Positions 1-35,863 of a stretch of DNA of 35,863 nt are shown here, in pieces. Below the pieces are notes generated by a model that ran no database searches, was not told the DNA's origin, and worked only from the letters and a program-made list of their open reading frames with translations. This DNA is from Thermoplasmatota archaeon. Its GTDB lineage: Archaea; Thermoplasmatota; SW-10-69-26; JACQPN01; JAJPHT01. Both the position numbers and the translations under genes were made by a program. The stretch covers positions 1-35,863 of the forward strand of contig JBFILE010000001.1 of NCBI GenBank assembly GCA_041599855.1, written 5' to 3'. How positions within the stretch are numbered: the first letter of the stretch is position 1; each line of letters starts with the position of its first letter.

Positions 1-34
1 CGCGTGCGCGCGAAGCGCGCCGCGTCGGGGGCGG

Positions 35-76
35 GTGGCGGGCGTACACAGCCCGCCCACGTCCCGCCAAATAAAT
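35..76 (-). terminator. Possible terminator region after scpB: T-rich tract plus imperfect GC hairpin
   Basis: On the minus strand, ATTTATTT (plus-strand 69-76 = AAATAAAT) lies 16-23 nt after the scpB stop (92-94). It is followed by an imperfect inverted repeat, TGGCGGGC...GCCCGCC(C)A. Oligo-T tracts are the usual archaeal termination signal and are rare in this GC-rich window. Confidence 0.25.
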
Positions 77-91
77 GCGTCCGGTAGCTCG

Positions 92-1093
92 TCATTCCTC
101 AGCGTCCGCAACGGGCCGCGCGGATTCACCCGTGGCGGTTTCGGCGGATCCAGTGCCCGCGTTCCGGACCGGCACCGGCGCGCCACCCACCCCTTTGGAT
201 GCTGACGCAACGTCCGCATCCGACGCATCCACGGCACCGGTAACGCCTGCCGCGTCCTCGTCCGCGGAGTCATCGCCGGCCGCATCCTCGTCGACCGCGT
301 CTTCCGCCGCGTCGTCGTCCTCAGCCGACACCACCTCGGCGGCCGGCGTCGTCAACTTCCGGTTCCCCTTCCCGTCCGTGTCCGGAATCCTCAGCCCGAC
401 CTTCCGCGCGAGATACTGCTTGATCTCCTCCCGGTCGGTCGCTGCGATGCCGAAGTACTCGGGGAACCGCTCCGTGGTGACGAGCATGTAGCTGCGCTCG
501 TGGGCGCGCTTGCGGATGAGGCCGAGGGCCACGAGTTCCTTCACGTGATCGTACACCTTCGCGCCCACCATCTCCATGAGGTCACTCTGGAGGAGCGGCT
601 GGTGGTATGCGATGAGAGCCAGGGTCTTGATCGTCTTGATGGAGACTTCCATGGGCGCGAGCTTCGTGGTGCGCGGCGCATACAGCGCCCGCACCTGCAT
701 GGCCCAGCGGGCGCCGGCCTTGCCGACTTCGAGGCTGGAATCGATCTCCTTGTAGTACGCCGCGAGCTTCTCGAGGGCCGTGCGCACCTGCCGCTTCGGG
801 ACCCCCGTGTTCTCGGCAATCTCTTCGACGCTCAGGGGTTTCCCGGCGCTGAAGAGCGCGGCTTCCATGATGAGGTGGGTCGCAAGACGCGAATCGGGCT
901 TGGGTGCGGGCGGCTCGATCACGACCTTTGCATCGTCCGGGATCCGGGCCTTGCCGGTGGCCACGACCTTGGCGAGGCCGTCGAGGGGGTCAGCTTCCGG
1001 GCCGGTGGCGGTTCCGGCAGCGGTGACGGCACCTGCACCGGTGGTCGCTTCTTCGTCCGATGTCGGTTTGCGGGGGGGAGCGGGCATGGCCAT
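92..1093 (-). CDS. scpB: Segregation and condensation protein B (ScpB), with acidic N- and C-terminal extensions
   Basis: Core winged-helix region is ScpB-like: EAALFSAGKPLSVEEIAENTGVP...LEVGKAGARWAMQV...IKTLALIAYHQPLLQSDLMEMVG...LVALGLIRK. Start is 6 nt after the scpA stop. It is the last gene of an smc-scpA-scpB operon. Confidence 0.85.
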   Translation of the reverse strand: MAMPAPPRKPTSDEEATTGAGAVTAAGTATGPEADPLDGLAKVVATGKARIPDDAKVVIEPPAPKPDSRLATHLIMEAALFSAGKPLSVEEIAENTGVPKRQVRTALEKLAAYYKEIDSSLEVGKAGARWAMQVRALYAPRTTKLAPMEVSIKTIKTLALIAYHQPLLQSDLMEMVGAKVYDHVKELVALGLIRKRAHERSYMLVTTERFPEYFGIAATDREEIKQYLARKVGLRIPDTDGKGNRKLTTPAAEVVSAEDDDAAEDAVDEDAAGDDSADEDAAGVTGAVDASDADVASASKGVGGAPVPVRNAGTGSAETATGESARPVADAEE

Positions 1094-1099
1094 GGTTCC

Positions 1100-2344
1100 T
1101 CACTCCGGCGACCAGGATTCAAGGGTTCGCGTCGGCGCGTCGGCGCGTTTGCGTTTCCCTGCGGTCGCGGTGGATTTGCCGGGCTTGCGGGCCGGCGCCG
1201 CGGATGGCCCCACGGCCCTGGCGGGTTGCGCCGCGCCGAGGGTCGCCTGCGTAGACGCCACGTCGGCCTCGGGAGCCGGGGCGCGCGGCTTTGCATGGGC
1301 AGCAGCGGAATCCGGGTCGGGACCGACGCCTGGTCCGTCAGCGTCCGGCGATCGGGGCGCGGCGTCGCCTTCGGGGACCGTTGCGTCCGGGCTGTCCCCG
1401 GTGGAGGGCGTTGCGTCGGTCGCCGTGTCGGAATCCGTGCCGTCCTCACCTTCGCCGTCCCCGTCCGATGCCCCCTCCACAGGGTCCGCGGGGGTCACGT
1501 TCTTCACGTAGATGGTGCCGAACGGGAAGTCCTCCTGGCTCACGTGGACCTTGCCGCCGCGGGCGAGGAACAGGACGGCAACGAGGCTCTTCACGAGGTC
1601 GTCGCGCGTCCCGGTGTGAATGCTGGCCAGCGGAATCGGAGCACCGTTGAATCGCCGGATGCGCTTCCACACCTCGACGTTGTCCGCGTCCTGGTCCTCC
1701 TGATGGGCACTGCCCTGCGCGCGGCCTTCCCGGATGCGCTTCCTGCGCTCCTTCTCGATGATGCGCTTCGAGCTGATCTCGGCGCGCAACTCGGCTTCCG
1801 CACGGGCCTCTTCGAGGGCCTGCACGAGTTCGAGGAGGGTGACGCGGCGGTTTCCGCGGTGCCGGATCTTCTCATCGAGGATGGACTCGGGCTGCTCTTC
1901 CTTGAGGACGTTCACCGTGTACTCGTAGTCCACGTCCTCGGTGAGCCATGCGGCATCGTCGATGTCGTCCCATCCGGCTTCCTCGAACTCGGGTTCCGGC
2001 GGCGGCTCCGACTTCAACCGGAGGTCGTCCGATTGCATCCGGCATATGCGCCACGCCATGAGGAGGAGGCGCCCGGCCGTGATGAGGTCCACTTCCGGCG
2101 CGTCCTTGAGGCGGCGCGCGTACAGGGTCGCGAACTGGACGAGGTCCAGGTCCCACGGGTTCAGGTGCTCTTCGAGGACGAGTTCGAAGGCGAGGGCGAT
2201 GGCGCGTTCGAACGGGTCCTCGATGGACACGTACTCGCCTTCCCCGCGCTCCTTGAGGATGCGGATGTAGTCGTTGAGGCGGTCCCCGCCCTCGTCCTCG
2301 CTCAGGATGCTCTTGTGGAAGAGCAGGTGGTTCAGGACCTGCAC
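1100..2344 (-). CDS. scpA: Segregation and condensation protein A (ScpA, kleisin), with a ~130-aa Asp/Pro/Ala-rich C-terminal tail
   Basis: GTG start at 2344. The N-terminal kleisin region (FERAIALAFELVLEEHLNPWDLDLVQFATLYARRL...DLITAGRLLLMAWRI) matches the ScpA pattern (FEGPLDLLL..I...IDI.DI.I..IT.QY). The gene sits between smc and scpB. Confidence 0.8.
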   Translation of the reverse strand: MQVLNHLLFHKSILSEDEGGDRLNDYIRILKERGEGEYVSIEDPFERAIALAFELVLEEHLNPWDLDLVQFATLYARRLKDAPEVDLITAGRLLLMAWRICRMQSDDLRLKSEPPPEPEFEEAGWDDIDDAAWLTEDVDYEYTVNVLKEEQPESILDEKIRHRGNRRVTLLELVQALEEARAEAELRAEISSKRIIEKERRKRIREGRAQGSAHQEDQDADNVEVWKRIRRFNGAPIPLASIHTGTRDDLVKSLVAVLFLARGGKVHVSQEDFPFGTIYVKNVTPADPVEGASDGDGEGEDGTDSDTATDATPSTGDSPDATVPEGDAAPRSPDADGPGVGPDPDSAAAHAKPRAPAPEADVASTQATLGAAQPARAVGPSAAPARKPGKSTATAGKRKRADAPTRTLESWSPE

Positions 2345-2477
2345 CTCGTTCGTGAATTCCGCTGCGGCTACAGGGATCCCTCCGGGAGGTGGGTCGTCGA
2401 AGGACTCGACGAGGGGTGGATGACGACGGCGCCCGCTTCGGGACCCGTGCGGTTCGTGGGCAGGCTGTCAGGACGCA

Positions 2478-5400
2478 TCAATGGGTACCCCCGTTGGGAA
2501 TGGGCGCCACTTCGGGCGCCGCCTTCGGTTCGCGGACCTCGACTTCGCGGCTGCCGGCGTCGCCATCGTCGCCGTCATCGCTGTCGTCGCCGTCGCCGTC
2601 GCCGTTGCCGTGGTCGCCTTCATCAAGGTCATCGCCACCGTCACGGCGCTTACCTTCACGGCGGCCGTCGCGGTCGGCCCCTTGGCGCGCAGCGGACACC
2701 TTGCCGGGTTCGCCGTCGCCGCCCTCGTCCTTTGGCGCGCCCTGGTCGGCGTCCGGAATCTCGGAAAGGTGGACTTCCCCGACAACCTCGGAGAGGCCGC
2801 CCTCGTTCATGGTGACGCCGTACACGTGGCTCGCCTCCTTGAGGGTGACCTTGCGGAGGGACACCATGATGACCTGGCTTGTGCGCGAGTTCGCCTTCAC
2901 CATGCGCGCAAGGAGTTCGGAGTTGATGCCGTCGAGGTTCTGGTCCACCTCGTCGAGGTAATAGAAGGGACTGGGGGTGAATTCCTGGATGGCGAAGATG
3001 AACGCCATCGAGGTCAGGCTCTTCTCGCCGCCGCTCAAGGCTTCGAGGCGCGTGACCTTCTTGCCCTTCGGCTGGGAGCGGAGAATCAGGCCGCCCTCGA
3101 ACGGATCGTCCGGGTGCTCGAGTTCAAGGCGCGCCTTGCCGCCGTCGGACAGGCGCGCGAACACGGATTGGAAGTGCTCGTTGATCTCCTCGAAGACCTT
3201 GAAGAAGCCCTCCTTCTTGCGGTCGGTGAGGGCGTCCACGAGTTCGATGAGGTTCTCGCGCTCCCCGTTCAACCGCTCGACCTCCGTGGAAAGCTGCGTC
3301 TTGCGGCTCACCTGATCGTCGTACTGCTCAAGGGCGAGGAGATTCACGTCACCGATGCGGGCGATCTCGTTGTCGAGGCGACGGATCTCGCCGCGGAGGG
3401 CTTCCTGCGTCTCCTCGACCACGTCGGGCGCGGGGACGGGGGCGGCATCGAGTTCCGCCTGCACCTCCTTCAACGCGTCCTCGAGGCCCGGGATCTTCAT
3501 CTTCAGCTGGAGGCCGAGGTCGCGGGTGGTCTCGATCTTGTCCTCCACCTTCGAGGCCTTGTTCTGGAGTTGGCTCTTCGCCTCGTACGCGGTGTCGCGC
3601 TCCTTGTGGAGGCCCCGCATCTCCTCGTTCTGCTCGGCCTCGACCTTGAGGAAGACCTCGAGCTGCTCGTTGGCCTTCGCGATCTCCTTCGCAGATTCCT
3701 TCATCCGCTCATCGTGTTCACCGCGGGCGTCCGCGAGGCGCTTCAACGTGGCCTCGATCTCGGCGCGCCGCTCCGCAACAAGCGCGATCGCATGGTCCTT
3801 CGTTTCGAGTTGGGAGTCAGCATCGCGTACGGATTCCCTGAGCTCCGAGACCTTCGCCTCCGTGCGCGTGAGGTCCTCGGCTGTGGCCCGATCGGTGGAC
3901 GAGAGGAGGATCGTGTTCTTCTCCTTGCGCTCGGCTTCGAAGGTTTCGAGGGTTGTGGTCAGGACGGAGCGACGACCCACGATCTCCTGAAGGACGGACT
4001 CCGCCTTCGTGAACTCCTCGTTCACCCGCGCAAGGTCCTTGGACACGACTTCGAGACGCGCATGAGCCTCCCGCTTCCGGTTCTCAAGGGCCTTCACGCG
4101 GTCGCCCTTGGAGGTGGCGTCCTGCGATCGGGTCCGGATCTCGCCATCAAGGGCTTCGATGGTGGCACGCACCTGCGCGAGTTCGCCCGCGAGGATCTCC
4201 TGATGCTCGACGGCGGCCCGCAGGCGCTTCGCGACGCGGTCCAGTTCCTCGCGCGTTGCACCCGCACCGAACTTGAGCTTCTCGCGGCGGGCGTCGTGGC
4301 CGCCCGTCATGGCGCCGCCGGCGTCGATGACGTCGCCGTCGAGGGTGACCATGCGCACCCCGCCCATGAGGCGGCGCGCATTCGTGAGGTCCCGCATGAT
4401 CACGGTGTCGCGGAACACGTACCAGAACGCGGGCTTGTACCGGTCCTCGTACTGGATGAGGTCGATGGCGAACCCTTCGGCCGCGTTGTCGCGAACGGCC
4501 ATGAGGGGGCGACCCGCAGGGCGGCCCGGCGTCATGCGGGAAAGGGGCAGGAACGTGGCCCGGCCGAGCTTCTTCGCCTTCAGGTAATCGATGGCTGCGG
4601 CGGCGTCCGCATCAGTCTCGGTTACGATGGCCTGCATGCGGCCCCCGGCGGCGACCTCCATGGCGGTGCCGTACTTGTCATCCACCTTCGCGAGTTCCGC
4701 GATGGTGCCGATGACCCCCGGCAGTTCGCCCTGGTCCCGCGCGGTCATGACGGCGTCCACGGCCCGCGTGTAGCCGCGCGCCGCGTTCTCGGCCGCATCG
4801 TGATCGGTCTTGAGCTGCTGGTAATCGTTCCGGAGACGGCGAACGGCGGTTTCGAGGTCCCGGAGTTCCGCCGTGACCTCGCTCTCGCGCTTCTTGTTCG
4901 CGAAGAGGTCCTTCTTCATGCGCTCAAGGTCCGTCTGGGACCCCTGGGATTCCCCGGTCAATTCCTTGAGTTCCCATTCCGCGTCCTTGAGCTCGAATGC
5001 CGCAGTCTGCTTCTTCTCCTCAAGGTCCGCGACCGCGGTGCGCGCGTGGTCCCGCTTCTCGGCGAGGCGGTCCTCCTCCAGTTTCGCCGCGTGGATCTCC
5101 TCCTGCGCGGCGTCGTACTTCTGCTTGAGCTTCGCGAGCTCCTGCTTCATCTCCGCGGCCTTGCCCTGGCCTTCGCCGATGCGGTTGCGGAGGGCGTCAA
5201 GGTGCGCGGCGGCCGTGGTCCGTTCGGCACTCGCGGTCTTCTGCCGCTCCGCGATGCCGTCCCGCTCCCTGCGGATCTTCGCCTCGTCCTTGTCGAGGCG
5301 CTTCAACGCCTCCTGGACCTCGGCACGCTCGGCCTTGATGTCGCCGAGTTCCTGCTTCGCGTAGTTGAGGCGCTCCGTGGCCCGCACCTGCTGGGCCTTG

Positions 5401-6320
5401 AGCGCGTCGATCTGGATCTTGAGCTCGCGGGCCTCTTCCCCGCCGCGTTCGGCGATCTCGGACTCGACCTTCTTCAGCGCATCGTCCGCCTTCACGATGT
5501 CCTCGCGGAGGACACCAAGGGCCTTCTCGAGATCCGCGATCTCGGTGACGTTCCGCGTCATCTGGCGGTTCACGCTGTCGATCTCGCCCGTGATCGCATC
5601 CGCGCGCCGGCGGGCCAGCTTGACCTTCGCGAGGTCCAACTGGTCGCGGGCGTCCTTGAAGCGGAGGGCCGCGGCCCGTTCCCGTTCGAGCTTCTTGATC
5701 TGCGCGTCGATCTCGTCGAGGATGATGCCGATGCGTTCCAGGTTCGCCTCTACCTGGGCGCGCTCCTCGTTCGCCTTCGTGATGTCCGCGTCGAACTTGG
5801 TGATCCCCGCGATGTCGTCGAGGATGCGGCGACGTTCGAGCGGGCTCATCTCGACGATGCGGGTGACGTCGCCCTGACGGACGATGTTGTAGCCGTCGGC
5901 GCTGATGCGCGAGTGGGCGAGAAGGCTGTCGAACTCGGTGAGGCTGGAGGCCCGGCCGTTCACGTAGAAATGGGAATAATAGTTGTCCTTGTTGTTCTTC
6001 GCGAGCTTCACGTGACGCATGAGCGTCACCTCGTCCGTGTCCACCGGGATGACCCGGTCCACGTTGTCGAAGACGAGGCTCACGCGGCAATGGTCCGCGG
6101 GCTTGCGTTCCTTGCCGCCGTTGAAGATGAGGTCGGTGAGCCGCCCGGCGCGGATCGCCTTGTTGGACTTGGGCCCGAGGACGAAAAGGATCGCGTCACC
6201 GATGTTGCTTTTCCCGGAACCGTTGGGGCCCGTGATCGCAGTGAAGCCATCCAGAAAGGGGATGGTGAGCTTTCGTCCGAAGCTCTTGAAATTCTCGACC
6301 TCGACCCGCTTCAGGTGCAC
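2478..6320 (-). CDS. smc: Chromosome segregation ATPase SMC (1280 aa), with an acidic Asp/Gly-rich C-terminal tail
   Basis: Walker A FTAITGPNGSGKSNIGDAILFVLG, long coiled coils, hinge region (GVIGTIAELAKVDDKYGTAMEVAAGG), signature LSGGEKSLT, Walker B FYYLDEVDQNLD. I place the start at GTG 6320 (VHLKRVEVENFKSF), preceded by GGAGG 9 nt upstream. The ORF-track extension to 7091 is non-coding repeat sequence. Confidence 0.9.
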   Translation of the reverse strand: MHLKRVEVENFKSFGRKLTIPFLDGFTAITGPNGSGKSNIGDAILFVLGPKSNKAIRAGRLTDLIFNGGKERKPADHCRVSLVFDNVDRVIPVDTDEVTLMRHVKLAKNNKDNYYSHFYVNGRASSLTEFDSLLAHSRISADGYNIVRQGDVTRIVEMSPLERRRILDDIAGITKFDADITKANEERAQVEANLERIGIILDEIDAQIKKLERERAAALRFKDARDQLDLAKVKLARRRADAITGEIDSVNRQMTRNVTEIADLEKALGVLREDIVKADDALKKVESEIAERGGEEARELKIQIDALKAQQVRATERLNYAKQELGDIKAERAEVQEALKRLDKDEAKIRRERDGIAERQKTASAERTTAAAHLDALRNRIGEGQGKAAEMKQELAKLKQKYDAAQEEIHAAKLEEDRLAEKRDHARTAVADLEEKKQTAAFELKDAEWELKELTGESQGSQTDLERMKKDLFANKKRESEVTAELRDLETAVRRLRNDYQQLKTDHDAAENAARGYTRAVDAVMTARDQGELPGVIGTIAELAKVDDKYGTAMEVAAGGRMQAIVTETDADAAAAIDYLKAKKLGRATFLPLSRMTPGRPAGRPLMAVRDNAAEGFAIDLIQYEDRYKPAFWYVFRDTVIMRDLTNARRLMGGVRMVTLDGDVIDAGGAMTGGHDARREKLKFGAGATREELDRVAKRLRAAVEHQEILAGELAQVRATIEALDGEIRTRSQDATSKGDRVKALENRKREAHARLEVVSKDLARVNEEFTKAESVLQEIVGRRSVLTTTLETFEAERKEKNTILLSSTDRATAEDLTRTEAKVSELRESVRDADSQLETKDHAIALVAERRAEIEATLKRLADARGEHDERMKESAKEIAKANEQLEVFLKVEAEQNEEMRGLHKERDTAYEAKSQLQNKASKVEDKIETTRDLGLQLKMKIPGLEDALKEVQAELDAAPVPAPDVVEETQEALRGEIRRLDNEIARIGDVNLLALEQYDDQVSRKTQLSTEVERLNGERENLIELVDALTDRKKEGFFKVFEEINEHFQSVFARLSDGGKARLELEHPDDPFEGGLILRSQPKGKKVTRLEALSGGEKSLTSMAFIFAIQEFTPSPFYYLDEVDQNLDGINSELLARMVKANSRTSQVIMVSLRKVTLKEASHVYGVTMNEGGLSEVVGEVHLSEIPDADQGAPKDEGGDGEPGKVSAARQGADRDGRREGKRRDGGDDLDEGDHGNGDGDGDDSDDGDDGDAGSREVEVREPKAAPEVAPIPNGGTH

Positions 6321-6417
6321 GGGGGCAATCCTCCGGAGTGAAGGGAATGCCCGCAGCCACGCGCGTCCGCGTGCCGGTCGGCCGTCCTTGGCGCGGTGCG
6401 CCATGCGGCCACATGAT

Positions 6418-6435
6418 TTCCTGTGGAACCACAGG
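6418..6435. other. Degenerate ORB-like element inside an inverted repeat
   Basis: TTCCTGTGGAACC (6418-6430) resembles the TTCCAGTGGAAAC copy at 6586. CCTGTGG-AA-CCACAGG (6420-6435) is a 7-bp inverted repeat with a 2-nt spacer. Confidence 0.25.
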
Positions 6436-6516
6436 TAACCCATCCGGAGGCCTGGGGCACGCTCAGGCGAACGTGCCGTTCGGCATTCCCATCCATCCAC
6501 ACAATCCGGCTCGTGG

Positions 6517-6527
6517 CATATAAGGGA
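6517..6527 (+). promoter_or_regulatory. TATA-box-like element (CATATAAGGGA) pointing rightward into the repeat region
   Basis: It has the same 'A/T-rich hexamer followed by GGGA' layout as the elements upstream of the pilus-cluster genes at 13967, 22556 and 25994. It is one of very few A/T-rich spots in this intergenic region. Confidence 0.3.
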
Positions 6528-6540
6528 TACCGTTCGACGC

Positions 6541-6660
6541 GGGGCTTTCGGGGGCTTCGCCAAGACGGGGCGGGGGAAATCGGGGTTCCAGTGGAAACGG
6601 AGCTTGTGCGGTTCCATGTGTGGGGCGGGGTGCGGGGGGCCACTTGGCTCGGTGGCGGGG
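6541..6660 (+). repeat. Cluster of G4-G6 runs on the plus strand (candidate G-strings or G-quadruplex-forming tract)
   Basis: At least nine runs of four or more G within 120 nt. Examples: GGGGCGGGGGAAATCGGGG (6567-6585) and GGGGCGGGGTGCGGGGGG (6622-6639). Confidence 0.6.
6586..6598. promoter_or_regulatory. ORB-like dyad TTCCAGTGGAAAC (candidate Orc1/Cdc6 origin recognition box)
   Basis: Exact TTCCAGTGGAAAC, preceded by GGGG and followed by GGAG. From memory this matches the dyad core of archaeal ORB/mini-ORB elements. A weaker copy, TTCCATGTGTGGGG, lies at 6612-6625. Confidence 0.3.
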
Positions 6661-6675
6661 CATCCGTTGCCATGG

Positions 6676-6795
6676 CCCACGAATGCGGAGCTTCGGTTGC
6701 ATCGACCCACGAATGCGGAGCTCCTGTTGGCTCGACCCACGAATGCGGAGCTCCGGTTGGCTCGACCCACGAATTCGGGGGCCCGGTTCATTGAA
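6676..6795. repeat. Four head-to-tail 30-bp tandem repeats (fourth copy degenerate)
   Basis: R1 6676-6705 cccacgaatgcggagcttcggttgcatcga. R2 6706-6735 cccacgaatgcggagctcctgttggctcga. R3 6736-6765 cccacgaatgcggagctccggttggctcga. R4 6766-6795 cccacgaattcgggggcccggttcattgaa. R2 and R3 contain the palindrome GGAGCTCC. CCGGTTGG recurs at 6828-6835. Confidence 0.9.
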
Positions 6796-6923
6796 TCAGG
6801 AGTACCGGGCTTGGCATGGGAATGAATCCGGTTGGTTGGTTCCGCGACCATTTCACACAGAGTGCACAGAGACACTGAGAGCACAGAGACGGATGAAGAA
6901 ATCATGAAGGCCGGAGGCGGGCG

Positions 6924-6934
6924 CCCCCCCCCCC
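6924..6934. repeat. Homopolymeric C11 tract
   Basis: gcg-CCCCCCCCCCC-atg, ending 93 nt upstream of the DUF599 gene start. It is the longest homopolymer I saw in the window. Confidence 0.9.
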
Positions 6935-7026
6935 ATGCCCGCGGCAGCATCCGCCGACCCACCCCCATTCCTACGGACCCTCGGAGTCGCGAGCCGTCGA
7001 GTCGCCGGGTCCGACCCACGCAATTT

Positions 7027-7752
7027 ATGTCCCCCGCCCGGACTCCCCTAACCCAAGTGGCCCTTCCCCCGCTGAGTGTCTGGGACGTCATCGGACTGAT
7101 CCTGTTGCTCTCATTCAGCTTCGGCTACCACATTGCGTACCACATGTACAGCCACTATCATCCCCTCGCCACGGTGAAGGGGAAGATCCACCTGTACCGG
7201 CGGACGTGGGTGAAGCGGATCCTGGATCGGCGGGACTACATCGTCGGGGTCCAGGCCATCCGGAACCTGATCATGACCGCGAACCTGATGGCCACGAGTG
7301 CCATCCTCGTGATCGGTGTCATCCTCAACATCATCGTCACCGGGGACCTGAACCAGACGTTCCACCCCACGGGGGAACCGGACCCCATCATCTTCTGGAA
7401 ATTCGTGGCCCTGACCGTGACGTTCGCGTTCAGCTTCTTCAGCTTCCTGATCAGTGTGCGGTACCTGAACCAGCTCACGATCCTGATCGCGGCGGACACG
7501 GACCTCATCGAGCACGTGGAAGGTGTGGATGGGATCACGTACCTCACCATGATGCTGAACCGCGCGACGAACCGGTACACGTACGGGCAGCGCGGATACT
7601 ACTTCGCCATCGCCGTCGTGGCCTGGATCTTCAGTGACGTGGCATTCGTCCTCGCCACCCTGTTCATCGGCATCTTCCTCGTCGGCGTCCTCGACTTCCA
7701 GCAGTGGCGGCCGCCGAAGGCGCTTCGCAAGGAAGCGAAGGACCTGGTGTGA
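7027..7752 (+). CDS. DUF599-family integral membrane protein
   Basis: GLILLLSFSFGYHIAYHMY...LYRRTWVKRIL...VGVQAIRNLIMTANLMATSAILVIGVIL matches the DUF599 pattern (GYH..., R..W, vQ.lRN.iM...AstAIl). Start chosen at ATG 7027, just before the first TM helix. The ORF-track start at 6832 adds a Pro/Arg-rich non-coding-looking extension. Confidence 0.7.
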   Translation: MSPARTPLTQVALPPLSVWDVIGLILLLSFSFGYHIAYHMYSHYHPLATVKGKIHLYRRTWVKRILDRRDYIVGVQAIRNLIMTANLMATSAILVIGVILNIIVTGDLNQTFHPTGEPDPIIFWKFVALTVTFAFSFFSFLISVRYLNQLTILIAADTDLIEHVEGVDGITYLTMMLNRATNRYTYGQRGYYFAIAVVAWIFSDVAFVLATLFIGIFLVGVLDFQQWRPPKALRKEAKDLV

Positions 7753-7953
7753 AACGGCAAGGCCGGGGCAAATGCCCCCCGCGGCGTGACCGCCCCACCG
7801 ATTCTGCCGCCCCCACCACTCGGTAGCCATGGAGGCCGGAGGTGGCGCGATCCGCCCGCGACCCCGCGACCGTAGCTTCGGCACGGCAGATCGGTCGACC
7901 CATGAACCAGCTCCTTCAATCCCGCCAACCACCCGACCCATGGACCCCGGCGG

Positions 7954-8898
7954 ATGCGTACCGCATCGATGAGTCGGGTGGACCCGTGGTTCAGGATGGT
8001 TGACTTCTCCCTTGCCTGGGACACGATCATGGGCCTCGTTCGCGGCACCATCGCCCTCCTCCCGATCCTCGCCATCGGCGCCATCGTGTTCGCCGTATTC
8101 TACGCGGTCGGGCATGCGGTGCGGACGATCATCGTGCGCACGACGGCGAACCGCGTGCATGCCAACGTGGGGCTTGTCATGGGCCGCCTGGCCCGGTGGG
8201 GCCTCACGTTCACCGGACTCCTGATCGCCGCCACCATCGTGATCCCCTCGGTCACCGTGGGCACCCTGATCGGCGTCCTCGGGCTCACCAGCGTGGCAGT
8301 AGGTTTCGCGTTCAAGGACATCCTGCAGAACTTCCTCGCGGGCATCCTCATCCTCCTCCAGGAGCCGTTCCGGGTCGGCGACCAGATCACCGTGGGAGAG
8401 CACGAAGGCACCGTGGAGGAGATCCGGACGCGGGCCACCAAGATCCGCACCTACGACAACCGCCGCATCGTCATCCCGAATGCGGACCTCTACACCGACG
8501 CCGTCACGGTGCACACCGCTTTCGAGAACCGTCGAAGTGAATTCGTGGTCGGCATCGGGTACGGGGAAGACCTGCCGGAGGCGAAGCGCATCATCGCGGA
8601 CGCGGTGGCGACGGTGGACGGCGTCCTCGATGATCCCGCACCCGAGGCGCTGACCGAGGAACTCGCGGGGTCGAGCGTCGACATCAAGGTCCGCTGGTGG
8701 ACGAAGGCGGATCGGAGCACGGTCGTCCATGTGACGGACCGGGTGATCACGGCCGTGAAGCTGACCCTCGATGACGCGGGTGTCGACATCCCGTTCCCGA
8801 TCCGGACCGTCCTCTTCGAGGATCGGGCGGACGGCCGGGAACGTCTGACCGGCGAAGCAGCGCGCGACGAAAGGTCGGGGCCACGGCTCGACCGTTGA
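7954..8898 (+). CDS. MscS-family small-conductance mechanosensitive channel
   Basis: Three N-terminal TM helices, then AVGFAFKDILQNFLAGILILLQEPFRVGDQITVGEHEGTVEEIRTRATKIRTYDNRRIVIPNADL, the MscS pore-helix and beta-domain signature. Alternative starts at ATG 7969 and 7996. Confidence 0.85.
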   Translation: MRTASMSRVDPWFRMVDFSLAWDTIMGLVRGTIALLPILAIGAIVFAVFYAVGHAVRTIIVRTTANRVHANVGLVMGRLARWGLTFTGLLIAATIVIPSVTVGTLIGVLGLTSVAVGFAFKDILQNFLAGILILLQEPFRVGDQITVGEHEGTVEEIRTRATKIRTYDNRRIVIPNADLYTDAVTVHTAFENRRSEFVVGIGYGEDLPEAKRIIADAVATVDGVLDDPAPEALTEELAGSSVDIKVRWWTKADRSTVVHVTDRVITAVKLTLDDAGVDIPFPIRTVLFEDRADGRERLTGEAARDERSGPRLDR

Positions 8899-8975
8899 TG
8901 CACCTCTGGTCCATGGAGTCCGGATCGGCGGTGCCGGTGCGTGGACGACGCGCACCCACGGCGAAGCCGGAGGGG

Positions 8976-10061
8976 TCAGTCGCCCCGGAGCGCCCGCAAC
9001 TCCCGGTACTGTTCCTCAAGGTGCCACGGCACCTCGGCGAACACGTCCTCGACGAGGCTCCGGGAATCCGGTGGGCTGGCAGCTTCGGCCACCTGGATGG
9101 CCCGTGAGATCGCCTCGTTCATCTCCGCGACCGCGGCATCCTCCTTCGCCGCGGACCAGATGCCGCGGGCTTCGAGGTACGTGCGGAAGCGGGTGACGGG
9201 GTCGCGGGCGGCCCATGCGGCCACCTCTTCCGGGTCCCGATACCGCGTGGGATCGTCGGACGAGGAGTGCCCCTGCATGCGATAGGTCACGAGTTCGATG
9301 AGGGTGGGCCCGCCACCGGCGCGGGCGCGGTCCACGGCCTTCCGGGTTTCCCGGTACACGGCGAGGGCATCGTTGCCGTCGACGCGGACGCCGGGCATGC
9401 CGTACGCGGTCGCCTTCACCGCGATGCCATCGCTCGCGGTCTGCTTGTGGAACGGGACGCTGATGGCCCAGTGGTTGTTCTGGCAGACGAAGACGGTGGG
9501 CGTCTTCCAGACGGCCGCGAAGTTCATGGCCACGTGGAAGTCGCTCTCGCTTGTGGCACCGTCACCCATGTAGCCGGCCATGACGGTGGATTCGCCGCGG
9601 AGTTTCGCGGCATATGCAGCGCCGACGGCGTGCGGGAGTTGCGTCGCCATGCAGCTCCCCCAGCTGAAGAAGTTCTGCTCCCGGTCGCTGAAGTGGCACG
9701 GCATGCTGCGGCCCTTCTCGGTGGATTCGCCGGTGCCGAAGAGGTGGTGGAAGTACTTCTCCAGCGAGTAGCCGCGCATGAGGAGGATGCCGCTCTGGCG
9801 CAGGGCCGGGAAGATCCAGTCCCCGGGTTCAAAGGCGAACCCGCTTGCGATGATGGCCGCCTCTTCCCCCGTGCTCGTCCCGAAGAAGCCGATGCGCCCC
9901 TGGCGTTGCAGGTTCATGCAACGCGAATCGAGGGTGCGGGCAAGGAGCATGGCGCGGTACATCGTTTCGAGGTCCGCATCCGAAAGGGCGGGCTCCTCTG
10001 CCTTTGCGGCAAGGGTGCCATCCTCCTTGAGAATCTGGACGGGGGGCGTGACGGCGGCCAT
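8976..10061 (-). CDS. Thiamine-diphosphate-dependent 2-oxoacid dehydrogenase E1 component, alpha subunit
   Basis: TPP-binding motif YMGDGATSESDFHVAMNFAAVWKTPTVFVCQNNHWAIS, plus YRMQGHSSSDDPTRYR, typical of PDH/BCKDH E1-alpha. No E1-beta, E2 or E3 gene is adjacent. Confidence 0.85.
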   Translation of the reverse strand: MAAVTPPVQILKEDGTLAAKAEEPALSDADLETMYRAMLLARTLDSRCMNLQRQGRIGFFGTSTGEEAAIIASGFAFEPGDWIFPALRQSGILLMRGYSLEKYFHHLFGTGESTEKGRSMPCHFSDREQNFFSWGSCMATQLPHAVGAAYAAKLRGESTVMAGYMGDGATSESDFHVAMNFAAVWKTPTVFVCQNNHWAISVPFHKQTASDGIAVKATAYGMPGVRVDGNDALAVYRETRKAVDRARAGGGPTLIELVTYRMQGHSSSDDPTRYRDPEEVAAWAARDPVTRFRTYLEARGIWSAAKEDAAVAEMNEAISRAIQVAEAASPPDSRSLVEDVFAEVPWHLEEQYRELRALRGD

Positions 10062-10091
10062 GGCGACGGGCGGGCAGTTGCGGCGAGGGGC

Positions 10092-10102
10092 TTAATGATA
10101 TT
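10092..10102 (-). promoter_or_regulatory. TATA-box-like element for the E1-alpha gene (AATATCATTAA on the minus strand)
   Basis: It is the only A/T-rich patch in the divergent intergenic region and lies 31-41 nt upstream of ATG 10061. That position implies a leaderless or near-leaderless mRNA. It sits in the loop of the inverted repeat GCGAGG...CCTCGC. Confidence 0.3.
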
Positions 10103-10353
10103 CCTCGCGCCCACCCGCGGAGGCGGATCCGTGCCCGTGGGCGCAGGCGCGCAGCCGGGAGGCGCGTGCTCCAGCGTGTGCACGCGAACCCGCGCGCAAG
10201 CATCAGGGTCGACCGACCCGGCGTCGCACCCCAGGTCCGACCCCGATGACCGATCGACCCCACCGAGACCCTCCATGGTTGACACGTCCAGTCCTTTGTT
10301 CCCCTCGTCCCCTCCCGACATGGACTTGTCCACCTTGACCATACCTTGTCGCC

Positions 10354-12138
10354 ATGGTGTCCGGGACGCCACAATCGGACGACGGCGGCCTGGCCCTCAT
10401 CACATGGTTCGTCGGCGGCATCACCTTCGTCGCCCTCCTCGGCCTCATCCTCTGGGCCATGTCCGCGATGACGCCGTCCGACCCGGAGGTGACGGGCGAG
10501 ACAAGCATGATCCTCGCGAGGGACATCACGGAAATCCTCGTGCGCCCCGGGACCCCTTCGTGGACGACCCATGTGGACGCGCTCGTCCTGCAATCCGCCC
10601 AGCCGGGGTTCGGCAACGGCCAAGGCATCCTCGACGTCCCCGCCCTCGACCTGCTCAATCGCGGCGAGCCGGAGGTGACGGATGCCTCGAACGGCTACCT
10701 GGACATGCCGGAACTCATGGCCGCCATGGACATCGACGACCGCGGCATCCACATCCGTGCGTACCCATCCTACACCCACAATCCCGCGTGCGGGGGTGGT
10801 GAAAGCGGCATCGACGCCTACCGGGTCGCGCTCCTTGAACCGGCACCCGCCGAACGCGGCACCCGCCAATGGGAATCCTCCATCCTCGCCCGCCTTTGCG
10901 CGTCGTACACGAACGCCTCCTACGACCCGACGACGGGAACGGGTTCCAACGTCGAGATGTCCACGGCCGCGAGCAACATCACGCCGCACCTGACCCCTCG
11001 ATTCCTCGGCTTCGCATACCAGGAGTACCGCGGCGGACTCCCGCGGGACATCGGGGACTACGGGTGGTCGCTCGCCGAGGACGGCGGCACATGGCTTGCC
11101 CGGTTCGGCGACGGCACGGACATCGCCTACAATTCCGGTGAGGAGGATCGTTTGGCGAGCCCGCGGATCGAGGCCGCCGGCGTCTCCCGGATCACCCTCA
11201 CATGGCGGGAGCGCGTCACCGATGACGGGACCACCCCGGCCATCGACCGGGGCGTCGTGCAGGTGGGTACGATCTCGGTGGCCGATGTGACCACGTGGCT
11301 CCCGGATGATGCCACGTCGAGCACGGACACCGCCGGCGCATGGGTGGCGCGGAGTGCCACGTTCGTTCCCGCGAGTCCGTTCGAAGGCGGCATCCGCGTC
11401 GCATTCACATGGATCGCGTCCGCGGTCCCGCCCCGCGCCCTCGTGAGCGGAGGCTGGGAGATCGATGACATCGTGGTGAAGGACGACAGCGGACGCACCC
11501 TCTGGACCAACGACTTCGAGCTGGACTCGGCCGGAGTGGATGCGGTCATCGTGGGCTCGGGCGCGAGCGTCGACCACACGATTGATCCGCTTTCCCAAGG
11601 CGCGTTGACCGCCTTCGTGTCCCGCGGCGGCGCATTGATCATCCTCCCGACAAGCGGCGACCCGCAGGCATTCGAGGATTCCTTCGGCCTCGTCCGGAGC
11701 GACACCACGAACGGCACGAAGCCCCCCCGGCACAAACATCCCGTCCTTGTGACGCCGAATGCCCTGGCGACCGCATGGTACCCGGAGAGTGGAACGTGGA
11801 CGGTTCCCGCCGCGTGGTCCGGCACGTATGACCCGGCGCTCGTCTCGAAGCGCCTCGAATCGAAGCTGCTCGTCGATCGACGCGGACGACTCGGGGAGGG
11901 GACCGTGATCGCGAGCGCGTTCGCCCTTGAAGCGCTCCCCGCCGGGGATGACCTGCGCTTCCTTGCGAACACGCTCATGTTCGCTGCGAACCGGGACCTG
12001 TATGCGGAAGCCGGCCCGCCCATCCCGACCGATCACGAGGTCGGAACTTCGTCCAGCATCCTTTTCGGACGCGGCTCGGACCGGGCAGAGGACGTGGTGC
12101 TTCTCACCTACGTGTGGTATGAGGGTAGACCGAGTTGA
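10354..12138 (+). CDS. Hypothetical membrane-anchored extracellular protein with a pilin-like N-terminus
   Basis: N-terminus MVSGTPQSDDGG-LALITWFVGGITFVALLGLILWAM carries the same D-D-x-G motif plus hydrophobic helix as the pilus-cluster proteins. The mature part is Thr/Ser/Gly-rich with several N-x-S/T sequons. The C-terminal segment (VDAVIVGSGASV...FVSRGGALIILPTSG...HPVLVTPNAL) loosely resembles class-I-glutamine-amidotransferase-like (DUF4350-like) folds, which is a weak call. Confidence 0.55.
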   Translation: MVSGTPQSDDGGLALITWFVGGITFVALLGLILWAMSAMTPSDPEVTGETSMILARDITEILVRPGTPSWTTHVDALVLQSAQPGFGNGQGILDVPALDLLNRGEPEVTDASNGYLDMPELMAAMDIDDRGIHIRAYPSYTHNPACGGGESGIDAYRVALLEPAPAERGTRQWESSILARLCASYTNASYDPTTGTGSNVEMSTAASNITPHLTPRFLGFAYQEYRGGLPRDIGDYGWSLAEDGGTWLARFGDGTDIAYNSGEEDRLASPRIEAAGVSRITLTWRERVTDDGTTPAIDRGVVQVGTISVADVTTWLPDDATSSTDTAGAWVARSATFVPASPFEGGIRVAFTWIASAVPPRALVSGGWEIDDIVVKDDSGRTLWTNDFELDSAGVDAVIVGSGASVDHTIDPLSQGALTAFVSRGGALIILPTSGDPQAFEDSFGLVRSDTTNGTKPPRHKHPVLVTPNALATAWYPESGTWTVPAAWSGTYDPALVSKRLESKLLVDRRGRLGEGTVIASAFALEALPAGDDLRFLANTLMFAANRDLYAEAGPPIPTDHEVGTSSSILFGRGSDRAEDVVLLTYVWYEGRPS

Positions 12139-12154
12139 ATCGGCCACCCGATTC
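12137..12154. terminator. Hairpin between convergent genes (GAATCGG-CCAC-CCGATTC)
   Basis: Perfect 7-bp stem with a 4-nt loop, overlapping the TGA stop (12136-12138) of the 10354 gene. It lies in the 50-nt gap before the convergent TauE gene. Confidence 0.25.
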
Positions 12155-12188
12155 CGGGACCGGGGATGCGGCCCCCCGCCCGCCCGCG

Positions 12189-12995
12189 CTACAACAACAC
12201 CCATCCCTGCACGGCCATGGACGCGCCGACGAGGATGAGGAACCCGGCGAATGCGCGTCGCAACCGGGCCGCGTTCAACCGGTGCGCGAGGCCCGCGCCC
12301 ATGAATGCCCCGACGACGGCCCCTGCGGCGAGTGCGGGCGCGAGGATGACGACCGCCGACCAGTACCCGAGTTCCAGGTGTGTCACGGTGGCGGCGGCCG
12401 CATTGATGAGGATGGCGACGAGGCTCGTGCCGATGGCGAGGTGGATCGGGATGCCCGTATACACCATGGCGGGCACCATCACGATGCCACCTCCAACGCC
12501 GAAGAATCCGGCGATGACGCCGGCCGCCAGACCCGTCACTGCGGTGATGGCGAGCTCCACGGGTCGCGTCAGCTTCCTCGGTTCCGGCACGCGACTTCGC
12601 AGCATCCGGATGCCGGTCACCACGAGGAACACACCGAAGGCAGCGCGGAGGACCGCTTCCGGAAACCCCTCGGCAAGGAGAACGGCGATCGCCGCACCCA
12701 CGGCACCCATCGCACCAAGGACGATTCCCCTCGCAAGGTCCACGCTCCCCTTGGCGCGATGGCGGAGGATTCCCACGATGGTGCCGACCATCATCGCGGC
12801 CAGACTCGCGGCCTTCGCCACGAGGAATGTCGTCCCTTCCACGATGAAGAGGAGGGCGGGCACCATGATGACGCCGCCACCCACGCCGAAGAGACCGGAC
12901 GCGATGCCGGCGACGATTCCGACGAGGAACGCGACCACGACGGTGACGGGATCCACGGCCTCGGAGACGCGGCATCCCTCATGATACCGGGGCAT
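12189..12995 (-). CDS. TauE/SafE (TSUP, DUF81) family anion exporter / membrane permease
   Basis: Two internal repeats, each with the family motif: GIASGLFGVGGGVIMVPALLF and GVIAGFFGVGGGIVMVPAMVY. About 8 TM helices. Start set at ATG 12995 (MPRYHEG...). ATG 13013 is a possible alternative. Confidence 0.8.
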   Translation of the reverse strand: MPRYHEGCRVSEAVDPVTVVVAFLVGIVAGIASGLFGVGGGVIMVPALLFIVEGTTFLVAKAASLAAMMVGTIVGILRHRAKGSVDLARGIVLGAMGAVGAAIAVLLAEGFPEAVLRAAFGVFLVVTGIRMLRSRVPEPRKLTRPVELAITAVTGLAAGVIAGFFGVGGGIVMVPAMVYTGIPIHLAIGTSLVAILINAAAATVTHLELGYWSAVVILAPALAAGAVVGAFMGAGLAHRLNAARLRRAFAGFLILVGASMAVQGWVLL

Positions 12996-13134
12996 CCATG
13001 ACGGGCGGGGCATCCATGCCGGGGCGCCGGGGGACGGACGCGTGCCAGCCGGCCGCAACCCCCCTGCACGGGCACAGGTTCGGGTTGACAGACCCGCCAA
13101 GATGGGCGACGCGCGTTTTTCCCCCGGCCGATTG

Positions 13135-13143
13135 TTTTAATAG
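13135..13143 (+). promoter_or_regulatory. TATA-box-like element (TTTTAATAG) upstream of the KaiC/ArlH-like gene
   Basis: A/T-rich nonamer 37-45 nt upstream of ATG 13180, preceded by a T5 run. AAGGA lies 9 nt upstream of the ATG. Confidence 0.35.
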
Positions 13144-13179
13144 CATCCGACCGAGGAAGGACGAGAAGGACCACCCTGT

Positions 13180-13899
13180 ATGCCTGCAACCCTGTCCACG
13201 ACGGGGATCTCCGGCCTCGATGCTCAACTTGGCGGCGGGGTCCCCCGAGGATCCACGATCCTGCTCCTGTCGGAGCCAGGCAACGCCATCTCCCTTTTCT
13301 CGGAGCAGTTCGCAGGTGGCGGGCTCATGGTGAATGATCCGGTCACGTACATCGAGATGGATCGCCCGCCTGTTGGCCTTCGGGACAGGATCCTCGCGTT
13401 CAAGCAGGGGAACGGGACCCAACCCCAGCTCGACGTCCACGACGGGTACTCGAGCCAGTTTGCCATCGCGCGGACCGCAGCGAAGCAACCGGGCGTCCTC
13501 GGGATGAAGCGGGAGGACGTGTTCAACACGGCCATCAAGGCCGCCATGAGCGCGGGACAGAATTATCGCCTCGTCATCGAGAGCCTCAGTGGATTCACGC
13601 GCCCCGAGAACGAGGCCAGCGTCGTCGAGTTCGTCCGTAACCTCAGCTTCATCGGCCAGGAATACGGGGGCATGCACATGATCTCCCTCGTGAAGGGCCT
13701 CCACAGCCCCCAGTTCGAGACCCAGTTGCGCCATCTCGCAACAGGTGTCCTCGAGGTCGGGTCCGAGAAGAAGGGGTTCGGGATCTACTCGTACCTCATC
13801 GTCTCGAAGATGCTGAACGTCCGGGATCCGGTCCGCATGCTCCTCTTCAAGGAGACGGACAAGGGATTGTGGCTGGAATCCACGAAGCGGGTGTTCTGA
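13180..13899 (+). CDS. KaiC/RecA-superfamily, ArlH(FlaH)-like protein with a degenerate Walker A motif
   Basis: 239 aa. TGISGLDAQLGGGVPRGSTILLLSEPGNAISLFSEQFA aligns to the KaiC/ArlH pattern tGIpgLDelLgGGlprGs..li.GppGtGKT. Walker-B-like YRLVIESLSGF is present. The P-loop reads S-E-P-G-N-A-I-S and has no lysine. Confidence 0.7.
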   Translation: MPATLSTTGISGLDAQLGGGVPRGSTILLLSEPGNAISLFSEQFAGGGLMVNDPVTYIEMDRPPVGLRDRILAFKQGNGTQPQLDVHDGYSSQFAIARTAAKQPGVLGMKREDVFNTAIKAAMSAGQNYRLVIESLSGFTRPENEASVVEFVRNLSFIGQEYGGMHMISLVKGLHSPQFETQLRHLATGVLEVGSEKKGFGIYSYLIVSKMLNVRDPVRMLLFKETDKGLWLESTKRVF

Positions 13900-13966
13900 T
13901 CCGTGCGGAGGCGGGCGTACTGCTCGCCGTCAGCGGTAAATTGCCCCCTTGGCTCTTCCCGTGCCT

Positions 13967-13978
13967 ACATATAGAGGG
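13967..13978 (+). promoter_or_regulatory. TATA-box-like element (ACATATAGAGGG) upstream of the first prepilin gene
   Basis: A/T-rich box followed by GGG, 22-33 nt upstream of ATG 14000. A second candidate, GGTAAATT, lies at 13935-13942. Confidence 0.3.
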
Positions 13979-13999
13979 TCTTGGCGAGCAGGGGTCTGG

Positions 14000-15163
14000 A
14001 TGTCTGCGGGGTCTGCCAACAACGCATCAGTCTCCCGGCCCCGAATGCCGGCGAGCCATCCGCGCGGAACCATGTTCCGATGGCGGAGCGACGACGGCGT
14101 GAGTCCCGTCATCGGCATGATCATGATCCTCGCCATCTCCGTGGTCGGCGTGAGTGCCGTCCTCGTGTGGGGCCTACCCGCGATCGAATCCATGAAGGAG
14201 CAGGTCGAGTACAAGAGCGTCCAGAACCAGTTCGACGAACTGGATGCGACCGTGCGCGAGCTCGTTGCCGGCACCGCCGGCAAGACCGCGAAACGCTGGC
14301 AACCCTCGCTCTCCCGCGGCGGCATCACGATCGAAGCCAACACGGAACGGTGGCTCGTCGCCACCGACCGCGACGCGAGCTACAATTTCACGTACATCGA
14401 ATTCGTGGACGCCGACAACGCCCTGAAGATCGTGAACCACGGGGCCTCATCCGTGACCATCATGGTGAACGCGTCGCTCGTCGATGGGGCAAGCGAAACC
14501 CTGCTCAACGTGTCGGCGGTTTCCGGATCCTCCATTCCCATGACGACGGCGGGCGCCGTCACGATTGCCAGTGGCGCATCCCAGGAATTCTGGACCTACA
14601 CGACCGTGGGTGTCGCGCGAAGCCACTACGAAGGGACATTCCATTTCGAGATCACGGACTCCACGACCAGCCAGACGGTCGGCGAAGCGTGGATCGTGGA
14701 CACGGGAGCCATCCACTACAAGCTCATCGGCGCCGCCCAACCGAGGCACGTGTACAGTTCCAACGGCGCCATCATCCCGGGCCAGGGCGACGGGTTCTTC
14801 GTGGACAACACGCCGCCCATCCCCGCGCCGCGCACGAGCGCCGGAAGCCACCGGTTCTTCATGCGCACCGTCCAGTTCAACGGCACCGGGTCGTTCTCGG
14901 GTGAAGCCCGCTTCGACGTTCTGTTCAGCCTCTATTCCACCGCGACCCTGTCCGACGAGACGGGCGTGCCCCGGATCAAGATCTACGCGACCGGGAACCT
15001 CACGAACGCGTGGCACACATTCTTCCTCGACGAAGCCCGCGGGTACAACTTCACAACGGTGACCGAGACGGTGGGGAGCGAAGGGCGCACCTACCTGGAA
15101 TACGAATACTCGGGCGGCATGGTGTTCACCCTCGTCCACAGCGTGATCACGGCAAGCACTTGA
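14000..15163 (+). CDS. Archaeal type IV prepilin-like protein (Pilin_N / DUF1628-type N-terminus), ~365-390 aa
   Basis: RSDDGVSPVIGMIMILAISVVGVSAVLVWG is the classic Pilin_N signature (ddrGVSPVIGviLm.aIt). The mature part is beta-rich with 6 N-x-S/T sequons (NFT, NAS, NVS, NGT, NLT, NFT). Start is uncertain: ATG 14000 (fits the TATA spacing), 14045 or 14072 (MFRWRSDDGVSPVIG). TTG 13949 from the ORF track lies upstream of or within the promoter candidates. Confidence 0.7.
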   Translation: MSAGSANNASVSRPRMPASHPRGTMFRWRSDDGVSPVIGMIMILAISVVGVSAVLVWGLPAIESMKEQVEYKSVQNQFDELDATVRELVAGTAGKTAKRWQPSLSRGGITIEANTERWLVATDRDASYNFTYIEFVDADNALKIVNHGASSVTIMVNASLVDGASETLLNVSAVSGSSIPMTTAGAVTIASGASQEFWTYTTVGVARSHYEGTFHFEITDSTTSQTVGEAWIVDTGAIHYKLIGAAQPRHVYSSNGAIIPGQGDGFFVDNTPPIPAPRTSAGSHRFFMRTVQFNGTGSFSGEARFDVLFSLYSTATLSDETGVPRIKIYATGNLTNAWHTFFLDEARGYNFTTVTETVGSEGRTYLEYEYSGGMVFTLVHSVITAST

Positions 15164-15177
15164 CGGAGGATGATGAC

Positions 15178-15681
15178 ATGATCAAACGACGCTCGACAGG
15201 CATCCGCCGGAACGACTCAGGCGTGTCCGAGGTCATCGGTTTCCTCCTGATGTTCGTCATCTCGAGCTTCCTCCTCGTCATCGCCATGTCCACGTTCAAC
15301 AACTCGCAGGACACGAGCGAGGGCGTCGTGACCGCAGTCGAGATGAAGAGTGTCGCCGCGCGCGTCGCAAGCCGCGTCCTCGAAGCGTCCATCGTGGCGC
15401 AGGATTTCCCCAACGCCACCTACGAGATCCAGGTGGACCTGCCGACGCCTCCCAACGACCGCGACTACCGCGTGACACTCACCGCATCCTCGGTGGATGT
15501 GGACACGACGAAAGGCAGCGCCACGGCAACCACGACCACGTACAAGCTGGACGCGATCAACGACCTCGTGCTCTCCGGCGAAGTGTACAGCTACCACAAG
15601 ACCGCCGTCATCCGGTACGCCCCAGTGATCTCGGGCAGCACCCTGACGAAGACCATCACCCTCCTCCCCCTCCAGGACTGA
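15178..15681 (+). CDS. Small archaeal type IV prepilin-like protein (167 aa; candidate major subunit)
   Basis: MIKRRSTGIRRNDSGVSEVIGFLLMFVISSFLLVIAM: short basic n-region plus Pilin_N motif. GGAGGA lies 7 nt upstream of ATG 15178. Confidence 0.75.
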   Translation: MIKRRSTGIRRNDSGVSEVIGFLLMFVISSFLLVIAMSTFNNSQDTSEGVVTAVEMKSVAARVASRVLEASIVAQDFPNATYEIQVDLPTPPNDRDYRVTLTASSVDVDTTKGSATATTTTYKLDAINDLVLSGEVYSYHKTAVIRYAPVISGSTLTKTITLLPLQD

Positions 15682-15685
15682 TACC

Positions 15686-18600
15686 ATGGAACGCTCGATC
15701 AATCTCCGGGAATTCATCCACGCGCTCCGGGACTCGAGCGCCGACGTCCCGCCCGCCCGACTCCTTGCGAACGCGCCCGATGCATGGGCCGCGCTCACGA
15801 CCGACGACCGCGCTGCGATCCTCGCCCATTTCGACATGGCCGACGTGGACGCCGACGCCCTGACCATCGCCATCCGCAAGGTCTCGGATGGACCGTCCAC
15901 GGTGGACAATGTCCGCGTGATCCTGTCATGGCCGGGAGACGACGCCGCGACCGACGGCCACGATTCCGGTGACCAGCGTGCCGACGGTGAAGAGGTTCCG
16001 GCGCAGGAAGGACTCCCGTCAACCGCCCACGGGGAACTGGAAGGTCCGCCTGTGGCGGAAGCCCTCGCCGACGACAGCGGAGAACCCGCCCCGGACCTGT
16101 CGCCCGACATGTCGCCCGGAATGCCGCTGGACGAAGCGCCGGACATGTCGCCCGGAATGCCGCGCGACGACGCGCCGGACATGGCCCCCGCGTCGGACGA
16201 AGGCCACGCCCCAATCGACACCGACCACTTCGCGTTCGACGAAACGACCACCGCCGAGGTCCTGCCGAACGAGGCCTCCGAGGATGGGGCCCAACCGGCC
16301 ACCTTCGAACATTTCGAGGCCCTGGCGGAAGACGCATCCGCCGAGGCCATGATGGCGGAGGGGTTGCCGGAGACCGATGACGCCGTCGAAATGGACGTGT
16401 CTGCGCCTTCCGACAGCGAACCATTCGCGGAATCCGCCCTCGTCCATGCCTCTCCCGATGAGCCGGTTTTCGTGACTGCGGAGGAAGTGCCGGGAACGGA
16501 ACTCGCGGGCCACGGCGTCCTCTCCCCGCCCGGGGCCCATGACCACGCCCCGGGCTACGCCGGTCCCGATTCAAACGCCTCGGCACCCGAGCCCTTCGAC
16601 GATCTCGACGCCATGACGGAAGAGCGGCAGGGCCCGACCGCCCTTGCGATCGTCGATGATGAACCGACCCTGGATGCCGACGCTGGACCCCTCGCCGAGG
16701 AGCCGGAACCGGTCGACCCGGAAACCGGAAGCGCAGCGGCGGAAGCGGGTGCTCCCGCGGACGCCGACACCGACGCCGAAGTCGGGGGCGAACTCCCCCC
16801 CGGCGAGGGCGATCCCTTCGAGGAACCGAAGAAGGGCCTCTTCGGAAAACTCTTCAAGAAAAAAGCTGCGGACGCATCCGATTCCGACGGGCCGATCACG
16901 GTCATCCCGCCCCTTGAGGCCCCCCTCCGCGAGATCGAGGTCTACCCGATCCAGGACCCCTACGCGTTCGTCCGCATCGCCTACGATGACAAGGCGCACG
17001 AGTACGTCTACGAGGTCCTTGAACCGCAGATGGATGAGCGGGAACAGAACATCCTCGAATTCGTCGAGGAGACCCTCGTCGATGTCATCGAGGTCGGCCT
17101 CGCAAAGCTCGGCATGAAGGCCGCCGCCGAGATGCTCACACGGAGCATCGACGAGATCATCTTCGACTACTCCATCGTCCTTTCCCCCAAGTCCAAGGAG
17201 AAGGTCGTGTACTACATCCTGAGGAATTTCCTCGGGTTCGGAAAACTCGACCCCATGATGCGGGACAGTGAGATCGAGGATATCTCGTGCGACGGACCCA
17301 ACATCCCGATCTTCGTGTACCACCGGAAGTACGAGTCGTTCCGCAGCACCATCATGTTCAATGATCATGACGAAGCGGATTCCTTCGTCATCCGGCTCGC
17401 CCAGCGGTCCGGGAAGCACATCTCGATCGCCGAACCCCTGCTCGATGCCACGCTCCCGGACGGGTCGCGTCTGAATGCGACGTTGTCCGACGAGGTTACC
17501 GCGAACGGGTCCACGTTCACCATCCGGAAGTTCAAGCCGGATCCGTTCTCCCCGCCTGACCTTGTCCGCTTCGGCACCATGAATGCCGACATCCTCGCGT
17601 ACTGGTGGCTTGCCGTCCAGAATGGCGCGAGCGCCATCTACGCCGGAGGGACGGCTTCCGGGAAGACGACATCGCTCAATGCGATCCTGCTCTTCATTCC
17701 CGCGCAGATGAAGATCGTATCGATCGAGGATACGCGTGAAGTGAACCTGCCGCACCCGAACTGGATCCCCGGTGTGACGCGATCCGGCTTCGGGCCCCGC
17801 GACTCCCACGGGCGACAAGCCGGTGAGATCGACATGTTCACGCTCCTGAAGGCGGCCCTCCGCCAGCGGCCGGAATACATCCTCGTGGGTGAAGTGCGTG
17901 GCGCCGAGGCGTACGCCCTCTTCCAGGCCATGGCCACGGGCCACACGGCCTACGGGACCATGCACGCGGACTCGGCGGAAAGCGTCATCCACCGGTTGGA
18001 ATCGAGCCCGATCTCCATCCCGCGGAGTCTCCTTGAAGCCCTCGACATCGTCTCCATCCAGATCCAGACCCGCATCGGGGAACGCCGCGTGCGCCGCACC
18101 AAGGAACTCATCGAGATCGTGGGACTCGACCCCCATACCCGGGAGATCCTCACGAACGAGGTGTTCTCGTGGCATCCCGCCACGGATGAATTCGAGTTCA
18201 GCGGCGTCTCGTACGTCCTTGAGCGCATCCAGATGGAGCGGAACATGAGCGCCCACGACATGCGCCTCGAATTCGACGACCGGAAGCTCGTCATCGACTG
18301 GCTCATCAAGAAGGAGATCAACGATTACCTCGAAGTCGCCCACGTGATCCAACGCTACTACAAGGAGAAGGACAAGCTCATGGAGGAGGTCCGCCGCGAC
18401 ATGGAGGACGCACCGGTGGCCGATGAGCCGATGGCGGCGGATGACGCGTCGGACGACGAGCCCTTCGAGTTCGACGCCACTCCCCCGGATCATGAGAACG
18501 TCCTCGAACGCGGCGACCATGACCTCCTCGAAGCCGGCGATCCGGACCGCCTCGAACCCGGGGACCCGGATCTCCTTGAAGCCGGGAACGGCGACCTCCT

Positions 18601-18838
18601 CGAAGCCGGGAACGGCGACCTCCTTGAGAGCGGCGGATTCACGGCCCTGCCGAGCGAGGTCCCGAGCCCCGAGGAATCCCTCCACCGGGGCGACGGGGAT
18701 TCCCCGGATGCCGAAGGCGGCGCGGACGCGGCAGATGCGACCGACGACCGCAGGGACCACGGCCTTGTGGCGCCGTTGAACAGGAAGAAGAACGGGTCGC
18801 CCGACGGCGAGAACGGGGAGGGCGAGCGTGGCGCTTAA
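15686..18838 (+). CDS. ArlI/FlaI/PilB-family type IV filament secretion ATPase, with a ~400-aa N-terminal extension and a ~130-aa acidic repeat-containing C-terminal tail
   Basis: The core starts near residue 400 (ITVIPPLEAPLREIEVYPIQDPYAFVRIAYDD...YEVLEP). IEDISCDGPN...; Walker A AGGTASGKTTSLNA; Walker B KIVSIEDTREV; PEYILVGEVRGAEA; His box GHTAYGTMHA. ATG is 4 nt after the stop of the preceding pilin gene. Confidence 0.85.
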   Translation: MERSINLREFIHALRDSSADVPPARLLANAPDAWAALTTDDRAAILAHFDMADVDADALTIAIRKVSDGPSTVDNVRVILSWPGDDAATDGHDSGDQRADGEEVPAQEGLPSTAHGELEGPPVAEALADDSGEPAPDLSPDMSPGMPLDEAPDMSPGMPRDDAPDMAPASDEGHAPIDTDHFAFDETTTAEVLPNEASEDGAQPATFEHFEALAEDASAEAMMAEGLPETDDAVEMDVSAPSDSEPFAESALVHASPDEPVFVTAEEVPGTELAGHGVLSPPGAHDHAPGYAGPDSNASAPEPFDDLDAMTEERQGPTALAIVDDEPTLDADAGPLAEEPEPVDPETGSAAAEAGAPADADTDAEVGGELPPGEGDPFEEPKKGLFGKLFKKKAADASDSDGPITVIPPLEAPLREIEVYPIQDPYAFVRIAYDDKAHEYVYEVLEPQMDEREQNILEFVEETLVDVIEVGLAKLGMKAAAEMLTRSIDEIIFDYSIVLSPKSKEKVVYYILRNFLGFGKLDPMMRDSEIEDISCDGPNIPIFVYHRKYESFRSTIMFNDHDEADSFVIRLAQRSGKHISIAEPLLDATLPDGSRLNATLSDEVTANGSTFTIRKFKPDPFSPPDLVRFGTMNADILAYWWLAVQNGASAIYAGGTASGKTTSLNAILLFIPAQMKIVSIEDTREVNLPHPNWIPGVTRSGFGPRDSHGRQAGEIDMFTLLKAALRQRPEYILVGEVRGAEAYALFQAMATGHTAYGTMHADSAESVIHRLESSPISIPRSLLEALDIVSIQIQTRIGERRVRRTKELIEIVGLDPHTREILTNEVFSWHPATDEFEFSGVSYVLERIQMERNMSAHDMRLEFDDRKLVIDWLIKKEINDYLEVAHVIQRYYKEKDKLMEEVRRDMEDAPVADEPMAADDASDDEPFEFDATPPDHENVLERGDHDLLEAGDPDRLEPGDPDLLEAGNGDLLEAGNGDLLESGGFTALPSEVPSPEESLHRGDGDSPDAEGGADAADATDDRRDHGLVAPLNRKKNGSPDGENGEGERGA
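16103..16200 (+). repeat. 36-nt in-frame tandem repeat in the ATPase N-terminal extension
   Basis: PDMSPGMPLDEA / PDMSPGMPRDDA / PDMAPASDEG. At the DNA level, ggacatgtcgcccggaatgccgc occurs twice. Confidence 0.8.
18515..18634 (+). repeat. Five 24-nt in-frame tandem repeats in the ATPase C-terminal tail
   Basis: DHDLLEAG / DPDRLEPG / DPDLLEAG / NGDLLEAG / NGDLLESG. gaagccgggaacggcgacctcct is duplicated exactly. Confidence 0.85.
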
Positions 18839-19703
18839 CGAGTTTCAGCGGGTATCGTACAAGATGTTCGGCGGCGCCGTCTCCAACATGGGGAACGTGG
18901 CCAAACTCAAGGACGACCTCAGGCAGGCCCACCTCGGCATCCGGGCGGAAGCGTTCCTAGCGACCAGCTTCGTGATCGCCGGCATATCGACACTCCTCAG
19001 TCTCGTCCTCGCGTTGCTCGCGTACACCATCCTCCTGCCCCTCGCAGGAATCGCACTGCCGCCCCTTGCCATCGTGGGCGTCATCATGTTCCCGATCTTC
19101 GTCGGCCTCATGGCCTACGTGTCCACGGTTGCCGGGCCCGCGTCCCGCGCCAAGGCGCGGTCCAAGGACATCGACATGAAGATCCCGTACGCGCTGAACT
19201 ACATCGCGGCAATGGCCAGCGCCGGGGTCCAGCTCGACGAGATGTTCCGGTCCCTTGCGAACCAGAAGATCTACGGGGAGTGCGCGCGGGAAGCCGAACG
19301 GCTGTACCGTGACATGGCCTACTTCGGACGCGATTCCGTGAGCGCCATGAAGCTCGCCATCGGACGGTCGCCGTCCGAGAAGTGGACGGAATTCCTCCAG
19401 GGCGCCATCACCACCGTCACGAGTGGCGGCGACCTGCAGGTGTACTTCCAGGCCAAGGCGCAGCGGTACATGTGGGAGAACCGCCAGGAACAGAAGGCCT
19501 TCGTCGAGATGATGGGGCTCATGGCGGAAACGTATGTGACCGCGTGTGTGGCCGGCCCCCTCTTCCTCATCGTCATGATGGCGATCATGGGCATGATGGG
19601 AGGCGGCGGACCCGGTCAACTGCTCCTCATCGTGTACGGGCTCCTGCCCATTGCGAATGCCGGTTTCGTCTTCGCCCTCCAGGCGATGACCCCGGAGGTG
19701 TGA
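18828..19703 (+). CDS. Type IV filament platform protein, single T2SSF domain (ArlJ/TadB-like half)
   Basis: N-terminal TM helices, a cytoplasmic T2SSF-like domain (IPYALNYIAAMASAGVQLDEMFRSLA...SAMKLAIGRSPSEKWTEFLQGAITTVTSGGDLQVYF), then 2 C-terminal TM helices. GTG start with GGGGAGGG 6 nt upstream. Overlaps the ATPase stop by 11 nt. Confidence 0.75.
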   Translation: MALNEFQRVSYKMFGGAVSNMGNVAKLKDDLRQAHLGIRAEAFLATSFVIAGISTLLSLVLALLAYTILLPLAGIALPPLAIVGVIMFPIFVGLMAYVSTVAGPASRAKARSKDIDMKIPYALNYIAAMASAGVQLDEMFRSLANQKIYGECAREAERLYRDMAYFGRDSVSAMKLAIGRSPSEKWTEFLQGAITTVTSGGDLQVYFQAKAQRYMWENRQEQKAFVEMMGLMAETYVTACVAGPLFLIVMMAIMGMMGGGGPGQLLLIVYGLLPIANAGFVFALQAMTPEV

Positions 19704-19706
19704 TCC

Positions 19707-22319
19707 ATGAACGGGAACGCGAACCGGGGAGAAGCGCCGACCGAACCGCAACAGGACGCGCCGGAAGCGGGCCGCCTGCCACCCACGGGACTCCTCGCCG
19801 ACCCCCGGCGACTCGCAAGGATTGCGAAGATCATGGGATTCACCGCGGCGATCGTCGCGGTTTCCGCCGTCCTCGTGAGCCTGTTCGTGTCCCCCACGGG
19901 GGCTGTCCTCGTCCTTGGACTCGCACTCGCGATGGCCACCGTGCCGGTGGTCGCATTCGCCCTCGCACCCCTCCCGCAGGTGGACGAGGCGGACGAGGAA
20001 CTCGCGTTCCGGGGCGACCTGTTCCTCAACGGATACACGATCGTCCTGTCGATCGCGTTCCTGACCCTCGGGCTCATCAACGTGCTCGCGATCTTCGCCG
20101 CATTCGGGGCGTTCCTCGTCTTCGGCGATTTTGCCGAGAACTTCGTGAACCTGTTCGTGGTCGTCCTCGCGGGCCCCGTCGGACTCCTCGCCCTTGCCAT
20201 CCCGCTCGCGGCAACGTCCAACACGAAGGGCGCCCGACGCCTCAGCCGGCAGGCGCTCCAGGCAACGTGGATCACTCTCGGCGCGACCGCACTCCTCGGC
20301 GTCCTGACACTCGGGACGGCCTTCGGCGCCCTCGATGCCCTCGGCATCGGGTTCATGAAATCGTCGCGCGCGAGCTTCGTGCTCGCGTTCGCAGCCATCA
20401 CCGCGTACCTTGCGGCCCGGAACACGCTCCGCCTCCCGGACCTGAGGGCGGTCGCGGAATGGATCGAGCATGAGCCGCGGTTCCGTGATTCGAACATCCC
20501 GAAAGCCACGGTCATCGCGGCAAGCGCCCTCTCCGGCCTCGCCGTCATCCTCAGCCTCCTCGCCGGCTTCGGCGTGCTCCCGGAAACCACGGCCATCTAC
20601 GCCGTCGTGGGTGCCATCGCGACCATCCTCGTGGCCGCATTCTCCATGGGCGTGACCCACGTGGAGACCCGCCTCGAATTCGGGGAAGGCGTGGAGGGCG
20701 CGCGACACCTGCGCAAGCTCATCCTGGGCACACTCAGCGTCGCCCTCGGCCTCCTCGCACTTGTCCTTGCCATCGTGACCGGCCTCGCGTTCCTCGCGCA
20801 GGTGGCCAACGTCGCACTCTTCAAGGACCTGCTGCGCCTGTTCGTGGACAACCATCCGCTCATCCTCGCCCTGGCCCTCCTGCCGCTTCTTGCCACTGTG
20901 ATTGCGCGTGTCTACGTGCCCACGGACGTGAAGTACACGGAGCGCGCCAAGGCCCTGAGCGCCGTCCTCGTCACTGTCATCGCCGTCAGCACATTCTACG
21001 GTGGATTCATCGGAAGCGGCCTCGCCCAAGGCGCCGGCATCGAACTCTCGAATGCGGTCCTGATGCTCTCGACCGCGGTCATCGCGCTCACCCTGTTCGT
21101 CAAGATCCGTGCCCTCCTGCCCGGCATCGTCAGCATGATGCGGGAGCGCATCGACGCGAGCGCGGAAGCGGACACGACCACGAAGGAGACCATCCGACGG
21201 AACATGATCGCCACATACGTGGTGAGCACCGTGCTCCTCCTCGCGTTCACCGGCGTCATCGTGGCCGCGAGCCTCGGCGTCCTCCCCGTCCAGGAGGGCG
21301 TCGCCTTCGACCTCACGCTTTTCGGCGTCTTCGTCGGCGGCATCATCCTCCTCGTCGTCCTCGTGATGAGGTACTTCCAGGGCGTCAACATCGACCCCCA
21401 GTGGGCCAAGAAGCAGAAGGAGGAGGACATCGGGAAGAAGCGGCTCACGCCCGAGGAACTCAACCGGTACCTCATCCTCGGATTCAGCAGCGTCGTCGCG
21501 GTCACGCTGACCACGTACGGTGCCCTCGTCTACGCCGAGATCTTCAACGCCCTCGGCCCCATCGACCTCGAGAAGCAGCATGCGACCGACTTCTTCGTGT
21601 TCGCGCTCCTCCTCGGTCTCGGCCCGTACGGCTGGTACCAGAACAAGGAGGCTGCCCGCATGCGGGCCATCGACAGCAAGTTCCCGGAATTCCTCCGCGA
21701 CCTCGCAGAGAGCGAGCGCAGCGGGATGACCCTGACCCAGGCCGTCGTGACGGCGTCCAAGGGGAACTACGGGGCCCTCACCTGGGAAATCCGCAAGATG
21801 GGTGCCCAGATCGAGTGGGGCATCTCGTTCACCGAAGCCATCGAACGCTTCGCCAAACGCGTCCGCACGCCCCTCATCGAACGCACCGTGAGCCTCATCG
21901 TGGAAGCCTCGAATGCGGGAGGCAGCGTCATGGACGTCCTCTCGGCAGCGGCGGAGGACAGCCGCGAGATCCAGCTCATCCTGAAGGAACGGAAGGCCTC
22001 GATGAGCATCTACGTGATGATCATCTACGTGGCATTCTGCGTGTTCGTGGGCGTCGTCGCCATCCTGAACGCCATGTTCATCCCCGAGGTCGCAAAGGCC
22101 ATGGCGAACGCGGATGGTGTGAAGATCGGGGGCGTCACGTTCCAGAAGTTCGACGAGGGCGCGTTCAAGATCGTGTTCTTCCACGCCGCCATCATCCAGG
22201 GCCTCGGCGGCGGACTCGTGGCCGGAGTGATGGAGGGCGGAAAGCCCGTGAACGGGCTCAAGCACGCATTCATCATGATCATCATCGCATACGTGGTGTT
22301 CCGGTTCCTCCTGATCTGA
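19707..22319 (+). CDS. Type IV filament platform protein, second T2SSF domain (ArlJ/TadC-like half), fused to a ~580-aa polytopic N-terminal membrane domain
   Basis: About 17 hydrophobic helices by eye. Then FPEFLRDLAESERSGMTLTQAVVTASKGNYGALTWEIRKMGAQIEWGISFTEAIERFAKRVRTPLIERTVSLIVEASNAGGSVMDVL (T2SSF signature) and 3 more TM helices. GGAGGTG lies 7 nt upstream of the ATG. 3-nt gap after the previous gene. Confidence 0.75.
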   Translation: MNGNANRGEAPTEPQQDAPEAGRLPPTGLLADPRRLARIAKIMGFTAAIVAVSAVLVSLFVSPTGAVLVLGLALAMATVPVVAFALAPLPQVDEADEELAFRGDLFLNGYTIVLSIAFLTLGLINVLAIFAAFGAFLVFGDFAENFVNLFVVVLAGPVGLLALAIPLAATSNTKGARRLSRQALQATWITLGATALLGVLTLGTAFGALDALGIGFMKSSRASFVLAFAAITAYLAARNTLRLPDLRAVAEWIEHEPRFRDSNIPKATVIAASALSGLAVILSLLAGFGVLPETTAIYAVVGAIATILVAAFSMGVTHVETRLEFGEGVEGARHLRKLILGTLSVALGLLALVLAIVTGLAFLAQVANVALFKDLLRLFVDNHPLILALALLPLLATVIARVYVPTDVKYTERAKALSAVLVTVIAVSTFYGGFIGSGLAQGAGIELSNAVLMLSTAVIALTLFVKIRALLPGIVSMMRERIDASAEADTTTKETIRRNMIATYVVSTVLLLAFTGVIVAASLGVLPVQEGVAFDLTLFGVFVGGIILLVVLVMRYFQGVNIDPQWAKKQKEEDIGKKRLTPEELNRYLILGFSSVVAVTLTTYGALVYAEIFNALGPIDLEKQHATDFFVFALLLGLGPYGWYQNKEAARMRAIDSKFPEFLRDLAESERSGMTLTQAVVTASKGNYGALTWEIRKMGAQIEWGISFTEAIERFAKRVRTPLIERTVSLIVEASNAGGSVMDVLSAAAEDSREIQLILKERKASMSIYVMIIYVAFCVFVGVVAILNAMFIPEVAKAMANADGVKIGGVTFQKFDEGAFKIVFFHAAIIQGLGGGLVAGVMEGGKPVNGLKHAFIMIIIAYVVFRFLLI

Positions 22320-22555
22320 GGCCATGGCCGGTCGTCGCGGATGGCCCACGTGAGCCGCCGCGTCGGCTGACCTCCACGGGTGAGGTCCCCCGCCTTGATT
22401 CGCAGCGCGAGGCACCGTGGGCGGTGAGCGCGGGGACCGGGCGCCGGGGAAGAACAGCCGTGGCGCCGCTGCGTCCACGTCCCGCGCAACGGTCCATCCG
22501 CAGGAACCTTGGAGGGCCACCGGGGCACAGGGGCCCCGGAGCCACGAGGGCAACG

Positions 22556-22567
22556 GTAAATAGGGAG
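22556..22567 (+). promoter_or_regulatory. TATA-box-like element (GTAAATAGGGAG)
   Basis: A/T-rich box plus GGGAG, 34-45 nt upstream of the TTG 22601 start, inside a 281-nt intergenic gap. Confidence 0.35.
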
Positions 22568-22600
22568 TTCAGAGAGAAGCCAGGGGGACGGGGTTCCAAG

Positions 22601-25192
22601 TTGTCAACGGGTCGAACACGTGCCAAGGTCCGCCCTCCGCCCCAGCGGACGCCCCGCAGCATCGCCCGTGACGACTCCGGCAACATGATCCTGCTTGCCG
22701 GCATCGTCCTCGCCCTGGCTCTTGTGACCACCTCCATCGGCCTCACCCAGTTGAACGAGGCCGCCGGCGATTCCTCCGACACGAGCAAGACCACCTTCGT
22801 CGAGGAATGGCGCTTCATCCGGGAGCGCACGCGGGACGTGTACGCGAGCGCCATCGGGCTCACGAGCGACGCCTCCTCCGTCCACGAGGTCCTGAACACC
22901 ACGGTCCTCGAACTCGAATTCCTGCAGAACGGCCGAGGCTTCGACATGATCGCCATCCCCGCGAACGGGAGCGCCCCAACGAGTGAGTTGGATCTCGTGA
23001 ACGGGGCCAACCGGTACGATGACCTCGTGACGCTGGACGGGAAACGCCTCTACGGCGCGTACGACGGAACGAACGACGGCTACATCTGGACCGACGGCGG
23101 CGCGGGCTACCTCCAGGCCGTGGTCCTCTACTACTATTTCTCGAACACGCAGATGAACCTCACGGAGATCGCCATCATCTCCGTGAATGCCGAACCCTCG
23201 GGGGCTCCCACCGCGCCCCGGTATCTGGACCTGAACAGCGGCATTCCGTCAGGCGTGAGCGTTGGCGCCGGGAATGCCGCCTACGTGACCCTCGACTGGA
23301 ACGCGCCCGCATCCCCCGGCGGCGGACCCATCCGCAGCTACACGATCTACGCGGACAACACCCTGATCGCCACCGTGGACGGCGACGTCTACACGTACAA
23401 CGACACCGCGAGGATCCAGGGGACACTCGTCGACTACGCGGTCCGCGCAAACAACGCGTACGGAGCGAGTGACTCGGCCAGCGGCAACATCACCCCCGGT
23501 CAACCCCCGTACGCCCCTTCCGGCCTGACCGCAACCCCGGACGACACCGGGATCGACCTGTCATGGTCCGCACCTGCATCCGGAAGTGCCTCCCTGACGG
23601 GCTACTACCTGTACCGCGGAACAAACCCGTCCGCACTCGGCTACCTGTCCTCGACGGGCTCGTCCACGACCACCTACGAGGACAACACCGCAGTCCCCGG
23701 CACTTCGTACTATTACGCCGTCCGCGGACGCAGCGCCGTCGGTAGCGGGTCGAGCGCCACGGTGGGACCCGTGGTCCGCGTGGACGAGCCCGGGGCACCC
23801 AGATTCCTCATCGCAAACGCAGGAAACACGAACGTCACGGTCACCTGGTCCGCGCCCCAGAATGATGGCGGCGCCGCCATCACCGACTACCACGTGGCAC
23901 GAGGACCGTCCGCCGCGTCCCTGACCCGGATCGCGTCGGTCGGCACCGCACTGCAGTACCTCGATACGGGCTTGACCAACACCCAGCAGTACTACTACGC
24001 GATCACCGCCGAGAATACGGCTGGGGAGGGACCGGGAACCACGGCCGTGGCAGCCACCCCCCAGGAGGCTCCGTCCCCCCCGAACAACCCTCTCGCAACG
24101 CCTTCCGGCGGGTCGATCACCCTCACGTGGGACGCGCCGACATTCGTCAACGGGACGATCAGTGCGTATCGCGTATACAACGAAACCGGCGCGAGCCCGG
24201 TCCTGATGACCCAGGTGGCCACAACATCGGCCACCCTGACCGGACTCCACAACGGGTACACGTATTCCCTCTCCGTGTCGGCCGTTTCAACCGGTGGAGA
24301 GGGTGCCTCGACCATTCCCCTCGCCGCCATCCCCTGGCAGCCTGCTGCAGCCCCCACGTCCTTGACGGCGACGCCGGACAACGGCGAGAACGACCTCACA
24401 TGGACCCTGCCAACCGACACCGGCGGATTCCCGATCACGGCGGTGCGGGTATACGGTGGCGCCACGGATCCGCCTACGACCCTCATCGCGAGCATCGCCC
24501 CCGGCACGTCGTACAGCCACACGACCGTGGTGGCCGGGGTCACGTACCACTACCGGGTGGCCGCCGTCACCACGCACGGCGAGGGCACCCGCTCCAGCGT
24601 GGCAAGTGCCACCGCCGCGACTGCTCCCGGTGTGCCGCTGCTGCCGGCGGCCGTCGGGTCCCCGGCCCGCATCGATGTCTCATGGACACCCCCGACCCTT
24701 GACGGATGGTCCCCGATCACGAACTACAAGATCTACCGGGGAACCTCGCCCCTGTCGCTGTCGCTCCTTGCAACCGTCGGGGACACGTCCTCCTACGCCG
24801 ACACGAGCGTGACCAACCTCGTGACCTACTACTACACCATCTCGGCGGTGAACGCACTCGGTGAAAGCGCGCAATCGACAGTCACGAGTGGCATGCCCGT
24901 GGGGGCTCCGTCGGCGCCGCTGAACCTGGCCGCCGTGGGCCTCGCCCTCCGGATCGATCTCACGTGGGATGAGCCGGCGAGCGACGGGGGTAGTGCCATC
25001 ACGTCGTACCGCGTGTATGGCGGAACATCGCCCAACCCGACGGTGCTCATTGCAAGCGTGAGCGCGCCGACGCTGTCGTACTCGGCGACGGTTCCGGCCC
25101 TCGTGACATGGCACTACCGGGTCACGGCCGTGAATGCCGAAGGGGAAAGCACGTACTCGAACGAAGTGTCGGCCATGGCCACGCTCATCTGA
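22601..25192 (+). CDS. Pilin-like N-terminus fused to a ~190-aa domain and seven fibronectin type III domains (863 aa)
   Basis: N-terminus ...RSIARDDSGN-MILLAGIVLALALVTTSIG. Seven ~90-aa repeats each carry W (LDWNAP, LSWSAP, VTWSAP, LTWDAP, LTWTLP, VSWTPP, LTWDEP), Y.(I/V/L)Y and YYY/Y.V...N..GES, which are FN3 hallmarks. TTG 22601 is the only in-frame canonical start that retains the conserved D-x-G-N motif. ATG 22686 is the alternative. The rest of ORF 21401-25192 is an out-of-frame overlap with the platform gene. Confidence 0.7.
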   Translation: MSTGRTRAKVRPPPQRTPRSIARDDSGNMILLAGIVLALALVTTSIGLTQLNEAAGDSSDTSKTTFVEEWRFIRERTRDVYASAIGLTSDASSVHEVLNTTVLELEFLQNGRGFDMIAIPANGSAPTSELDLVNGANRYDDLVTLDGKRLYGAYDGTNDGYIWTDGGAGYLQAVVLYYYFSNTQMNLTEIAIISVNAEPSGAPTAPRYLDLNSGIPSGVSVGAGNAAYVTLDWNAPASPGGGPIRSYTIYADNTLIATVDGDVYTYNDTARIQGTLVDYAVRANNAYGASDSASGNITPGQPPYAPSGLTATPDDTGIDLSWSAPASGSASLTGYYLYRGTNPSALGYLSSTGSSTTTYEDNTAVPGTSYYYAVRGRSAVGSGSSATVGPVVRVDEPGAPRFLIANAGNTNVTVTWSAPQNDGGAAITDYHVARGPSAASLTRIASVGTALQYLDTGLTNTQQYYYAITAENTAGEGPGTTAVAATPQEAPSPPNNPLATPSGGSITLTWDAPTFVNGTISAYRVYNETGASPVLMTQVATTSATLTGLHNGYTYSLSVSAVSTGGEGASTIPLAAIPWQPAAAPTSLTATPDNGENDLTWTLPTDTGGFPITAVRVYGGATDPPTTLIASIAPGTSYSHTTVVAGVTYHYRVAAVTTHGEGTRSSVASATAATAPGVPLLPAAVGSPARIDVSWTPPTLDGWSPITNYKIYRGTSPLSLSLLATVGDTSSYADTSVTNLVTYYYTISAVNALGESAQSTVTSGMPVGAPSAPLNLAAVGLALRIDLTWDEPASDGGSAITSYRVYGGTSPNPTVLIASVSAPTLSYSATVPALVTWHYRVTAVNAEGESTYSNEVSAMATLI
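23198..25189 (+). repeat. Array of seven divergent FN3-encoding repeats (~270-290 nt each)
   Basis: Periodicity is at the protein level, as described for the CDS. The DNA copies are diverged and I saw no long exact repeats. Confidence 0.7.
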
Positions 25193-25830
25193 CGAATCGG
25201 ATCGGATTCGCGCGGGGGCGCGGGGGCGCGCGCCGCGGAACCCGGAACGGCCAAAGAGAACGGGGGAAATCAACCATCCGAATCAACAGCAATGAACCGG
25301 AACCACTCGATGATGCAGGCCACTTCCTGCTCCTGGCGGGGATCATCCTCGTCCTCGCGTTCACCGCGAGCGCCTACACCTACAGCCTTGTCACGGACCT
25401 GAATGCGTCCACGGCGCGGGACCAGGATGCCGGCCTCGTACCGGATTACCGGTTCATCCATGAGCACATGCGTGCCACCGTCCACTCGGGCACAAACAGC
25501 GATCTTTCCAACACGAGTGCCCTGGCACTCTTCGAATCCTCGGAAGCCACCATCCGCACCCTGGCCATCTCGCGCGGTCTCGAAGTGAGCCTCACCCTCG
25601 CCGGGAACAGTTCGGGCGCGGTCCGGGATGAGTATGACATCGGAGCCGGCGGCTGGGACTTCATCACCGATTATTTGGGAGCAACCCTGAGCGGCGATTA
25701 TGACGGCGGCAACGACGGCCTGCTGTGGCTGGGAGACTCCACGGGCCGCGTCCAGGCACTGGCGTATGAAATCCAGGTCCGGGACGACCGGATGACCGTG
25801 CAGGAAACCGTGATCCTCGCGGTGGATTAG
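25108..25830 (+). CDS. Small pilin-like protein (second N-terminal class); start codon unresolved
   Basis: ...NEPEPLDDAGH-FLLLAGIILVLAFTASAY aligns with the N-termini of the 22601, 26082 and 31025 proteins. The only canonical in-frame start upstream of this motif is ATG 25108. That start overlaps the previous gene by 85 nt and gives a ~70-aa basic leader. Confidence 0.55.
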   Translation: MALPGHGRECRRGKHVLERSVGHGHAHLTNRIGFARGRGGARRGTRNGQRERGKSTIRINSNEPEPLDDAGHFLLLAGIILVLAFTASAYTYSLVTDLNASTARDQDAGLVPDYRFIHEHMRATVHSGTNSDLSNTSALALFESSEATIRTLAISRGLEVSLTLAGNSSGAVRDEYDIGAGGWDFITDYLGATLSGDYDGGNDGLLWLGDSTGRVQALAYEIQVRDDRMTVQETVILAVD

Positions 25831-25947
25831 GCAAGGGCCGCGGCGGGCAGCAGGGCGCCCCCCCGAAATGCCACCCTGATGCCTGCGGTGGCGGCACCAA
25901 CGACGGCCACGCCTTCACGGCCGGTCGGGCCCCGCTCGGAGCAGCTG

Positions 25948-25971
25948 TGCGACCCCTGGGTCGGGGGTCGC
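25948..25971 (+). other. Perfect 9-bp stem hairpin (TGCGACCCC-tgggtc-GGGGTCGCA)
   Basis: Lies in the 251-nt gap between the 25108 and 26082 genes, 23 nt upstream of the TATA-like element at 25994. Could be a terminator, a processing site or an operator. Confidence 0.3.
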
Positions 25972-25993
25972 AGAACCCCCCTCATCCCATGCG

Positions 25994-26007
25994 TTAAATA
26001 AGGGAAG
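25994..26007 (+). promoter_or_regulatory. TATA-box-like element (TTAAATAAGGGAAG)
   Basis: Best TATA match in the window. If it is real, the GTG at 26007 cannot be the start, and ATG 26082 is the first start downstream of the expected TSS. Confidence 0.4.
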
Positions 26008-26081
26008 TGGGAGAGACGCAAGTCGGCGGACGTGCTGCAAGGCCTCTTCAATCGAGCTTCCAGCCCCCGCCGCGTGATACC

Positions 26082-29000
26082 ATGGGCGACGCAGGGAACA
26101 TCCACGTACTTGAAGCGATCCTCATCGGGATTGTCATGGTTGGTGCCATCAGCTTCGTCATCACGTTCGACGCGCCCACCACGACCACCGAACCGGAGCG
26201 TCGCGCCCTCGAGGAATCCGGGACGGACGCATTGAACATCATCTACGAGACCCCGCTCACCGATGTCCGATACGGCAACAACACATTGTCCAAGTTCATC
26301 GCCCTCGCCCTCCAGGGGAATACCGGACCCTTGAGCACGCGATTGGAGGAACTCCTCCCACCGGCGACCGCCTACAACGTCTACATCAACAACGGCTACG
26401 GGTCGCTGCCCGTGTACGTGAGCCATGAACCGTCCGGTGAGACCGTCACGTCCTCGAAACTCCTCGAACCGAAATGGACGTACGTGTTCACGGAACGCTC
26501 GCACTTCGTCACGTCGACCCCCACCAGTCTTGGGGTGTATGCGTTGCCCGTGTACAACTCGAACCCCGTCGATGATGGCGGTGTGCCCCTCGCCGTCCAC
26601 TTCTCGGGAATCATCCGCGACAGCGGCAGGACCTTCAACCTCACCTCGTACTATTCCACGATCCAGGGTGGCCCCGGGTCGATCACCACCAACGTCGGGC
26701 TGCATCTCCTGAACTCCGAAGGCGAAGCCATCACCCTCGTCGACCGGTCCTCGACGGACAACACGACCTACTACGTGGGCTACGAGGACGTGGCATCGTA
26801 CGGCCTCCCGACGGGAACGAAACTCATCATCCAGATCCCCCGGGGCTTCGACGTCACCGTGACCGCTGCCGAGAACGAGGACTGGACGATCCTCGAGACC
26901 GTGACCGGCAACTCCACGGGCGGCCGCATCGTCGCGGAACTCGCATCCACACTGAACCCCACGAAAGGCCATTTCGTGTTCCACATGGACAACGTCGTCG
27001 ACCTCTACGATTTCCACCAACTCGACATGCGCCTCGCCGGCACCGTCCAAGGCCGTGCGGAGGCCGTGATCCAGGTCCGGGATTCACCCGTCCCGACAGG
27101 CGGCGACTTCCATGGCGTGTACGCGTCCATCCCGAAACCCATGGGGAACGGCGAAGCCAACCAGTGGCTCGTCGGGTTCCTGAATCCGCGGAGCCTGATC
27201 ACGACGGCGAACGCGACACTCCTTGCCGGACTCGACCCGGATGACCCCGAAATCCAGGCGTCATCCCGGTCGATCACCCTCACCCACGTCCAGATCCGAC
27301 AGCCGGAAGGGAAATCCCTTTTCTCCGGCGTGAGCGTCCTGAATGGCGAGCCCGGGTGGTCCGTCACGTCCGCGTCGCGCCTCGACTGGACGGGGGAGCT
27401 GAACCTGACCTCGAATTCCATGGAGGAATGGACGCTGCAGGTCACCGGCACCGGAACCGGCACCCGCCGGGAGATCCGGAACTACGTGAACGTGGACGCC
27501 AACGTCGGATCCCACACGGAGACCCTCACCCGCCGCATCCTGCCTGCCGTATTCTACGACAATGTGCTCCCCGAAGGCGCGGTGCTGCCGTTCACCGGGT
27601 ACGAAACGACCGTCGGCAACGGGTACGCCCTCACCACGAACGCCATCCACCGCGGCGTCAACATCCCGGGATCCTGGCACTACAACATCACGCCGGTCGC
27701 GATCGAGCGCGACAACCTCAACCTCGTGAACATCACGCTCGAGGATACCCTCGTCCCCATCGGTTCGAGCGCCTACGTGAATGTGGACAACCACAACCTG
27801 CTCCTCACCCTCGCGGACCTCGGCATCCCCGCGACGACCACGTTCCGCGTGTATGCACCCTACGGTCTCGACAACCACACGGCTATCGAGACCTCATCCA
27901 TCACCGAGGGCGATGTCATGTCGTCCGGCGTTGCGAAGCTCCTCGTCCGGGATGTGAACGCCGACGGCGTCCAGGACGTCATCGTCGCCACCACAACCAA
28001 CAAGATCTTCGTCCTCGACGGCCGGACCGGCAGCAAGATGAGCGGGTACCAGTTGGCGCTCGATTCCTATCTGGAGGCCCAGGGATTGCCCACCGCGAAC
28101 ATGGGTGACCTGTCGATCATGACCGCGGCCCAGATCGACGGTGACACCGTGTATCTCCTGGGCATGGCGCAAGGGAAGCCGAACGTCTTCGCCATCAATG
28201 CGGACTTCACCGTCCGTTGGGCCCAGAGCACGTCCGCATCCTACGCAACCTACGAAGTGCGCGGATACACGGGGATCCCCGCCACCTTCGACGGGTTCGA
28301 CATCACGGCCATCGATGCCTCCGCGGACGTGAGCGGCGACGGGATCGCAGACGTGCTCGCGGCCGACTCGAACGGCATCGTCTTCGCATTCAACGGAACC
28401 ACGGGCGACCTCGTCCCGTCCTGGATCTACGACACCTCGGCCGAACGGGCTCTCGTCCGGGGCGGCGTCATCGGACAGGCGGCGACCGACGGTTGGTTCG
28501 TCACCACGGGCTCGGGCAGCAGTGTCGGACTGTCGCAACCGATCAACCTGACCGCGGGCACATACACGACGGACCCGGGCGCAGCGCTCACCGCGGAACT
28601 CCAGAAACCGTACGTGGACAACCGGAACCCCGGTCTTGTGGCCATCGGCCCGAACCGCGAAACACTCTGGTTCGTGAACGGTGGAAGTTTCGATGTGATC
28701 GACGCCGCCGACATCGACAATGACGGAGTCACGGATTTCGTGGGCGGTGCAGCGGACGGGTTCGTCTATGCCTACAACGGTACCCAATCCTCATTCCCGC
28801 TCTACGGCGAAATGTTCGCCACGGGAACCGAGATCGTGGACGTGGCTTGGCTGGATGCGGACACGGGATGGTCCGTGAGCAATGACGGGTACTTCATGTT
28901 CACGACAGACGGGTGGACGACACGGACGTACTACATGGACGAAGTGGCCGCGTACTATGCGTTCCCGGGTGCGAACACCTTGAGCTTCGCTGACGCGAAC

Positions 29001-31025
29001 ACGGGGTACGTGGCGGGCGATGCGGGGACCATGTGGAAGACGGAGACCGGAGGCACCACCTTCGGCGCCACCGCCTACCTGATCAAGGTCTGGATCCCCG
29101 GGGTCGGATACACGGCGACCCTTCCGGGGACCGGCGAAGTGGGACGGGATTTCGAGGACATGCACGCCTTCGACCCGTACACCGTGCTCACGGTGGGGAC
29201 CGTCTGCCCGAACTGCAACGGCCGGGCAACCGTCATCGGAACCTATGATGGCGGAACCAACTGGAAGGACGCGGAATGGTCCGGAGACCCCATCTCGAAG
29301 ACGCTCCACCGGATCATCGTGGTGGACCCGTTGAATGTGATCGTGGTGGGTCAGGACGGAGCCGTCGGGCACGGGTTCCGTGAATCCGACCAGACATGGA
29401 CGTTCACGAAATTGACCAGCGTGGCCGGCGGGGAAACCCTGTACGGCGGCTGGTTCCGTGACGTGACCACGGGCTGGGTCGTGGGCGAAAGCGGCGCCCT
29501 CTACAAGACCACCGACAGCGGCGCATCATGGTCGAAGATCACGGTTCCCACGAACCGGACGCTCCAGGACATCGATTTCCTTGATCCCGCAAAGGGACGC
29601 AACGGGGAATGGGGCGTCCTCGTCGGGGACGACAGCGTGTACATGGAGACCTACGACGGCGGCGCCACGTGGAACCTCCTGCCCCCGTACGCCCTCACGG
29701 ACTACAACCGCGTCAACGTGCTCGAGAACGACGTGGCGAACATCGCGGGCGGGAACACGACCACCCGCGCCTTTGCGCAGACCCACGCATACATGCCCGA
29801 ATCCGTGTTCCAGACCCACAACCTGAACACCCTCGCCGACGGATTCTACACGGACATCACCATCGTCACGGACCACCGGTACGCGGGCGCATCCACGACC
29901 ATCACGATGGAAGCCAGCGTCGACGGCACGAACTGGTTCCCCCTCGACCCGGAGCTCGCAGACGGCATCTACACCGGCACGTTCGGGAACGATTCGTTCT
30001 CGTCCCAGTATGTCGGCTCGGACCTCCACGTGCGGTTCACGCTCGGCGTCGACATCTCCCTGAACCAGAAGTCGTTCCGCGTGAATTCGTTCGCAATCGC
30101 CGCCGATTACGCCATCGGACAATCCACCGGCCAATGGACGGACACGTTCCTCGTGAACGCGGCCAACGCCGGCAAGGTGGACACGGCTGCCACGACTGCG
30201 GACTACAACGCCACGTACGGCCACATCAAGTCGGCCCTGCAGAACCGGATGTGGACGCTCCACGTGGACGGTGCCGTGAACGACCTCGCCATCGTGGCGG
30301 ACATGGACGGGGATGGCGGCATGGACGTGATCATCGGCATCGGTGAAACCCTGTCCGCGGCAAACCTCAGCGCCCTCGGCATCCCCGCAGGCCTCGTCGC
30401 GGATCAACAGAACCGGGTCATGGCATTCAACGGAACGAGTGGCCGTGGCCTGTGGGTGTCGCCGGAATTGCCGGGACCCGTCGTGTTCGTCCGATCCGCC
30501 CACCACGCCCACGCATACGACAGCGTGCCGGACGTGGCCGCCATCGTGCGCATGGAACCCGCGGGCGCCGGCAATTACGATCTCCTGTACTATCTGGACG
30601 GCCTGGACGGAAGCATTCTCGGCGACCCGGTGAACCTCACGATGCCCGTCACCGGGATCGAGGTCGGCGAACTGAAGGCATCGTCCCTCGGGAATGAACT
30701 GGCGATCGGCACATCGCCGCCGAGCACGGTCACACGTCCCGGCTACGCGTACACCTATCACGTCCCGACGGAGCCCGAACTCCTGTGGCGGACGAATCCC
30801 AGTTTCAAGGGCGTGTACTCGTTCACCTACGAGGTCGCCCGGAACAGCCTGTTCGGCGTGTACCCGGTCGAAATTGAAGTGTCGTGGACCACGGGGGCGG
30901 GGGTCGCCCTTGCCCAGCGTTCCCTCACGTACTTCGTGGTGACTCCGCCCAACGGCGCCATGCCCACGAGCCCCATCTACAACATCGAACTCGTCACGTG
31001 GTTCCGGGAGTGGGATCTCGAGTGA
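26082..31025 (+). CDS. Giant (1647 aa) pilin-like surface protein with FG-GAP/VCBS-like and BNR(Asp-box)/Ycf48-like beta-propeller regions
   Basis: N-terminus MGDAGN-IHVLEAILIGIVMVGAISFVITF. FG-GAP-like Ca-binding repeats: DVNADGVQDVIVA...FVLDGRTG (27951), DVSGDGIADVLAA...FAFNGTTG (28326), DIDNDGVTDFVGG...YAYNGT (28712), DMDGDGGMDVIIG...MAFNGTSG (30299). Asp-box / Ycf48-like repeats: TYDGGTNWKD (29241), TTDSGASWSKI (29508), TYDGGATWNLL (29649), plus GW.V(G/S)..G motifs. Many N-x-S/T sequons. Confidence 0.75.
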   Translation: MGDAGNIHVLEAILIGIVMVGAISFVITFDAPTTTTEPERRALEESGTDALNIIYETPLTDVRYGNNTLSKFIALALQGNTGPLSTRLEELLPPATAYNVYINNGYGSLPVYVSHEPSGETVTSSKLLEPKWTYVFTERSHFVTSTPTSLGVYALPVYNSNPVDDGGVPLAVHFSGIIRDSGRTFNLTSYYSTIQGGPGSITTNVGLHLLNSEGEAITLVDRSSTDNTTYYVGYEDVASYGLPTGTKLIIQIPRGFDVTVTAAENEDWTILETVTGNSTGGRIVAELASTLNPTKGHFVFHMDNVVDLYDFHQLDMRLAGTVQGRAEAVIQVRDSPVPTGGDFHGVYASIPKPMGNGEANQWLVGFLNPRSLITTANATLLAGLDPDDPEIQASSRSITLTHVQIRQPEGKSLFSGVSVLNGEPGWSVTSASRLDWTGELNLTSNSMEEWTLQVTGTGTGTRREIRNYVNVDANVGSHTETLTRRILPAVFYDNVLPEGAVLPFTGYETTVGNGYALTTNAIHRGVNIPGSWHYNITPVAIERDNLNLVNITLEDTLVPIGSSAYVNVDNHNLLLTLADLGIPATTTFRVYAPYGLDNHTAIETSSITEGDVMSSGVAKLLVRDVNADGVQDVIVATTTNKIFVLDGRTGSKMSGYQLALDSYLEAQGLPTANMGDLSIMTAAQIDGDTVYLLGMAQGKPNVFAINADFTVRWAQSTSASYATYEVRGYTGIPATFDGFDITAIDASADVSGDGIADVLAADSNGIVFAFNGTTGDLVPSWIYDTSAERALVRGGVIGQAATDGWFVTTGSGSSVGLSQPINLTAGTYTTDPGAALTAELQKPYVDNRNPGLVAIGPNRETLWFVNGGSFDVIDAADIDNDGVTDFVGGAADGFVYAYNGTQSSFPLYGEMFATGTEIVDVAWLDADTGWSVSNDGYFMFTTDGWTTRTYYMDEVAAYYAFPGANTLSFADANTGYVAGDAGTMWKTETGGTTFGATAYLIKVWIPGVGYTATLPGTGEVGRDFEDMHAFDPYTVLTVGTVCPNCNGRATVIGTYDGGTNWKDAEWSGDPISKTLHRIIVVDPLNVIVVGQDGAVGHGFRESDQTWTFTKLTSVAGGETLYGGWFRDVTTGWVVGESGALYKTTDSGASWSKITVPTNRTLQDIDFLDPAKGRNGEWGVLVGDDSVYMETYDGGATWNLLPPYALTDYNRVNVLENDVANIAGGNTTTRAFAQTHAYMPESVFQTHNLNTLADGFYTDITIVTDHRYAGASTTITMEASVDGTNWFPLDPELADGIYTGTFGNDSFSSQYVGSDLHVRFTLGVDISLNQKSFRVNSFAIAADYAIGQSTGQWTDTFLVNAANAGKVDTAATTADYNATYGHIKSALQNRMWTLHVDGAVNDLAIVADMDGDGGMDVIIGIGETLSAANLSALGIPAGLVADQQNRVMAFNGTSGRGLWVSPELPGPVVFVRSAHHAHAYDSVPDVAAIVRMEPAGAGNYDLLYYLDGLDGSILGDPVNLTMPVTGIEVGELKASSLGNELAIGTSPPSTVTRPGYAYTYHVPTEPELLWRTNPSFKGVYSFTYEVARNSLFGVYPVEIEVSWTTGAGVALAQRSLTYFVVTPPNGAMPTSPIYNIELVTWFREWDLE

Positions 31026-32218
31026 TGCGTCGCCGTTCCCTCCTTGGGCGCGATGAGGGAAACCTCTACGCCTTGGAAGCACTCGTGGTGATCACGATCC
31101 TTGCCGCCAACCTTGCATTCGTCATGAGCCTCGACCACCCCAGCAACAACATGGAAGGCACGCGGGTCGACCTCAACCTCGCGGCACGGGACAGCCTCGT
31201 CCTCCTTGAGCGCGCCGTCGGGGACGATCCGGTGTTCGCGAACGACGCGGCCCGCCAGTATGTGACGCAGGCGTTGTACGGGGATCCCGTGAACCTGTCC
31301 CGGAAACTCACCAGCCTCCTGCCGGCGGGCGCTCGCCACAGCGTGTACCTGGACAATGGTCTCGCGACCCGGGAGCTGATCAAGGGTCCCGGCCCCGCGA
31401 AGGAACGGGTGACTGCCCAGGCCGGGTTCAGTTCGAACTGGGCGACGACGCTCATCGTTCCCGACTTCGAGGTGCACTCCGCCACTGCCGGCCGCGTGAC
31501 GTTCACGACCCTTCCCGTGTTCCACGGCCGTGTCCTGTCAACCGCGTCGGTGCCGGTCGAAATCGCGGATGGTTCGGATCAGAACCTGACCACGAGCCTC
31601 GGGAACGGATTCGTGGAAGGCGTTGTGACACCTCTGCCTTCGGCCGGGTCGCCCCAGGCCAACGTGACCTTGGCGTACAAGGATGAATTGCTCGCCGGCC
31701 GCGCGAAGTGGACCCTTGGTGCGGCCGGTGCCGAGGACTCACTCCTCGTTGCCACCCAGTACCTGTCACGCAGCGGATTGAATGCGAGCGCGGTCACCCT
31801 CGACACGGCGGTGACGAGGCCCGGCGACACGGTCACGGTGGCGTATGATTTCACGGCGCTTGAAACCGCATTGGGCACCAATGTCGTCCCGGGCTCGTTC
31901 GCCGTGAACGTGAGCCTCGTTGCGCCAACCCCGCCACCCACCAATGCCACACCATCGTATTACGCGACCGCGTGGACCGCCTCGGCCACCACCACTTCAG
32001 GCACGTTGGATCTCGACATCCCGTTCGACACGTTGTTCGGCGTCCACCTCGTCGATGTGCGGTTGTCGTACACGTTGACGAACGGCGGCGCCACCGAGAT
32101 CGAGCAGGCTGCGCACCTCGTGGAACGTCTCGACGTGGCGTTCAAGGACGGCACGGAGGCGCCCCTGAATCCGGGGTACCGCATCGTGCTTGAGGTCTGG
32201 TTCGACGACTGGCTGTGA
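31025..32218 (+). CDS. Pilin-like protein (397 aa), translationally coupled to the giant protein
   Basis: MRRRSLLGRDEGN-LYALEALVVITILAANLAFVM. The ATG overlaps the upstream TGA (gTGATGc). The mature part is beta-rich with no domain I recognise. Confidence 0.65.
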   Translation: MRRRSLLGRDEGNLYALEALVVITILAANLAFVMSLDHPSNNMEGTRVDLNLAARDSLVLLERAVGDDPVFANDAARQYVTQALYGDPVNLSRKLTSLLPAGARHSVYLDNGLATRELIKGPGPAKERVTAQAGFSSNWATTLIVPDFEVHSATAGRVTFTTLPVFHGRVLSTASVPVEIADGSDQNLTTSLGNGFVEGVVTPLPSAGSPQANVTLAYKDELLAGRAKWTLGAAGAEDSLLVATQYLSRSGLNASAVTLDTAVTRPGDTVTVAYDFTALETALGTNVVPGSFAVNVSLVAPTPPPTNATPSYYATAWTASATTTSGTLDLDIPFDTLFGVHLVDVRLSYTLTNGGATEIEQAAHLVERLDVAFKDGTEAPLNPGYRIVLEVWFDDWL

Positions 32219-32227
32219 GGCCCCGGA

Positions 32228-33295
32228 TCAGCGTTCGATCATGACATGATCCTGCGTCACGTCCACGACGGTTCCCGGGATGCTTGCGTGGATGCCGACA
32301 CTGAATGGCTCGGACGCCGGTTCGGCCAAGGTGTCGCCGCGTACCACGGGATCGCCGGGCGCGACCACGATGGTGCCGTGGTGCCAGAACCGGTTGGTGA
32401 GGGGCACGTGGACGCGGCGGATGCGGGCCTCGATGTTCTCGATGAGGGAGGGGGCCCACGGCGCTTCCTCGGCGTTGTGGATCGTGTCCCACCCGGGGCC
32501 GGGGTAGTATCGCTTCCGTGGCCGGTCCTTGTCGGGGTGGACCACGAGGAACGCATTCGTGGTCCGGTGGACGGGGATGAGGGGTTCCGGACCCATGGGG
32601 TCGGCCTTGATGTCGCAGAGGATCGGGCCGCCGTCGTATAGTCGGCAATCCTTGTAGTCGGCCGGGTCCACACCGTAGATGCGCAGGAGGTCGGCGGCGA
32701 GCGCCCCGACGGGGGCTTCGAAGACGCGGGGCGGACCCACTTCCCCGTACACGTGCATGAACTTCGTGCACACGGGTTCGTCGCGGTACACGGCGCGGTA
32801 CACGTTGAAGAGGGATTCCACGTTGCTCACGATGACGCCGTGTTGGATGGGGTACCGGTCCCGCGGGATGTCCATGCCGAGCACGGCCTTGCAGAGTGCC
32901 TTCTCCTGACCGTACGCGTACTTCGGTTCGATGTACGCGACGCTGAATGCCTTGAGGCGCTTGGCGAGGTCCTCCAGTTCCGCCATGTAGGGGCGGGCCA
33001 CATCCTCGGCGGCGATGATCATGGTTTCCATGCTGAAGGTCTTCTGCAGGAAATCGAAGACCTGGACGAGTGCTTCGGGCTCGTCGCGCATGAGGAGCTT
33101 GTCCGCGTAGTAGCCGGGTTCGCTTTCGGCGGCATTCACGATGAGCGTGTGGGGCGGGTGATCGAATTTCGCATACGTGGGGAATCCTGCGCCTCCGCAG
33201 CCGACGATTCCGGCGTGCTGCATGAGGCCCACGGCCTCGTCCGGGTAATAGGTGATGGGGACTTCCACGTCACCGAGGATGGCCGTGTGCGTCAT
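32228..33295 (-). CDS. RnfC/NuoF-like (Complex1_51K + SLBB) protein with a C-terminal RnfC_N-like barrel and no Fe-S domain
   Basis: IVGCGGAGFPTYAKF....LIVNAAESEPGYYADKLLM matches the RnfC/PduS/NuoF nucleotide-binding pattern (GlGGAGFPt.vK ... liiNgaEcEPyltaD..lm). An SLBB-like segment follows (VFEAPVGALAADLL...LYDGGPIL). The C-terminus HVPLTNRFWHHGTIVVAPGDPVVRGDTLAEP....VGIHASIPGTVVDV matches RnfC_N (iPL.qh.G....p.V.vGD.V..Gq.ia......HAsvSGtV). No Cys-rich ferredoxin motifs. Confidence 0.65.
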   Translation of the reverse strand: MTHTAILGDVEVPITYYPDEAVGLMQHAGIVGCGGAGFPTYAKFDHPPHTLIVNAAESEPGYYADKLLMRDEPEALVQVFDFLQKTFSMETMIIAAEDVARPYMAELEDLAKRLKAFSVAYIEPKYAYGQEKALCKAVLGMDIPRDRYPIQHGVIVSNVESLFNVYRAVYRDEPVCTKFMHVYGEVGPPRVFEAPVGALAADLLRIYGVDPADYKDCRLYDGGPILCDIKADPMGPEPLIPVHRTTNAFLVVHPDKDRPRKRYYPGPGWDTIHNAEEAPWAPSLIENIEARIRRVHVPLTNRFWHHGTIVVAPGDPVVRGDTLAEPASEPFSVGIHASIPGTVVDVTQDHVMIER

Positions 33296-33381
33296 GGCCG
33301 CGCGGTCGGCGCGCAGCGTGCATCATGCTTCTAGCAGGGTTGCCGGTGGGGCCCGGGCCTCCGTGTGGGGGATCCGGCGAT

Positions 33382-35556
33382 TCATGGGGGCCCGCGGCGG
33401 TGGCGACGGAGCAGGCCCGCGACGGCAAGTGCGGCCACGCCCCAACCGACCGGGATCGGATTGCCGGCGGGCGCGTGGGCGACGCCGTTGCCGGCGGCGG
33501 GTCCGGGGTCGGTGCCGCCGGATGCCACGGTGACCCATTGGTCCACGGCTGCTGCGGCGCCGTCCTCGTCCACGATGCCGAGGCGGACCGCGTAGGACCC
33601 GGGTGCGGCGTACGTGTGGCTGACCGCTGCCCCTTCGCCCACGGCGCCGTCGCCGAATTCCCAGGCGTAGCGCAGGCCGCGGCCGGTGGATGCGGTTCCG
33701 TTGAAGTTGACGGAGGAACCTTCGACACTGGCGGTGAACAGGGCGGACGGAGGAAGTCGTGCCGCGCCCTTGGCGTCGTCGTCATCGTCGCCGGGCGCGT
33801 TGTCGCGGCCTCCCGGCGCGTCACCGGTCGTGTTGGACCTGCCTCCCGTGCCGTGGTCCCGGGTTCCCATGTCGTCCTCGGACCGGGGGGCGGTCACGGT
33901 GATGGGGGCCTTGGCGAGGGAAATCGCTCCGTCGTCGTCGCGGACGAGGAGTCTCACATCGTACGTCCCGGCGGTGCCGTACGTGTGGGACGCGGTGACG
34001 CCGGTTGCGGGGTCCGATCCGTCTCCCCACTTCCACACGTGGTCGACGATGCGCCCATCCCCGTCGGTGGAAGGGGAGGCGTCGACGTGCACGCGGAGTC
34101 CGTCGACCTCGTGGATGAAGGCTGCGACGGGCGCCAGGTTTGCTGCCTTGAGGGTCACGGTTTCCTCGGCGACCGCAACGTCGCCGTCGTCGTCGGTGAC
34201 GCGCAGGGTCACCACGTAGGTGCCCGCCGCGTGGTAGGTGTGGGTCGCAACGTTGCCGACGTTCGCGGGTGAGCCATCCCCCCAGTCCCATGTGTAGGTC
34301 GTGATGATGCCGTCCGGGTCGCTGCTCGTGGAGGCGTTGGTGCTCACGGTGAGGTTCCGTGCACCCAGGGTGAAGCGTGCCACCGGCGGCTGGTTGGAGT
34401 CGGGAGGCGGCGGAGTGGTCCCGTTGGGCGCGACGGGCACCGTGTGTTCGACGCTTCCGGTGGCACCGGATCCGTCGGTCACGGTCAGGGTCACGACGTG
34501 GTTGTTGGGGGAGGTGAACACATGGGTCGGATGTTGGATTCCACTTGTTCCGCCATCATGGAAGTCCCATGCCCATGAGAGGATGCCGTCGTCGGGGTCG
34601 GTGGAGGTGTCGGTGAAGGTGACGTTTTCGCCGGCCATCGGGGCGGTGGGGCTGAAGGTGAAGGACGGGGCGGGTGGCCGGTTGGCCACGTTGATCACTT
34701 TCGAAGCGGTTGCGGTGGCGCCGGTGTTGTCGGTGACTGTCTGCGTGATGGTGGCGGCGCCGGGCGTGGGGAACCGGTGGGTGAAGGTGGTGCCGGTCCA
34801 TGATCCGCTTCCGCCGTCGGACCATTGGGATGTGGCGATGGTTCCGTCGGCGTCGGTTGCGGTGCTCGTGAAGGTGATGTCGGATCCTGTGGTGGGCGAT
34901 GCCGGAGTGTAGGTGAAATCGGCGGTGGGGGGCAGGTTCTGGACGGTGACGCTGCGGGTGGTGGTTCCGGTGGCGGCGGCGTTGTCGGTGACGGTGAGGG
35001 TGATGGTGTAGGTGGCGGCGGATGCGTAGGTGTGGGTTGCGTGGCGGCCGGACCCGGCGGGGGTTCCGTCGCCCCAGTTCCAGGTGTACGCCGTGATGGT
35101 GCCGTCGGGGTCGGTGGATCCGGTTGCGTCGACGGTGATGCGGAGGCCTTGGGCGGATACGACGAATGCGGCGGATGGGGCGGTGTTGGCGCCGGCTTGG
35201 ATGGTGACGGTGCCGCGCATGTTGGCGTGGTAGAGGCAGGTGTAGGGGTAGGAGCCGGGGTCGAGGGCGGTGGTGTCGAGGGTGTAGGCGGTGCCTTGGT
35301 TCATGTTGCCGGAGTTGAAGGCTCCGGAGTCGGCGGTGACGGTGTGGGGGGCGGCGTCCTGGTTCGTCCACCGGATGAGGTCGCCGCGGGTCAAGGTGAC
35401 GGGGTTGGGGGTGTAGGTGAATCCGACGATGGTGACGTCGGTGGTGGCGGCTTCGGCGGGGCTGGCGGCGGCCCAGGCCATGAGAATGAGGGCGGCAGAC
35501 ACCCCGATGGCACGGGCGCCAAGGGGGCCGCTTCGCGAGGCATCCATGGGAGACAT
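33382..35556 (-). CDS. Secreted type-1 (blue) copper protein (cupredoxin) fused to six PKD domains, with a PGF-CTERM-like sorting signal
   Basis: Signal peptide MSPMDASRSGPLGARAIGVSAALILMAWAAASPAEA. Cupredoxin ligand pattern ...APHTVTAD...GSYPYTCLYHANMRGTVTI (His, Cys, His, Met). Six repeats with WxWGDG....H.Y...G.Y.V.L.V.D (PKD). C-terminus PIPVGWGVAALAVAGLLRRHRRG (hydrophobic helix plus basic tail). Start at ATG 35556; 35547 is possible. The ORF-track extension to 35829 is Pro/Arg-rich and unlikely to be coding. Confidence 0.8.
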   Translation of the reverse strand: MSPMDASRSGPLGARAIGVSAALILMAWAAASPAEAATTDVTIVGFTYTPNPVTLTRGDLIRWTNQDAAPHTVTADSGAFNSGNMNQGTAYTLDTTALDPGSYPYTCLYHANMRGTVTIQAGANTAPSAAFVVSAQGLRITVDATGSTDPDGTITAYTWNWGDGTPAGSGRHATHTYASAATYTITLTVTDNAAATGTTTRSVTVQNLPPTADFTYTPASPTTGSDITFTSTATDADGTIATSQWSDGGSGSWTGTTFTHRFPTPGAATITQTVTDNTGATATASKVINVANRPPAPSFTFSPTAPMAGENVTFTDTSTDPDDGILSWAWDFHDGGTSGIQHPTHVFTSPNNHVVTLTVTDGSGATGSVEHTVPVAPNGTTPPPPDSNQPPVARFTLGARNLTVSTNASTSSDPDGIITTYTWDWGDGSPANVGNVATHTYHAAGTYVVTLRVTDDDGDVAVAEETVTLKAANLAPVAAFIHEVDGLRVHVDASPSTDGDGRIVDHVWKWGDGSDPATGVTASHTYGTAGTYDVRLLVRDDDGAISLAKAPITVTAPRSEDDMGTRDHGTGGRSNTTGDAPGGRDNAPGDDDDDAKGAARLPPSALFTASVEGSSVNFNGTASTGRGLRYAWEFGDGAVGEGAAVSHTYAAPGSYAVRLGIVDEDGAAAAVDQWVTVASGGTDPGPAAGNGVAHAPAGNPIPVGWGVAALAVAGLLRRHRRGPP

Positions 35557-35730
35557 GATCGATTCCGGGGGTTTCAGGGTTTGCACGAAACCACTTTCCT
35601 GCGGCTCATGGCGGTGAGGATGGGCGTCCGGACGGGGGGCAGCGAGGCGCGGGGGCCCGAAGGGGCGCAAGAGTGGGGGCGTTTCGGTCGTGATTGCACG
35701 GGATAGACAGGGAGCCCGCATCACCGCGGG

Positions 35731-35770
35731 CGTCGTCCGGCGTCGTCCGTCGTCGTCCGTCGTCGTGGGG
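35731..35770. repeat. 10-bp tandem repeat cgtcgtccg(g/t) x3 plus a partial copy
   Basis: cgtcgtccgg cgtcgtccgt cgtcgtccgt cgtcgtgggg, 175-215 nt upstream of the cupredoxin-PKD gene start. Confidence 0.8.
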
Positions 35771-35863
35771 TGGGCGGACGGGCGTCGTGGTCGTCGTGGG
35801 GCGGGCGGGCACTGGTCCACGGTTGTCACCGTCGGTCAGTCCATCAACACGGAGGGCGCGGAG

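Follow-up and report, generated by a model that had tools for sequence, protein, structure and literature searches.

Between smc and a gene for a DUF599 membrane protein, in a high-GC Thermoplasmatota MAG of 4.49 Mb, lies a 706-bp spacer with a perfect copy of the dyad core of origin recognition boxes (ORBs), the sites bound by Orc1/Cdc6 at archaeal replication origins. The locus raises the question of whether the spacer is a replication origin, an Orc1-bound element of another kind, or a site of a different factor. The window, which here means the whole stretch of 35,863 nucleotides analysed, enabled us to place the dyad among the genes, promoter and repeats around it, and the comparison with related genomes to follow it through other smc loci.

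The smc-DUF599 spacer and its ORB-like boxes

The spacer (6321-7026) separates two divergent gene starts, at 6320 on the minus strand and 7027 on the plus strand. On its left, the condensin operon smc-scpA-scpB (92-6320, minus strand) comprises smc (2478-6320), scpA (1100-2344) and scpB (92-1093), with intergenic gaps of 6 and 133 bp, and is probably driven from the spacer. ScpB matches PF04079 (E=8.6e-32) and ScpA matches PF02616 (25 bits, against a cut-off of 24.6). The smc start at 6320 is a GTG codon with a GGAGGA Shine-Dalgarno sequence, and the alignment of SMC with its relatives begins at residue 1. On the right, the DUF599 gene (7027-7752, plus strand; PF04654, E=2.8e-44) most likely starts at 7027, its homologues aligning from residues 2-17. 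The junction of smc and DUF599 is specific to this lineage, as the two genes lie on separate contigs in those relatives of the order that hold both.

The original prediction had described the spacer as non-coding, and its limits and lack of coding content held. The spacer ORFs each have a GC3 of 0.56-0.70, whereas real genes have 0.82-0.89. A hidden gene was considered and rejected: the smc frame is open throughout (ORF 2478-7091), but its GC3 in the spacer is 0.57-0.77 and the translation is not protein-like. All six frames are poor in stop codons (15 found, about 36 expected), which is an effect of composition. Rfam and tRNA searches of the window, the spacer and the loci of five relatives gave no match, except a tRNA upstream of smc in relative G003. 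Searches of 40 relatives with the spacer DNA returned noise only, and a metagenome scan returned one match of 56% identity.

Box B (GTTCCAGTGGAAACGGAGCTTG; 6585-6606, plus strand) contains the perfect dyad TTCCAGTGGAA at 6586-6596. The 13-mer TTCCAGTGGAAAC at 6586-6598 is exact and occurs a single time in the genome, against about 0.04 occurrences expected from base composition. The published ORB consensus reads CTTCCAGTGGAAACGAAAGGGGT for archaea and GTTCCAGTGGAAATGG-AGGGGTA for Methanomassiliicoccales (PMC4153887). The 13-mer equals the start of the archaeal consensus, so that its identification as an ORB dyad core was right in sequence and coordinates. Box B agrees with the dyad core TTCCAGTGGAAA(C/T) at 13/13 bases and is identical to the archaeal consensus over 14 consecutive bases, directly after the initial C of the latter. 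A full ORB PWM was built from ten published Methanomassiliicoccales ORBs, and a core-only PWM was scored separately; box B reaches 16.6 with the former (rank 15) and ranks third genome-wide with the latter. The continuation of box B is GGAGCTTG, with no GGGGT. It had been described as resembling the Sulfolobus ORB; GGAAACGGAG is, however, followed by CTTGT and not by the GGGGT G-string. At origins, the G-string is the contact of the ATPase domain of the initiator.

Only one high-quality ORB copy had been recognised in the spacer, but a second ORB-core match, box A (GTTCCACAGGAAATCATGTGGC; 6408-6429, minus strand), lies inverted 153 nt away. Its PWM score of 19.8 ranks fifth of 9 million positions, and with the core-only PWM it ranks fourth genome-wide. 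Against the dyad core it reads TTCCACAGGAAAT, and it continues as TCATGTGGC, likewise with no GGGGT. Of two degenerate copies suggested earlier, the one at 6418-6430 is an ORB-core match that scores well on the minus strand only, as 6408-6429; the other, at 6612-6625, has a negative PWM score and belongs to the 30-bp array described below, as one of its degenerate units. Box A overlaps a perfect 16-bp palindrome, CCTGTGGAACCACAGG, at 6420-6435. The 3' ends of the two boxes point outward, and the GC content of the interval between them is 0.645. Two PWM matches within 300 bp of each other are found genome-wide only in the orc1-linked cluster of contig C91 and in this spacer, and about 0.02-0.2 pairs flanking a promoter would be expected by chance in the whole genome, as we estimate from the PWM matches. 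A separate signal, GGTTCCA three times in 190 bp, was set aside as not significant alone (about 0.9 such clusters expected, 3 seen).

Promoter, leader and repeats of the spacer

The left half of the spacer (6321 to about 6610) appears to be the conserved promoter and leader of smc-scpA-scpB. The predicted TATA box (CTTATATG in smc sense; 6517-6524, minus strand) belongs to a GAACGnTAT...TATA block alignable with the TATA boxes of relatives in the family, where 18-23 nt separate them from a conserved start-site motif downstream. This motif, TGGATGGATGGGAATGCCGAA (6479-6499, minus strand), follows the family consensus GGGATGG(G/A)ATGC(A/C), and transcription of smc is predicted to start near 6494. 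The motif was found in 60 of 90 Thermoplasmatota smc loci, 50-260 nt and mostly 64-105 nt upstream of smc, and the order of TATA box, about 20 nt, GGGATGG(G/A)ATGC, leader and start codon likewise in 60 of 90, including family members. G006 and G010 have the stretch GGATGGGAATGCCG in identical form. The motif had no match in Rfam, and a role as a genome-wide signal was dismissed as its remaining occurrences look random or coding.

The 5' leader of the smc mRNA, placed from a TATA box and a start motif homologous to those of relatives, would be about 174 nt long (6321-6494, minus strand), around 100 nt longer than the leaders of relatives (64-105 nt). Just upstream of the Shine-Dalgarno sequence, a segment complementary to the start motif (GGCATTCCCTTCACTCC in smc sense; 6335-6351, minus strand) pairs with 6482-6498 as inverted repeat I3 (17 nt, 82% complementarity). 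The duplex has an energy of -21.0 kcal/mol (z=-2.3 relative to shuffled sequences), and the helix is also present in the minimum-free-energy fold. Such long-range pairing of the start motif with the region preceding the ribosome-binding site is not universal (mean z -0.7; 10/50 below -1.64); the helix is strong in this genome and in some high-GC lineages. Relative to the predicted start, the centre of box B lies near -97 and that of box A near +75, inside the predicted leader. In the predicted fold of the leader box A forms a hairpin, and it has no counterpart in the shorter smc leaders of relatives; box A may be only a leader hairpin.

The right half of the spacer (about 6597 to 6934) is a recent, lineage-specific repeat expansion made of a 30-bp array, a CACAGAG repeat and a C11 homopolymer, and these repeats account for the unusual length of the spacer. 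The tandem array (6597-6804, about 6-7 units), proposed earlier and borne out here, is clean at 6676-6778 (TRF: period 30, 3.4 clean copies, 91% matches). Toward box B its units are degenerate, and with repeat families D1 and D2 the array covers about 6597/6625-6804. Each unit contains CGGTTG, and no copy was found elsewhere in the genome. Around box B, nine runs of at least four G lie on the plus strand at 6536-6665, and a density of at least eight same-strand G-runs is reached by only 0.013% of 130-bp windows of the genome. The right-hand runs (6622-6660) are degenerate array units of family D1. The G-runs, which had been taken as possible G-strings, are real and exceptionally dense, but neither box has GGGGT at the canonical position.

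Next to the array, a dispersed intergenic repeat (6826-6891, plus strand) consists of a CCGGTTG box and, after it, a 40-bp core, TTTCACACAGAGnGCACAGAGnCACgGAGAGCACAGAGAC, with four CACAGAG units about 9 bp apart. It is present in 19 copies by pattern matching and 22 by BLAST, on 16 contigs, all of them intergenic according to a rough GC3-based gene call. The copies often form convergent pairs, with 40-bp arms on contigs C40, C49, C177 and C388, and the internal parts and outer flanks of these pairs are not conserved. Twenty relatives from the same class yielded no copy. A viral derivation was rejected for lack of a match in viral contigs, a promoter role because the orientation is not consistently tied to neighbouring genes, and a RAYT/REP system because no Y1 transposase was found. 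The other 20 copies have no ORB dyad within 500 bp. The lower-GC stretch noted before at 6845-6910 is a copy of this genome-specific repeat of about 20 copies and no unwinding element. A homopolymer of 11 C (6924-6934, plus strand), as read from the sequence, lies upstream of the DUF599 gene.

The dyad at other smc promoters and the ORB loci of the genome

About 90 related smc loci were compared, and the dyad was counted in 55 high-GC loci. With up to one mismatch, TTCCANTGGAA lies at -300 to -60 of smc in 6/55 loci, against about 0.15 expected from composition, and TCCANNGGAA is 12x denser in this interval than elsewhere in the loci. The ORB-core dyad recurs 60-100 nt upstream of the start site of the smc promoter both in this family and in a sister clade. 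It reads GGTTCCACCGGAAACGG in G002, which has a second copy as well, and GTTTCATCTGGAA in G003, 52 nt before the TATA box; eight loci of the sister clade carry it at a fixed -139 or about -160, with divergent flanks. In the SMC tree, all 6/6 sites with up to one mismatch and 8/14 sites with two mismatches fall into one clade of 35 rows. The distribution within the clade is patchy: the dyad is absent from G001 and several sister-clade loci, and several members of genus g5 have a half-site only. Some sister-clade sites overlap the 3' end of an upstream kinase gene. Spacers of about 160-200 bp in relatives still carry a single dyad site at the smc promoter. The smc-site variants TTCCACCGGAAA and TTCCACCCGAAA are also found in GGGGT-ending ORB-like sequences of G005 and G011, in the latter on the contig that bears orc1. 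The distance from orc1 to smc is 190 kb to 1.2 Mb in complete genomes of relatives, and in the sister clade the two genes are on different contigs. In relatives, smc is not at an origin, and the dyad stays with the smc promoter. The similar distances from dyad to TATA box in G002, G003 and the sister clade argue for selection on the dyad.

Within the genome, 16 sites reach at least 16.5 bits with the ORB PWM, against 1 in a reversed-genome control, which ignores codon structure. Together with the unique 13-mer, the paired matches and the third and fourth ranks of the two cores, this count makes the ORB-core motif non-random. The three best ORB loci each lie beside replication or chromosome genes, namely in the polB|mcm spacer, at orc1.1 (C91) and upstream of smc-scpAB. 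The polB|mcm spacer, in which contigs C302 and C510 were joined by an exact overlap of 141 bp, holds a perfect ORB. The orc1-linked cluster of C91 includes a pair, at 6175 (plus) and about 6437 (minus), that faces inward. The ORB-like sequences of contigs C302 and C91, like the best ones of relatives, terminate in the G-string GGGGT. The genome has three Cdc6_C matches (C91, C205 and C690), and most relatives have two.

These loci make it possible, if doubtful, that Orc1/Cdc6 of high-GC Thermoplasmatota acts as a transcription factor for a small replication and segregation set, that is, orc1, polB|mcm and smc-scpAB. A wider Orc1 regulon is not demonstrated, because the other high-scoring PWM matches of the genome have neighbours that are not replication genes. 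Dyads with up to one mismatch lie beside orc1, a topoisomerase VI B-like gene (recognised by eye) and mostly genes of non-DNA functions.

Control site, operator or origin

Collectively, we give a probability of about 0.5 to the reading that the condensin promoter lies between Orc1/Cdc6-type boxes, which serve as an initiator-linked control site, with the right half of the spacer being the repeat expansion. An Orc1/Cdc6 paralogue would bind the core boxes A and B via its winged-helix domain, and the bound protein would modulate condensin transcription, by which chromosome compaction and segregation may be tied to the level of the initiator. The start of transcription, the binding of Orc1 and its effect on transcription are what we infer here from motifs and their positions.

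The alternative that survives best, unlikely though far from negligible, is that the dyad is the operator of another factor binding TTCC-N3-GGAA, either winged-helix or otherwise dimeric, and that its likeness to an ORB is convergent or coincidental. A different binder of this kind would account for the conservation equally well. The palindromic core alone is shared, and the Orc1-specific G-string is missing in this family; genus g5 retains only TCCAsTGGGC, directly upstream of the TATA box. Furthermore, TTCCNNNGGAA occurs at 128 sites of the genome where about 41 are expected from composition, roughly 3x more, and those up to 260 bp upstream of ORF starts are mostly beside genes unrelated to DNA. 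Isolated mini-ORBs are poor Orc1 sites in Pyrococcus, in which Cdc6 did not bind in vivo to an isolated 13-bp copy identical to one of the origin (PMC1904270). The affinity of S. islandicus Orc1-1 fell at least 10-fold when positions next to the mini-ORB core were changed (PMC3607249). However, the match exceeds the palindrome, with GGAAAC/T after it and the 14 consecutive consensus bases in box B, and sister-clade sites retain part of the 3' extension, (G/C)AAGG(G/C)GT, with scores by the full ORB PWM that reach 23.5 bits. The genome has its other best ORB loci at orc1 and polB/mcm, which fits one initiator-centred set.

The original prediction had offered an origin or an Orc1-bound element; the second remains plausible given the core ranks, the pair and the recurrence of the dyad, while the first is unsupported. 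As a secondary or dormant origin with no linked initiator gene, the spacer would use its mini-ORBs to recruit Orc1, with the G-runs and the iteron-like array as accessory elements. This is quite improbable. It would suit the only inverted ORB-core pair of the genome besides the orc1-linked cluster, the exceptional G-run cluster, the long, divergently transcribed spacer with its tandem array, and a large genome (4.5 Mb) with an additional Cdc6_C match. Nevertheless, no AT-rich unwinding element was found in the spacer, in agreement with the earlier observation: the minimum 80-bp GC is 0.50, inside the dispersed repeat, compared with 0.35 in the ORB zone of C91 and 0.45 directly upstream of orc1. 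Nor was an initiator gene found on the contig, within 6 kb on one side and 29 kb on the other, and the lack of orc1/cdc6 noted before for the window agrees with the location of all three Cdc6_C matches outside this contig. Box A falls within the predicted smc leader, the supposed third ORB copy and the low-GC patch are repeats, and the dyad follows the smc promoter in relatives although the smc-DUF599 junction is not conserved. In this genome of 809 contigs, the within-contig skew has no extremum at 6.3-7.0 kb and is uninformative as to an origin. In S. islandicus, oriC1 needs both inverted ORBs flanking an AT-rich region (PMC12141716), whereas the interval here is GC-rich and its boxes face outward. 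The outward boxes and the lack of G-strings, of an AT-rich element and of a contig-borne initiator gene set the spacer apart from a textbook origin; it may well be a composite regulatory region instead, and C91 and C302/C510 are the better origin candidates of this genome.

Very improbable is a pair of non-functional boxes, with box B an ORB decayed by array expansion over its G-string side and box A a hairpin by-product: the array does abut the dyad, GGAGCTTGTGCGGTTCCATG at 6599-6618 resembles a degenerate array unit, box B equals the ORB-like sequence CTCCAGTGGAAACGGAGGGGT of G013 over CCAGTGGAAACGGAG and then diverges, and conservation among relatives is patchy, but the perfect 11-bp dyad and the following AAC are intact despite changed flanks, the distances to the TATA box argue for selection, and a promoter-flanking pair is rare by chance.

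Comparison with known systems

In Methanomassiliicoccales, besides the orc1-linked pair, single orphan ORBs have been reported that follow ftsZ and a nifH/nifE fusion on the downstream side (Borrel et al. 2014, PMC4153887, Table 2). These organisms belong to the same phylum, and their ORBs share the core GTTCCAGTGGAAA(T/C) with the boxes described here. In contrast, those orphans are full ORBs with AGGGGT, whereas our boxes have no G-string and form an inverted pair around a promoter, and the recurrence at one gene, smc, across several lineages is not described in that study (PMC4153887). The 13-bp mini-ORBs of Pyrococcus, built on TTCC...GAA and present in about 30 copies outside oriC (Matsunaga et al. 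2007, PMC1904270), are core-only boxes as well. Their isolated copies were unbound in ChIP-chip and lie at positions that one species does not share with another, whereas the position at the smc promoter is conserved in related lineages here. The ORB3-DUE-ORB2 arrangement of Sulfolobus oriC1 (PMC12141716; PMC3607249) likewise has two inverted boxes about 130-150 bp apart; it differs from the GC-rich promoter interval found here, which has outward boxes, no G-strings and no adjacent initiator gene. For the prediction of origins in MAGs, a long spacer with a perfect ORB core does not suffice as evidence, and checks of the G-string, the unwinding element and the conservation of context are also needed.

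The element at 6826-6891 is similar to MITE- and REP-like repeats in being short, multi-copy, strictly intergenic, often arranged in inverted pairs and confined to one lineage. It differs from them in that paired copies enclose non-conserved sequence, neither a target-site duplication nor a transposase, Y1 transposases included, was identified, and the core is made of four 9-bp CACAGAG iterations after a separately conserved CCGGTTG box.

If the boxes are functional, they would connect the initiation of replication with chromosome compaction or segregation in a way open to direct test, and would extend the idea of gene-regulatory roles for Orc1/Cdc6. To our knowledge, no cell-cycle regulators are known in archaea outside Sulfolobales, nor is the timing of condensin expression. 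If Orc1/Cdc6 does control the small set of genes proposed above, the initiator level would set condensin expression once per cell cycle, which would make the set an archaeal counterpart of the bacterial DnaA regulon. Bacterial DnaA is a transcription factor at promoters with DnaA boxes, for example those of dnaA and nrd. The protein family and the motif differ from those considered here, where control by the archaeal initiator is deduced from sequence alone; the proposed logic is the same, in that a site of the initiator is reused at promoters of replication and chromosome-maintenance genes.

Initiator-type boxes in the smc-DUF599 spacer

The window is an entire contig (C1) of a metagenome-assembled genome (MAG) of 4.49 Mb, 809 contigs and 67% GC. 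The 706-bp spacer (6321-7026) is bounded on the left by a minus-strand operon of smc (2478-6320), scpA (1100-2344, PF02616) and scpB (92-1093, PF04079), and on the right by the DUF599 membrane-protein gene, which most likely starts at 7027. The closest relatives of the SMC protein are found in soil Thermoplasmatota MAGs, then in Methanomassiliicoccales. The smc-DUF599 adjacency is lineage-specific: among relatives of the order in which both genes are found, they lie on different contigs. In two relatives, a tRNA gene lies ~350-500 nt upstream of smc (L026/L039 of genome G003, an Rfam hit; L033 of G014, recognized by eye only), and this tRNA, standing where the genome under study has a repeat-filled spacer and DUF599, may mark a rearrangement point.

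The sequence features listed in the original prediction, which took the spacer for a candidate replication origin or Orc1-bound element, are all present. As it had stated, the spacer contains no credible ORF, with GC3 values of 0.56-0.70 in all spacer ORFs versus 0.82-0.89 in genes; that the smc frame runs uninterrupted through the whole spacer is due to a general scarcity of stop codons (15 over six frames versus ~36 expected). No tRNA or Rfam family matched the spacer. The reported cluster of G runs is real and rare, with nine runs in 130 bp; only 0.013% of windows are as dense. A C11 homopolymer is assembled at 6924-6934, 93 nt upstream of the DUF599 start.

The dyad core of the origin recognition box (ORB) named in the original prediction agrees with the published archaeal consensus, CTTCCAGTGGAAACGAAAGGGGT (PMC4153887), which in the Methanomassiliicoccales of the same phylum reads GTTCCAGTGGAAATGG-AGGGGTA (PMC4153887). 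The 13-mer TTCCAGTGGAAAC occurs once in the genome, with ~0.04 occurrences expected from composition. A position weight matrix (PWM) was built from ten published Methanomassiliicoccales ORBs and scanned over all 9 million positions of the genome. Box A (6408-6429, minus strand, GTTCCACAGGAAATCATGTGGC) ranks fifth and box B (6585-6606, plus strand) 15th genome-wide, and with the core-only PWM the two boxes rank third and fourth. Matches of at least 16.5 bits number 16 in the genome versus 1 in the reversed genome, and two matches within 300 bp occur only on contig C91 and in the spacer. Given these ranks, the reversed-genome control and the pairing, it is very unlikely that the boxes arose by chance. 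Neither box gains any score in the G-string half, where box B continues 3' as GGAGCTTG and box A as TCATGTGGC; GGGGT forms the 3' end of ORB-like sequences elsewhere in the genome and of the best ones in relatives. The further ORB copy proposed at 6612-6625 scores negatively with the PWM and instead belongs to the 30-bp array as one of its degenerate units.

The condensin promoter and its dyad in relatives

Alignment of smc upstream regions from 13 relatives of the order and 80 further Thermoplasmatota loci revealed a common layout of TATA box, ~20 nt, start-site motif, a leader of 64-105 nt and the start codon. The 14-nt start-site motif, GGGATGG(G/A)ATGC(A/C), marks the predicted smc transcription start in 60/90 Thermoplasmatota loci (L039-L118 for the relatives), which range from Methanomassiliicoccales to soil lineages. 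It has no Rfam match, and the hairpins following it differ between lineages. The motif may represent a so far undescribed element of the condensin operon, either promoter-proximal or within the leader. Methanomassiliicoccales and allied loci (L048, L050, L056, L072, L079, L083 and others) carry an inverted repeat, GTCCGAC-N(2-17)-GTCGGAC, directly before this motif, between it and the TATA box; in some of them the repeat has the TATA box between its arms. The repeat resembles an operator or 5' hairpin and is absent from the window. In L027 (G007) and L028 (G006), CTG occupies the conserved smc start-codon position (ctCTGCACCTGAAG), with an in-frame TGA just upstream, which suggests a non-canonical start codon or unusual initiation.

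In the window, the TATA box CTTATATG (6517-6524, minus strand) is preceded by a GAACGnTAT block as in the related genus g5, and the start-site motif TGGATGGATGGGAATGCCGAA (6479-6499, minus strand) is identical to those of G006 and G010 over GGATGGGAATGCCG. From these elements, smc transcription is predicted to start near 6494, giving a leader of 174 nt, ~100 nt longer than those of the relatives. Within this predicted leader, the start motif forms a long-range helix with GGCATTCCC, which immediately precedes the Shine-Dalgarno sequence; such pairing is not universal among the loci. Box A, a hairpin-forming sequence (perfect palindrome, 6420-6435), falls within the additional stretch of leader, and box B is centred ~97 nt before the predicted start, so that the putative condensin promoter is flanked by the two boxes.

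The dyad recurs at smc promoters of relatives. TTCCANTGGAA (at most one mismatch) is found at -300 to -60 of smc in 6/55 high-GC loci versus ~0.15 expected, and the density of TCCANNGGAA is 12 times higher in that interval than elsewhere in the loci. G002 carries GGTTCCACCGGAAACGG 24 nt before the TATA box and a second copy, GGTTCCACCCGAAACGC; G003 carries GTTTCATCTGGAA 52 nt before the TATA box, versus 58 nt in the window; and genus g5 keeps TCCAsTGGGC beside it. In the sister clade, eight loci hold the dyad at -139 or ~-160 with divergent flanks, either in non-coding DNA or overlapping the tail of the upstream kinase gene, and reach full-PWM scores of up to 23.5 bits because the 3' extension is partly kept. 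On the SMC tree, the cases fall in one 35-row clade, containing the family of the genome under study and the sister clade, and are patchy inside it. Among relatives, smc does not lie at an origin: it is separated from orc1 by 190 kb to 1.2 Mb in complete chromosomes, and in the sister clade the two are on different contigs.

Other ORB loci and spacer repeats

The three best ORB loci of the genome are polB-mcm, orc1.1 and smc-scpAB. The best PWM match (36.7 of 36.9 bits) is the ORB GTTCCAGTGGAAATGAAGGGGT on contig C302, the only perfect full one in the genome, 908 nt upstream of the mcm ATG in a polB-mcm spacer of ~1.15 kb (C302:4150-4953 joined to C510:1-344). The end of C302 and the start of C510 share 141 identical bases, an overlap that suggests a k=141 assembly. 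This spacer, a candidate origin or initiator-controlled mcm promoter, also holds a run of ~60-bp repeats rich in GCGGCAA. The genome contains no DnaA match and three Cdc6_C matches (C91, C205 and C690), none on the window contig. Several of the next-best PWM matches lie on C91, in a 1.4-kb low-GC zone (mean 0.52, minimum 0.35) 3-4 kb from orc1.1 that follows an HflX-like gene (by eye) and contains four ORB-like boxes, including an inward-facing pair at 6175 (plus) and ~6437 (minus); immediately upstream of orc1 itself, degenerate ORB cores occur in an AT-rich stretch. This locus (C91:3270-3580 and 5724-7450) is the most likely candidate for the primary origin. It also bears ~62-bp tandem repeats (~5724-5950), repeated GTTCCATTCC units (~6990-7120) and, next to one ORB, a C8 tract. 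No wider Orc1 regulon was apparent in the genome, the other good PWM or dyad matches adjoining unrelated genes. G002 carries a full ORB upstream of a PolD DP2-like gene and TTCCACCGGAAAC just upstream of a dCMP deaminase-like gene, both genes being recognized by eye only. At C328:1030-1140, ten tandem copies of CCCCGTTCCA, on the other strand TGGAACGGGG, i.e. an ORB half-site plus G-string, precede a short-chain-dehydrogenase-like gene.

Recent repeat expansion makes up the right half of the spacer and accounts for the spacer length. The 30-bp tandem array of the original prediction is present, running from ~6597/6625 to 6804 with box B directly adjacent. The lower-GC stretch at 6845-6910, listed there as a supporting observation, is actually one copy (6826-6891) of a dispersed repeat, with a CCGGTTG box and four ~9-bp CACAGAG units; the lowest 80-bp GC in the spacer, 0.50, falls inside it, and the spacer has no AT-rich unwinding element, as the original prediction had also noted. 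The repeat (CCGGTTG box, 12-18 nt, then TTTCACACAGAGnGCACAGAGnCACgGAGAGCACAGAGAC) has 19-22 copies in the genome, on C1, C11, C24, C27, C38, C40, C49, C177, C328, C388, C402, C437, C462, C612, C671 and C707. By a rough gene call every copy is intergenic, and the copies are often arranged as convergent pairs separated by 100-250 bp, the sequence inside the pairs being unrelated. Searches of 20 relatives of the class and of viral contigs yielded no copy, and no transposase for the repeat was identified. A chimeric join at this repeat seems unlikely because its core is only ~40 bp, its copies are 88-95% identical and the assembly apparently used k=141.

Orc1/Cdc6 and the condensin promoter

Judged from sequence, the initiator-type core boxes flanking the condensin promoter would form an Orc1/Cdc6-linked control site, the best-supported reading, to which we assign a probability of about 0.5. 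Orc1/Cdc6 would be linked to condensin control through the boxes at the smc-scpAB promoter, both the binder and the regulatory effect being putative. In Pyrococcus, isolated mini-ORBs were not bound in vivo (PMC1904270), and in S. islandicus flank changes lowered affinity at least 10-fold (PMC3607249). Both results weaken the case for Orc1 binding, so that a different factor binding the palindrome is a serious, if tentative, rival. A secondary replication origin in the spacer is improbable: four of the testable properties of an origin gave negative results, and it would leave the persistence of the dyad at the short smc spacers of relatives unexplained. Least probable is that box B is a decayed ORB overwritten by the 30-bp array, which fits poorly with the conservation of the dyad. 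At S. islandicus oriC1, activity requires two inverted ORBs around an AT-rich element (PMC12141716); the two boxes that we read as a putative control site enclose DNA with a GC of 0.645.

Follow-up and report, generated by a model that had tools for sequence, protein, structure and literature searches.

The window, that is, the whole stretch of 35,863 nucleotides analysed here, contains an archaeal pilus (type IV filament) locus from an uncultured Thermoplasmatota archaeon of high GC, and it is likely that all seven of the pilin-like proteins considered in it are precursors with class III (prepilin-type) signal peptides processed by one peptidase, the classes among them being pilin families and not processing routes. 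The locus adds to a known kind, the archaeal type IV filament loci, and holds five pilin-like families in an ordinary arrangement. Judged from sequence, it shows two modest twists, a conserved charge at position -3 instead of -2 relative to the cleavage site, and an invariant Glu at the predicted position +6 of one family. The features are listed below; a slash marks the predicted cleavage site, and famA, famB and the 10354 family are names used here.

10354..12138, plus strand: pilin-like protein of the 10354 family, 594 aa, leader MVSGTPQSDDGG, D-x-G at 10378-10389 and then a hydrophobic helix
13180..13899, plus strand: KaiC/ArlH-like ATPase-fold protein (PF06745 KaiC, E=1.9e-14), with which the conserved locus opens; synteny holds in L022 and L024
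14072..15163, plus strand: DUF7289-family pilin, 363 aa, MFRWRSDDG/VSPVIGMIMILAISVVG, D-D-G at 14090-14098
15178..15681, plus strand: DUF7266-family pilin, 167 aa, MIKRRSTGIRRNDSG/VSEVIGFLLMF, D-S-G at 15214-15222, Glu at +3
15686..18838, plus strand: type IV filament assembly ATPase, 1050 aa (PF00437 T2SSE, E=9e-33, residues 578-789)
18828..19703, plus strand: platform protein, first half, TadC/PilC-like, with one T2SSF domain (PF00482, E=3.3e-17)
19707..22319, plus strand: platform protein, second half, 870 aa, in which a long membrane region precedes the one T2SSF domain (PF00482, E=3.6e-18, residues 662-787)
22601..25192, plus strand: famA copy 1, ...RDDSG/NMILLAGIVLALALV, D-S-G at 22673-22681, candidate start TTG at 22601
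25300..25830, plus strand: famA copy 2, ~176 aa from the motif, ...EPLDDAG/HFLLLAGIILVLAF, D-A-G at 25312-25320
26082..31025, plus strand: famB giant, 1647 aa, MGDAG/NIHVLEAILIGIVMVG, G5 at 26094-26096, Glu11 at 26112-26114
31025..32218, plus strand: famB small paralogue, 397 aa, MRRRSLLGRDEG/NLYALEALVVITIL, G12 at 31058-31060, Glu18 at 31076-31078

A Pfam search of the locus recovered the KaiC-like gene, DUF7289, DUF7266, the T2SSE ATPase and the two T2SSF genes, and the gene order is kept in the syntenic loci of relatives. The assembly ATPase is extended at its N-terminus, by a long acidic stretch, and also at its C-terminus (PilB3_C weak, 22.8 bits), and a contig search with its core found 80 loci with ATPases that are 50–76% identical, mostly labelled Thermoplasmatota, Thermoplasmata or marine group III. 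The first-pass annotation had placed one class of N-termini before the ATPase and another after the platform genes, and the same layout was seen in the syntenic loci L022-L025, where the VS[PE]VIG type lies 5′ of the ATPase and the other type 3′ of the platform genes.

All seven N-termini quoted in that annotation are present in the sequence. The D-[DE]-x-G motif that it assigned to them holds in a looser form: Asp-x-Gly precedes a hydrophobic helix in 7/7, while the literal motif is found only in three (10354, 22601 and 25300); what all seven share is D-x-G and then a hydrophobic stretch of ~22–27 residues. Motif-bearing genes make up 7/11 of the locus, and a scan of the genome (3115 putative coding frames) detected D-x-[GA] with a hydrophobic 20-mer within the first 90 residues in 44 frames (1.4%), ~16 of which are themselves pilin-like; with this 1.4% background the motif density of the locus is far above chance (binomial estimate ~1e-10). 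Conservation in orthologues, on which the annotation had made its proposal depend, was found for every one of the seven proteins in related Thermoplasmatota genomes. With such Asp-x-Gly N-termini, the seven proteins are therefore most probably subunits and adhesins of the pilus, all processed by a single peptidase.

The two classes proposed earlier do differ in the mature N-terminus, but the real grouping is into five pilin-like families with the same -3/-1 positions, namely DUF7289 and DUF7266 5′ of the ATPase, famA and famB 3′ of the platform genes, and the 10354 family. A simple two-class split was not supported, as its second class consists of two unrelated families plus the 10354 family, and the Glu occurs in one of them only. 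By sequence comparison, the classes thus appear to be different protein families, distinguished by the mature N-terminus and not by a different cleavage motif.

The 14072 protein matches PF23960 (DUF7289) at 43.9 bits, over the cut-off of 27, and Pilin_N at 18.5 bits, under the cut-off of 25.2. Its start had been put at 14000; the ATG at 14072 (MFRWRSDDG/VSP) is more probable. The logo of the DUF7289 family (53 sequences) has D/E at -3, A27/G26 at -1, V at +1 in 51/53 and G at +6 in 45/53. The 15178 protein lies just over the cut-off of PF23928 (DUF7266; 27.7 vs. 27.6 bits), and the logo of this family (24 sequences) has D at -3 in 14/24, A14/G10 at -1 and E at +3 in 16/24.

The two famA genes at 22601 and 25300 are paralogues, whereas relatives have one copy only, of ~196 aa. 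After its N-terminus, the 22601 protein has a unique domain of ~170 aa and then six Pfam-detected fn3 repeats (fn3 E=1.1e-46, 6 stretches); the sole in-frame ATG of this gene (22685) would fall 3′ of the motif. The second copy had been listed at 25108, but no canonical start (ATG, GTG or TTG) was found from 25108 to the motif at 25312-25320; a candidate start is an ATC that lies 15 codons 5′ of the predicted cleavage site and follows GGGGGA. The famA logo (19 sequences) has G16/A2/S1 at -1, Q17/H1/N1 at +1 and A-G at +6/+7, the window proteins having N/H at +1 vs. Q in 17/19 of the family, and there is no conserved Glu. A marine group III orthologue, MNNKA/QLLLVSG, has a canonical short leader. 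DUF7261 is weakly matched by copy 1 (20–22 bits vs. a cut-off of 27). Two further candidates were dropped. An in-frame fusion of famA to the platform protein, suggested by long stop-free frames in some relatives, was rejected because famA and the TadC match do not share a frame, the open frame being an artefact of high GC; and C656 (RDVG/NLLLIAG), considered as a third famA gene, is not recovered by the famA profile.

The two famB proteins have homologous N-domains (E=2.4e-14), and the start of the 31025 gene overlaps the stop of the 26082 gene (TGATG). The giant carries large propeller/BNR-like adhesin-type domains (PSII_BNR E=1e-13) and weak matches to DUF7262 and DUF7288 (17–22 bits, cut-off 27), and its orthologues of ~1650–1750 aa are syntenic in relatives. 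Among 25 famB relatives, weak matches to DUF7288 were obtained in 16 and to DUF7262 in 14, and DUF7262 was matched by 32/88 of the library matches. The bit scores of 17–22 vs. 27 suggest that famA and famB are remote relatives of DUF7261 and DUF7262/DUF7288, and not members by the Pfam rule. A word-indexed homology search with the 31025 protein found no match beyond itself, and a tblastn search of plasmids with the famB N-domain found none.

The Glu is invariant in the famB alignments A1 (25 sequences) and A2 (16 sequences). Profile searching of a 1.84-billion-protein library gave 503 representatives at E<=1e-3. The family numbers no fewer than 503 clusters at 50% identity, and the named loci examined are all labelled Thermoplasmatota or unclassified archaea. 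The Glu was found in 142/142 representatives, and G/A lies exactly six residues before it in 123/123, in which the annotated leader has a median of 11 aa. The residue after G/A varies (A36, S33, N18, Q13, V11, H5 and T4 of 123), -3 is D/E in 111/123, and -2 is charged (D/E/K/R/H) in 60/123. A marine group III orthologue reads MKNTKG/QMHVLEV. The first-pass annotation had supposed a cut after N/H, with the Glu at +5; this is not supported, the N/H position being variable and the G/A column invariant and always six before the Glu. From the invariant G/A, the variable next residue and the K-G/Q and K-A/Q leaders of marine group III, cleavage is predicted after G/A, which would place the Glu at +6 of the mature protein, not +5.

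The 10354 gene has a GC3 of 0.84, consistent with coding, and its product gave no match in Pfam and NCBIfam. It had been regarded as a distal protein with a related N-terminus outside the cluster. The prepilin-like N-terminus was borne out, and orthologues likewise combine [DE]-x-[GA] with a helix, but the protein is not an outsider, as its homologues end the same locus in relatives; they either follow the small famB gene directly or lie elsewhere within that locus (L003, L004, L024, L025, L029 and L030). Two paralogues are encoded elsewhere in the genome (C154 and C165).

The prepilin-like nature of the N-termini was thus supported, and their positions were compared with published rules. In most archaea, one prepilin peptidase serves all substrates and requires G/A/S at -1, and a charged -2 is described as critical (PMC4371748). 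G occupies -1 in 7/7 window proteins, and a small residue (G/A/S) was found there in all families tested; leaders are 5–27 aa in six proteins, short and followed by an H-domain of ~20 residues that is predicted to be helical. The FlaFind rule of charge at -2 (PMC4371748) fails in the 15178, 22601, 25300 and 26082 proteins (S, S, A and A, respectively); the 14072 and 31025 proteins have D or E at -2, and for 10354 this residue is ambiguous. The logos of all four families tested have a dominant D at -3 and G/A at -1, with -2 and the leader variable. The archaellins of the genome (EDRA/EVGIGTLIVFIAMV) and the other Pilin_N pilins, both encoded on other contigs, carry the same D-x-[GA] with D at -3 and G/A at -1. 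As far as alignments can tell, Asp-x-Gly/Ala serves throughout this genome as the cleavage motif of class III (prepilin) signal peptides in general. The two processing fates considered in the first-pass annotation find no counterpart in these positions, which do not differ between the two classes and the archaellins.

One Peptidase_A24 gene (PF01478; C216, 241 aa) with both catalytic Asp motifs (TDW...RRAPN and GGADAK) was found in the genome, and the pilin genes of the window flank the T2SSE and T2SSF genes. PF01478 and jackhmmer searches found no paralogue in this MAG of 809 contigs with an estimated completeness of 100%, and each of 21 related genomes, including genomes 94–99% complete, has none or one A24 gene. 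The single prepilin peptidase proposed earlier for all substrates is thus probable. Its predicted substrate set comprises three archaellins, eight Pilin_N-type pilins, two famA, two famB and three 10354-family proteins, and C615.

We propose that the leader, which is short and either basic or variable, has Asp(-3)-x-Gly/Ala(-1) as its last residues, after which a single PibD/FlaK-type A24 aspartic peptidase would cut at the cytoplasmic face, and that this cut would free an N-terminal hydrophobic helix able to dock in the filament core. The DUF7289 and DUF7266 proteins, with VS[PE]VIG N-termini, are the likely filament-forming pilins, while famA, famB and the 10354 family would be accessory or minor pilins, several fused to adhesin-like domains (fn3 array, propellers), and probably form a tip/priming complex or decorate the filament. 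Cleavage, its exact site and filament incorporation are what we infer from the N-terminal patterns. In the AF2 models, helices span residues 6–41 of the 25300 protein (pLDDT 76.8), followed by an alpha/beta domain, and residues 5–32 of the 31025 protein (pLDDT 75), with pLDDT >90 over residues 11–30 in both. Foldseek comparison of the famA and famB models with the PDB gave no pilin or other fold at E<0.3, and these models speak neither for nor against a pilin assignment beyond the N-terminal helix.

Three other explanations were weighed against this processing by one peptidase. FamA, famB and the 10354 family might be uncleaved, N-terminally anchored (type II) membrane proteins, either machinery parts or adhesins never released into the filament, with Asp-x-Gly as a helix-capping or topology feature; the uncharged -2 in 4/7 proteins, against the published rule (PMC4371748), and the lack of a structural match to known pilins are in line with this. 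We regard it as unlikely, since a G/A at fixed distance from the helix in 123/123 famB sequences, and G16/A2/S1 at that position in the 19 famA sequences, are hard to explain without a cleavage site, the marine group III orthologues have textbook K-G/Q and K-A/Q leaders of 5–6 residues, and the same -3/-1 pattern recurs in the archaellins and Pilin_N pilins of the genome. Quite improbable is a cut one residue later in the second class, after N/H, by which the famB Glu would become a true Glu5, like that of bacterial pilins and of EppA substrates. An acidic residue does stand at +5 in both of these (PMC4371748, PMC4471445), and such a cut is chemically possible in the 69/123 famB sequences with a small residue after G/A (A36, S33), but the other 54/123, including both window famB proteins (N) and marine group III (Q), have N, Q, V, H, T, K, M or I there, whereas known A24 peptidases need G/A/S at -1 (PMC4371748). 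Further, the invariant column is G/A and not the residue after it, and famA has Q there in 17/19, matching the known G/Q cleavage of Epd pilins (KGQI and KGQV, Table 1, PMC4371748).

A second, EppA-like enzyme for the Q/N/H(+1) class, encoded in an unassembled part of the MAG, has a precedent in Methanococcus, where archaellins are processed by FlaK and Q(+1)/E(+5) pilins by EppA (PMC4371748), and famA has Q(+1) in 17/19; since the assembly consists of 809 contigs, a second peptidase could have been missed. This we consider highly improbable, as there was one PF01478 match only and jackhmmer found no paralogue, none of the 21 related genomes, including those 94–99% complete, has more than one match, no protein searched gave an EppA-type DUF361 match, and the estimated completeness of the MAG is 100%. 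Processing of all seven precursors by the single A24 peptidase remains the preferred reading. It would assign seven unannotated or DUF-only proteins, including two giants of 860–1650 aa, to one secretion/assembly route, and would give the single peptidase a probable set of ~19 substrates in an uncultured Thermoplasmatota lineage of soil or groundwater. More than half of these proteins would escape rule-based predictors that ask for a charged -2; a D/E(-3)-x-[GA](-1) rule captures them.

By analogy with bacterial Glu5, the famB Glu(+6) probably neutralises a charge in the helix bundle, e.g., the N-terminal amine of a neighbouring subunit. More tentatively, and with some doubt on our side, famB may be an archaeal minor-pilin family in which Glu(+6) does the job of bacterial Glu5, forming with famA (Gln at +1) a conserved initiator/tip pair, and the PibD of this lineage would read Asp at -3 instead of a charged -2. 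If PibD does so, current SPIII screens would systematically miss such subunits and label them 'pilin-like without SPIII motif'. The invariant Glu(+6) offers a precise and cheap mutational target for asking whether any archaeal filament uses a Glu5-like contact.

Among known systems, bacterial type IV pilins and the Tad pseudopilins (TadE/TadF, Flp) resemble the proteins here in that Gly is the last residue of the leader, one Glu breaks up the hydrophobic helix, and minor pilins, some with large domains, are encoded next to the machinery. Bacterial pilins, with Gly(-1), Phe/Met(+1) and Glu(+5), differ in the position of the Glu, in a peptidase that often also methylates residue 1, and in that Asp at -3 is not a bacterial feature; no window protein has a Glu at +5 from the conserved G/A, and no TadE or pilin Pfam match was found here. 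The EppA substrates (DUF361 pilins EpdA-E) of Methanococcus maripaludis likewise represent a second pilin type in one organism, with G/Q cleavage, an acidic residue early in the mature helix, and minor pilins encoded with the machinery. In contrast to the window proteins, they combine Q at +1 with Glu at +5 and need the dedicated, larger peptidase EppA; here the Glu of famB is predicted at +6 and famA lacks one, Q(+1) typifies no family but famA (N/H in the window), Pfam searches gave no DUF361 (PF04021) match, and the one A24 gene found is small (241 aa).

The G/A/VSPVIG N-termini 5′ of the ATPase are of the type of the Haloferax volcanii PilA1-6/DUF1628 (Pilin_N) pilins and archaellins, which also have acidic residues before the cleavage site (DAVS and RAVS, Table 1, PMC4371748) and are all processed by one PibD. 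The proteins here differ from PilA1-6 in being larger (363 and 167 aa) and in belonging to DUF7289/DUF7266, with Pilin_N under cut-off.

Judged from gene content, there is a close likeness to the euryarchaeal clade 2 or 'system 2' loci (H. volcanii PilB4-type; Makarova et al. 2016, PMC4858521; Sivabalasarma & Albers 2026, PMC13705601). The host here is a member of Thermoplasmatota and not of Halobacteria, famA and famB stay under the Pfam cut-offs, and the platform is split in two genes (18828-19703 and 19707-22319), as in relatives, vs. the single gene given for system 2 (PMC13705601); many clade 2 loci have two tadC genes (PMC4858521). System 2 loci are described as having an ATPase with an extended N- or C-terminus, several pilins, including some without an SPIII motif, and large adhesin-like proteins (PMC13705601, section 12). 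Correspondingly, the window has a 1050-aa ATPase extended at both ends of its core (residues 578-789), its own set of seven pilin-like genes by the ATPase and platform genes, fn3 and propeller giants, a KaiC-family ATPase, and pilin families whose Pfam models derive mostly from haloarchaea (matched over cut-off for DUF7289 and DUF7266, weakly for DUF7261, DUF7262 and DUF7288).

The D-x-G motif is real and conserved, and its meaning appears largely ordinary, namely class III signal peptides of an archaeal pilus locus that one peptidase would cut. All seven N-termini noted in the first-pass annotation were present, and in 7/7 a D-x-G was followed by a 22–27-residue hydrophobic stretch, although the literal D-[DE]-x-G form proposed there occurred in only 3/7. 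The genome-wide motif search and the orthologue alignment suggested there were both performed. Of 3115 putative coding frames, 1.4% combined D-x-[GA] with a hydrophobic 20-mer close to the N-terminus, and about 16 of these matches are themselves pilin-like; against this rate, seven motif proteins among 11 adjacent genes is far beyond chance. The D-x-G-type motif was also conserved in related genomes.

The window is contig C1 of a metagenome-assembled genome (4.49 Mb, 809 contigs, 67% GC) and holds a single gene array:

13180-32218, + strand, whole array, comprising the following
+ strand, KaiC/ArlH-like gene, first in the array
+ strand, DUF7289 protein (43.9 bits vs. cut-off 27)
+ strand, DUF7266 protein (27.7 bits vs. 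cut-off 27.6)
+ strand, T2SSE ATPase, 1050 aa
+ strand, two T2SSF platform genes
+ strand, four further genes with pilin-like N-termini

Most relatives found for the ATPase core (50–76% identity) belong to MAGs whose labels read Thermoplasmatota, Thermoplasmata, Methanomassiliicoccales or marine group III, which makes the host an uncultured member of the Thermoplasmatota. One syntenic copy of this archaeal locus (JAJPHT010000022.1, core 72% identical) is titled a 'Proteobacteria bacterium' MAG and looks like a mislabelled bin.

Family relations were evaluated by tblastn and jackhmmer against the syntenic loci of related genomes. The genes at 22601 and 25300 (the latter first listed at 25108) are paralogues, here family A, whose relatives carry one copy of ~196 aa and which weakly matches DUF7261. 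Those at 26082 (giant) and 31025 (small) are paralogues too (E=2.4e-14 to each other), here family B, with weak matches to DUF7262 and DUF7288 (17–22 bits vs. cut-off 27) that recur among relatives (DUF7288 in 16/25, DUF7262 in 14/25) and, for DUF7262, in 32/88 library matches. In one of the 14 genomes used as controls, DUF7261 and DUF7262 both exceed the cut-off, and the matched genomes include Haloferax volcanii. The order KaiC, DUF7289, DUF7266, ATPase, TadC, TadC, family A, giant family B, small family B is kept in four related loci (L022–L025), and marine group III loci retain a minimal version with family B and A proteins of ~130–150 aa each. The family A duplication (22601-25830) occurs in the window genome only, compared with these four loci, and one copy (872 aa) gained six Pfam-detected fn3 repeats. 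The giant family B stop overlaps the start of its small paralogue (TGATG, 31023-31027), which suggests translational coupling.

The 10354 protein, described earlier as outside the cluster, does lie upstream here (10354-12138), with a membrane-protein gene on the minus strand (12189-13100) in between. Its homologues in relatives, however, sit directly after the small family B gene or elsewhere in the same locus (L003, L004, L024, L025, L029, L030); it therefore belongs to the same system and was moved in the window genome. Two further paralogues with the D-x-[GA] motif are on contigs C154 and C165.

The first pilin probably starts at ATG 14072 (MFRWRSDDG/VSP, the slash marking the predicted cut), and the start at 22601 is TTG. 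For the gene first placed at 25108, no ATG, GTG or TTG occurs from there to its motif at 25312. The family A gene of L024 (11985-12080, related genome G008) likewise has none upstream of its motif, back to the preceding stop codon. In both start-less genes (in the window, 25193-25320) the encoded motif is conserved even so. Each probably uses a non-canonical start, and an ATC codon after GGGGGA is a candidate for the second window copy.

The two N-terminal classes proposed earlier do differ after the predicted cut, but these differences are those of separate protein families, and the upstream pattern is common to all: Asp predominates at −3 (−1 being the last leader residue), Gly and Ala share −1 about equally, and −2 varies, as does the remaining leader, where basic residues occur further upstream. 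The mature N-termini were:

DUF7289-like: V-S/A-x-V-I/V-G
DUF7266-like: V-S-E-V-I-G, Glu at +3 in 16/24
Family A: Q-[LM]-[LM]-L-[LV]-[AS]-G, Q in 17/19, the exceptions being the window copies (N, H)
Family B: x-x-x-V-L-E-A

The near-invariant Gln(+1) of family A is thus replaced by Asn or His in both window copies, and Glu(+3) of the DUF7266-like protein (15214-15240, and orthologues) gives the locus a second acidic residue close to the start of a mature protein.

A family B N-domain profile searched against 1.84 billion representative proteins gave 503 matches at E<=1e-3, of which 265 reached E<=1e-10. Among the best 150 of the 503, Glu was found in 142/142 representatives covering the position, Gly or Ala exactly six residues upstream in 123/123, and D/E at −3 in 111/123, while −2 was charged (D/E/K/R/H) in just 60/123; the annotated leader had a median of 11 residues, and the residue after Gly/Ala was A36, S33, N18, Q13, V11, H5, T4 and others (n=123). 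Marine group III proteins carry textbook class III leaders (family B, MKNTKG/QMHVLEV; family A, MNNKA/QLLLVSG). Since the A24 peptidases described so far depend on G/A/S at −1 (PMC4371748) and this Gly/Ala is the sole invariant small residue, the parsimonious cut falls after it, with the predicted family B Glu at +6. The cut one residue later, after N/H, would yield the Glu5 of bacterial type envisaged earlier, but in 44% of family B it would leave N, Q, V, H, T, K, M or I as the −1 residue, and we regard it as quite improbable. A conserved charge at −3 instead of −2, and an invariant Glu(+6) across a large pilin-like family that is mostly unannotated, go beyond anything we found described.

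A single Peptidase_A24 match was found in the window genome (C216, 241 aa, TDW...RRAPN and GGADAK motifs), with no paralogue detected there, and none of 21 related genomes had more than one. Full-length T2SSE ATPases number at least four in the same genome, which has two additional matches that are weaker or partial. Three archaellins on contig C31 have the same D-x-[GA] motif (EDRA/EVGIGTLIVFIAMV), as do six further Pilin_N-type proteins; candidates lie on C88 (three), C133 (two), C331 and C601. The archaellin genes are in tandem (~799-3647) with an unusual processing region, NEDRA/EVGIGTLIVFIAMV (Ala −1, Glu +1), and C31 also carries an ArlI-like ATPase (C31:7216-7959). In every candidate with an unambiguous site −3 was Asp, and −2 was charged in about half. 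One peptidase with many substrates fits the general picture of a single prepilin peptidase that, in most archaea, handles both pilins and archaellins, while the −2 pattern departs from the archaeal rule that a charged −2 is critical (both PMC4371748). Of the earlier alternatives, one peptidase with two substrate classes or two processing fates, the single peptidase gene agrees with the former, but the −3/−1 pattern is the same across families. An EppA-like second peptidase in an unassembled part of the genome is the least probable explanation.

AlphaFold2 models from small alignments were usable (pLDDT 75 for the family B N-domain, 76.8 for family A), with a confident N-terminal helix (residues 5–32 and 6–41, respectively) that leads into a domain of helices and beta-sheet. 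Foldseek of both models against the PDB returned nothing below E=0.3; therefore, the globular parts are not recognisably like any solved pilin, and the predicted N-terminal helix is the one structural feature that supports the pilin assignment. That these proteins are uncleaved signal anchors is unlikely. Observed here are a conserved cleavage-type motif, the family relations, synteny with the ATPase and platform genes, a single peptidase gene and the predicted helix. With cleavage after Gly/Ala by a PibD-type peptidase, the freed helices would insert into a filament built mainly of DUF7289 and/or DUF7266 pilins; families A, B and 10354 would act as minor, tip or decorating subunits, whose exposed fn3 arrays and propeller domains would serve adhesion. 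By analogy with Glu5 in bacterial filaments, family B Glu(+6) would neutralise a buried positive charge.

A second pilin type, with Q(+1) and an acidic helix residue, has its precedent in the Epd/EppA system of Methanococcus. What defines that system, namely E at +5, a DUF361 match and a dedicated large peptidase, was looked for in the window proteins and their genome and was not found. The closest systems are the euryarchaeal clade 2/system 2 loci (PMC4858521; PMC13705601). The split platform gene of the window differs from the 2026 system 2 definition (PMC13705601), while both have an ATPase with extensions, a pilin set of their own, adhesin-like giants and an associated KaiC-family ATPase.

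Follow-up and report, generated by a model that had tools for sequence, protein, structure and literature searches.

The window, that is the whole 35,863-nt stretch of a Thermoplasmatota contig analyzed here, carries ten co-directional genes between positions 13,180 and 32,218 which a sequence-only reading had proposed as a type IV filament cluster. All ten were recovered at the same positions by ORF calling and translation (g1 to g10, Table 1). The tight junctions described in that reading are also present in the sequence, namely a 4-nt gap between g3 and g4 (15681/15686), an 11-nt overlap between g4 and g5 (18838/18828), a 3-nt gap between g5 and g6 (19703/19707), and a TGATG at 31025 where g9 and g10 overlap by 1 nt. 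The machinery genes, coding for the T2SSE ATPase and both T2SSF halves, are tightly coupled, and the PilB/PilC1 overlap is kept in related loci (11 nt in L001, 14 nt in L003). The window has no spare room, being fully taken up by other genes; those flanking the cluster code for ScpB, ScpA, SMC, DUF599, MscS, PDH-E1alpha, TauE, an RnfC-like protein, and a PKD-cupredoxin protein.

Table 1 Genes and promoter-like elements of the cluster, in order of position in the window.
Feature	Position	Strand	Length (aa)	Description	Basis
g0	10354..12138	+	594	Pilin-like protein	One N-terminal hydrophobic segment after SDDGG
TATA-like A/T-rich box	13135..13146	+		~35 nt upstream of g1 ATG; putative promoter	
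g1	13180..13899	+		Single-domain KaiC/RAD55-fold protein, nucleotide-binding and catalytic motifs inactivated	Pfam, AF2, Foldseek
TATA-like box	13937..13944	+		Upstream of g2; putative promoter	
g2	14000..15163	+	387	Prepilin-like, DUF7289 family, PilA-like VSPVIG N-terminus	Pfam; one N-terminal TM-like segment
g3	15178..15681	+	167	Prepilin-like, DUF7266 family	Pfam; N-terminus RRNDSG/VSEVIG, then hydrophobic segment
g4	15686..18838	+	1050	PilB/GspE-type assembly ATPase	T2SSE 113.9 bits (Pfam)
g5	18828..19703	+	291	First half of split PilC/TadC platform, one T2SSF	T2SSF 63.1 bits
g6	19707..22319	+	870	Second platform half, C-terminal T2SSF	T2SSF at residues 662-787
TATA-like box	22557..22566	+		~40 nt upstream of g7 TTG start; putative promoter	
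g7	22601..25192	+	863	Pilin-headed protein, DUF7261-like N-domain (~200 aa) and six FN3	Pfam
g8	25108..25830	+	240	Small paralogue of g7 N-domain, pilin-like, DUF7261-like; start uncertain	Alignment
TATA-like box	25994..26003	+		Upstream of g9; putative promoter	
g9	26082..31025	+	1647	Pilin-headed giant, DUF7288/7262-like N-domain	Pfam, PDB, homologues
g10	31025..32218	+	397	g9 paralogue, N-domain and C-terminal tail kept, no propellers	blastp/tblastn

Only 11 A/T runs of at least 6 nt occur across the whole 35.9-kb window, four of them in intergenic gaps of the cluster. The four A/T-rich boxes in Table 1 suggest about four transcription units, g1, g2-g6, g7-g8, and g9-g10. The box upstream of g9 would, by its position, argue against a GTG start at 26007 and for the ATG at 26082, and the TTG of g7 is the first in-frame start codon past its box. 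No in-frame ATG, GTG, or TTG lies between 25108 and the hydrophobic segment of g8, so the start is either ATG 25108, in which case the gene would overlap g7 by 85 nt and its product would have a leader of 68 aa, or a non-canonical codon. The start of g2 may be 14045 or 14072 rather than 14000. One more gene, g0, encodes a protein without a match in Pfam, whose sole TM-like segment is at residues 15-33. Its C-terminal ~180 aa match the gene directly 3' of the g10-like gene in L008 (E 1e-7) and L004 (E 3e-6) and, on this weak evidence, g0 is probably an eleventh cluster member, displaced upstream of TauE in the window.

The product of g1 had been labeled ArlH-like, with a dead P-loop. Regarding the fold, this label is correct, as g1 matches KaiC (PF06745, 54 bits) and its AF2 model shows a KaiC fold (pLDDT 93.7). 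The best Foldseek structures for this model are SSO2452, PH0284, PH0186, and KaiC-CI, with FlaH (4YDS) at rank 33 (TM 0.72), meaning that the fold is no nearer to ArlH/FlaH than to other KaiC-like proteins. Orthology with ArlH does not hold, the ArlH/FlaH models giving 20-30 bits against cut-offs of 194-215. The P-loop is indeed dead: SEPGNAIS stands where GxxGxGK[ST] is expected, the Walker A Lys is present in 0 of 120 g1 homologues, and D-R takes the place of the catalytic EE, with a loss of the Glu pair throughout the family. A KaiC-fold protein devoid of the Walker A Lys looks like a lineage-specific trait. We infer that g1 cannot bind or hydrolyze ATP canonically and most likely forms a non-enzymatic ring or adaptor contacting the ATPase g4, a place analogous to that of ArlH, minus its nucleotide switch. 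Its gene is parted from that of the ATPase by the pilin genes g2 and g3, as had been pointed out. It may be dispensable, since the relative L008 has no KaiC-like gene at this position.

The two genes in between had been read as Pilin_N prepilins. Both products are prepilin-like, but of the DUF7289 and DUF7266 families: g2 scores 43.6 bits for DUF7289 (cut-off 27) and 18.4 bits for Pilin_N, under the cut-off of 25.2, whereas g3 scores 27.7 bits for DUF7266 (cut-off 27.6; 39.7 bits for the L004 orthologue) and has no match to Pilin_N (PF07790) in Pfam. As the smallest subunit, g3 is a candidate for the core filament subunit; no small (~70-130 aa) PilA-type major pilin was found by Pfam among the cluster and flank ORFs of the window. 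The proteins g2, g3, and g7 to g10 each show exactly one hydrophobic segment, at the N-terminus, in agreement with the pilin-like N-termini previously noticed for the last four. We compared these N-termini with class III signal peptides, which consist of a short charged n-region, Gly/Ala at -1, and a ~20-residue hydrophobic helix, and are cleaved by PibD/ArlK. A D-x-G precedes the segment in g2 (DDG/VS), g3 (DSG/VS), g7 (DSG/NM), g8 (DAG/HF), g9 (DAG/NI), and g10 (DEG/NL), and with g0 this pattern is common to seven proteins. The basic residue at -2, canonical for the cleavage motif, is mostly missing from these sites; relatives carry canonical R-G/Q forms, for instance DDRG/QLMMLAGIV.

The ATPase g4 is greatly extended, as the sequence-only reading stated, and comprises a conserved N-domain of ~85 aa, a disordered acidic linker of ~320 aa, a core (~404-905) with an intact Walker A motif (GGTASGKT), and an acidic repeat tail. 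In-frame tandem repeats occur at 16101-16190 and 18501-18624, its orthologues are 602-926 aa long, and the disordered acidic extension looks specific to the lineage. The best NCBIfam match of g4 is the ArlI equivalog NF058587, at 410.6 bits against a cut-off of 550, and the PilB of a Halorubrum pilus locus scores much alike on this model (396 bits, also below 550). The closest solved relative in the PDB is GspE of A. fulgidus (2OAP, 511 aa, 455 bits), with FlaI of S. acidocaldarius at 282 bits. As length and organism agree, we take this GspE to be the 511-aa A. fulgidus ATPase assigned to Clade_2 in Makarova et al. 2016 (PMC4858521). The putative placement of g4 in clade 2 is based on similarity scores and shared neighbors, its domain set being that of the Halorubrum PilB.

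The platform is both split and expanded, as had been proposed, with one T2SSF domain in each of g5 and g6. The former aligns to positions 14-249 of the 555-position ArlJ profile, in its N-terminal half, and the same split, with a first half of 291-293 aa, is found in six related loci. In g6, the T2SSF domain is preceded by a polytopic membrane extension of ~600 residues with ~15-20 hydrophobic segments, and residues 1-620 match no Pfam family. This extension is rare, with 16 representative clusters among 1.84 billion proteins, most of those whose length suggests a nearly complete protein measuring ~760-880 aa, and it appears to be lineage-specific. The ArlJ models give 80 and 63 bits on g5/g6 against a cut-off of 550, and the UpsF model 56 against 400.

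The four remaining proteins include the giant multi-domain, adhesin-like subunits announced by the sequence-only reading, with FN3 arrays in g7 and propellers in g9 located behind pilin-like N-termini. In g7, fn3 reaches 157.6 bits in six stretches, and FN3 domains occur in the L001 orthologue as well. The N-domain of g7, which matches DUF7261 at 20 bits (below cut-off), can be aligned to g8 as well as to the small g8-like genes in L004 and L008. In g9, Pfam detects FG-GAP-like and BNR/Ycf48-like beta-propeller regions, residues 1130-1221 match Ycf48/HCF136 in the PDB, and the C-terminal tail is conserved; full-length homologues of 1688-1726 aa occupy the same position in L004 and L008, with ~25% identity over residues 3-1644. 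No Pfam family matches g10, which matches the g9 family and the g10-like genes of L004 and L008 by blastp/tblastn and alignment and shares with g9 the C-terminal motif PxYx3Lx2W[FYL]x[DE]W. The links of g7/g8-like proteins to DUF7261 and of g9/g10-like proteins to DUF7288/7262 are consistent but sub-threshold (E 2e-4 to 6e-2), with a probability of ~12% by hhalign against single Halorubrum sequences. Adhesin-like proteins that combine a pilin head with FN3 and beta-propeller modules again seem particular to this lineage.

The core gene order KaiC-like/7289/7266/PilB/PilC1/PilC2 recurs in most of the related MAG loci recovered (L001, L003/L005, L004/L012, L007, and L011). Orthologues of g2 hold the same position in L001, L003, L004, L007, L008, L009, and L011, the L009 locus stopping after the 7266-like gene, and a divergently oriented TauE gene flanks the locus in L001, L003/L005, L009, and L011. 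The downstream set is more variable, since FN3 domains are found only in the window and in L001, and L011 has a different gene of 679 aa. This variability, the TATA-like boxes proper to g7 and g9, and the sub-threshold Pfam links of g7-g10 to pilin families would fit two unrelated neighbors, with the machinery module g1-g6 lying beside genes g7-g10 for surface proteins having ordinary signal anchors. Nevertheless, a g8-like gene directly follows PilC2 in five loci (L004, L007, L008, L011, and L013), a g9-like gene comes next in L004, L008, and L013 (where the contig end cuts the copy), and the series continues with a g10-like gene in L004 and L008. Moreover, the N-termini of g7-g10 show the same pattern as those of g2 and g3, and the DUF7261 and DUF7288 families occur inside the Halorubrum pilin operon, all of which makes a fortuitous vicinity highly unlikely. 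The gene cluster is real and conserved, and probably codes for an adhesion filament resembling type IV pili.

As in the archaellum core ArlH-ArlI-ArlJ, a single-domain KaiC fold, a FlaI-family hexameric ATPase, and a FlaJ/TadC platform are encoded in one locus. With g4 matching ArlI best and g5/g6 hitting ArlJ models, a divergent archaellum could be considered, in which g1 would be ArlH, g4 ArlI, g5 and g6 ArlJ, and g2/g3 archaellins. However, pilin genes are interposed here, and none of the equivalog models for ArlI, ArlH, and ArlJ reaches its cut-off, indicating, in line with the original claim, that this is not an archaellum. With the ArlI model, moreover, a genuine PilB from a pilus locus obtains a score close to that of g4. 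Archaellin (PF01917), ArlC/D/E/X, and ArlF/G were not detected with Pfam and NCBIfam among the cluster proteins and flank ORFs of the window, nor was the peptidase A24 (prepilin peptidase) family, which agrees with the absences listed in the sequence-only reading; the seven archaellum components are all reported to be universal in archaellated archaea. In addition, the ArlH-ArlI interaction is described as nucleotide-dependent (PMC5019145), whereas neither the Walker A Lys nor the Glu pair is retained in g1. The archaellum is thus rejected and effectively refuted, and the outcome named beforehand as pointing to it, archaellins with ArlCDE/FG nearby, was not seen.

On the other hand, the component families appear to be those of the clade-2/halobacterial pilus locus, and the claim that the cluster fits no catalogued class of archaeal pili is not supported; the other outcome named beforehand, that this architecture already belongs to a known clade, largely applies as far as these families are concerned. 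Makarova et al. 2016 describe a clade-2 'PilB4-type' system with its own pilin set, whose loci frequently have two tadC genes, ATPases extended at both the N- and C-terminus in Halobacteria, and an association with the KaiC family (PMC4858521). In Table S4 of that study, a 'RAD55 ... inactivated' (arCOG01175) is placed directly upstream of the clade-2 ATPase and TadC, by the clade-2 pilin set, with examples in Archaeoglobus profundus and A. sulfaticallidus. Both traits are present here, with the cognate TadC encoded by two genes in a split kept in six loci, and a KaiC-fold gene with an inactivated Walker A, whose likeness to arCOG01175 is one of description. With such precedents, the 'distinct machine' of the sequence-only reading is not upheld. 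The same table shows the A. fulgidus prepilin peptidase alone among housekeeping genes, so the lack of this gene in the window is not unusual. Clade-2 loci (HVO_1160 of H. volcanii; Archaeoglobus) further resemble ours by their FlaI/VirB11-family ATPase with TadC, their multi-family pilin set, KaiC-family genes in or by the operon, large pilin-family proteins (960 aa in A. fulgidus), and a peptidase encoded elsewhere. Our locus differs in that g2 and g3 are inserted between the KaiC-like gene and that of the ATPase, that the second TadC half has the ~600-residue extension, and that subunits attain 1647 aa, with beta-propellers and FN3 arrays. The host, a member of the Thermoplasmatota, also differs, as the 2016 census, in the part concerned, gives no clade-2 system for three cultured Thermoplasmata (PMC4858521).

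A comparable locus in Halorubrum ejinorense (L002) has the order PilB(1355 aa)-PilC-DUF7287-DUF7288-DUF7261-DUF7266-DUF7289. Its ATPase shows the same Pfam architecture (PilB3_N, T2SSE, PilB3_C) with long extensions and 39-40% identity over the core, and pilin-like families are shared, DUF7289 and DUF7266 above cut-off and DUF7261 and DUF7288/7262 below. Differences are a single PilC of 679 aa, no KaiC-like gene, and pilins of 161-332 aa located downstream of the machinery. In turn, an equivalent of DUF7287 was not recognized in the window. The CdiP pilus of Cuniculiplasma divulgatum, also a type IV pilus of Thermoplasmata, has a platform split in CdiPFa and CdiPFb, but two ATPases, a comparison with Aap, pilins ~500 kb from the machinery, and, in the passages concerned, no KaiC-like gene reported in the machinery operon (PMC12448462).

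The inactivated KaiC-like protein, the extended ATPase, and the split and expanded platform do deviate from the textbook form, as had been emphasized, while remaining within a known class. In the literature examined, we found neither this precise arrangement of ten/eleven genes nor the extended platform or the giant subunits, which indicates a lineage-specific variant rather than a distinct machine. The locus most likely elaborates, in a manner particular to its lineage, a pilus class of euryarchaea already catalogued in 2016; it refines this class and amounts neither to a novel kind of machine nor to a new class. It is doubtful that the Thermoplasmatota loci form a distinct, previously unmodeled subtype of archaeal type IV filament machine with a function beyond simple adhesion. 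Such a subtype would be defined by an obligately nucleotide-free KaiC-fold ring replacing an ArlH/FleN-type regulator, a ~600-residue, ~15-TM platform module (~16 clusters), and filaments or surface stubs made for the most part of giant pilin-headed proteins with propellers and the C-terminal motif given above, and its function might be polymer capture or cell-cell contact in soil archaea.

To our knowledge, no surface appendages have been described experimentally for uncultured soil and sediment Thermoplasmatota, and this locus family provides a concrete, conserved candidate for an adhesion machine in these organisms. In addition, g1 is a natural experiment on the role of the KaiC/ArlH-fold partner of a filament ATPase once nucleotide binding is lost, and g6 is a rare expanded platform protein; both are useful starting points for studying the structure and cell biology of archaeal type IV filaments.

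Judging from the genes only, we estimate at roughly 65% the probability that the cluster specifies, in an uncultured Thermoplasmatota-type archaeon, a system for pilus-like type IV adhesion filaments of the euryarchaeal clade-2 'PilB4-type'. Gene content, families, motif loss, and synteny are observed, and the mechanism is deduced by homology with characterized type IV pilus and archaellum machines. The prepilin-like proteins g2, g3, g7-g10, and probably g0 would insert in the membrane via their single N-terminal helix and be cleaved after the conserved Gly of D-x-G by a prepilin peptidase from elsewhere in the genome. The hexameric PilB-type ATPase g4 would then drive the helices into the filament through the platform made of the TadC halves g5 and g6. 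The shaft would consist of small subunits, either g3, possibly joined by g2, or else a PilA-type pilin encoded in trans, and g7, g9, and g10 would be minor or tip subunits, attaching to surfaces, polymers, or other cells by their FN3 and propeller domains.

Alternatively, the ATPase and platform might build just a short membrane-proximal stub, which would anchor and position g7, g9, g10, and g0 so that their binding or enzyme modules form a layer on the cell surface, with no long pilus. This would be like a bindosome or pseudopilus, in the manner proposed for the sugar-binding proteins with class III signals of the Sulfolobus Bas system. The large size of all subunits for pilins (mature ~150 to 1640 aa), with no small PilA-type pilin in the window, and the fact that extracellular multi-domain proteins bearing propeller and FN3 modules account for most of the coding capacity are consistent with such a display. 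It is nevertheless unlikely, as the Bas/Ups/Aap markers are far under their cut-offs (BasE 183 against 1000 bits, BasF 51 against 1300 bits), and the major pilin may be encoded in trans, as PilA1-6 are for PilB3C3 in H. volcanii. Furthermore, the homologous halobacterial and Archaeoglobus clade-2 loci are modeled as pili with a dedicated major pilin (PMC4858521).

Tip or minor subunits such as those proposed in the pilus-like filament resemble the modular pilins of bacteria, which belong to another domain of life and have no known sequence relation to the proteins described here. In Streptococcus sanguinis PilB/PilC and in large minor pseudopilins such as TadG, an N-terminal pilin module is joined to large adhesive domains in minor or tip subunits. 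The sizes observed here, up to 1647 aa, are much larger.

The ten co-directional genes at 13180-32218 (g1 to g10) were recovered by ORF listing and translation, as were the close junctions read from the sequence alone: a 4-nt gap between g3 and g4, an 11-nt overlap of g4 and g5, a 3-nt gap between g5 and g6, and a TGATG overlap of g9 and g10. Judged by similarity scores and shared neighbours, the locus probably belongs to a known class, the clade-2 PilB4-type, as a lineage-specific variant of it, marked by g1, the extension of g6, the extensions of g4, and the g9/g10 tail. The window has a G+C content of about 65% over 35,863 bp. Its proteins occur a single time in the public collection by homology search, and the relatives are nearly all MAGs named 'Thermoplasmatota/Thermoplasmata archaeon'.

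Features of the window, with homologous features in related loci (L004, L008)
Feature	Position	Strand	Assignment or remark
ScpB, ScpA, SMC	1-7100	-	upstream chromosome-condensation operon
DUF599, MscS, PDH E1-alpha			flank genes, housekeeping or unrelated
g0	10354-12138	+	594 aa
TauE/SafE-family permease	12189-13100	-	divergent from g1
g1	from 13180	+	KaiC PF06745
g2	from 14000	+	DUF7289 above cut-off; Pilin_N weak (Pfam)
g3	from 15178	+	DUF7266 at cut-off; L004 orthologue clearly above (Pfam)
g4	from 15686	+	T2SSE with PilB3-type flanking domains
g4 tandem repeat, N-terminal acidic extension	16101-16190		36 bp x2.5, in frame
g4 tandem repeat, C-terminal acidic extension	18501-18624		24 bp x5.2, in frame
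g5 (PilC1)	from 18828	+	one T2SSF domain; matches N-terminal half of ArlJ/TadC models
g6 (PilC2)	from 19707	+	one T2SSF domain; matches C-terminal half of ArlJ/TadC models
g7	from 22601	+	DUF7261 N-domain weak; six FN3 (Pfam)
g8	from 25108	+	no Pfam family
g9	from 26082	+	DUF7288/7262 N-domain weak; FG-GAP-like and BNR/Ycf48-like propeller regions (Pfam; Ycf48 also PDB)
g10	from 31025	+	no Pfam family
g9/g10 C-terminal motif	30960-31022, 32150-32215		also in L004 and L008 homologues
RnfC/Nuo51-like gene			downstream flank
PKD x6-cupredoxin surface protein	33382-35829	-	815 aa; just downstream, probable surface protein
g0-like homologue, L004	19647-21734		
g0-like homologue, L008	15008-17506		

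The view that this is not a canonical archaellum is upheld, as the ArlI, ArlH and ArlJ models all score below cut-off. The ATPase g4 reaches 410.6 bits on the ArlI equivalog model against a cut-off of 550, g1 reaches 20-30 bits on ArlH/FlaH models (cut-offs 194-215), and g5 and g6 reach 80 and 63 bits on ArlJ models (550). The PilB of a haloarchaeal pilus locus reaches 396 bits with that ArlI model, so about 400 bits is normal for a non-archaellar relative. Pfam and NCBIfam searches of the cluster and flank ORFs likewise found no archaellin, ArlC/D/E/X or ArlF/G in the window, as first noticed. All seven archaellum components are described as universal in archaellated archaea (PMC4858521), and four of the seven are absent from the window. 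On these component tests, we reject the archaellum reading.

What stands of the sequence-only reading is that this is no archaellum and that its core parts deviate; its claim of a distinct machine outside known classes is not supported, since the component families largely match those of the Halorubrum ejinorense pilus locus and of clade-2 PilB4-type loci. The Halorubrum locus has the order PilB - PilC - DUF7287 - DUF7288 - DUF7261 - DUF7266 - DUF7289, and its pilin-like families are the window's set, with the window's links to DUF7261 and DUF7288 weak and that to DUF7287 rejected. Makarova, Koonin and Albers (2016, PMC4858521) treat this kind of system as the second organisation of euryarchaeal clade 2, with the PilB4 locus of H. 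volcanii as the model case; their paper credits such systems with a pilin set of their own, 'two tadC like genes' in many loci and, in Halobacteria, ATPases extended at both the N- and the C-terminus. Its Table S4 lists, for Archaeoglobus profundus, an inactivated RAD55 directly upstream of the clade-2 ATPase-TadC and beside the clade-2 pilin set, and, for A. sulfaticallidus, this arrangement plus an 'Inactivated KaiC-like ATPase'. For A. fulgidus, the table gives a 511-aa ATPase classed Clade_2 (the same length as the 2OAP chain), a clade-2 pilin family member of 960 aa, and a prepilin peptidase alone amid housekeeping genes. The absence of a prepilin peptidase from the window, noticed earlier and confirmed here (no peptidase A24 family found), is therefore ordinary. 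Literature searches on the DUF names found nothing, and those on Thermoplasmatota pili and adhesins nothing specific.

When gene order was checked in related loci, the order KaiC-like / DUF7289 / DUF7266 / PilB / PilC1 / PilC2 recurred in L001, L003 (= L005), L004 (= L012), L007, and L011. Scans with the PilC2 alignment gave five loci in the genome collection and two in the metagenome collection; with the two duplicates, and L013 closely resembling L008, conservation is shown in a handful of lineages. L009 stops after its 7266-like gene. The gene after PilC2 is a small g8-like one in L004, L007, L008, L011, and L013; further downstream, L004 and L008 carry a g9-like giant (1688-1726 aa), g10-like and g0-like genes, and the g9-like gene of L013 is cut by the contig end. 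TauE is found upstream in divergent orientation in L001, L003/L005, L009, and L011, and upstream on the same strand in L008, an adjacency which may be plain lineage synteny. An ScpB gene also occurs near the locus in L009, hinting at broader conserved synteny. L004 (JAJPHT010000022.1) is labelled 'Proteobacteria bacterium' and L006 (JAIVGT010000171.1) 'Halobacteriales archaeon' despite an archaeal locus, probably through binning or labelling errors.

The platform is split and expanded, as proposed, by the g5/g6 division and an N-terminal extension of about 600 residues in g6. A sequencing frameshift was rejected as the cause because six loci share the split, and platform sizes in the relatives are 291-293 aa (PilC1) and 827-863 aa (PilC2). 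The Cuniculiplasma platform is also described as split, into CdiPFa/CdiPFb (PMC12448462). The g6 extension contains about 15-20 hydrophobic segments and matches no Pfam family; among 1.84 billion proteins, it retrieves 16 representative clusters at E <= 1e-3, and those near full length are mostly ~760-880 aa.

The ATPase core of g4 is closer to A. fulgidus GspE (2OAP, 455 bits) than to S. acidocaldarius FlaI (282 bits) among solved structures. Its reported extensions are real and acidic, with Asp and Glu making up 26% of residues 86-403 and 30% of the C-terminal tail. In orthologues of 602-926 aa these extensions are missing or shorter and the first ~80 residues are conserved. The tandem repeats within both extensions are consistent with disordered regions created by recent repeat expansion. 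A full-length word-indexed homology search gave five matches, a low number probably due to low-complexity words swamping the candidate list, and the only named relative among them is the 1355-aa ATPase of Halorubrum ejinorense.

The AF2 model of g1 (80 homologues, pLDDT 93.7) superposes on the single-domain KaiC-like proteins SSO2452, PH0284, and PH0186 and on KaiC-CI; FlaH superposes no better (rank 33, TM 0.72). The dead P-loop suspected earlier is evident, as GGPGTGKT of PH0284 aligns to SEPGNAIS and its catalytic EE to D-R. Across 120 homologues, Lys is never found at the Walker A position and D-R is near-invariant, which marks g1, by its sequence, as a conserved pseudo-ATPase. One distant homologue (36% identity) has no adjoining pilus genes. 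A KaiC-like gene is missing at this position from L008 (1-1400), where a g2-like gene comes straight after TauE; this relative may thus do without the pseudo-ATPase or encode it at another site.

HMM searches returned the anticipated KaiC, T2SSE, T2SSF, FN3, FG-GAP-like, and BNR matches, but Pilin_N only weakly and for g2. The pilin-like N-termini ascribed to g7-g10 are present, each protein having a single hydrophobic segment, N-terminal and preceded by D-x-G, as in g2 and g3; the canonical haloarchaeal form, e.g. DDRG|QLMMLAGIV, is seen in orthologues from other loci. Alignment shows g8 to be paralogous to the N-domain of g7. The FN3-bearing g7 is common only to the window and its closest relative L001, and most plausibly arose by duplication of a g8-type subunit followed by gain of FN3 repeats. 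Similarly, g10 is paralogous to g9 and retains its N-domain and C-terminal tail, and all six proteins examined in this family end in PxYx3Lx2W[FYL]x[DE]W, then 1-3 residues. In profile comparison, the g7/g8 and g9/g10 N-domains match single Halorubrum DUF7261, DUF7288, and DUF7287 proteins at E 0.002 to 0.1 (probability <=13%); we keep DUF7261 (g7/g8) and DUF7288 (g9/g10) as leads only, and the DUF7287 link was dropped on these weak scores. For g10, a full-length word-indexed search gave one match, hence no deep alignment, and the single-sequence AF2 model was discarded (pLDDT 38).

The gene g0, outside the ten-gene interval, encodes SDDGG followed by a hydrophobic helix, and the last ~180 residues of its product match the gene directly after the g10-like gene in L004 and L008. 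This N-terminus and this match suggest that the cluster is eleven-membered, with g0 probably displaced across TauE. From the g7 stop to the hydrophobic helix of g8 there is no ATG, GTG or TTG in frame; the sole candidate start for g8, 85 nt within g7 (25108), would give a 68-aa leader, and orthologue leaders are short. This may reflect a start codon outside the canonical set or a fault in the assembly.

Four of the 11 A/T runs of at least 6 in the window fall in the gaps before g1, g2, g7, and g9. If these runs are TATA boxes, the genes would fall into about four units (g1; g2-g6; g7-g8; g9-g10), and the positions of the runs favour starts at TTG 22601 for g7 and ATG 26082 for g9. We propose that a prepilin peptidase encoded in trans would cleave the subunits, which g4 would assemble through g5 and g6. 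The shaft would consist of g3 and/or g2, or of a PilA encoded elsewhere; g7, g9, g10, and perhaps g0 would be minor or tip subunits displaying adhesive modules, and g1 a nucleotide-independent partner of the ATPase. Because the window has no small major pilin, a display system resembling the bindosome, with no long filament, stands as the main, though rather unlikely, alternative to such a pilus.

Regarding the flanks, no RNA families were found in the window (Rfam). The 815-aa protein downstream shows no evident tie to the pilus cluster. Between the SMC gene start and DUF599, at 6676-6778, lie 3.4 copies of a 30-bp unit (91% matches).

Follow-up and report, generated by a model that had tools for sequence, protein, structure and literature searches.

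A stretch of 35,863 nucleotides from a Thermoplasmatota genome (hereafter the window) encodes a real pilus motor ATPase of 1050 residues, in which a catalytic core of normal type is preceded by a folded cap, a long acidic disordered linker and a short basic-hydrophobic motif, and is followed by an acidic disordered tail (Table 1). We consider it probable, at roughly 0.6, that this single 1050-residue polypeptide assembles a pilus as an ATPase tethered to the membrane, and that its cap binds a partner from the end of a polyanionic tether that evolves fast. The layout is common to uncultured Thermoplasmatota relatives, and the protein is a variant of the pilus motor and not a new machine type.

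Table 1. Features of the ATPase gene, with positions in the window and residues of the encoded protein.
Feature	Position	Strand	Residues	Remarks
Whole ORF	15686..18838	+	1050 aa + TAA stop	Secretion/pilus ATPase extended at both termini
Cap domain	15686..15940	+	1-85	AF2 fold and profile search over the phylum
Acidic disordered linker	15941..16828	+	86-381	pLDDT <50, composition, comparison with P0002
36-nt tandem repeat, 2.5 copies, in linker	16101..16190	+	~140-169	PDMSPGMP[LR]D[ED]A; Tandem Repeats Finder
Basic-hydrophobic motif KKGLFGKLFKKK	16829..16864	+	382-393	Putative membrane-targeting amphipathic helix
GspE/ArlI-type ATPase core	16910..18400	+	409-905	N-domain, RecA-like C-domain and PilB3_C-like helices
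Walker A GGTASGKT	17645..17668	+	654-661	Invariant in 30-sequence alignment
Acidic disordered C-terminal tail	18422..18835	+	913-1050	pLDDT <50
Five 8-residue repeats in tail	18515..18634	+	944-983	[DN]-x-D-[LR]-L-E-[APS]-G; Tandem Repeats Finder
C-terminal end motif ERGA	18824..18835	+		Conserved end in orthologues

As judged from its sequence, the core is complete and apparently active. AF2 predicts residues 400-912 to be folded, the Pfam model T2SSE (PF00437) matches residues 578-789 with 113.9 bits (cut-off 24.9), and an alignment of 30 relatives shows no variation in GGTASGKTT (654-662), in RQRPEYILVGEVRG of the Walker B region (726-739) or in the TGH of the His box (751-753). The core aligns end-to-end, with motifs conserved, to the GspE of Archaeoglobus fulgidus (afGspE, PDB 2OAP; residues 409-901, E 2e-134) and to FlaI/ArlI of Sulfolobus acidocaldarius (4II7, E 5e-82), covering the full enzymes of 511 and 513 aa, respectively; CpaF, a member of the same superfamily, matches with an E-value of 1e-47. 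PilB3_C (residues 834-906) and PilB3_N (residues 414-447) match weakly, the former with 22.8 bits and both short of the Pfam cut-off, which is 27. These matches group the core with the adhesion-pilus ATPases of archaea, of the PilB3 type known from Haloferax volcanii, and the two models leave the cap, linker and tail uncovered. The protein does not qualify as the archaellum motor ArlI/FlaI: the NCBIfam FlaI model NF058587 (residues 419-894) scores 410.6 bits, below its equivalog cut-off of 550, and the archaellum operon families archaellin (ArlB), ArlF/G, ArlC/D/E and ArlX gave no match in the ten neighbouring ORFs scanned.

The gene lies in a pilus locus that is ordered as a KaiC-like protein, two pilin-like proteins, the ATPase, a split platform protein and then large pilin-like adhesins, and this gene order is repeated in two other genomes. 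The upstream neighbours are DUF7289/Pilin_N and DUF7266 proteins, and DUF72xx pilin-like proteins are of the kind that occurs in loci of archaeal adhesion pili. The platform is encoded by two neighbours with T2SSF domains (18828-19703 and 19707-22319), a split that is not seen with afGspE or FlaI and that recalls TadB/TadC of Tad systems. Similar to ArlI systems, the locus has a KaiC/ArlH-like gene and ArlJ-like platform genes; the KaiC-like protein, encoded at 13180-13899, scores 22.7 against ArlH (cut-off 215) and is without the P-loop lysine. Profile, catalytic motifs and the platform and pilin neighbours all assign the protein, on sequence evidence, to the GspE/PilB/ArlI superfamily.

The cap is a previously undescribed small folded domain. 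The first-pass annotation had proposed that about 85 N-terminal residues are folded, and this is borne out by conservation among orthologues and by confident AF2 models (pLDDT 87 overall and at least 89 for residues 1-80), which are reproduced in the full-length model and consist of a strand (2-6), four helices (7-16, 23-28, 30-36 and 39-48) and two further strands (60-65 and 76-81). A profile search over the phylum matched 19 of 301 genomes, which belong without exception to families f1-f6 within a single class. Apart from a 63-aa frame in genome G019, each match either immediately precedes an ATPase core or lies at the end of a contig with a truncated core opposite it. Two paralogous pilus ATPases carry the cap, the second copy in the source genome being at G000:C88, and one orthologue (P0028) has it in tandem duplicate. 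No Pfam match was obtained with residues 1-100 of the ATPase and 22 orthologues (23 caps; nothing below E 0.028), and no match came from PDB sequences searched with the cap profile (best E 0.17) or from Foldseek searches of the fold in PDB (best E 0.49, TM <0.4) and BFVD (best E 0.24). Searches relying on shared 5-residue words, which are of limited sensitivity, scored no free-standing cap among proteins of 55-175 aa and returned T2SSE ATPases as the only cap-bearing protein type. The cap has thus been found only on pilus ATPases, and appears to be a module dedicated to them and specific to one Thermoplasmatota class. Loci with the cap (P0016) and without it (P0024) have the same gene content; presence and absence therefore yield no candidate partner, and deducing one from gene content was abandoned.

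AF2 assigns a pLDDT below 50 to residues 87-398 and 913-1050. The linker (measured on residues 86-389) consists of 26% Asp and Glu, 2% Lys and Arg, 13% Pro and 17% Ala, with a hydrophobic fraction of 0.17 versus 0.36 for the core, and Asp and Glu make up 30% of the tail. The first-pass description of a ~330-residue acidic, disordered linker with a 36-nt tandem repeat and a ~130-residue acidic tail with five 8-residue repeats is upheld in acidity, predicted disorder and repeats, and we amend the lengths to about 300 residues for the linker and about 140 residues beyond the last core helix for the tail. Tandem Repeats Finder gave the linker repeat a score of 138 with 88% matches, and found the tail repeat as a 24-nt unit in 5.2 copies at 18501-18624 (score 111), encoding DHDLLEAG, DPDRLEPG, DPDLLEAG, NGDLLEAG and NGDLLESG. 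The acidic segments are not a proteome-wide trait: a comparable segment occurs in 29 of 1271 long ORFs, among which that of the ATPase is the second longest after a calcium-repeat protein. Halophilic adaptation as the cause of acidity was rejected on this ground, and also because the proteome has a median pI of 5.6 with 21% basic proteins and the core has the same net charge as that of orthologues with neutral linkers.

Both segments diverge far more than the core. Compared with the closest relative (P0002), in which the core is 89% identical, the linker shows 27% identity with 30% gaps and the tail 28% identity with 37% gaps. Because of this poor conservation and because both repeats are missing from P0002, the exact lengths and the repeats may be neutral. 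It is also possible, although we hold it to be the less likely view, that only cap, motif and core matter, and that the length, acidity and repeats of linker and tail are products of neutral slippage in low-complexity, GC-rich DNA. The lineage-specific nature of both tandem repeats fits such an origin, as do the variable linker lengths (about 60 to 310 aa in cap-bearing orthologues) and the position of the cap near the core in paralogue B. On the other hand, strongly acidic, lysine-poor linkers are common to P0001, P0002 and P0022, unlike the near-neutral, Pro/Ala/Lys-rich linkers of other orthologues, which suggests that composition is maintained within lineages; moreover, the acidic segment is an extreme outlier within its own genome, and the frame stays open in all variants. 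The very end of the tail is conserved, with a C-terminal [NHR]-G-[PA]-[QEA] (e.g., NGPQ, HGAQ and ERGA) in 17 of 21 cap-bearing orthologues.

Immediately before the N-domain, the first-pass annotation had noticed a basic segment and suggested that it might be a membrane-binding amphipathic helix. Its placement is conserved: close orthologues have the motif as [KR][KR]GL[FL]G[KR][LF]..K with 36-42 residues separating it from EVYP, where the core begins, and about 20 residues ahead of the first N-domain strand, and the cap-less P0024 (602 aa) still begins just before it. Within the poorly conserved linker region, the motif is 75% identical to that of P0002. It resembles the membrane-targeting sequence (MTS) of Escherichia coli MinD, which has been used experimentally as a membrane tag (PMC5471200): KGLFGKLF here and KGFLKRLF in the MinD MTS KGFLKRLFGG both read K-G-hydrophobic-hydrophobic-x-basic-L-F. 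The MinD MTS is C-terminal on a ParA/MinD ATPase, whereas the present motif is internal and N-terminal to the ATPase core, and the likeness is putative and of function only, with no homology implied. The hydrophobic moment (0.49) equals that of the MinD MTS (0.48), but 27% of shuffles of the same 9 residues reach 0.49, and the statistic is thus not significant for so short a peptide; AF2 predicted no helix for the motif in isolation.

By analogy with MinD, the motif may bind the membrane. Alternatively, it might be a linear motif that binds a protein, such as the platform or the KaiC-like protein, or it might fold back on the acidic linker or tail and autoinhibit the ATPase. The charge and hydrophobic complementarity of the motif with the acidic-hydrophobic DLLE units would suit this alternative, as would its statistically insignificant amphipathicity and the proposal that the intrinsically disordered region (IDR) of CpaF is an allosteric gate of activity (PMC12019362). 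We regard it as rather unlikely because orthologues whose linkers are neutral or basic and whose tails are short keep the same motif, so that an acidic partner in cis cannot be the general rule. Lipid binding is also favored by how closely the motif matches an MTS of proven function, and by its position beside an N-domain assumed to face the membrane.

For a tethered, membrane-bound motor we infer a mechanism that combines membrane binding, partner docking and possibly regulation by the acidic segments. The MinD-like motif would lay the membrane-facing side of the hexamer on the cytoplasmic leaflet, with six motif copies per hexamer providing avidity. The polyanionic tether of about 300 residues evolves fast by indels and repeat expansion, and the cap at its end might serve to dock a partner that belongs to the motor or lies close to it. 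The acidic disordered tail has the conserved short C-terminal motif at its end, with the DLLEAG unit amplified five-fold in the source lineage. Far more speculatively, and with a low probability in our estimate, cap, polyanionic tether, basic motif and acidic-hydrophobic tail repeats might together form a regulatory switch, in which the acidic segments would mask the basic motif and hold the resting ATPase off the membrane until engagement of the cap with a partner, or an ionic change, frees the motif and the hexamer docks on the platform. In a related scenario, the six polyanionic tethers of a hexamer might space or cluster pilus machines via electrostatic or condensate-like interactions. Membrane platform recruitment and regulation are poorly understood for archaeal type IV filament ATPases, and, if true, a switch or tether clustering would be a form of motor regulation in type IV filaments not previously described in archaea.

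All these segments are encoded in one frame. The frame is open over 1050 codons on the forward strand; upstream, the pilin-like gene ends with a TGA stop at 15679-15681 that is followed by TACC and the ATG at 15686, and downstream the GTG start of the next gene at 18828 overlaps the end of the ATPase ORF by 11 nt, so that the ATPase ORF is translationally coupled to both neighbors. The start at 15686, which the first-pass annotation had based on this 4-nt spacing, is supported by the sequence data, since a Met-led cap opens the same frame as the core in the orthologues L002, L005-L008, L010 and L012; cap and core are likewise in one frame in 20 database proteins. Translation from near residue 400, with upstream codons that are not conserved or are disrupted in frame, had been named as the finding that would speak against the long product, and the orthologues show the opposite. 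No ATG, GTG or TTG codon is present between residues 311 and 420, and a product starting near residue 400 is therefore unavailable; a shorter product, which the first-pass annotation had left open, may exist as an extra isoform initiating at M310.

We consider it very improbable that the gene encodes a canonical-size ATPase from an internal start, with the upstream 400 codons left untranslated, belonging to another gene or being annotated in error in a high-GC open frame. Long spurious open frames are abundant in high-GC genomes and cap-less orthologues of ~600 aa exist (P0024), and frame statistics alone are ambiguous: third-position GC is 0.70-0.92 throughout the frame, but first-position GC is equally high in the linker and GC does not discriminate against a +1 frame there. 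Nevertheless, the cap is a confidently folded domain that is kept in 19 genomes, in frame with the core wherever the frame could be read and at variable linker lengths, conservation extends to the basic motif ahead of the core, and use of the next start codon past residue 420 would remove the first strands of the N-domain. An intein or mobile insertion as the origin of the extra length was also rejected, as the added residues form low-complexity segments at the two ends and the core alignment is uninterrupted. The exact 1050-aa protein is known from one contig. The source bin is fragmented into 809 contigs, and in the related bins G002 and G003 contigs end within the linker of the ATPase gene; even so, an assembly chimera joining an unrelated upstream gene to the ATPase can be practically dismissed because the cap-linker-core order recurs on contigs assembled independently from numerous samples of different sources, including P0002 (91% query coverage).

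The first-pass annotation had described the ATPase as about twice the normal size. This is correct in comparison with afGspE and FlaI, relative to which it is longer by about 400 residues at the N-terminus and 140 at the C-terminus, but not as an unusual feature within the archaeal clade. Comparison with orthologues, which had been proposed as a check, shows that relatives share the cap-linker-core layout and that long N-terminal extensions are frequent: among 134 close representatives, 69% have an extension of at least 100 aa and 13% a total length of at least 1050 aa. Judged by these sequences, the size is not exceptional inside the clade.

The clade offers three handles for further work: an uncharacterised cap that seems dedicated to the ATPase and occurs in a single class of uncultured Thermoplasmatota, a MinD-like motif that is conserved and keeps its distance to the N-domain, and lineage-specific switches of the tether from near-neutral and Pro/Ala/Lys-rich to strongly polyanionic. 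What is gained is a new domain family that can now be defined and a hypothesis of membrane anchoring that is open to testing, and current models are not overturned. We found no description of such an ATPase architecture in the papers searched, which deal with pilus systems of archaea and with surface filaments of Thermoplasmatales.

The nearest known analogue is bacterial CpaF of classes II and III, which are organized as IDR-3HB-NTD-CAD and FHA-IDR-3HB-NTD-CAD, respectively; a truncated IDR leaves the ATPase activity of CpaF unimpaired but disturbs pilus dynamics (PMC12019362). Similar to both classes, the archaeal ATPase has a disordered N-terminal region before the core, and, as in class III, this region (pLDDT <50 over residues 87-398) lies between a folded end module and the ATPase. 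Unlike in class III, the end module is not FHA, given the lack of any Pfam or fold match, and the tether is polyanionic and ~300 aa long versus 79 aa in Caulobacter crescentus CpaF; the archaeal protein also adds the MinD-like basic motif and the disordered C-terminal tail. The parallel with the IDR and FHA-IDR classes of CpaF suggests that tethered N-terminal modules recur in Tad-like machines.

Among solved structures, the 511-aa GspE of A. fulgidus aligns over its full length with residues 409-901 of the protein (P0001; E 2e-134), the next matches to the core being S. acidocaldarius FlaI and then C. crescentus CpaF, so that residues ~409-905 make up a complete enzyme. The Pfam T2SSE ATPase domain was placed at residues 578-789 (113.9 bits) and the NCBIfam FlaI model at residues 419-894 (410.6 bits, under its 550-bit cut-off). 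About 400 N-terminal and 140 C-terminal residues lie outside the core. The observation of the first-pass annotation is confirmed, every feature that it describes being real and the linker length alone needing correction, and its reading is supported, tempered by the commonness of long extensions in this ATPase clade. HMMER, run exhaustively against 1.84 billion representatives, returned 20154 matches, and sizes were compared in the 134 best of these in which the Walker A motif could be placed: median length is 739 aa, at least 100 residues precede the core in 69% and at least 400 in 11%, and 13% reach at least 1050 aa. In some long relatives the match to the query core is broken into two or three stretches, as would be expected of inserted elements such as inteins; in others the N-terminal region is hydrophobic and presumably folded, or is of low complexity. 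The size of the query is therefore unusual against solved enzymes but not within its clade, and what is specific to it is the ordered set of cap, tether, basic motif, core, tail and end motif.

Searched in six frames, 30 related genomes yielded orthologues with 61-73% core identity. The open frames of six loci (L002, L005, L006, L007, L008 and L010), and more weakly of L012, read in the same layout: a Met-led start alignable with the cap over ~85 aa, a low-complexity linker of variable length, a KKGLFG-like motif and the core. Twenty database proteins among P0002-P0028 that bear the cap by profile share this layout, the closest being P0002 (926 aa, 91% query coverage). Because cap and core share one reading frame although the linker between them varies from ~60 to 310 aa, there is strong evidence that the whole region is coding, and this comparison of length and architecture favors the start at 15686 that had been proposed. 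Initiation near residue ~400, named at first pass as the refuting outcome, has no usable start codon, since no ATG, GTG or TTG occurs between residues 311 and 420 of the ORF. M310 is the sole internal start candidate that retains the basic motif, and a minor isoform may arise from it. At the other end, a motif [NHR]-G-[PA]-[QEA] terminates 17 of 21 cap-bearing orthologues (ERGA in the query), and the tail is therefore translated through to the annotated stop.

Coordinates of the ATPase, its parts and related proteins, with identity and gaps against the closest database protein, P0002 (G000, the window's own genome; C, contig; L013, another label of the same locus)
Feature	Position	Strand	Description	Identity	Gaps
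ATPase ORF	15686-18838	+	1050 codons open		
Cap	residues 1-85			52%	0%
Linker	residues 86-381		D+E 26%, K+R 2% (composition from 86-389); hydrophobic fraction 0.17 vs core 0.36	27%	30%
Basic motif	residues 382-393		KKGLFGKLFKKK	75%	0%
Core	residues 409-905			89%	0%
Tail	residues 906-1050		D+E 30%, K+R 6%	28%	37%
KaiC/ArlH-like protein, head of cluster	13180-13899	+	P-loop position reads LLLSEPGNAISLF		
Second cap-bearing pilus ATPase, 1418-aa ORF	G000:C88:7620-11877 (L013:1621-5877)	-	cap + core		
Aspartate-rich 883-aa protein	G000:C32:6138-8786	+	N-terminal hydrophobic segment; almost wholly D-x-D-x-D-G-like repeats		

The ATPase is encoded in a type IV pilus-like cluster comprising a KaiC/ArlH-like protein, two pilin-like proteins, the ATPase, a platform encoded as two T2SSF genes, and large pilin-like proteins. 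The 4-nt spacing reported earlier is correct, as the upstream DUF7266 pilin-like gene stops with TGA at 15679-15681, and the downstream T2SSF gene starts with GTG at 18828, overlapping the ORF end by 11 nt; the genes therefore form a tightly packed operon. The P-loop of the KaiC/ArlH-like protein (SEPGNAIS) has no lysine and its scores are far under the ArlH and KaiC cut-offs, so that it is likely a non-catalytic partner of the ATPase. An archaellum identity of the locus was rejected, the ArlI and ArlH scores being under cut-off, and no archaellin or ArlF/G/C/D/E/X was matched among the neighboring ORFs scanned. By source name, the nearest homologues in the protein database are from uncultured Thermoplasmatota archaea.

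The cap, described at first pass as folded, was modelled with AlphaFold2 (residues 1-100, 22 orthologous sequences) at a pLDDT of 87, and at least 89 for residues 1-80. The model is a small alpha/beta domain with a strand at residues 2-6, four helices and strands at 60-65 and 76-81, and the same domain was recovered in the full-length model. No Pfam family was found among 23 caps scanned, no PDB sequence matched, and the fold had no match in PDB or BFVD. The cap profile matches 19 of 301 genomes of the phylum, all in families f1-f6 of one class (8/8 genomes in f1, the window's genome left out, and 6/6 in f6), whereas the 42 further families sampled gave no match. Apart from a 63-aa frame in G019, each of these cap matches is immediately upstream of an ATPase core match from the six-frame search of 30 genomes; in G002 and G003 the cap is at a contig end, with the core likewise cut off at the end of another contig. 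A paralogous cap-bearing pilus ATPase is present alongside in the same genomes. In the window's own genome its cap is about 90 residues from a core 43% identical, its C-terminal region of 700-800 aa is rich in Ser, Pro, Ala, Gly and Arg, and its ORF overlaps the first 4 nt of a T2SSF gene, behind which lie several Pilin_N genes. Word-seeded searches, limited as such, found the cap neither as a free-standing small protein nor on non-ATPase proteins. Taken with the class-limited matches and the second pilus ATPase, this marks the cap as an ATPase-dedicated module limited to one class. Cap-bearing and cap-less loci carry identical genes (TauE, KaiC-like, pilin, DUF7266, ATPase, T2SSF of 291 aa and T2SSF of ~840 aa). 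P0028 (L014, G012:C231:378-1049) has two tandem caps ahead of the core with a Pro/Ala/Gln-rich spacer between them, and no obvious basic motif.

The basic motif lies immediately ahead of the ATPase N-domain, as first noted; close orthologues keep a [KR][KR]GL[FL]G[KR][LF]..K segment 36-42 residues before the EVYP start of that domain, and the cap-less orthologue P0024 (602 aa) begins just ahead of its own version. The N-domain side of FlaI-type enzymes is commonly regarded as facing the membrane platform. The motif shares a K-G-hydrophobic-hydrophobic-x-basic-L-F pattern with the membrane-targeting sequence of E. coli MinD, KGFLKRLFGG, which serves as a transplantable membrane tag (PMC5471200), and has an equal hydrophobic moment (0.49 against 0.48). 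Because of this likeness and the membrane-facing N-domain side, a putative membrane anchor is its most likely role. The main rival is that the motif instead binds protein or autoinhibits, consistent with a hydrophobic moment that is not significant against shuffles (nine residues compared). AlphaFold2 predicts no helix for the isolated motif, which is usual for lipid-induced helices yet no evidence for one.

With the motif read as an anchor, these results are best explained by a full-length ATPase for pilus assembly, in which six MinD-like motifs would lay the hexamer on the membrane. Its six class-specific caps, read as docking domains, are borne by polyanionic tethers that evolve fast, and its six disordered tails share the conserved end motif. 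The architecture and its conservation are demonstrated by the analysis, whereas we infer the membrane binding, the cap docking and any regulatory role. Among described architectures bacterial CpaF comes closest, with a 79-residue intrinsically disordered region (IDR) in class II and, in class III, an FHA domain and IDR followed by a three-helix bundle, N-domain and ATPase domain; IDR truncation leaves ATPase activity intact and impairs pilus extension and retraction (PMC12019362). The query follows the same plan of an N-terminal module or IDR ahead of the ATPase but falls outside these classes, since its cap is no FHA domain, its polyanionic tether has four times the length, and it also bears a membrane-type motif and a disordered tail. 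The papers searched, on pilus systems of archaea and on filaments of Thermoplasmatales, gave no description of this architecture.

Linker and tail are acidic and disordered as proposed, with pLDDT <50 at residues 87-398 and 913-1050 around the folded core, whereas the linker measures about 300 aa rather than ~330 aa. Tandem Repeats Finder verified both repeats, one with a 36-nt unit (x2.5) at 16101-16190 and one with a 24-nt unit (x5.2) at 18501-18624, the latter encoding DHDLLEAG, DPDRLEPG, DPDLLEAG, NGDLLEAG and NGDLLESG (residues 944-983); both are missing from P0002. No other protein in the cap-bearing set has so long a tether, and this one also ranks with the most acidic. Linkers are polyanionic in P0001, P0002 and P0022, whereas most orthologue linkers are near-neutral and Pro/Ala/Lys-rich, a polybasic cluster often following the cap; the core of P0001 nevertheless has the same charge (-4.2 per 100 residues) as the cores of orthologues whose linkers are neutral. 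Acidity as a proteome trait was rejected (median pI 5.6, 21% basic proteins in a crude ORF set of the genome). A comparable acidic 100-aa window occurs in only 29 of 1271 long ORFs, and the acidic stretch of the ATPase is exceeded only by that of the aspartate-rich repeat protein, which is likely calcium-binding.

Polybasic clusters 30-60 residues past the cap (e.g., KRSKKTKKR or KKSRKPKAKAKGK) were seen in the near-neutral linkers of P0003, P0009, P0010, L007 and L008, and are lost in the acidic-linker lineage, the window's protein included; P0003 has two KKGLFG-like motifs. The HHH_5 domain is absent from the window's ATPase; the acidic tail of P0022 ends in such a helix-hairpin-helix domain (residues 859-907, E 1e-10), the family is also in the precomputed Pfam lists of P0026 and P0027, and a P0051 segment looks similar by eye. 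This odd addition to a pilus ATPase is possibly DNA-binding. At L003 and L004 (G002:C28/C94 and G003:C148/C221) contigs break inside the linker, leaving cap and core on separate contig ends, a hint that this low-complexity or repetitive region is difficult to assemble or differs among members of a population.

Follow-up and report, generated by a model that had tools for sequence, protein, structure and literature searches.

Two adjacent genes of a Thermoplasmatota archaeon (assembly GCA_041599855.1, contig JBFILE010000001.1) raise the question of whether the inner-membrane platform of a type IV filament machine is encoded there in two pieces, and of what the large membrane region at the start of the second piece might contribute. 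Both lie in the window, the whole stretch of 35,863 nt that was analysed, downstream of a FlaI/PilB-type ATPase gene; all genes of the cluster described here are on the forward (+) strand. Platform gene 1 (18828..19703) starts with GTG and encodes a 291-aa equivalent of the N-terminal half of ArlJ and haloarchaeal PilC. Platform gene 2 (19707..22319) follows after an intergenic gap of 3 nt, starts with ATG and encodes an 870-aa protein in which a 14-helix N-terminal extension precedes a T2SSF module corresponding to the C-terminal half. Pfam searches detected exactly one PF00482 T2SSF domain in each product (cut-off 25.2), at aa 123-250 for gene 1 (63.1 bits) and aa 662-787 for gene 2 (66.2 bits), in agreement with the original prediction that each of the two genes carries a single repeat. 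Of the curated families, the NCBIfam ArlJ model NF004704 scored highest with each half, model positions 14-249 of 555 being covered by the gene 1 protein (79.8 bits) and 212-542 by the gene 2 protein (63.2 bits), but these scores are far under the 550-bit cut-off, and ArlJ (FlaJ), the archaellum platform, is one protein of about 550 aa.

The second-half core of gene 2 (21420..22319, aa ~572-870) comprises two transmembrane (TM) helices, the cytoplasmic T2SSF bundle and three further TM helices, and is the equivalent of the 296-304-aa stand-alone partners found in other genomes. Foldseek matched this module to the cytoplasmic domains of EpsF and OutF (probability 1.0, TM-score 0.69-0.79 on target), and its TM segments contain near-invariant polar residues (D628, Y769, Y774, H826, and Q831). 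Taken as a whole, the data are best explained by two ORFs that probably encode one subunit each of a heteromeric platform equivalent to PilC/ArlJ. The layout of the genes suggests that their products would assemble into such a heteromer, which, by analogy with TadB/TadC of bacterial Tad systems and EpdJ/EpdK of the archaeal Epd system (system 1), would be expected to work as they do.

The two ORFs share one reading frame and only the TGA stop codon of gene 1 (19701-19703) and a single TCC codon stand between them, as they might if one platform gene had been broken by a sequencing or assembly error or by a nonsense mutation, or if the TGA were read through or recoded. Such an artefact is scarcely credible, and is refuted by comparison of the 27 related Thermoplasmatota loci in which both genes were located. 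The position of the gene 1 stop codon is identical in 27/27 of these loci, where it occurs as TGA, TAA or TAG, and gene 2 restarts at most about 5 nt after it, in the same frame or in a different one. Many of the loci have gaps of 1, 2, 4 or 5 nt that place gene 2 in another frame, which excludes read-through, and one junction is a 4-nt overlap. Stand-alone homologues of about 290 and 300 aa also occur in hundreds. Here, a Shine-Dalgarno-like motif read from the sequence, GGAGGTG (19694..19700), lies inside the last codons of gene 1 (P-E-V) and ends 6 nt before the gene 2 ATG, a proper spacing, and GGAG or GGAGG is found in the last gene 1 codons at most of the 27 junctions. The original prediction had asked whether the split was conserved or a frameshift or assembly artefact, and the common stop position settles this in favour of conservation. 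The P-E-V codons would thus double as a ribosome-binding motif, with the stop and then the start of gene 2 following within about 5 nt, an arrangement that points to translational coupling and to similar amounts of the two products.

The two-gene state had been presented as a departure from the archaeal norm, a view that does not hold, since platforms encoded by two genes are documented in archaea for the Epd system (system 1), for subsystems 4A/4B and for 'many' clade-2 euryarchaeal loci (PMC6668835, PMC4858521, preprint 10.64898/2026.04.22.720090). It is therefore the already known, ordinary half of the finding. Database searches revealed more than 120 homologous clusters of stand-alone first halves (287-300 aa) and about 100 clusters of stand-alone second halves (~300 aa), and in this Thermoplasmatota lineage the split is the norm. 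The complete Thermoplasmatales genome CP070798.1, for instance, encodes a pair of 257 and 296 aa. Such pairs share with the present locus the split itself, the gene order (ATPase, gene 1, gene 2), and a junction made of a GGAG motif, a stop and a start a few nucleotides on. They differ in that their second subunit has merely 296-304 aa with 3-5 hydrophobic segments, and the accompanying set of KaiC, DUF7289, DUF7266 and giant BNR genes was not detected with them.

Among the annotated comparators, the closest sequence relatives were the single-gene platforms of haloarchaeal PilB3/PilB4-type systems (clade/system 2), such as those of Salinibaculum (701 aa) and Haloferax mediterranei pHME505 (674 aa). 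The gene 1 profile aligned with their N-terminal half (108-120 bits) and the gene 2 profile with their C-terminal half (100-123 bits), with cross matches to the opposite halves of at most 11 bits, so that on profile evidence the two Thermoplasmatota proteins appear to be collinear orthologues of the haloarchaeal halves. The haloarchaeal loci also resemble this one in that the platform follows an ATPase bearing additional N- and C-terminal regions and is accompanied by multiple pilin-like genes and by large proteins of adhesin-like type. In contrast, their platform is one polypeptide of about 670-700 aa with a linker of only about 90 aa between the aligned halves; here it is cut in two, and the second part opens with some 570 additional aa (14 helices).

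The likeness to TadB/TadC that had been proposed holds for architecture, as both Tad and Epd have an adjacent gene pair with one T2SSF each beside an assembly ATPase, but not for specific orthology. Profile comparison with one bacterial Tad pair gave at most 48 bits, against the 100-123 bits of the haloarchaeal halves, and both Tad proteins preferred the gene 2 profile, which leaves no one-to-one mapping and indicates that genes 1 and 2 are not specific TadB/TadC orthologues. The Tad and Epd subunits seen as examples have about 290 aa each, without a large extra membrane domain, and the ORFs examined here included no short Flp-type pilin.

How the two-gene state arose can be approached through the same scores, which cover haloarchaeal platforms and a single bacterial Tad pair. 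Denise et al. (2019) read the two-gene platform as the product of gene fission of a two-repeat platform, with TadC mapped to the N-terminal and TadB to the C-terminal half. The present pair probably originated by an old and since fixed fission of a haloarchaeal-PilC/ArlJ-like ancestor, within the loop that joined its two T2SSF repeats on the cytoplasmic side. A less probable, though not negligible, origin is the very fission that gave rise to Epd and TadB/TadC, with no separate event in an ArlJ/haloarchaeal-PilC-like gene; Makarova et al. reported that many clade-2 euryarchaeal loci carry a pair of tadC-like genes and suggested that clade 1 (Epd) descends from the ancestral euryarchaeal system, which would be in keeping with it. 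The weaker match to the Tad pair and the missing one-to-one mapping speak against this shared origin, as does gene order, the N-terminal half coming first here and the first gene of the examined Tad locus matching the C-half profile best. The ATPase, which is FlaI/PilB3-like rather than TadA-like, also argues for an independent fission, with 410.6 bits on the NCBIfam FlaI model (cut-off 550) against 160.5 bits on the TadA model (cut-off 373).

The machine to which the platform would belong looks like a Thermoplasmatota type IV filament system resembling an adhesion pilus, its other parts being a KaiC-like ATPase, the FlaI/PilB3-type ATPase, several pilin-like proteins, and giant adhesin-like proteins with FN3 and BNR domains. 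The first gene of the conserved cluster (13180..13899) encodes a KaiC/ArlH-like ATPase of 239 aa (PF06745 KaiC, 54 bits; weak DUF7125) and occupies the same position in loci L001, L002 and L004. It is followed by a 404-aa ORF for a DUF7289 pilin-like protein (13949..15163; 43.3 bits, weak Pilin_N), with the class-III-signal-like N-terminal segment ...DDGVSPVIGMIMILAI..., and by a gene for a small DUF7266 pilin-like protein (15178..15681; 26.8 bits; relatives of 162-186 aa), whose likely ATG is at 15178 and mechanical ORF start at 15010; both genes are conserved in long-class loci. The secretion ATPase (15686..18838, 1050 aa; T2SSE 113.9 bits, PilB3_C 22.8 bits), in which tandem repeats were found, has an acidic N-terminal extension of about 420 aa and an acidic repeat tail, and its coding sequence runs 11 nt, stop codon included, into gene 1. 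Downstream of the platform lie genes for an 835-aa pilin-like protein with six FN3 domains (22685..25192; fn3 158 bits over 6 stretches; N-terminus MILLAGIVLALALV...), for a small pilin-like protein without Pfam match (25108..25830; 240-aa ORF of uncertain true start, relatives of 176-191 aa) that contains ...DDAGHFLLLAGIILVLAF..., and for a giant 1672-aa pilin-like BNR/beta-propeller protein (26007..31025; PSII_BNR 51.5 bits, weak N-terminal DUF7262/DUF7288), a probable adhesin with a 1640-aa counterpart in L002. The nearby KaiC/ArlH-like and FlaI-like ATPases recall the archaellum; archaellin, ArlF/G, and ArlCDE/X were not found among the ORFs scanned.

The new part of the finding is the 14-helix extension of gene 2, which occurs together with the KaiC, DUF7289, DUF7266, and BNR-giant genes and is rare, with only 9 clusters detected among 1.84 billion representatives. 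Measured against the 296-304-aa partners, it comprises about 570 hydrophobic and all-helical residues. Hydropathy, AF2 helices and the positive-inside rule together gave 14 extra TM helices and a total of 19, of which 16 precede the cytoplasmic T2SSF domain; 14 being an even number, the T2SSF bundle stays cytoplasmic. The original estimate of about 17 extra helices was of the right order, if not exact, and the membrane-embedded nature of the region is substantiated by the charge distribution, with 14.9 K+R in the cytoplasmic loops (105 aa) versus 1.9 in the external ones (58 aa). The extension has no match in Pfam or in PDB and, as anticipated, no counterpart in standard platform proteins. AF2 models, built from shallow alignments of 10-11 sequences each, gave a pLDDT of 83.4 and a pTM of 0.78 for the extension alone, and a pTM of 0.54 for full-length gene 2, with a pLDDT below 50 at aa 561-582. 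The models suggest that the extension is a self-contained folding unit, joined to the core by this low-confidence linker.

Spurious long ORFs are frequent in DNA of 65% GC (e.g., a 1198-aa antisense ORF at 18957-22553), and the extension is weakly conserved, with a column conservation of 0.42 versus 0.76 for the core. The true start might accordingly be internal, yielding a product of about 300 aa, with the upstream 570 codons a chance GC-rich frame or a decaying remnant. This is, however, very improbable, as the frame is uninterrupted in at least 14 lineages, and their extensions, at only 20-64% identity, nevertheless keep hydrophobic periodicity, positive-inside bias and repeat structure. 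The confident AF2 model further supports a genuine domain, and the long frame begins, at its 5' end, right where the gene 1 stop, the Shine-Dalgarno-like motif, and the start codon are found.

Although no recognisable motif had been reported in the extension, it proved to consist of a six-helix module of about 228 aa in tandem duplicate, plus one hairpin. Repeat A (19803..20441, aa 33-245; AF2 helices 33-60, 63-86, 97-135, 140-170, 181-205, and 219-241) finishes with R-x-LP, after which comes an amphipathic helix on the cytoplasmic side; P244 and W252 are conserved in this part. Repeat B (20496..21131, aa 264-475; helices 264-287, 293-313, 329-367, 370-403, 412-436, and 447-468) reproduces the pattern at an offset of about 230 aa and holds the external loop with the highest conservation, FIGSGLAQGAGIE (aa 433-446), as well as R468/P472. 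The two were aligned by hhalign with a probability of 98.8% (E = 1.4e-16, score 111), against control scores of 17-18 for reversed and at most 42 for block-shuffled sequences, and HMMER detected each from the other, down to 5e-17. The hairpin (21174..21392, aa 490-562; TM13-14, helices 490-522 and 532-562) joins the repeats to the core. Homologues of gene 2 form a size series of 296-304, 378, 631-638, and 763-888 aa, in which the 378-aa protein P0128 already has the hairpin, then 'AKKRMSKAELNRF', and HMMER found a single copy of the module in the 638-aa form and none as a stand-alone ORF. Within one sub-lineage, the N-terminus probably grew stepwise, by acquisition of a two-helix hairpin, then of a six-helix module, and finally by its tandem duplication.

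Two parallel six-helix repeats are a layout common to many secondary transporters, and the extension could be imagined as a 6+6 carrier of the MOP/MATE or MFS kind, as a flippase of glycolipids used in pilin glycosylation, or as a path for ions, whose fusion to the platform would couple transport to filament assembly. We regard this as rather improbable. In the fold search with the whole chain, a few MATE, Otop, and TRAP entries ranked last and were noise (probability <=0.16, RMSD >17 Å), and the domain-only model retained no MATE or MFS match, its best E-value against PDB being 0.52. The cores of the 12 repeat helices have no conserved charged residues, the core module keeping many polar ones, and their only conserved polar positions are R336 (10/14 sequences, at an apparently cytoplasmic helix end) and T358. 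Because the extension evolves fast, lacks conserved charges in its helix cores and folds as a self-contained unit, we infer that it would be a structural membrane module, neither catalytic nor devoted to transport. The absence of conserved polar residues and of known folds is likewise consistent with an outrigger, scaffold or anchor that would widen the footprint of the platform, and might steady the machine or dock its unusually large pilin-like subunits. Against this reading stand some conserved features of the extension, the external loop FIGSGLAQGxGI and, on the cytoplasmic side, R-x-LP with W252, which could constitute a specific functional site.

The platform genes lie within a gene cluster that, judged from its content, looks like an adhesion-type type IV filament system. 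Pfam searches and synteny identified in this region a TauE gene (12189-13100, minus strand) and, all on the plus strand, a KaiC/ArlH-like ATPase (13180-13899), two pilin-like proteins of the DUF7289 (13949-15163) and DUF7266 (15178-15681) types, and the secretion ATPase (15686-18838). These are followed by platform gene 1 (18828-19703, plus strand, GTG start, 291 aa) and platform gene 2 (19707-22319, plus strand, ATG start, 870 aa), and then by an 835-aa pilin-like protein with six FN3 domains (22685-25192), a small pilin-like protein of uncertain start (25108-25830) and a 1672-aa pilin-like BNR/beta-propeller protein (26007-31025), all three also on the plus strand. Pilin-like genes are therefore found on both sides of the platform genes, and the same gene order is repeated in three related loci (L001, L002, and L004). 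The remainder of the window is ordinary chromosome, with SMC, ScpA/B, an E1 dehydrogenase, and a PKD/cupredoxin protein.

Each platform protein contains a single T2SSF domain (PF00482), located at aa 123-250 in gene 1 (63.1 bits) and at aa 662-787 in gene 2 (66.2 bits), both above the Pfam gathering cut-off of 25.2 bits. This confirmed both the ORFs and the domains of the original prediction, which had proposed a platform divided between two genes with one T2SSF each. The 291-aa protein covers positions 14-249 of the 555-position NCBIfam ArlJ model (NF004704) and the 870-aa protein positions 212-542; the two genes are therefore collinear with both halves of a standard platform protein. In the whole-chain structural model of gene 2, the T2SSF bundle was matched by Foldseek to the cytoplasmic domains of EpsF and OutF (probability 1.00, TM-score 0.69-0.79 on the target), and topology analysis based on the AF2 helices placed transmembrane (TM) helices on either side of it. 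The features of the T2SSF superfamily found here thus include the domain score, the EpsF/OutF-like bundle of gene 2, and the adjoining ATPase and pilin-like genes. Sequence searches of the PDB with the two platform proteins yielded nothing significant.

The junction between the two genes reads ...CCG GAG GTG TGA TCC ATG, with both ORFs in the same frame and one in-frame TGA between them. This same-frame relation was overlooked in the first reading of the sequence, and it sharpens the question of an error or of read-through. Upstream, the ATPase stop overlaps the gene 1 start by 11 nt. The split was compared in the window and 26 related loci in which both genes could be located, obtained from contig look-ups and by scanning species-representative genomes. 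In 27/27 loci, gene 1 forms its own ORF of ~290 aa, with a stop codon (TGA, TAA, or TAG) at the identical codon in all of them, and gene 2 starts within about 5 nt of this stop throughout, in the same or a different frame, including a 4-nt overlap in locus L013. In L001, the nearest relative (71% identity in gene 2 and 83% in gene 1), the stop likewise follows ...M-T-P-E-V and gene 2 restarts with a GTG 4 nt further on, in another frame. Gene 1 is matched along its entire length by more than 120 protein clusters of 287-300 aa, and for the C-terminal module of gene 2 there are matches in about 100 clusters of ~300 aa; a complete Thermoplasmatales genome displays the order ATPase, T2SSF-257, T2SSF-296. 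Assembly error and pseudogenisation are excluded by this recurrence of the split across loci, stand-alone clusters, and a complete genome, with separate ORFs and a same-codon stop in the 27 loci. The use of TAA or TAG in relatives, and their restarts in other frames, also rule out that the in-frame TGA is read through or recoded as selenocysteine. To the question of whether the split is conserved or a frameshift or assembly artefact, raised with the original prediction, the answer is thus that it is conserved; the split is real and old. A GGAGGTG sequence lies at 19694-19700, 6 nt upstream of the gene 2 ATG, and GGAG or GGAGG occurs in the last gene 1 codons at most of the 27 junctions, with GAAGGTG in three loci. 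Such a layout, with a Shine-Dalgarno motif inside the P-E-V codons ahead of a stop and a new start, is classic for translationally coupled genes, and the two platform genes would be coupled in this way.

Two-gene platforms have been described before. Tad and archaeal Epd-like systems (Epd being the archaeal pilus of system 1) have two platform genes with one T2SSF each, for which gene fission was argued (Denise et al. 2019, PMC6668835). Two TadC genes were listed for clade 1 and Thermoproteales clade 4B, and two tadC-like genes in many clade-2 euryarchaea, whose loci are accompanied by KaiC-like ATPases (Makarova et al. 2016, PMC4858521). In a recent preprint, two platform genes are given for system 1 as well as for subsystems 4A and 4B, and one for system 2 (10.64898/2026.04.22.720090, 2026). 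A two-gene platform in an archaeon is therefore already documented. The sources conflict on the number of platform genes in clade/system 2: many of its loci have two according to PMC4858521, and the system has a single one according to 10.64898/2026.04.22.720090; the window locus has two.

The relationship to these systems was addressed with half-specific profiles, built from ~60 gene 1 homologues and ~60 short gene 2 homologues and scored on annotated comparators. On the single-gene haloarchaeal platforms, the gene 1 profile matched the N-terminal half (108 bits in Salinibaculum, 701 aa; 120 bits in Haloferax mediterranei, 674 aa) and the gene 2 profile the C-terminal half (123 and 100 bits, respectively), with cross matches of at most 11 bits. 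On the Tad pair of R. albus, the gene 1 and gene 2 profiles scored 16.1 and 47.6 bits with the first gene, and 9.4 and 26.1 bits with the second. Both Tad proteins favour the gene 2 profile, so that genes 1 and 2 have no one-to-one mapping to this pair. The secretion ATPase scored 410.6 bits on the NCBIfam FlaI model versus 160.5 bits on the TadA model (cut-off 373), both below cut-off; PilB3_N and PilB3_C domains are on record for the ATPases of relatives, and the window ATPase reached 22.8 bits for PilB3_C, under the Pfam cut-off of 27. The locus resembles system/clade 2 (PilB3/PilB4-type pili) in its PilB3-type ATPase ends, several pilin-like genes, large FN3 and BNR proteins, and a KaiC-like gene. 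It differs from ArlJ/FlaJ in that the platform is split in two genes scoring only 79.8 and 63.2 bits against the NF004704 cut-off of 550, and no archaellin, ArlF/G, ArlCDE, or ArlX was detected among the ~20 large ORFs scanned with Pfam. The pilin-like genes recognised around the platform, among ORFs of at least 80 aa, are all at least 167 aa long, Flp/Epd-type pilins being short and devoid of a globular domain. Taken together, the profile scores, the FlaI-like ATPase, and the PilB3 domains of relatives place the system on the archaellum/haloarchaeal-pilus side of the archaeal radiation and not with Epd/Tad.

The likeness to TadB/TadC noted in the original prediction is thus retained for the layout, two adjacent genes with one T2SSF each, as in TadB/TadC and EpdJ/K, in the window and across the 27 loci. 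It does not extend to specific orthology, since genes 1 and 2 have no specific match to TadC/TadB in the one Tad pair compared and the ATPase is not TadA-type. The two-gene state might nevertheless have been inherited from a common ancestor with Epd/Tad, with which it shares this layout; this is rather unlikely, as the halves match haloarchaeal single-gene platforms with 100-123 bits and the Tad pair with at most 47.6 bits, in a comparison of haloarchaeal and Tad sequences, and the ATPase is nearer FlaI than TadA. A separate fission within this Thermoplasmatota lineage appears to be the more economical reading. These genes represent a second archaeal lineage, possibly independent, in which each platform repeat has its own gene within a coupled pair, and heteromer models developed for TadB/TadC could be tested on it.

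The long N-terminal part of gene 2 adds a membrane domain to this divided platform. The full-length AF2 model (pLDDT 70.1, pTM 0.54) displayed a six-helix pattern twice, with an offset of ~230 aa, and a domain-only model of aa 28-485 was predicted with a pLDDT of 83.4 and a pTM of 0.78, all five models falling between 78 and 83. When AF2 helices are taken as TM, the protein has 19, namely 6 + 6 + 2 extra helices, then a core of 2 + 3, with the N-terminus inside. Lysine and arginine amount to 14.9 per 105 aa in cytoplasmic loops versus 1.9 per 58 aa in external loops (14 sequences). Together with the AF2 helices, this distribution puts the T2SSF bundle on the cytoplasmic side, and this bundle must lie inside the cell. 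The number of added helices is even, so that topology was kept at each growth step. The extra domain, initially estimated at ~17 helices and ~580 aa, is indeed membrane-embedded but comprises 14 extra helices.

The extension has neither a Pfam match nor a PDB sequence match. Whole-chain fold searches returned only T2SSF-domain matches (EpsF and OutF) and noise, and a weak MATE/Otop lead from these searches was gone with the confident domain-only model. The Foldseek search of the N-terminal region suggested with the original prediction was run with the aa 28-485 model against the PDB and gave no fold match (best E = 0.52, probability at most 0.20, TM-scores at most 0.25 save one of 0.31 with a 159-residue target). 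That no motif could be recognised in this region holds for known folds, but profile-profile comparison uncovered an internal duplication, aligning aa 30-245 with aa 246-480 over 208 columns (probability 98.8%, E = 1.4e-16, score 111); reversed profiles scored 17-18, and 30 block-shuffled profiles had a maximum of 42 and a median of 30. Other TM-rich segment pairs had a probability of at most 4.5%, as did segment C (aa 481-650) against either repeat, with no sign of a partial third repeat. In HMMER searches, the repeat A profile detected the repeat B region, with an E-value of 1.2e-11 for the window protein and values down to 2.8e-16 for others, and the repeat B profile detected repeat A at values as low as 5.2e-17. 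The conserved P244 aligns with the conserved P472 within an R-x-LP motif, and a 638-aa form of gene 2 has one copy of the module. A single-sequence self-dot-plot of gene 2 revealed no repeat above shuffled controls, the duplication being visible only to profile methods. In the fetched loci, no stand-alone ORF matches the repeat profiles, so that an origin by capture of a neighbouring membrane gene is rejected for these loci. The extension is thus a hairpin plus a tandemly duplicated six-helix module, with an unrecognised fold.

Across loci, gene 2 occurs in a short size class of 296-304 aa with 3-5 hydrophobic peaks and in larger classes of 631-638 and 763-888 aa. A 378-aa relative (P0128) has one additional hairpin followed by 'AKKRMSKAELNRF', which matches 'GKKRLTPEELNRY' at aa 576-588 of the window protein. 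One platform subunit has thus tripled in size via a self-contained membrane domain, and living intermediates of ~300, 378, 635, and 850 aa record the steps, providing a clean example of polytopic membrane protein growth by hairpin accretion and module duplication with topology kept. Word-indexed protein searches with the 870-aa query returned only itself and one relative, and those with its C-terminal 271 aa missed both the 870-aa protein itself and an 863-aa relative; the word index therefore seems biased against long targets, and length statistics were taken from HMMER and genome scans instead. When 1.84 billion representative proteins were searched exhaustively with aa 1-520 by HMMER, only nine clusters were identified, of which the full-length ones are all 785-876 aa and three shorter ones look like fragments. 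The long form co-occurs with a set of KaiC, DUF7289, DUF7266, small-pilin, and BNR-giant genes, and, at the sensitivity of tblastn, short-form loci have nothing in common with it beyond the ATPase and the two T2SSF genes. The extra membrane domain, for which the original prediction saw no counterpart in standard platforms, is therefore real and rare, and no multi-helix extension of any platform protein was described in the literature searched; the split, for its part, is conserved and of a previously described type.

Mean column conservation is 0.42 over aa 1-600 versus 0.76 over aa 601-870. The cores of the twelve repeat helices contain no conserved charged residue, and among their polar positions just two, T358 and R336, are retained in at least 70% of sequences, R336 apparently at the cytoplasmic end of its helix. 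In the core-module helices, D628, Y769, Y774, H826, and Q831 are kept in 14/14 sequences, and N788, E794, and K797 in 11-12/14. The best-conserved sites of the extension are in loops, an external FIGSGLAQGxGI and an internal R-x-LP with an amphipathic helix containing W252; AF2 assigned low confidence to aa 561-582, which link the extension to the core. This pattern would fit a structural membrane module with protein-contact loops, and not a channel, carrier, or enzyme.

Of the core components of type IV filament machines, platform proteins are the least understood, and how they couple the ATPase to pilin extraction is still debated. In the arrangement proposed here, genes 1 and 2 would form a heteromeric platform core, and the 12-14 added helices a peripheral outrigger widening the membrane footprint of the machine, which might steady or anchor it or provide a docking site for the very large pilin-like subunits of the downstream genes. 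The anatomy and evolutionary history described here are very probably correct; a scaffold role of the extension is tentative, with the odds somewhat against it. It is rather unlikely that the 2 x 6-helix domain is an undescribed membrane fold with a new mechanical role, as a stator or anchor against ATPase torque or as a corral feeding the 835-1672-aa pilin-like adhesins; if it were, the type IV filament motor of this Thermoplasmatota sub-lineage would belong to a class of its own in structure. Confined to uncultured Thermoplasmatota of soil and hypersaline sites, the domain is a candidate for a new membrane fold. The general picture of type IV filament machines is unchanged, the split itself being textbook-level for archaeal pili, and the system is of moderate interest for researchers on type IV filaments and membrane-protein evolution.

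Several other features of the window were observed. The ATPase gene encodes a strongly acidic, low-complexity N-terminal extension of ~420 aa (15686-16950), with a 36-nt repeat (PDMSPGMP...) at 16101-16190, and an acidic C-terminal tail (18386-18838) with a 24-nt repeat (...LLEAGDPD...) at 18501-18624; ATPase size ranges from 739 to 1050 aa among relatives, so these tails vary quickly. The five proteins encoded at 13949-15163, 15178-15681, 22685-25192, 25108-25830, and 26007-31025 each have at the N-terminus a short charged segment that closes with D-[DS]-[GA], and then a long hydrophobic helix, which together look like the class III (prepilin) signal of archaea; a prepilin peptidase gene was not noticed within the window. 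A 1198-aa open frame lies antisense to both platform genes (18957-22553, minus strand); no homology supports it, and its best explanation is the 65% G+C, at which ORF length by itself means little. The large ORFs at 7111-8955 (minus), 10354-12138 (plus), 9829-12975 (minus), and 30884-32218 (plus) had no Pfam match at E <= 0.001, and between 9829 and 12975 either strand may be the coding one. A chromosome-condensation cluster (92-7091) comprises, on the minus strand, ScpB (92-1093), ScpA (1100-2344), and a 1537-aa SMC ORF (2478-7091), whose ~258 surplus residues ahead of the SMC_N domain may be due to a start set too far upstream or to an acidic extension. The minus-strand gene at 33382-35829 encodes 815 aa, with a cupredoxin domain and then six PKD domains; its product is probably a redox or adhesion protein of the cell surface and, as far as checked, has no relation to the pilus cluster. 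Three contigs, L010 (JAJPHT010000022.1), L016 (JAIVGT010000171.1), and L020 (CAYVRY010000139.1), carry a Thermoplasmatota-type locus with the long platform gene under MAG record titles of 'Proteobacteria bacterium' and 'Halobacteriales archaeon', and are probably mislabelled or mis-binned.

Follow-up and report, generated by a model that had tools for sequence, protein, structure and literature searches.

A 1647-residue pilin-like protein, probably bearing nested beta-propellers, as a candidate pilus adhesin of an uncultured Thermoplasmatota archaeon

Modular pilins, in which a pilin module is joined to an adhesive module, have been described in bacteria. Examples are PilB and PilC from Streptococcus sanguinis, which combine the pilin module with a vWA domain and a lectin, respectively (Raynaud et al., 2021, PMC8179133). 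Glu5 is used for subunit-subunit contacts in the type IV pilins of bacteria (PMC8179133). A further relevant protein is GspK, which serves type II secretion systems as minor pseudopilin at the tip and has a domain inserted in its pilin fold (PMC8179133). For archaea, large DUF2341 'PilY-like' proteins have been reported as predicted adhesins in T4P loci (Makarova et al., 2016, PMC4858521), and proteins that carry a class III signal peptide have been proposed to 'functionalise' type IV filaments (bioRxiv 10.64898/2026.04.22.720090). The PilY1/PilC tip adhesins of bacterial type IVa pili share with the protein described here a propeller, calcium binding, association with a pilus and a gene position next to minor pilins. 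PilY1 is, however, not a pilin and has a propeller family of its own, whereas the anchor of the present protein is pilin-like; neither PilY1/Neisseria_PilC nor DUF2341 was found among the Pfam matches of this protein and 28 relatives. To our knowledge, none of the large 'adhesin-like' genes of archaeal type IV filament loci has been dissected so far, and we know of no described ligand for the pili of uncultured Thermoplasmatota.

The DNA analyzed, further called the window, comprises the 35,863 nucleotides at positions 1-35,863 (forward strand) of contig JBFILE010000001.1 from a Thermoplasmatota archaeon (GCA_041599855.1). It contains a gene for a giant protein of 1647 aa which, with a probability of roughly 55%, serves the type IV pilus of this uncultured archaeon, a pilus of euryarchaeal type, as a modular pilin-like minor subunit and adhesin. 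The combination of a pilin-like start, a pilus locus, two propellers and a stalk makes a pilus-displayed adhesin the most likely interpretation. An earlier, sequence-only reading of the same DNA had proposed a large adhesin or substrate-binding head; a tip adhesin is indeed the best reading, with a putative pilin processing and fold. It had also found the architecture unfamiliar from archaeal pili. As large adhesin-like proteins have already been noted generally in archaeal type IV filament loci (PMC4858521; bioRxiv 10.64898/2026.04.22.720090), the general idea is less new than was held, and the general kind of protein is known; its family and architecture are not described in either paper. 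The giant gene is a conserved member of a locus of approximately 11 genes, with the following features:

13180-13899, + strand: KaiC/FlaH-like ATPase (order also in L013 and L014)
14072-15163, + strand: candidate major pilin, DUF7289/Pilin_N, with a weak Pilin_N match (order also in L013 and L014)
15178-15681, + strand: DUF7266 pilin-like gene (order also in L013 and L014)
15686-18838, + strand: FlaI/PilB-type secretion ATPase (T2SSE 9e-33) with long acidic N- and C-terminal extensions
18828-19703 and 19707-22319, + strand: platform protein (T2SSF/FlaJ-like) split over two genes
22673-25192, + strand: pilin-like gene, 839 aa, encoding six fibronectin type III domains (fn3 7.5e-47 over 6 stretches)
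25306-25830, + strand: small pilin-like gene, 174 aa, N-terminus DDAG followed by HFLLLAG...
25994-26001, + strand: TATA-like box TTAAATAA, 81 nt 5' of the ATG of the giant gene; putative promoter
26082-31025, + strand: giant gene, 1647 aa plus stop, with full-length colinear homologs
31025-32218, + strand: paralogous pilin-like gene, 397 aa, with an N-domain and a C-terminal module as in the giant

The giant is hence encoded together with the ATPase and platform protein of a type IV filament. The order KaiC-like ATPase, DUF7289, DUF7266, T2SSE, two T2SSF and four pilin-like genes, with the giant in the same slot, is kept in three NCBI Thermoplasmatota MAGs (loci L001, L013 and L014) and partly on Logan contigs. 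The secretion ATPase scores 410 bits against the NCBIfam FlaI model, below the cut-off of 550, and is 77% identical to the ATPase of L001. The giant proteins of these two loci share 32% identity, a difference that is expected of an exposed ligand-binding component. The fibronectin-bearing gene shows a weak DUF7261 match and, over its first 172 aa, paralogy to the small pilin-like gene, which is also found directly 5' of the giant in L001, L003, L005, L007, L013 and L014. The pilin-like gene that had been noticed to adjoin the giant is a paralog of it within this type IV pilus-like locus: BLASTP aligns the N-domains of both proteins with an E-value of 8e-15, and the C-terminal module of the 397-aa protein matches those of the relatives of the giant at approximately 1e-5 to 1e-6. 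A search for a prepilin peptidase gene in the 35.9-kb window yielded no candidate.

The ORF itself is a real coding sequence. It extends over 26007-31025 when read from a GTG, and over 26082-31025 (1647 aa) when read from the ATG. The GTG at 26007 was dismissed as start codon, because it lies only 6 nt 3' of the TATA-like box and because relatives have leaders as short as the MGDAG that follows from the ATG, e.g., MDDAG and MRDSG. The box TTAAATAA, one of the 11 A/T-only runs of at least 6 bases in the window, confirms the earlier remark that the gene has its own TATA-like element, and is a putative promoter element; similar boxes are present 111-130 nt 5' of two further pilin-like genes. A hairpin at approximately 25948-25972 (GCGACCCC...GGGGTCGC) was considered as a terminator and dropped, because its stability is no better than that of shuffled sequence (z -0.22). 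At the 3' end, the A of the stop codon TGA (31023-31025) is the first base of the ATG of the next pilin-like gene, in agreement with the coupling proposed before. Many long spurious ORFs arise in GC-rich DNA, and a gene of this size might be a spurious ORF of that type, or result from fusion of several genes by misassembly or frameshift. The chance of such an artefact is negligible and the idea has in fact already been refuted: GC3 is 0.81-0.91 along the whole ORF, full-length colinear homologs with 25-33% identity occur in many independent samples and in three NCBI MAGs, and the module order in these homologs is identical. An assembly chimera, which had been named as a finding that would overturn the interpretation, is ruled out by the colinearity with full-length relatives on many independent contigs and by the approximately 25 cluster representatives that carry the same modules. 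No tandem DNA repeat was detected inside the ORF.

Within the giant, seven regions can be distinguished, all on the + strand; those that follow the N-domain are beta structure of extracytoplasmic type:

26082-26606 (aa 1-175), + strand: pilin-like N-domain, consisting of the leader MGDAG, NIHVLEA, approximately 20 hydrophobic residues and a helix-plus-strand globular part
26607-27896 (aa 176-605), + strand: beta-rich stalk of three family-specific modules (aa 176-360, 361-540 and 541-605)
27897-28811 (aa 606-910), + strand: first FG-GAP block, approximately 5 blades, calcium loops at aa 624, 749 and 877
28812-29786 (aa 911-1235), + strand: Ycf48-like BNR (Asp-box) beta-propeller with a conserved C1042-x-x-C1045
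29787-30251 (aa 1236-1390), + strand: beta-rich module 'X', conserved in the giant class, without Pfam or PDB relative
30252-30791 (aa 1391-1570), + strand: second FG-GAP block, approximately 3 blades, calcium loop at aa 1407
30792-31022 (aa 1571-1647), + strand: C-terminal module, ending ...YFVVTPP...SPIYNIELVTWFREWDLE

The N-terminus reads MGDAG followed by NIHVLEAILIGIVMVGAISFVITF: a short leader with a G/A at position -1 leads, right at the beginning of the protein, into a hydrophobic segment of about 20 residues. The other pilin-like genes of the locus begin in a like manner. In 81 relatives, the consensus is R-x-D-x-[G/A], then [S/N]-x-[H/Q]-V-L-E-A and approximately 20 hydrophobic residues, with the G/A at the putative cleavage site conserved in 77 and the Glu in 80 of them. 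Basic residues are usual upstream of the G/A in the relatives, while the leader of the giant itself has no Lys or Arg; its position -2 is Ala, where class III signal peptides typically have Lys/Arg. A D-x-G preceding the hydrophobic run is common to all six pilin-like genes of the locus, including the canonical Pilin_N gene, which reads DDG and then VSPVIG. When isolated, the N-domain of the giant scores 21.9 bits with DUF7262 (PF23923) and 22.5 bits with DUF7288 (PF23959), both below the gathering cut-off of 27 bits. DUF7262 is matched by 15 of the 28 relatives (best 7e-10), some above the cut-off; the homologs P0002, P0030, P0004 and P0013 reach 38.6, 33.1, 29.9 and 28.0 bits. As these homologs pass and the giant does not, the family is a divergent relative and the giant a sub-threshold member. 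In the giant, Pfam searches gave no match to Pilin_N (PF07790) at E <= 1 nor to bacterial prepilin motif families, and the N-domain profile matched no solved structure in the PDB. With hhalign, only the leader and the hydrophobic segment of the N-domain profile align with the DUF7289, DUF7266, small-pilin and 594-aa families of the locus, at E-values of 0.001-0.05 and probabilities of at most 21%, so homology is not demonstrated. A word-indexed homolog search with the N-domain profile returned nothing, as hydrophobic words probably swamped the candidates; the exhaustive HMM search was informative. The class-2 pilin-like N-terminus that had been claimed holds for the motif and the gene context, without a match to Pilin_N or a solved pilin, and the 'pilin' identity of the giant, which rests on these two elements, is putative.

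The same sequence features fit an N-terminally anchored adhesin or substrate-capturing receptor on the cell surface, outside any filament. Such a protein would carry a signal-anchor or class III signal as in the Sulfolobus bindosome proteins, and would use the pilus machinery at most for its insertion. Archaeal binding proteins with class III signals have been proposed to work in this way (bioRxiv 10.64898/2026.04.22.720090). Additionally, two relatives lie apart from pilus genes: the short contig of P0012, which lacks the propellers, has none of them in the vicinity, and around P0094 no pilus machinery is encoded within 10 kb. Foldseek also aligned the model of the stalk with an S-layer protein and with cell-wall adhesins, at low TM-scores. 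However, four loci strictly retain the giant in the group of pilin-like genes that immediately follows the platform genes, and a Glu near the putative cleavage site is invariant, which a mere anchor would not need. An envelope anchor is consequently possible, yet rather unlikely.

The BNR propeller of the giant is significant, and strong at the level of the family. An Asp-box or Ycf48-like region had been predicted at 28.85-29.7 kb, and PSII_BNR (PF14870) indeed matches the giant with 51.7 bits (Pfam cut-off 27; E 1e-13), as well as 26 of the 28 relatives. Strict Asp-boxes are found at aa 1054, 1143 and 1190 (nt 29241-29670), with a variant at aa 941; three were observed against 0.37 expected, a number reached in a fraction of 0.007 of the shuffled sequences. 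Ycf48 in the PDB is matched at 4e-8 with the single sequence and at 8e-31 with the family profile. The closest described proteins are Ycf48 and HCF136, photosystem II assembly factors with a seven-bladed BNR/Asp-box propeller (PDB 2xbg, 5ojp and 5oj3), which give the best match in sequence and fold for aa 911-1235. Ycf48 is a stand-alone lipoprotein of approximately 330 aa, whereas in the giant its counterpart is one domain of a 1647-aa archaeal surface protein, is unrelated to photosynthesis and contains the C1042/C1045 pair, which is conserved among the relatives. Nor does the giant qualify as a functional ortholog of Ycf48: with the NCBIfam equivalog PRK13684 it reaches 50.8 bits, where the cut-off is 326.

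GH74 enzymes and sialidases contain BNR propellers, and lambda-carrageenase and some lyases have propellers of the FG-GAP type. For this reason, a tethered polysaccharide-degrading enzyme, cutting glycan rather than binding it, was considered as well. The family profile matches a GH74 xyloglucanase (3e-10) and a BNR glycosyl hydrolase (5.5e-7), and there are weak Beta-prop_CGLA matches. Nevertheless, the non-enzymatic Ycf48 is by far the best match (8e-31; Foldseek TM-score 0.62), GH74 needs two BNR propellers to form its cleft while the giant has one, and no glycoside hydrolase or lyase family is significant in the giant or the 28 relatives. This makes an enzymatic role improbable.

For the FG-GAP blades, the evidence comes from conserved calcium loops and from the level of the family. 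Four loops of the type D-x-[DNS]-x-[DN]-G-x-x-D are present at aa 624 (nt 27951), 749 (28326), 877 (28710) and 1407 (30300), exactly where the earlier reading had placed them, i.e., at 27.95-28.8 kb and at about 30.3 kb. In 5000 shuffles, 0.018 such loops were expected, and the Asp positions of the four are kept in 19-28 of the 28 relatives. The giant itself remains below threshold, with 15.3 bits for FG-GAP_3 (cut-off 26.9) and 11.7 bits for FG-GAP (cut-off 22.1), while FG-GAP_3 is matched by 17 of the 28 relatives (best 1.2e-8) and FG-GAP by 14 (best 1.3e-8); P0055 scores 29.3 bits in the FG-GAP test. Integrin alpha-4 matches positions 619-749 of the family profile marginally (E 0.002). The FG-GAP assignment thus stands for the family, through its matches and conserved loops, and is sub-threshold for the giant; accordingly, profile significance, on which the earlier interpretation had been made to depend, is reached in the giant by PSII_BNR and not by FG-GAP. 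By hhalign, the two FG-GAP blocks are homologous (probability 98%, E 1e-13). A blade HMM finds four strong and two weak blades in the giant, with matches in the second block at 1397-1460 and, weakly, at 1480-1516. Of the two propellers on a pilin-type anchor proposed from sequence, the BNR one is significant in the giant and the FG-GAP one is supported for the family; the supposed single late FG-GAP repeat belongs to the second block of approximately 3 blades.

The BNR propeller splits the FG-GAP blades, of which approximately five precede and approximately three follow it, and this makes nesting of the two propellers likely: the layout points to one FG-GAP propeller that is interrupted by the BNR propeller, rather than to two propellers in a row. 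Integrin alpha subunits offer a parallel. Their FG-GAP propellers have the same DxDxDGxxD calcium loops on successive blades, and in some integrins an I-domain is inserted between propeller blades. In the giant, what seems to be inserted between blades is an entire second propeller together with a beta-rich module; the FG-GAP scores of the giant in Pfam are below the cut-off, and its blade count and ring closure are putative.

AlphaFold on segments, which had been suggested as a check, was run for aa 596-1647 and aa 1-610 from an alignment of 5 sequences. The models are poor, with mean pLDDT values of 49.4 and 50.5, respectively, and because of this they do not show the pilin fold, the nested propeller or the packing of N- and C-terminal modules, and the Foldseek evidence is limited to the Ycf48 match. 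In the model of aa 596-1647, the sole segment with pLDDT > 70 (aa ~1025-1165) falls in the BNR region, and comparison of this overall poor model with Ycf48 chains gives suggestive target-normalized TM-scores of 0.60-0.64 over approximately 305 columns. Matches to DDB1/CPSF160 and to integrin-leg/MSCRAMM structures had TM-scores < 0.25 and were not counted. The model of aa 1-610 has helices at 6-19, 37-56 and 68-91 and strands at 98-178, an arrangement that is compatible with a pilin fold in an unreliable model. For the stalk, the low-confidence model consists mostly of strands, with only weak Foldseek matches to tandem Ig-like adhesin and leg domains. No sequence relatives of the stalk were found in Pfam or the PDB; the first 600 or so residues had been left unassigned before, and the weak DUF7262/DUF7288 matches over the N-terminal ~125 aa are the only exception. 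Glycosylation had been thought worth pursuing in view of many N-x-S/T sequons, but the 19 observed do not differ significantly from the 14.7 +/- 3.5 of shuffled sequences.

Searching related genomes for the same domain order revealed full-length colinear relatives, also in three NCBI MAGs. Approximately 25 cluster representatives carry the pilin-like N-domain, FG-GAP_N blades, BNR propeller and C-terminal module; with each representative standing for one cluster at 50% identity, the giant form counts at least 25. A total of 252 relatives match a profile that covers the pilin-like domain and stalk (first ~600 aa). Some relatives are the giant minus its propellers (~700 aa), others have a PQQ-type propeller instead, and the stalk modules are also present in propeller-less relatives of 670-730 aa. 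The C-terminal module, which the giant shares with the downstream paralog, is at the extreme C-terminus of 101 of the 133 N-domain proteins, irrespective of their length (362-2849 aa), so that N- and C-modules bracket variable inserts. This co-occurrence suggests an insertion within the pilin module. A tentative and rather doubtful extension is that one 'carrier' fold is made of two halves, the pilin-like N-domain and the C-terminal module of 75 aa, and takes interchangeable heads in soil Thermoplasmatota, as a cassette system diversifying archaeal pilus tips. Such a head may then be absent, or consist of Ig-like stalks, of a PQQ-type propeller or of a calcium-binding FG-GAP propeller hosting a Ycf48-like propeller. 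When N-domain and C-module were joined as 'mini' proteins, the DUF7288/DUF7262 alignments became no longer and the scores no higher, which gives no support for the C-module completing that fold and does not exclude N-C packing. If the split carrier is true, these proteins would be the largest pilin-type subunits known, with a propeller-within-a-propeller head that has no described counterpart.

Compared to the known systems, the giant shares with the bacterial modular pilins a pilin-type N-terminal carrier, a Glu soon after the cleavage site, bulky adhesive modules, a predicted tip position and a gene among those of other minor pilins. It differs in that the IPR012902 motif was not found, the carrier being an archaeal DUF7262-type domain, in its length, which is about twice that of the largest example in the bacterial survey (860 aa; PMC8179133), and in an effector that is bracketed by a conserved C-terminal module, whereas bacterial effectors are simply appended. 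With GspK, it would have in common a large extra domain inside the pilin module and a place as filament cap together with smaller minor pilins, although the insert of GspK is a single alpha-domain and that of the giant would be approximately 1400 aa of beta structure.

For the giant as a pilus subunit, the following mechanism can be proposed. A prepilin peptidase encoded elsewhere would cut it after Gly5, and its hydrophobic helix would dock into the filament core. With approximately 170 kDa, the protein would be too large for the body of the filament, so that its incorporation would come first, alongside the small, the fibronectin-bearing and the 397-aa pilin-like paralogs, and would leave it at the tip. 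There, the stalk of approximately 430 aa may hold out a head built from a calcium-dependent FG-GAP propeller, with the BNR propeller and module X nested between its blades 5 and 6. This head is predicted to bind a ligand, either glycan or protein, that is presented by a surface or by another cell. A constant 'carrier' would be formed by the N-domain together with the C-terminal module, with the middle as exchangeable 'effector'.

Without a cultured host, the practical value of these findings is limited for now. Nonetheless, the family provides a concrete, alignable case with a constant carrier, a variable head and a defined gene neighborhood, and the conserved calcium loops and CxxC of the giant are sites that can be mutated. 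If the carrier-with-insert design is confirmed, it would extend the 'modular pilin' principle from bacteria to archaea and offer a way to mount very large binding heads on a thin filament.

The giant, a 1647-aa pilin-like protein, is encoded by a real coding sequence, as illustrated by the longest open reading frame (26007-31025, + strand, with the ATG at 26082), a GC3 of 0.81-0.91 across all 600-nt slices of the gene and the motifs that the sequence-only reading had placed in it. Calcium loops (D-x-[DNS]-x-[DN]-G-x-x-D) start at aa 624, 749, 877 and 1407 (nt 27951, 28326, 28710 and 30300, +) and strict Asp-boxes at aa 1054, 1143 and 1190 (nt 29241-29670, +), i.e., four and three matches versus means of 0.018 and 0.37 when the protein was shuffled 5000 times. 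The supposed abundance of N-x-S/T sequons did not hold up (19 versus 14.7 +/- 3.5 expected). Tandem DNA repeats were looked for inside the gene and none were found. The TATA-like element is present as a TTAAATAA box at 25994-26001, among just 11 A/T-only runs of at least six bases in the 35.9-kb window. The giant also overlaps the next pilin-like gene by one nucleotide: the last base of its stop codon is the first base of the following ATG.

The type IV filament locus around this gene is complete.

Genes of the type IV filament locus
13180-13899 (+), KaiC/FlaH-like ATPase
14072-15163 (+), DUF7289/Pilin_N protein, likely the major pilin
15178-15681 (+), DUF7266 protein
15686-18838 (+), FlaI/PilB-type ATPase with long acidic extensions
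18828-22319 (+), platform protein split in two genes
22673-25192 (+), pilin-like protein with six fn3 domains
25306-25830 (+), small pilin-like protein
26082-31025 (+), giant
31025-32218 (+), 397-aa pilin-like protein, a paralog

Two other Thermoplasmatota MAGs (L013 and L014) have the gene order KaiC, DUF7289, DUF7266, ATPase (PilB3_N plus T2SSE), two T2SSF genes, small gene, giant, paralog and 590-670-aa proteins, and a third (L001) shares the portion that starts at DUF7266 and ends with the giant. Since identity to L001 is 77% for the ATPase and only 32% for the giant, the latter evolves fast within a conserved machine and is presumably exposed. The locus is similar to euryarchaeal 'clade 2 / system 2' pili, which have their own pilin sets and whose loci frequently carry genes for large adhesin-like proteins, reported without further analysis (PMC4858521; bioRxiv 10.64898/2026.04.22.720090).

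Several other features of the locus deserve mention. The 839-aa fn3 protein (22673-25192, +) is a second modular pilin-like product; it begins with ~172 aa paralogous to the adjoining 174-aa gene (25306-25830, +), after which come six fibronectin type III domains. As L013, L014 and L001 have the small gene alone, with no fn3-bearing copy, the 839-aa gene has apparently arisen by a duplication specific to the window and extended by fn3 domains. In related loci, one to three copies of a family of 590-830 aa come after the giant and paralog (L014 16297-22348, L003 8048-12074, L002 7384-11933); its members show D-[DE]-[GA] and a hydrophobic run at the N-terminus and have no Pfam match, and the sole copy in the window (10354-12138, +) is upstream of the locus, past a TauE gene. 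A/T-only runs are few in this 65% GC window and clustered intergenically; those at 13135-13142, 13937-13942, 22557-22562 and 25994-26001 precede the KaiC-like gene and three pilin-like genes by 35-130 nt, which suggests several promoters inside the locus and fairly long leaders. The secretion ATPase (15686-18838, +) has a ~400-aa acidic N-terminal extension (APDMSPGMP peptides) and a C-terminal tail (DPDLLEAG/NGDLLEAG), both with tandem repeats (16094-16190 and 18501-18624; periods of 36 and 24/48 nt).

The giant is best called pilin-like, a well supported but unproven assignment that is based on its N-terminal motif and gene context. Among 81 relatives the N-terminus has the consensus R-x-D-x-[G/A], then [S/N]-x-[H/Q]-V-L-E-A ahead of a hydrophobic stretch of about 20 residues, with G/A in 77/81 and Glu in 80/81. 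D-x-G precedes the hydrophobic run in all six pilin-like genes of the locus, which argues for one common putative processing site: DDG then VSPVIG in the canonical Pilin_N gene, DAG then NIHVLEA in the giant, and DSG then VSEVIG, DSG then NMILLAG, DAG then HFLLLAG and DEG then NLYALEA in the others. Several homologs exceed the DUF7262 cut-off, whereas the giant, at 21.9 bits, stays below it. On the other side, the Pfam search gave no Pilin_N match in the giant, no solved structure related to its N-domain was found, and profile-profile comparison with the canonical pilins of the locus gave nothing significant past the leader and hydrophobic segment. The structure model of the N-terminal region is not usable (pLDDT 50.5), and no prepilin peptidase gene was found within the window. 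The main competing explanation, with a chance of roughly one in four, is an adhesin or receptor that is anchored to the envelope and stays outside any filament.

The proposed BNR/Ycf48-like propeller is well supported by sequence: Pfam PSII_BNR scores 51.7 bits against a curated cut-off of 27 (E 1e-13), and the only significant PDB sequence matches of the giant are solved Ycf48/HCF136 structures (4e-8). From the giant by itself the FG-GAP claim would be unproven (15.3 and 11.7 bits, sub-cut-off), whereas 28 full-length homologs settle it at the family level: FG-GAP_3 is matched in 17/28 (best 1.2e-8), FG-GAP in 14/28 (best 1.3e-8) and PSII_BNR in 26/28 (best 9.5e-21). The Asp residues of the four calcium loops are kept in 19-28 of these sequences. 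Against PDB, their profile matches Ycf48 (8e-31), GH74 (3e-10) and, marginally, the calcium-binding blades of integrin alpha-4 (0.002); that the protein is a tethered enzyme cleaving glycans is improbable. Neither aa 176-605 nor aa 1236-1390 (the beta-rich module X) has a match in Pfam or PDB. The giant has just two cysteines, which make up a C-x-x-C within the BNR propeller (aa 1042-1045, window 29205-29216); they are conserved in 27/28 and 28/28 relatives and could be a disulfide or metal site.

The late FG-GAP repeat exists, but it is not a lone repeat: it belongs to a second block, aa 1391-1570, which is homologous to that at aa 606-910 (hhalign probability 98%, E 1e-13). With a blade HMM, strong hits fall at 615, 740, 867 and 1397, and weak hits at 676 and 1480. 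About five blades are placed N-terminal and about three C-terminal to the BNR-plus-X segment. As neither of these predicted blocks could form a closed ring by itself, they are most simply read as one FG-GAP propeller that would host the Ycf48-like propeller and module X between two of its blades. The structure model of this head (pLDDT 49.4) is too poor to show the nesting.

A word-indexed search yielded just four full-length relatives, whereas an exhaustive HMM search with aa 1-610 gave 252 representatives of 50%-identity clusters at E <= 1e-3, of which 77 also reach E <= 1e-30; judged by these sequences, the family is not rare. When HMMs of nine modules were run on the 150 best representatives, N-domain, FG-GAP_N (the first FG-GAP block), BNR and C-terminal module were co-present in about 25, and all nine scored in the same order in 18. 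Relatives with the same module order exclude a chimera or misassembly, and the odds of an artefact are negligible. Every labelled member is a protein from a Thermoplasmatota MAG, annotated as 'hypothetical protein' or 'YCF48-related protein'.

The N-domain and the C-module (last ~75 residues, ...YFxVTPP...SPxYxVxLVxWxxDW) co-occur in 101/133 relatives, the latter at the extreme end. Bracketed proteins span 362 to 2849 aa, with classes of ~360-450 aa (N, short middle and C; contains the downstream paralog), ~670-730 aa (giant minus propellers), ~1060-1120 aa (a PQQ-type propeller in one case), ~1630-1810 aa (giant form) and ~1900-2010 aa. As a constant bracket spans middles of variable length, the family resembles a fixed carrier that accepts exchangeable inserts. 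Near two relatives, pilus machinery genes are not seen: P0012 (L008 1086-3269), a 727-aa form minus propellers on a short contig of 5.5 kb, and P0094 (L012 10001-13234), a 1077-aa PQQ-type form with none of these genes within 10 kb. GspK is a precedent for a C-terminal part physically completing the N-domain (PMC8179133); an in-silico 'mini-protein' test gave no support for the C-module doing so.

Outside the locus, ScpB, ScpA and SMC genes lie upstream (92-7091, -). A 2026 preprint records an SMC homolog beside a single class of filament loci in archaea (subsystem 4F; bioRxiv 10.64898/2026.04.22.720090), but a link is doubtful here because ~6 kb of unrelated genes intervene. The DNA between the SMC and DUF599 genes carries 3.4 copies of a 30-nt unit (6676-6778, 91% matches); an over-long SMC ORF reads through it as ...NRSSAFVGR... 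repeats, and the region is probably non-coding. Two genes downstream of the locus, a convergent gene (33382-35829, -) encodes a secreted-type protein with a cupredoxin-like domain ahead of six PKD domains.

The favored explanation, at a probability of about 0.55, is that the giant is a modular minor pilin; a small share of the probability is given to none of the explanations considered. It would be processed as such, primed into the filament together with smaller paralogs and then displayed at the tip, where a ligand, either glycan or protein, would meet a double-propeller head that depends on calcium and is held out by a beta-sandwich stalk. Closest in working are bacterial modular pilins and GspK (PMC8179133), PilY1-type tip adhesins and archaeal class III signal proteins, which are proposed to 'functionalise' filaments (bioRxiv 10.64898/2026.04.22.720090). 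The giant belongs neither to the bacterial prepilin family nor to PilY1, and it is no functional Ycf48. It is about twice the size of the largest modular pilin in a 2021 survey (PMC8179133). In the literature searched, its size, propeller-in-propeller head and N/C bracket were not found described, and no paper named DUF7262 or its sister families. The host is uncultured, and the general idea to which the giant would belong, that of adhesin-like proteins on filaments, is already established.
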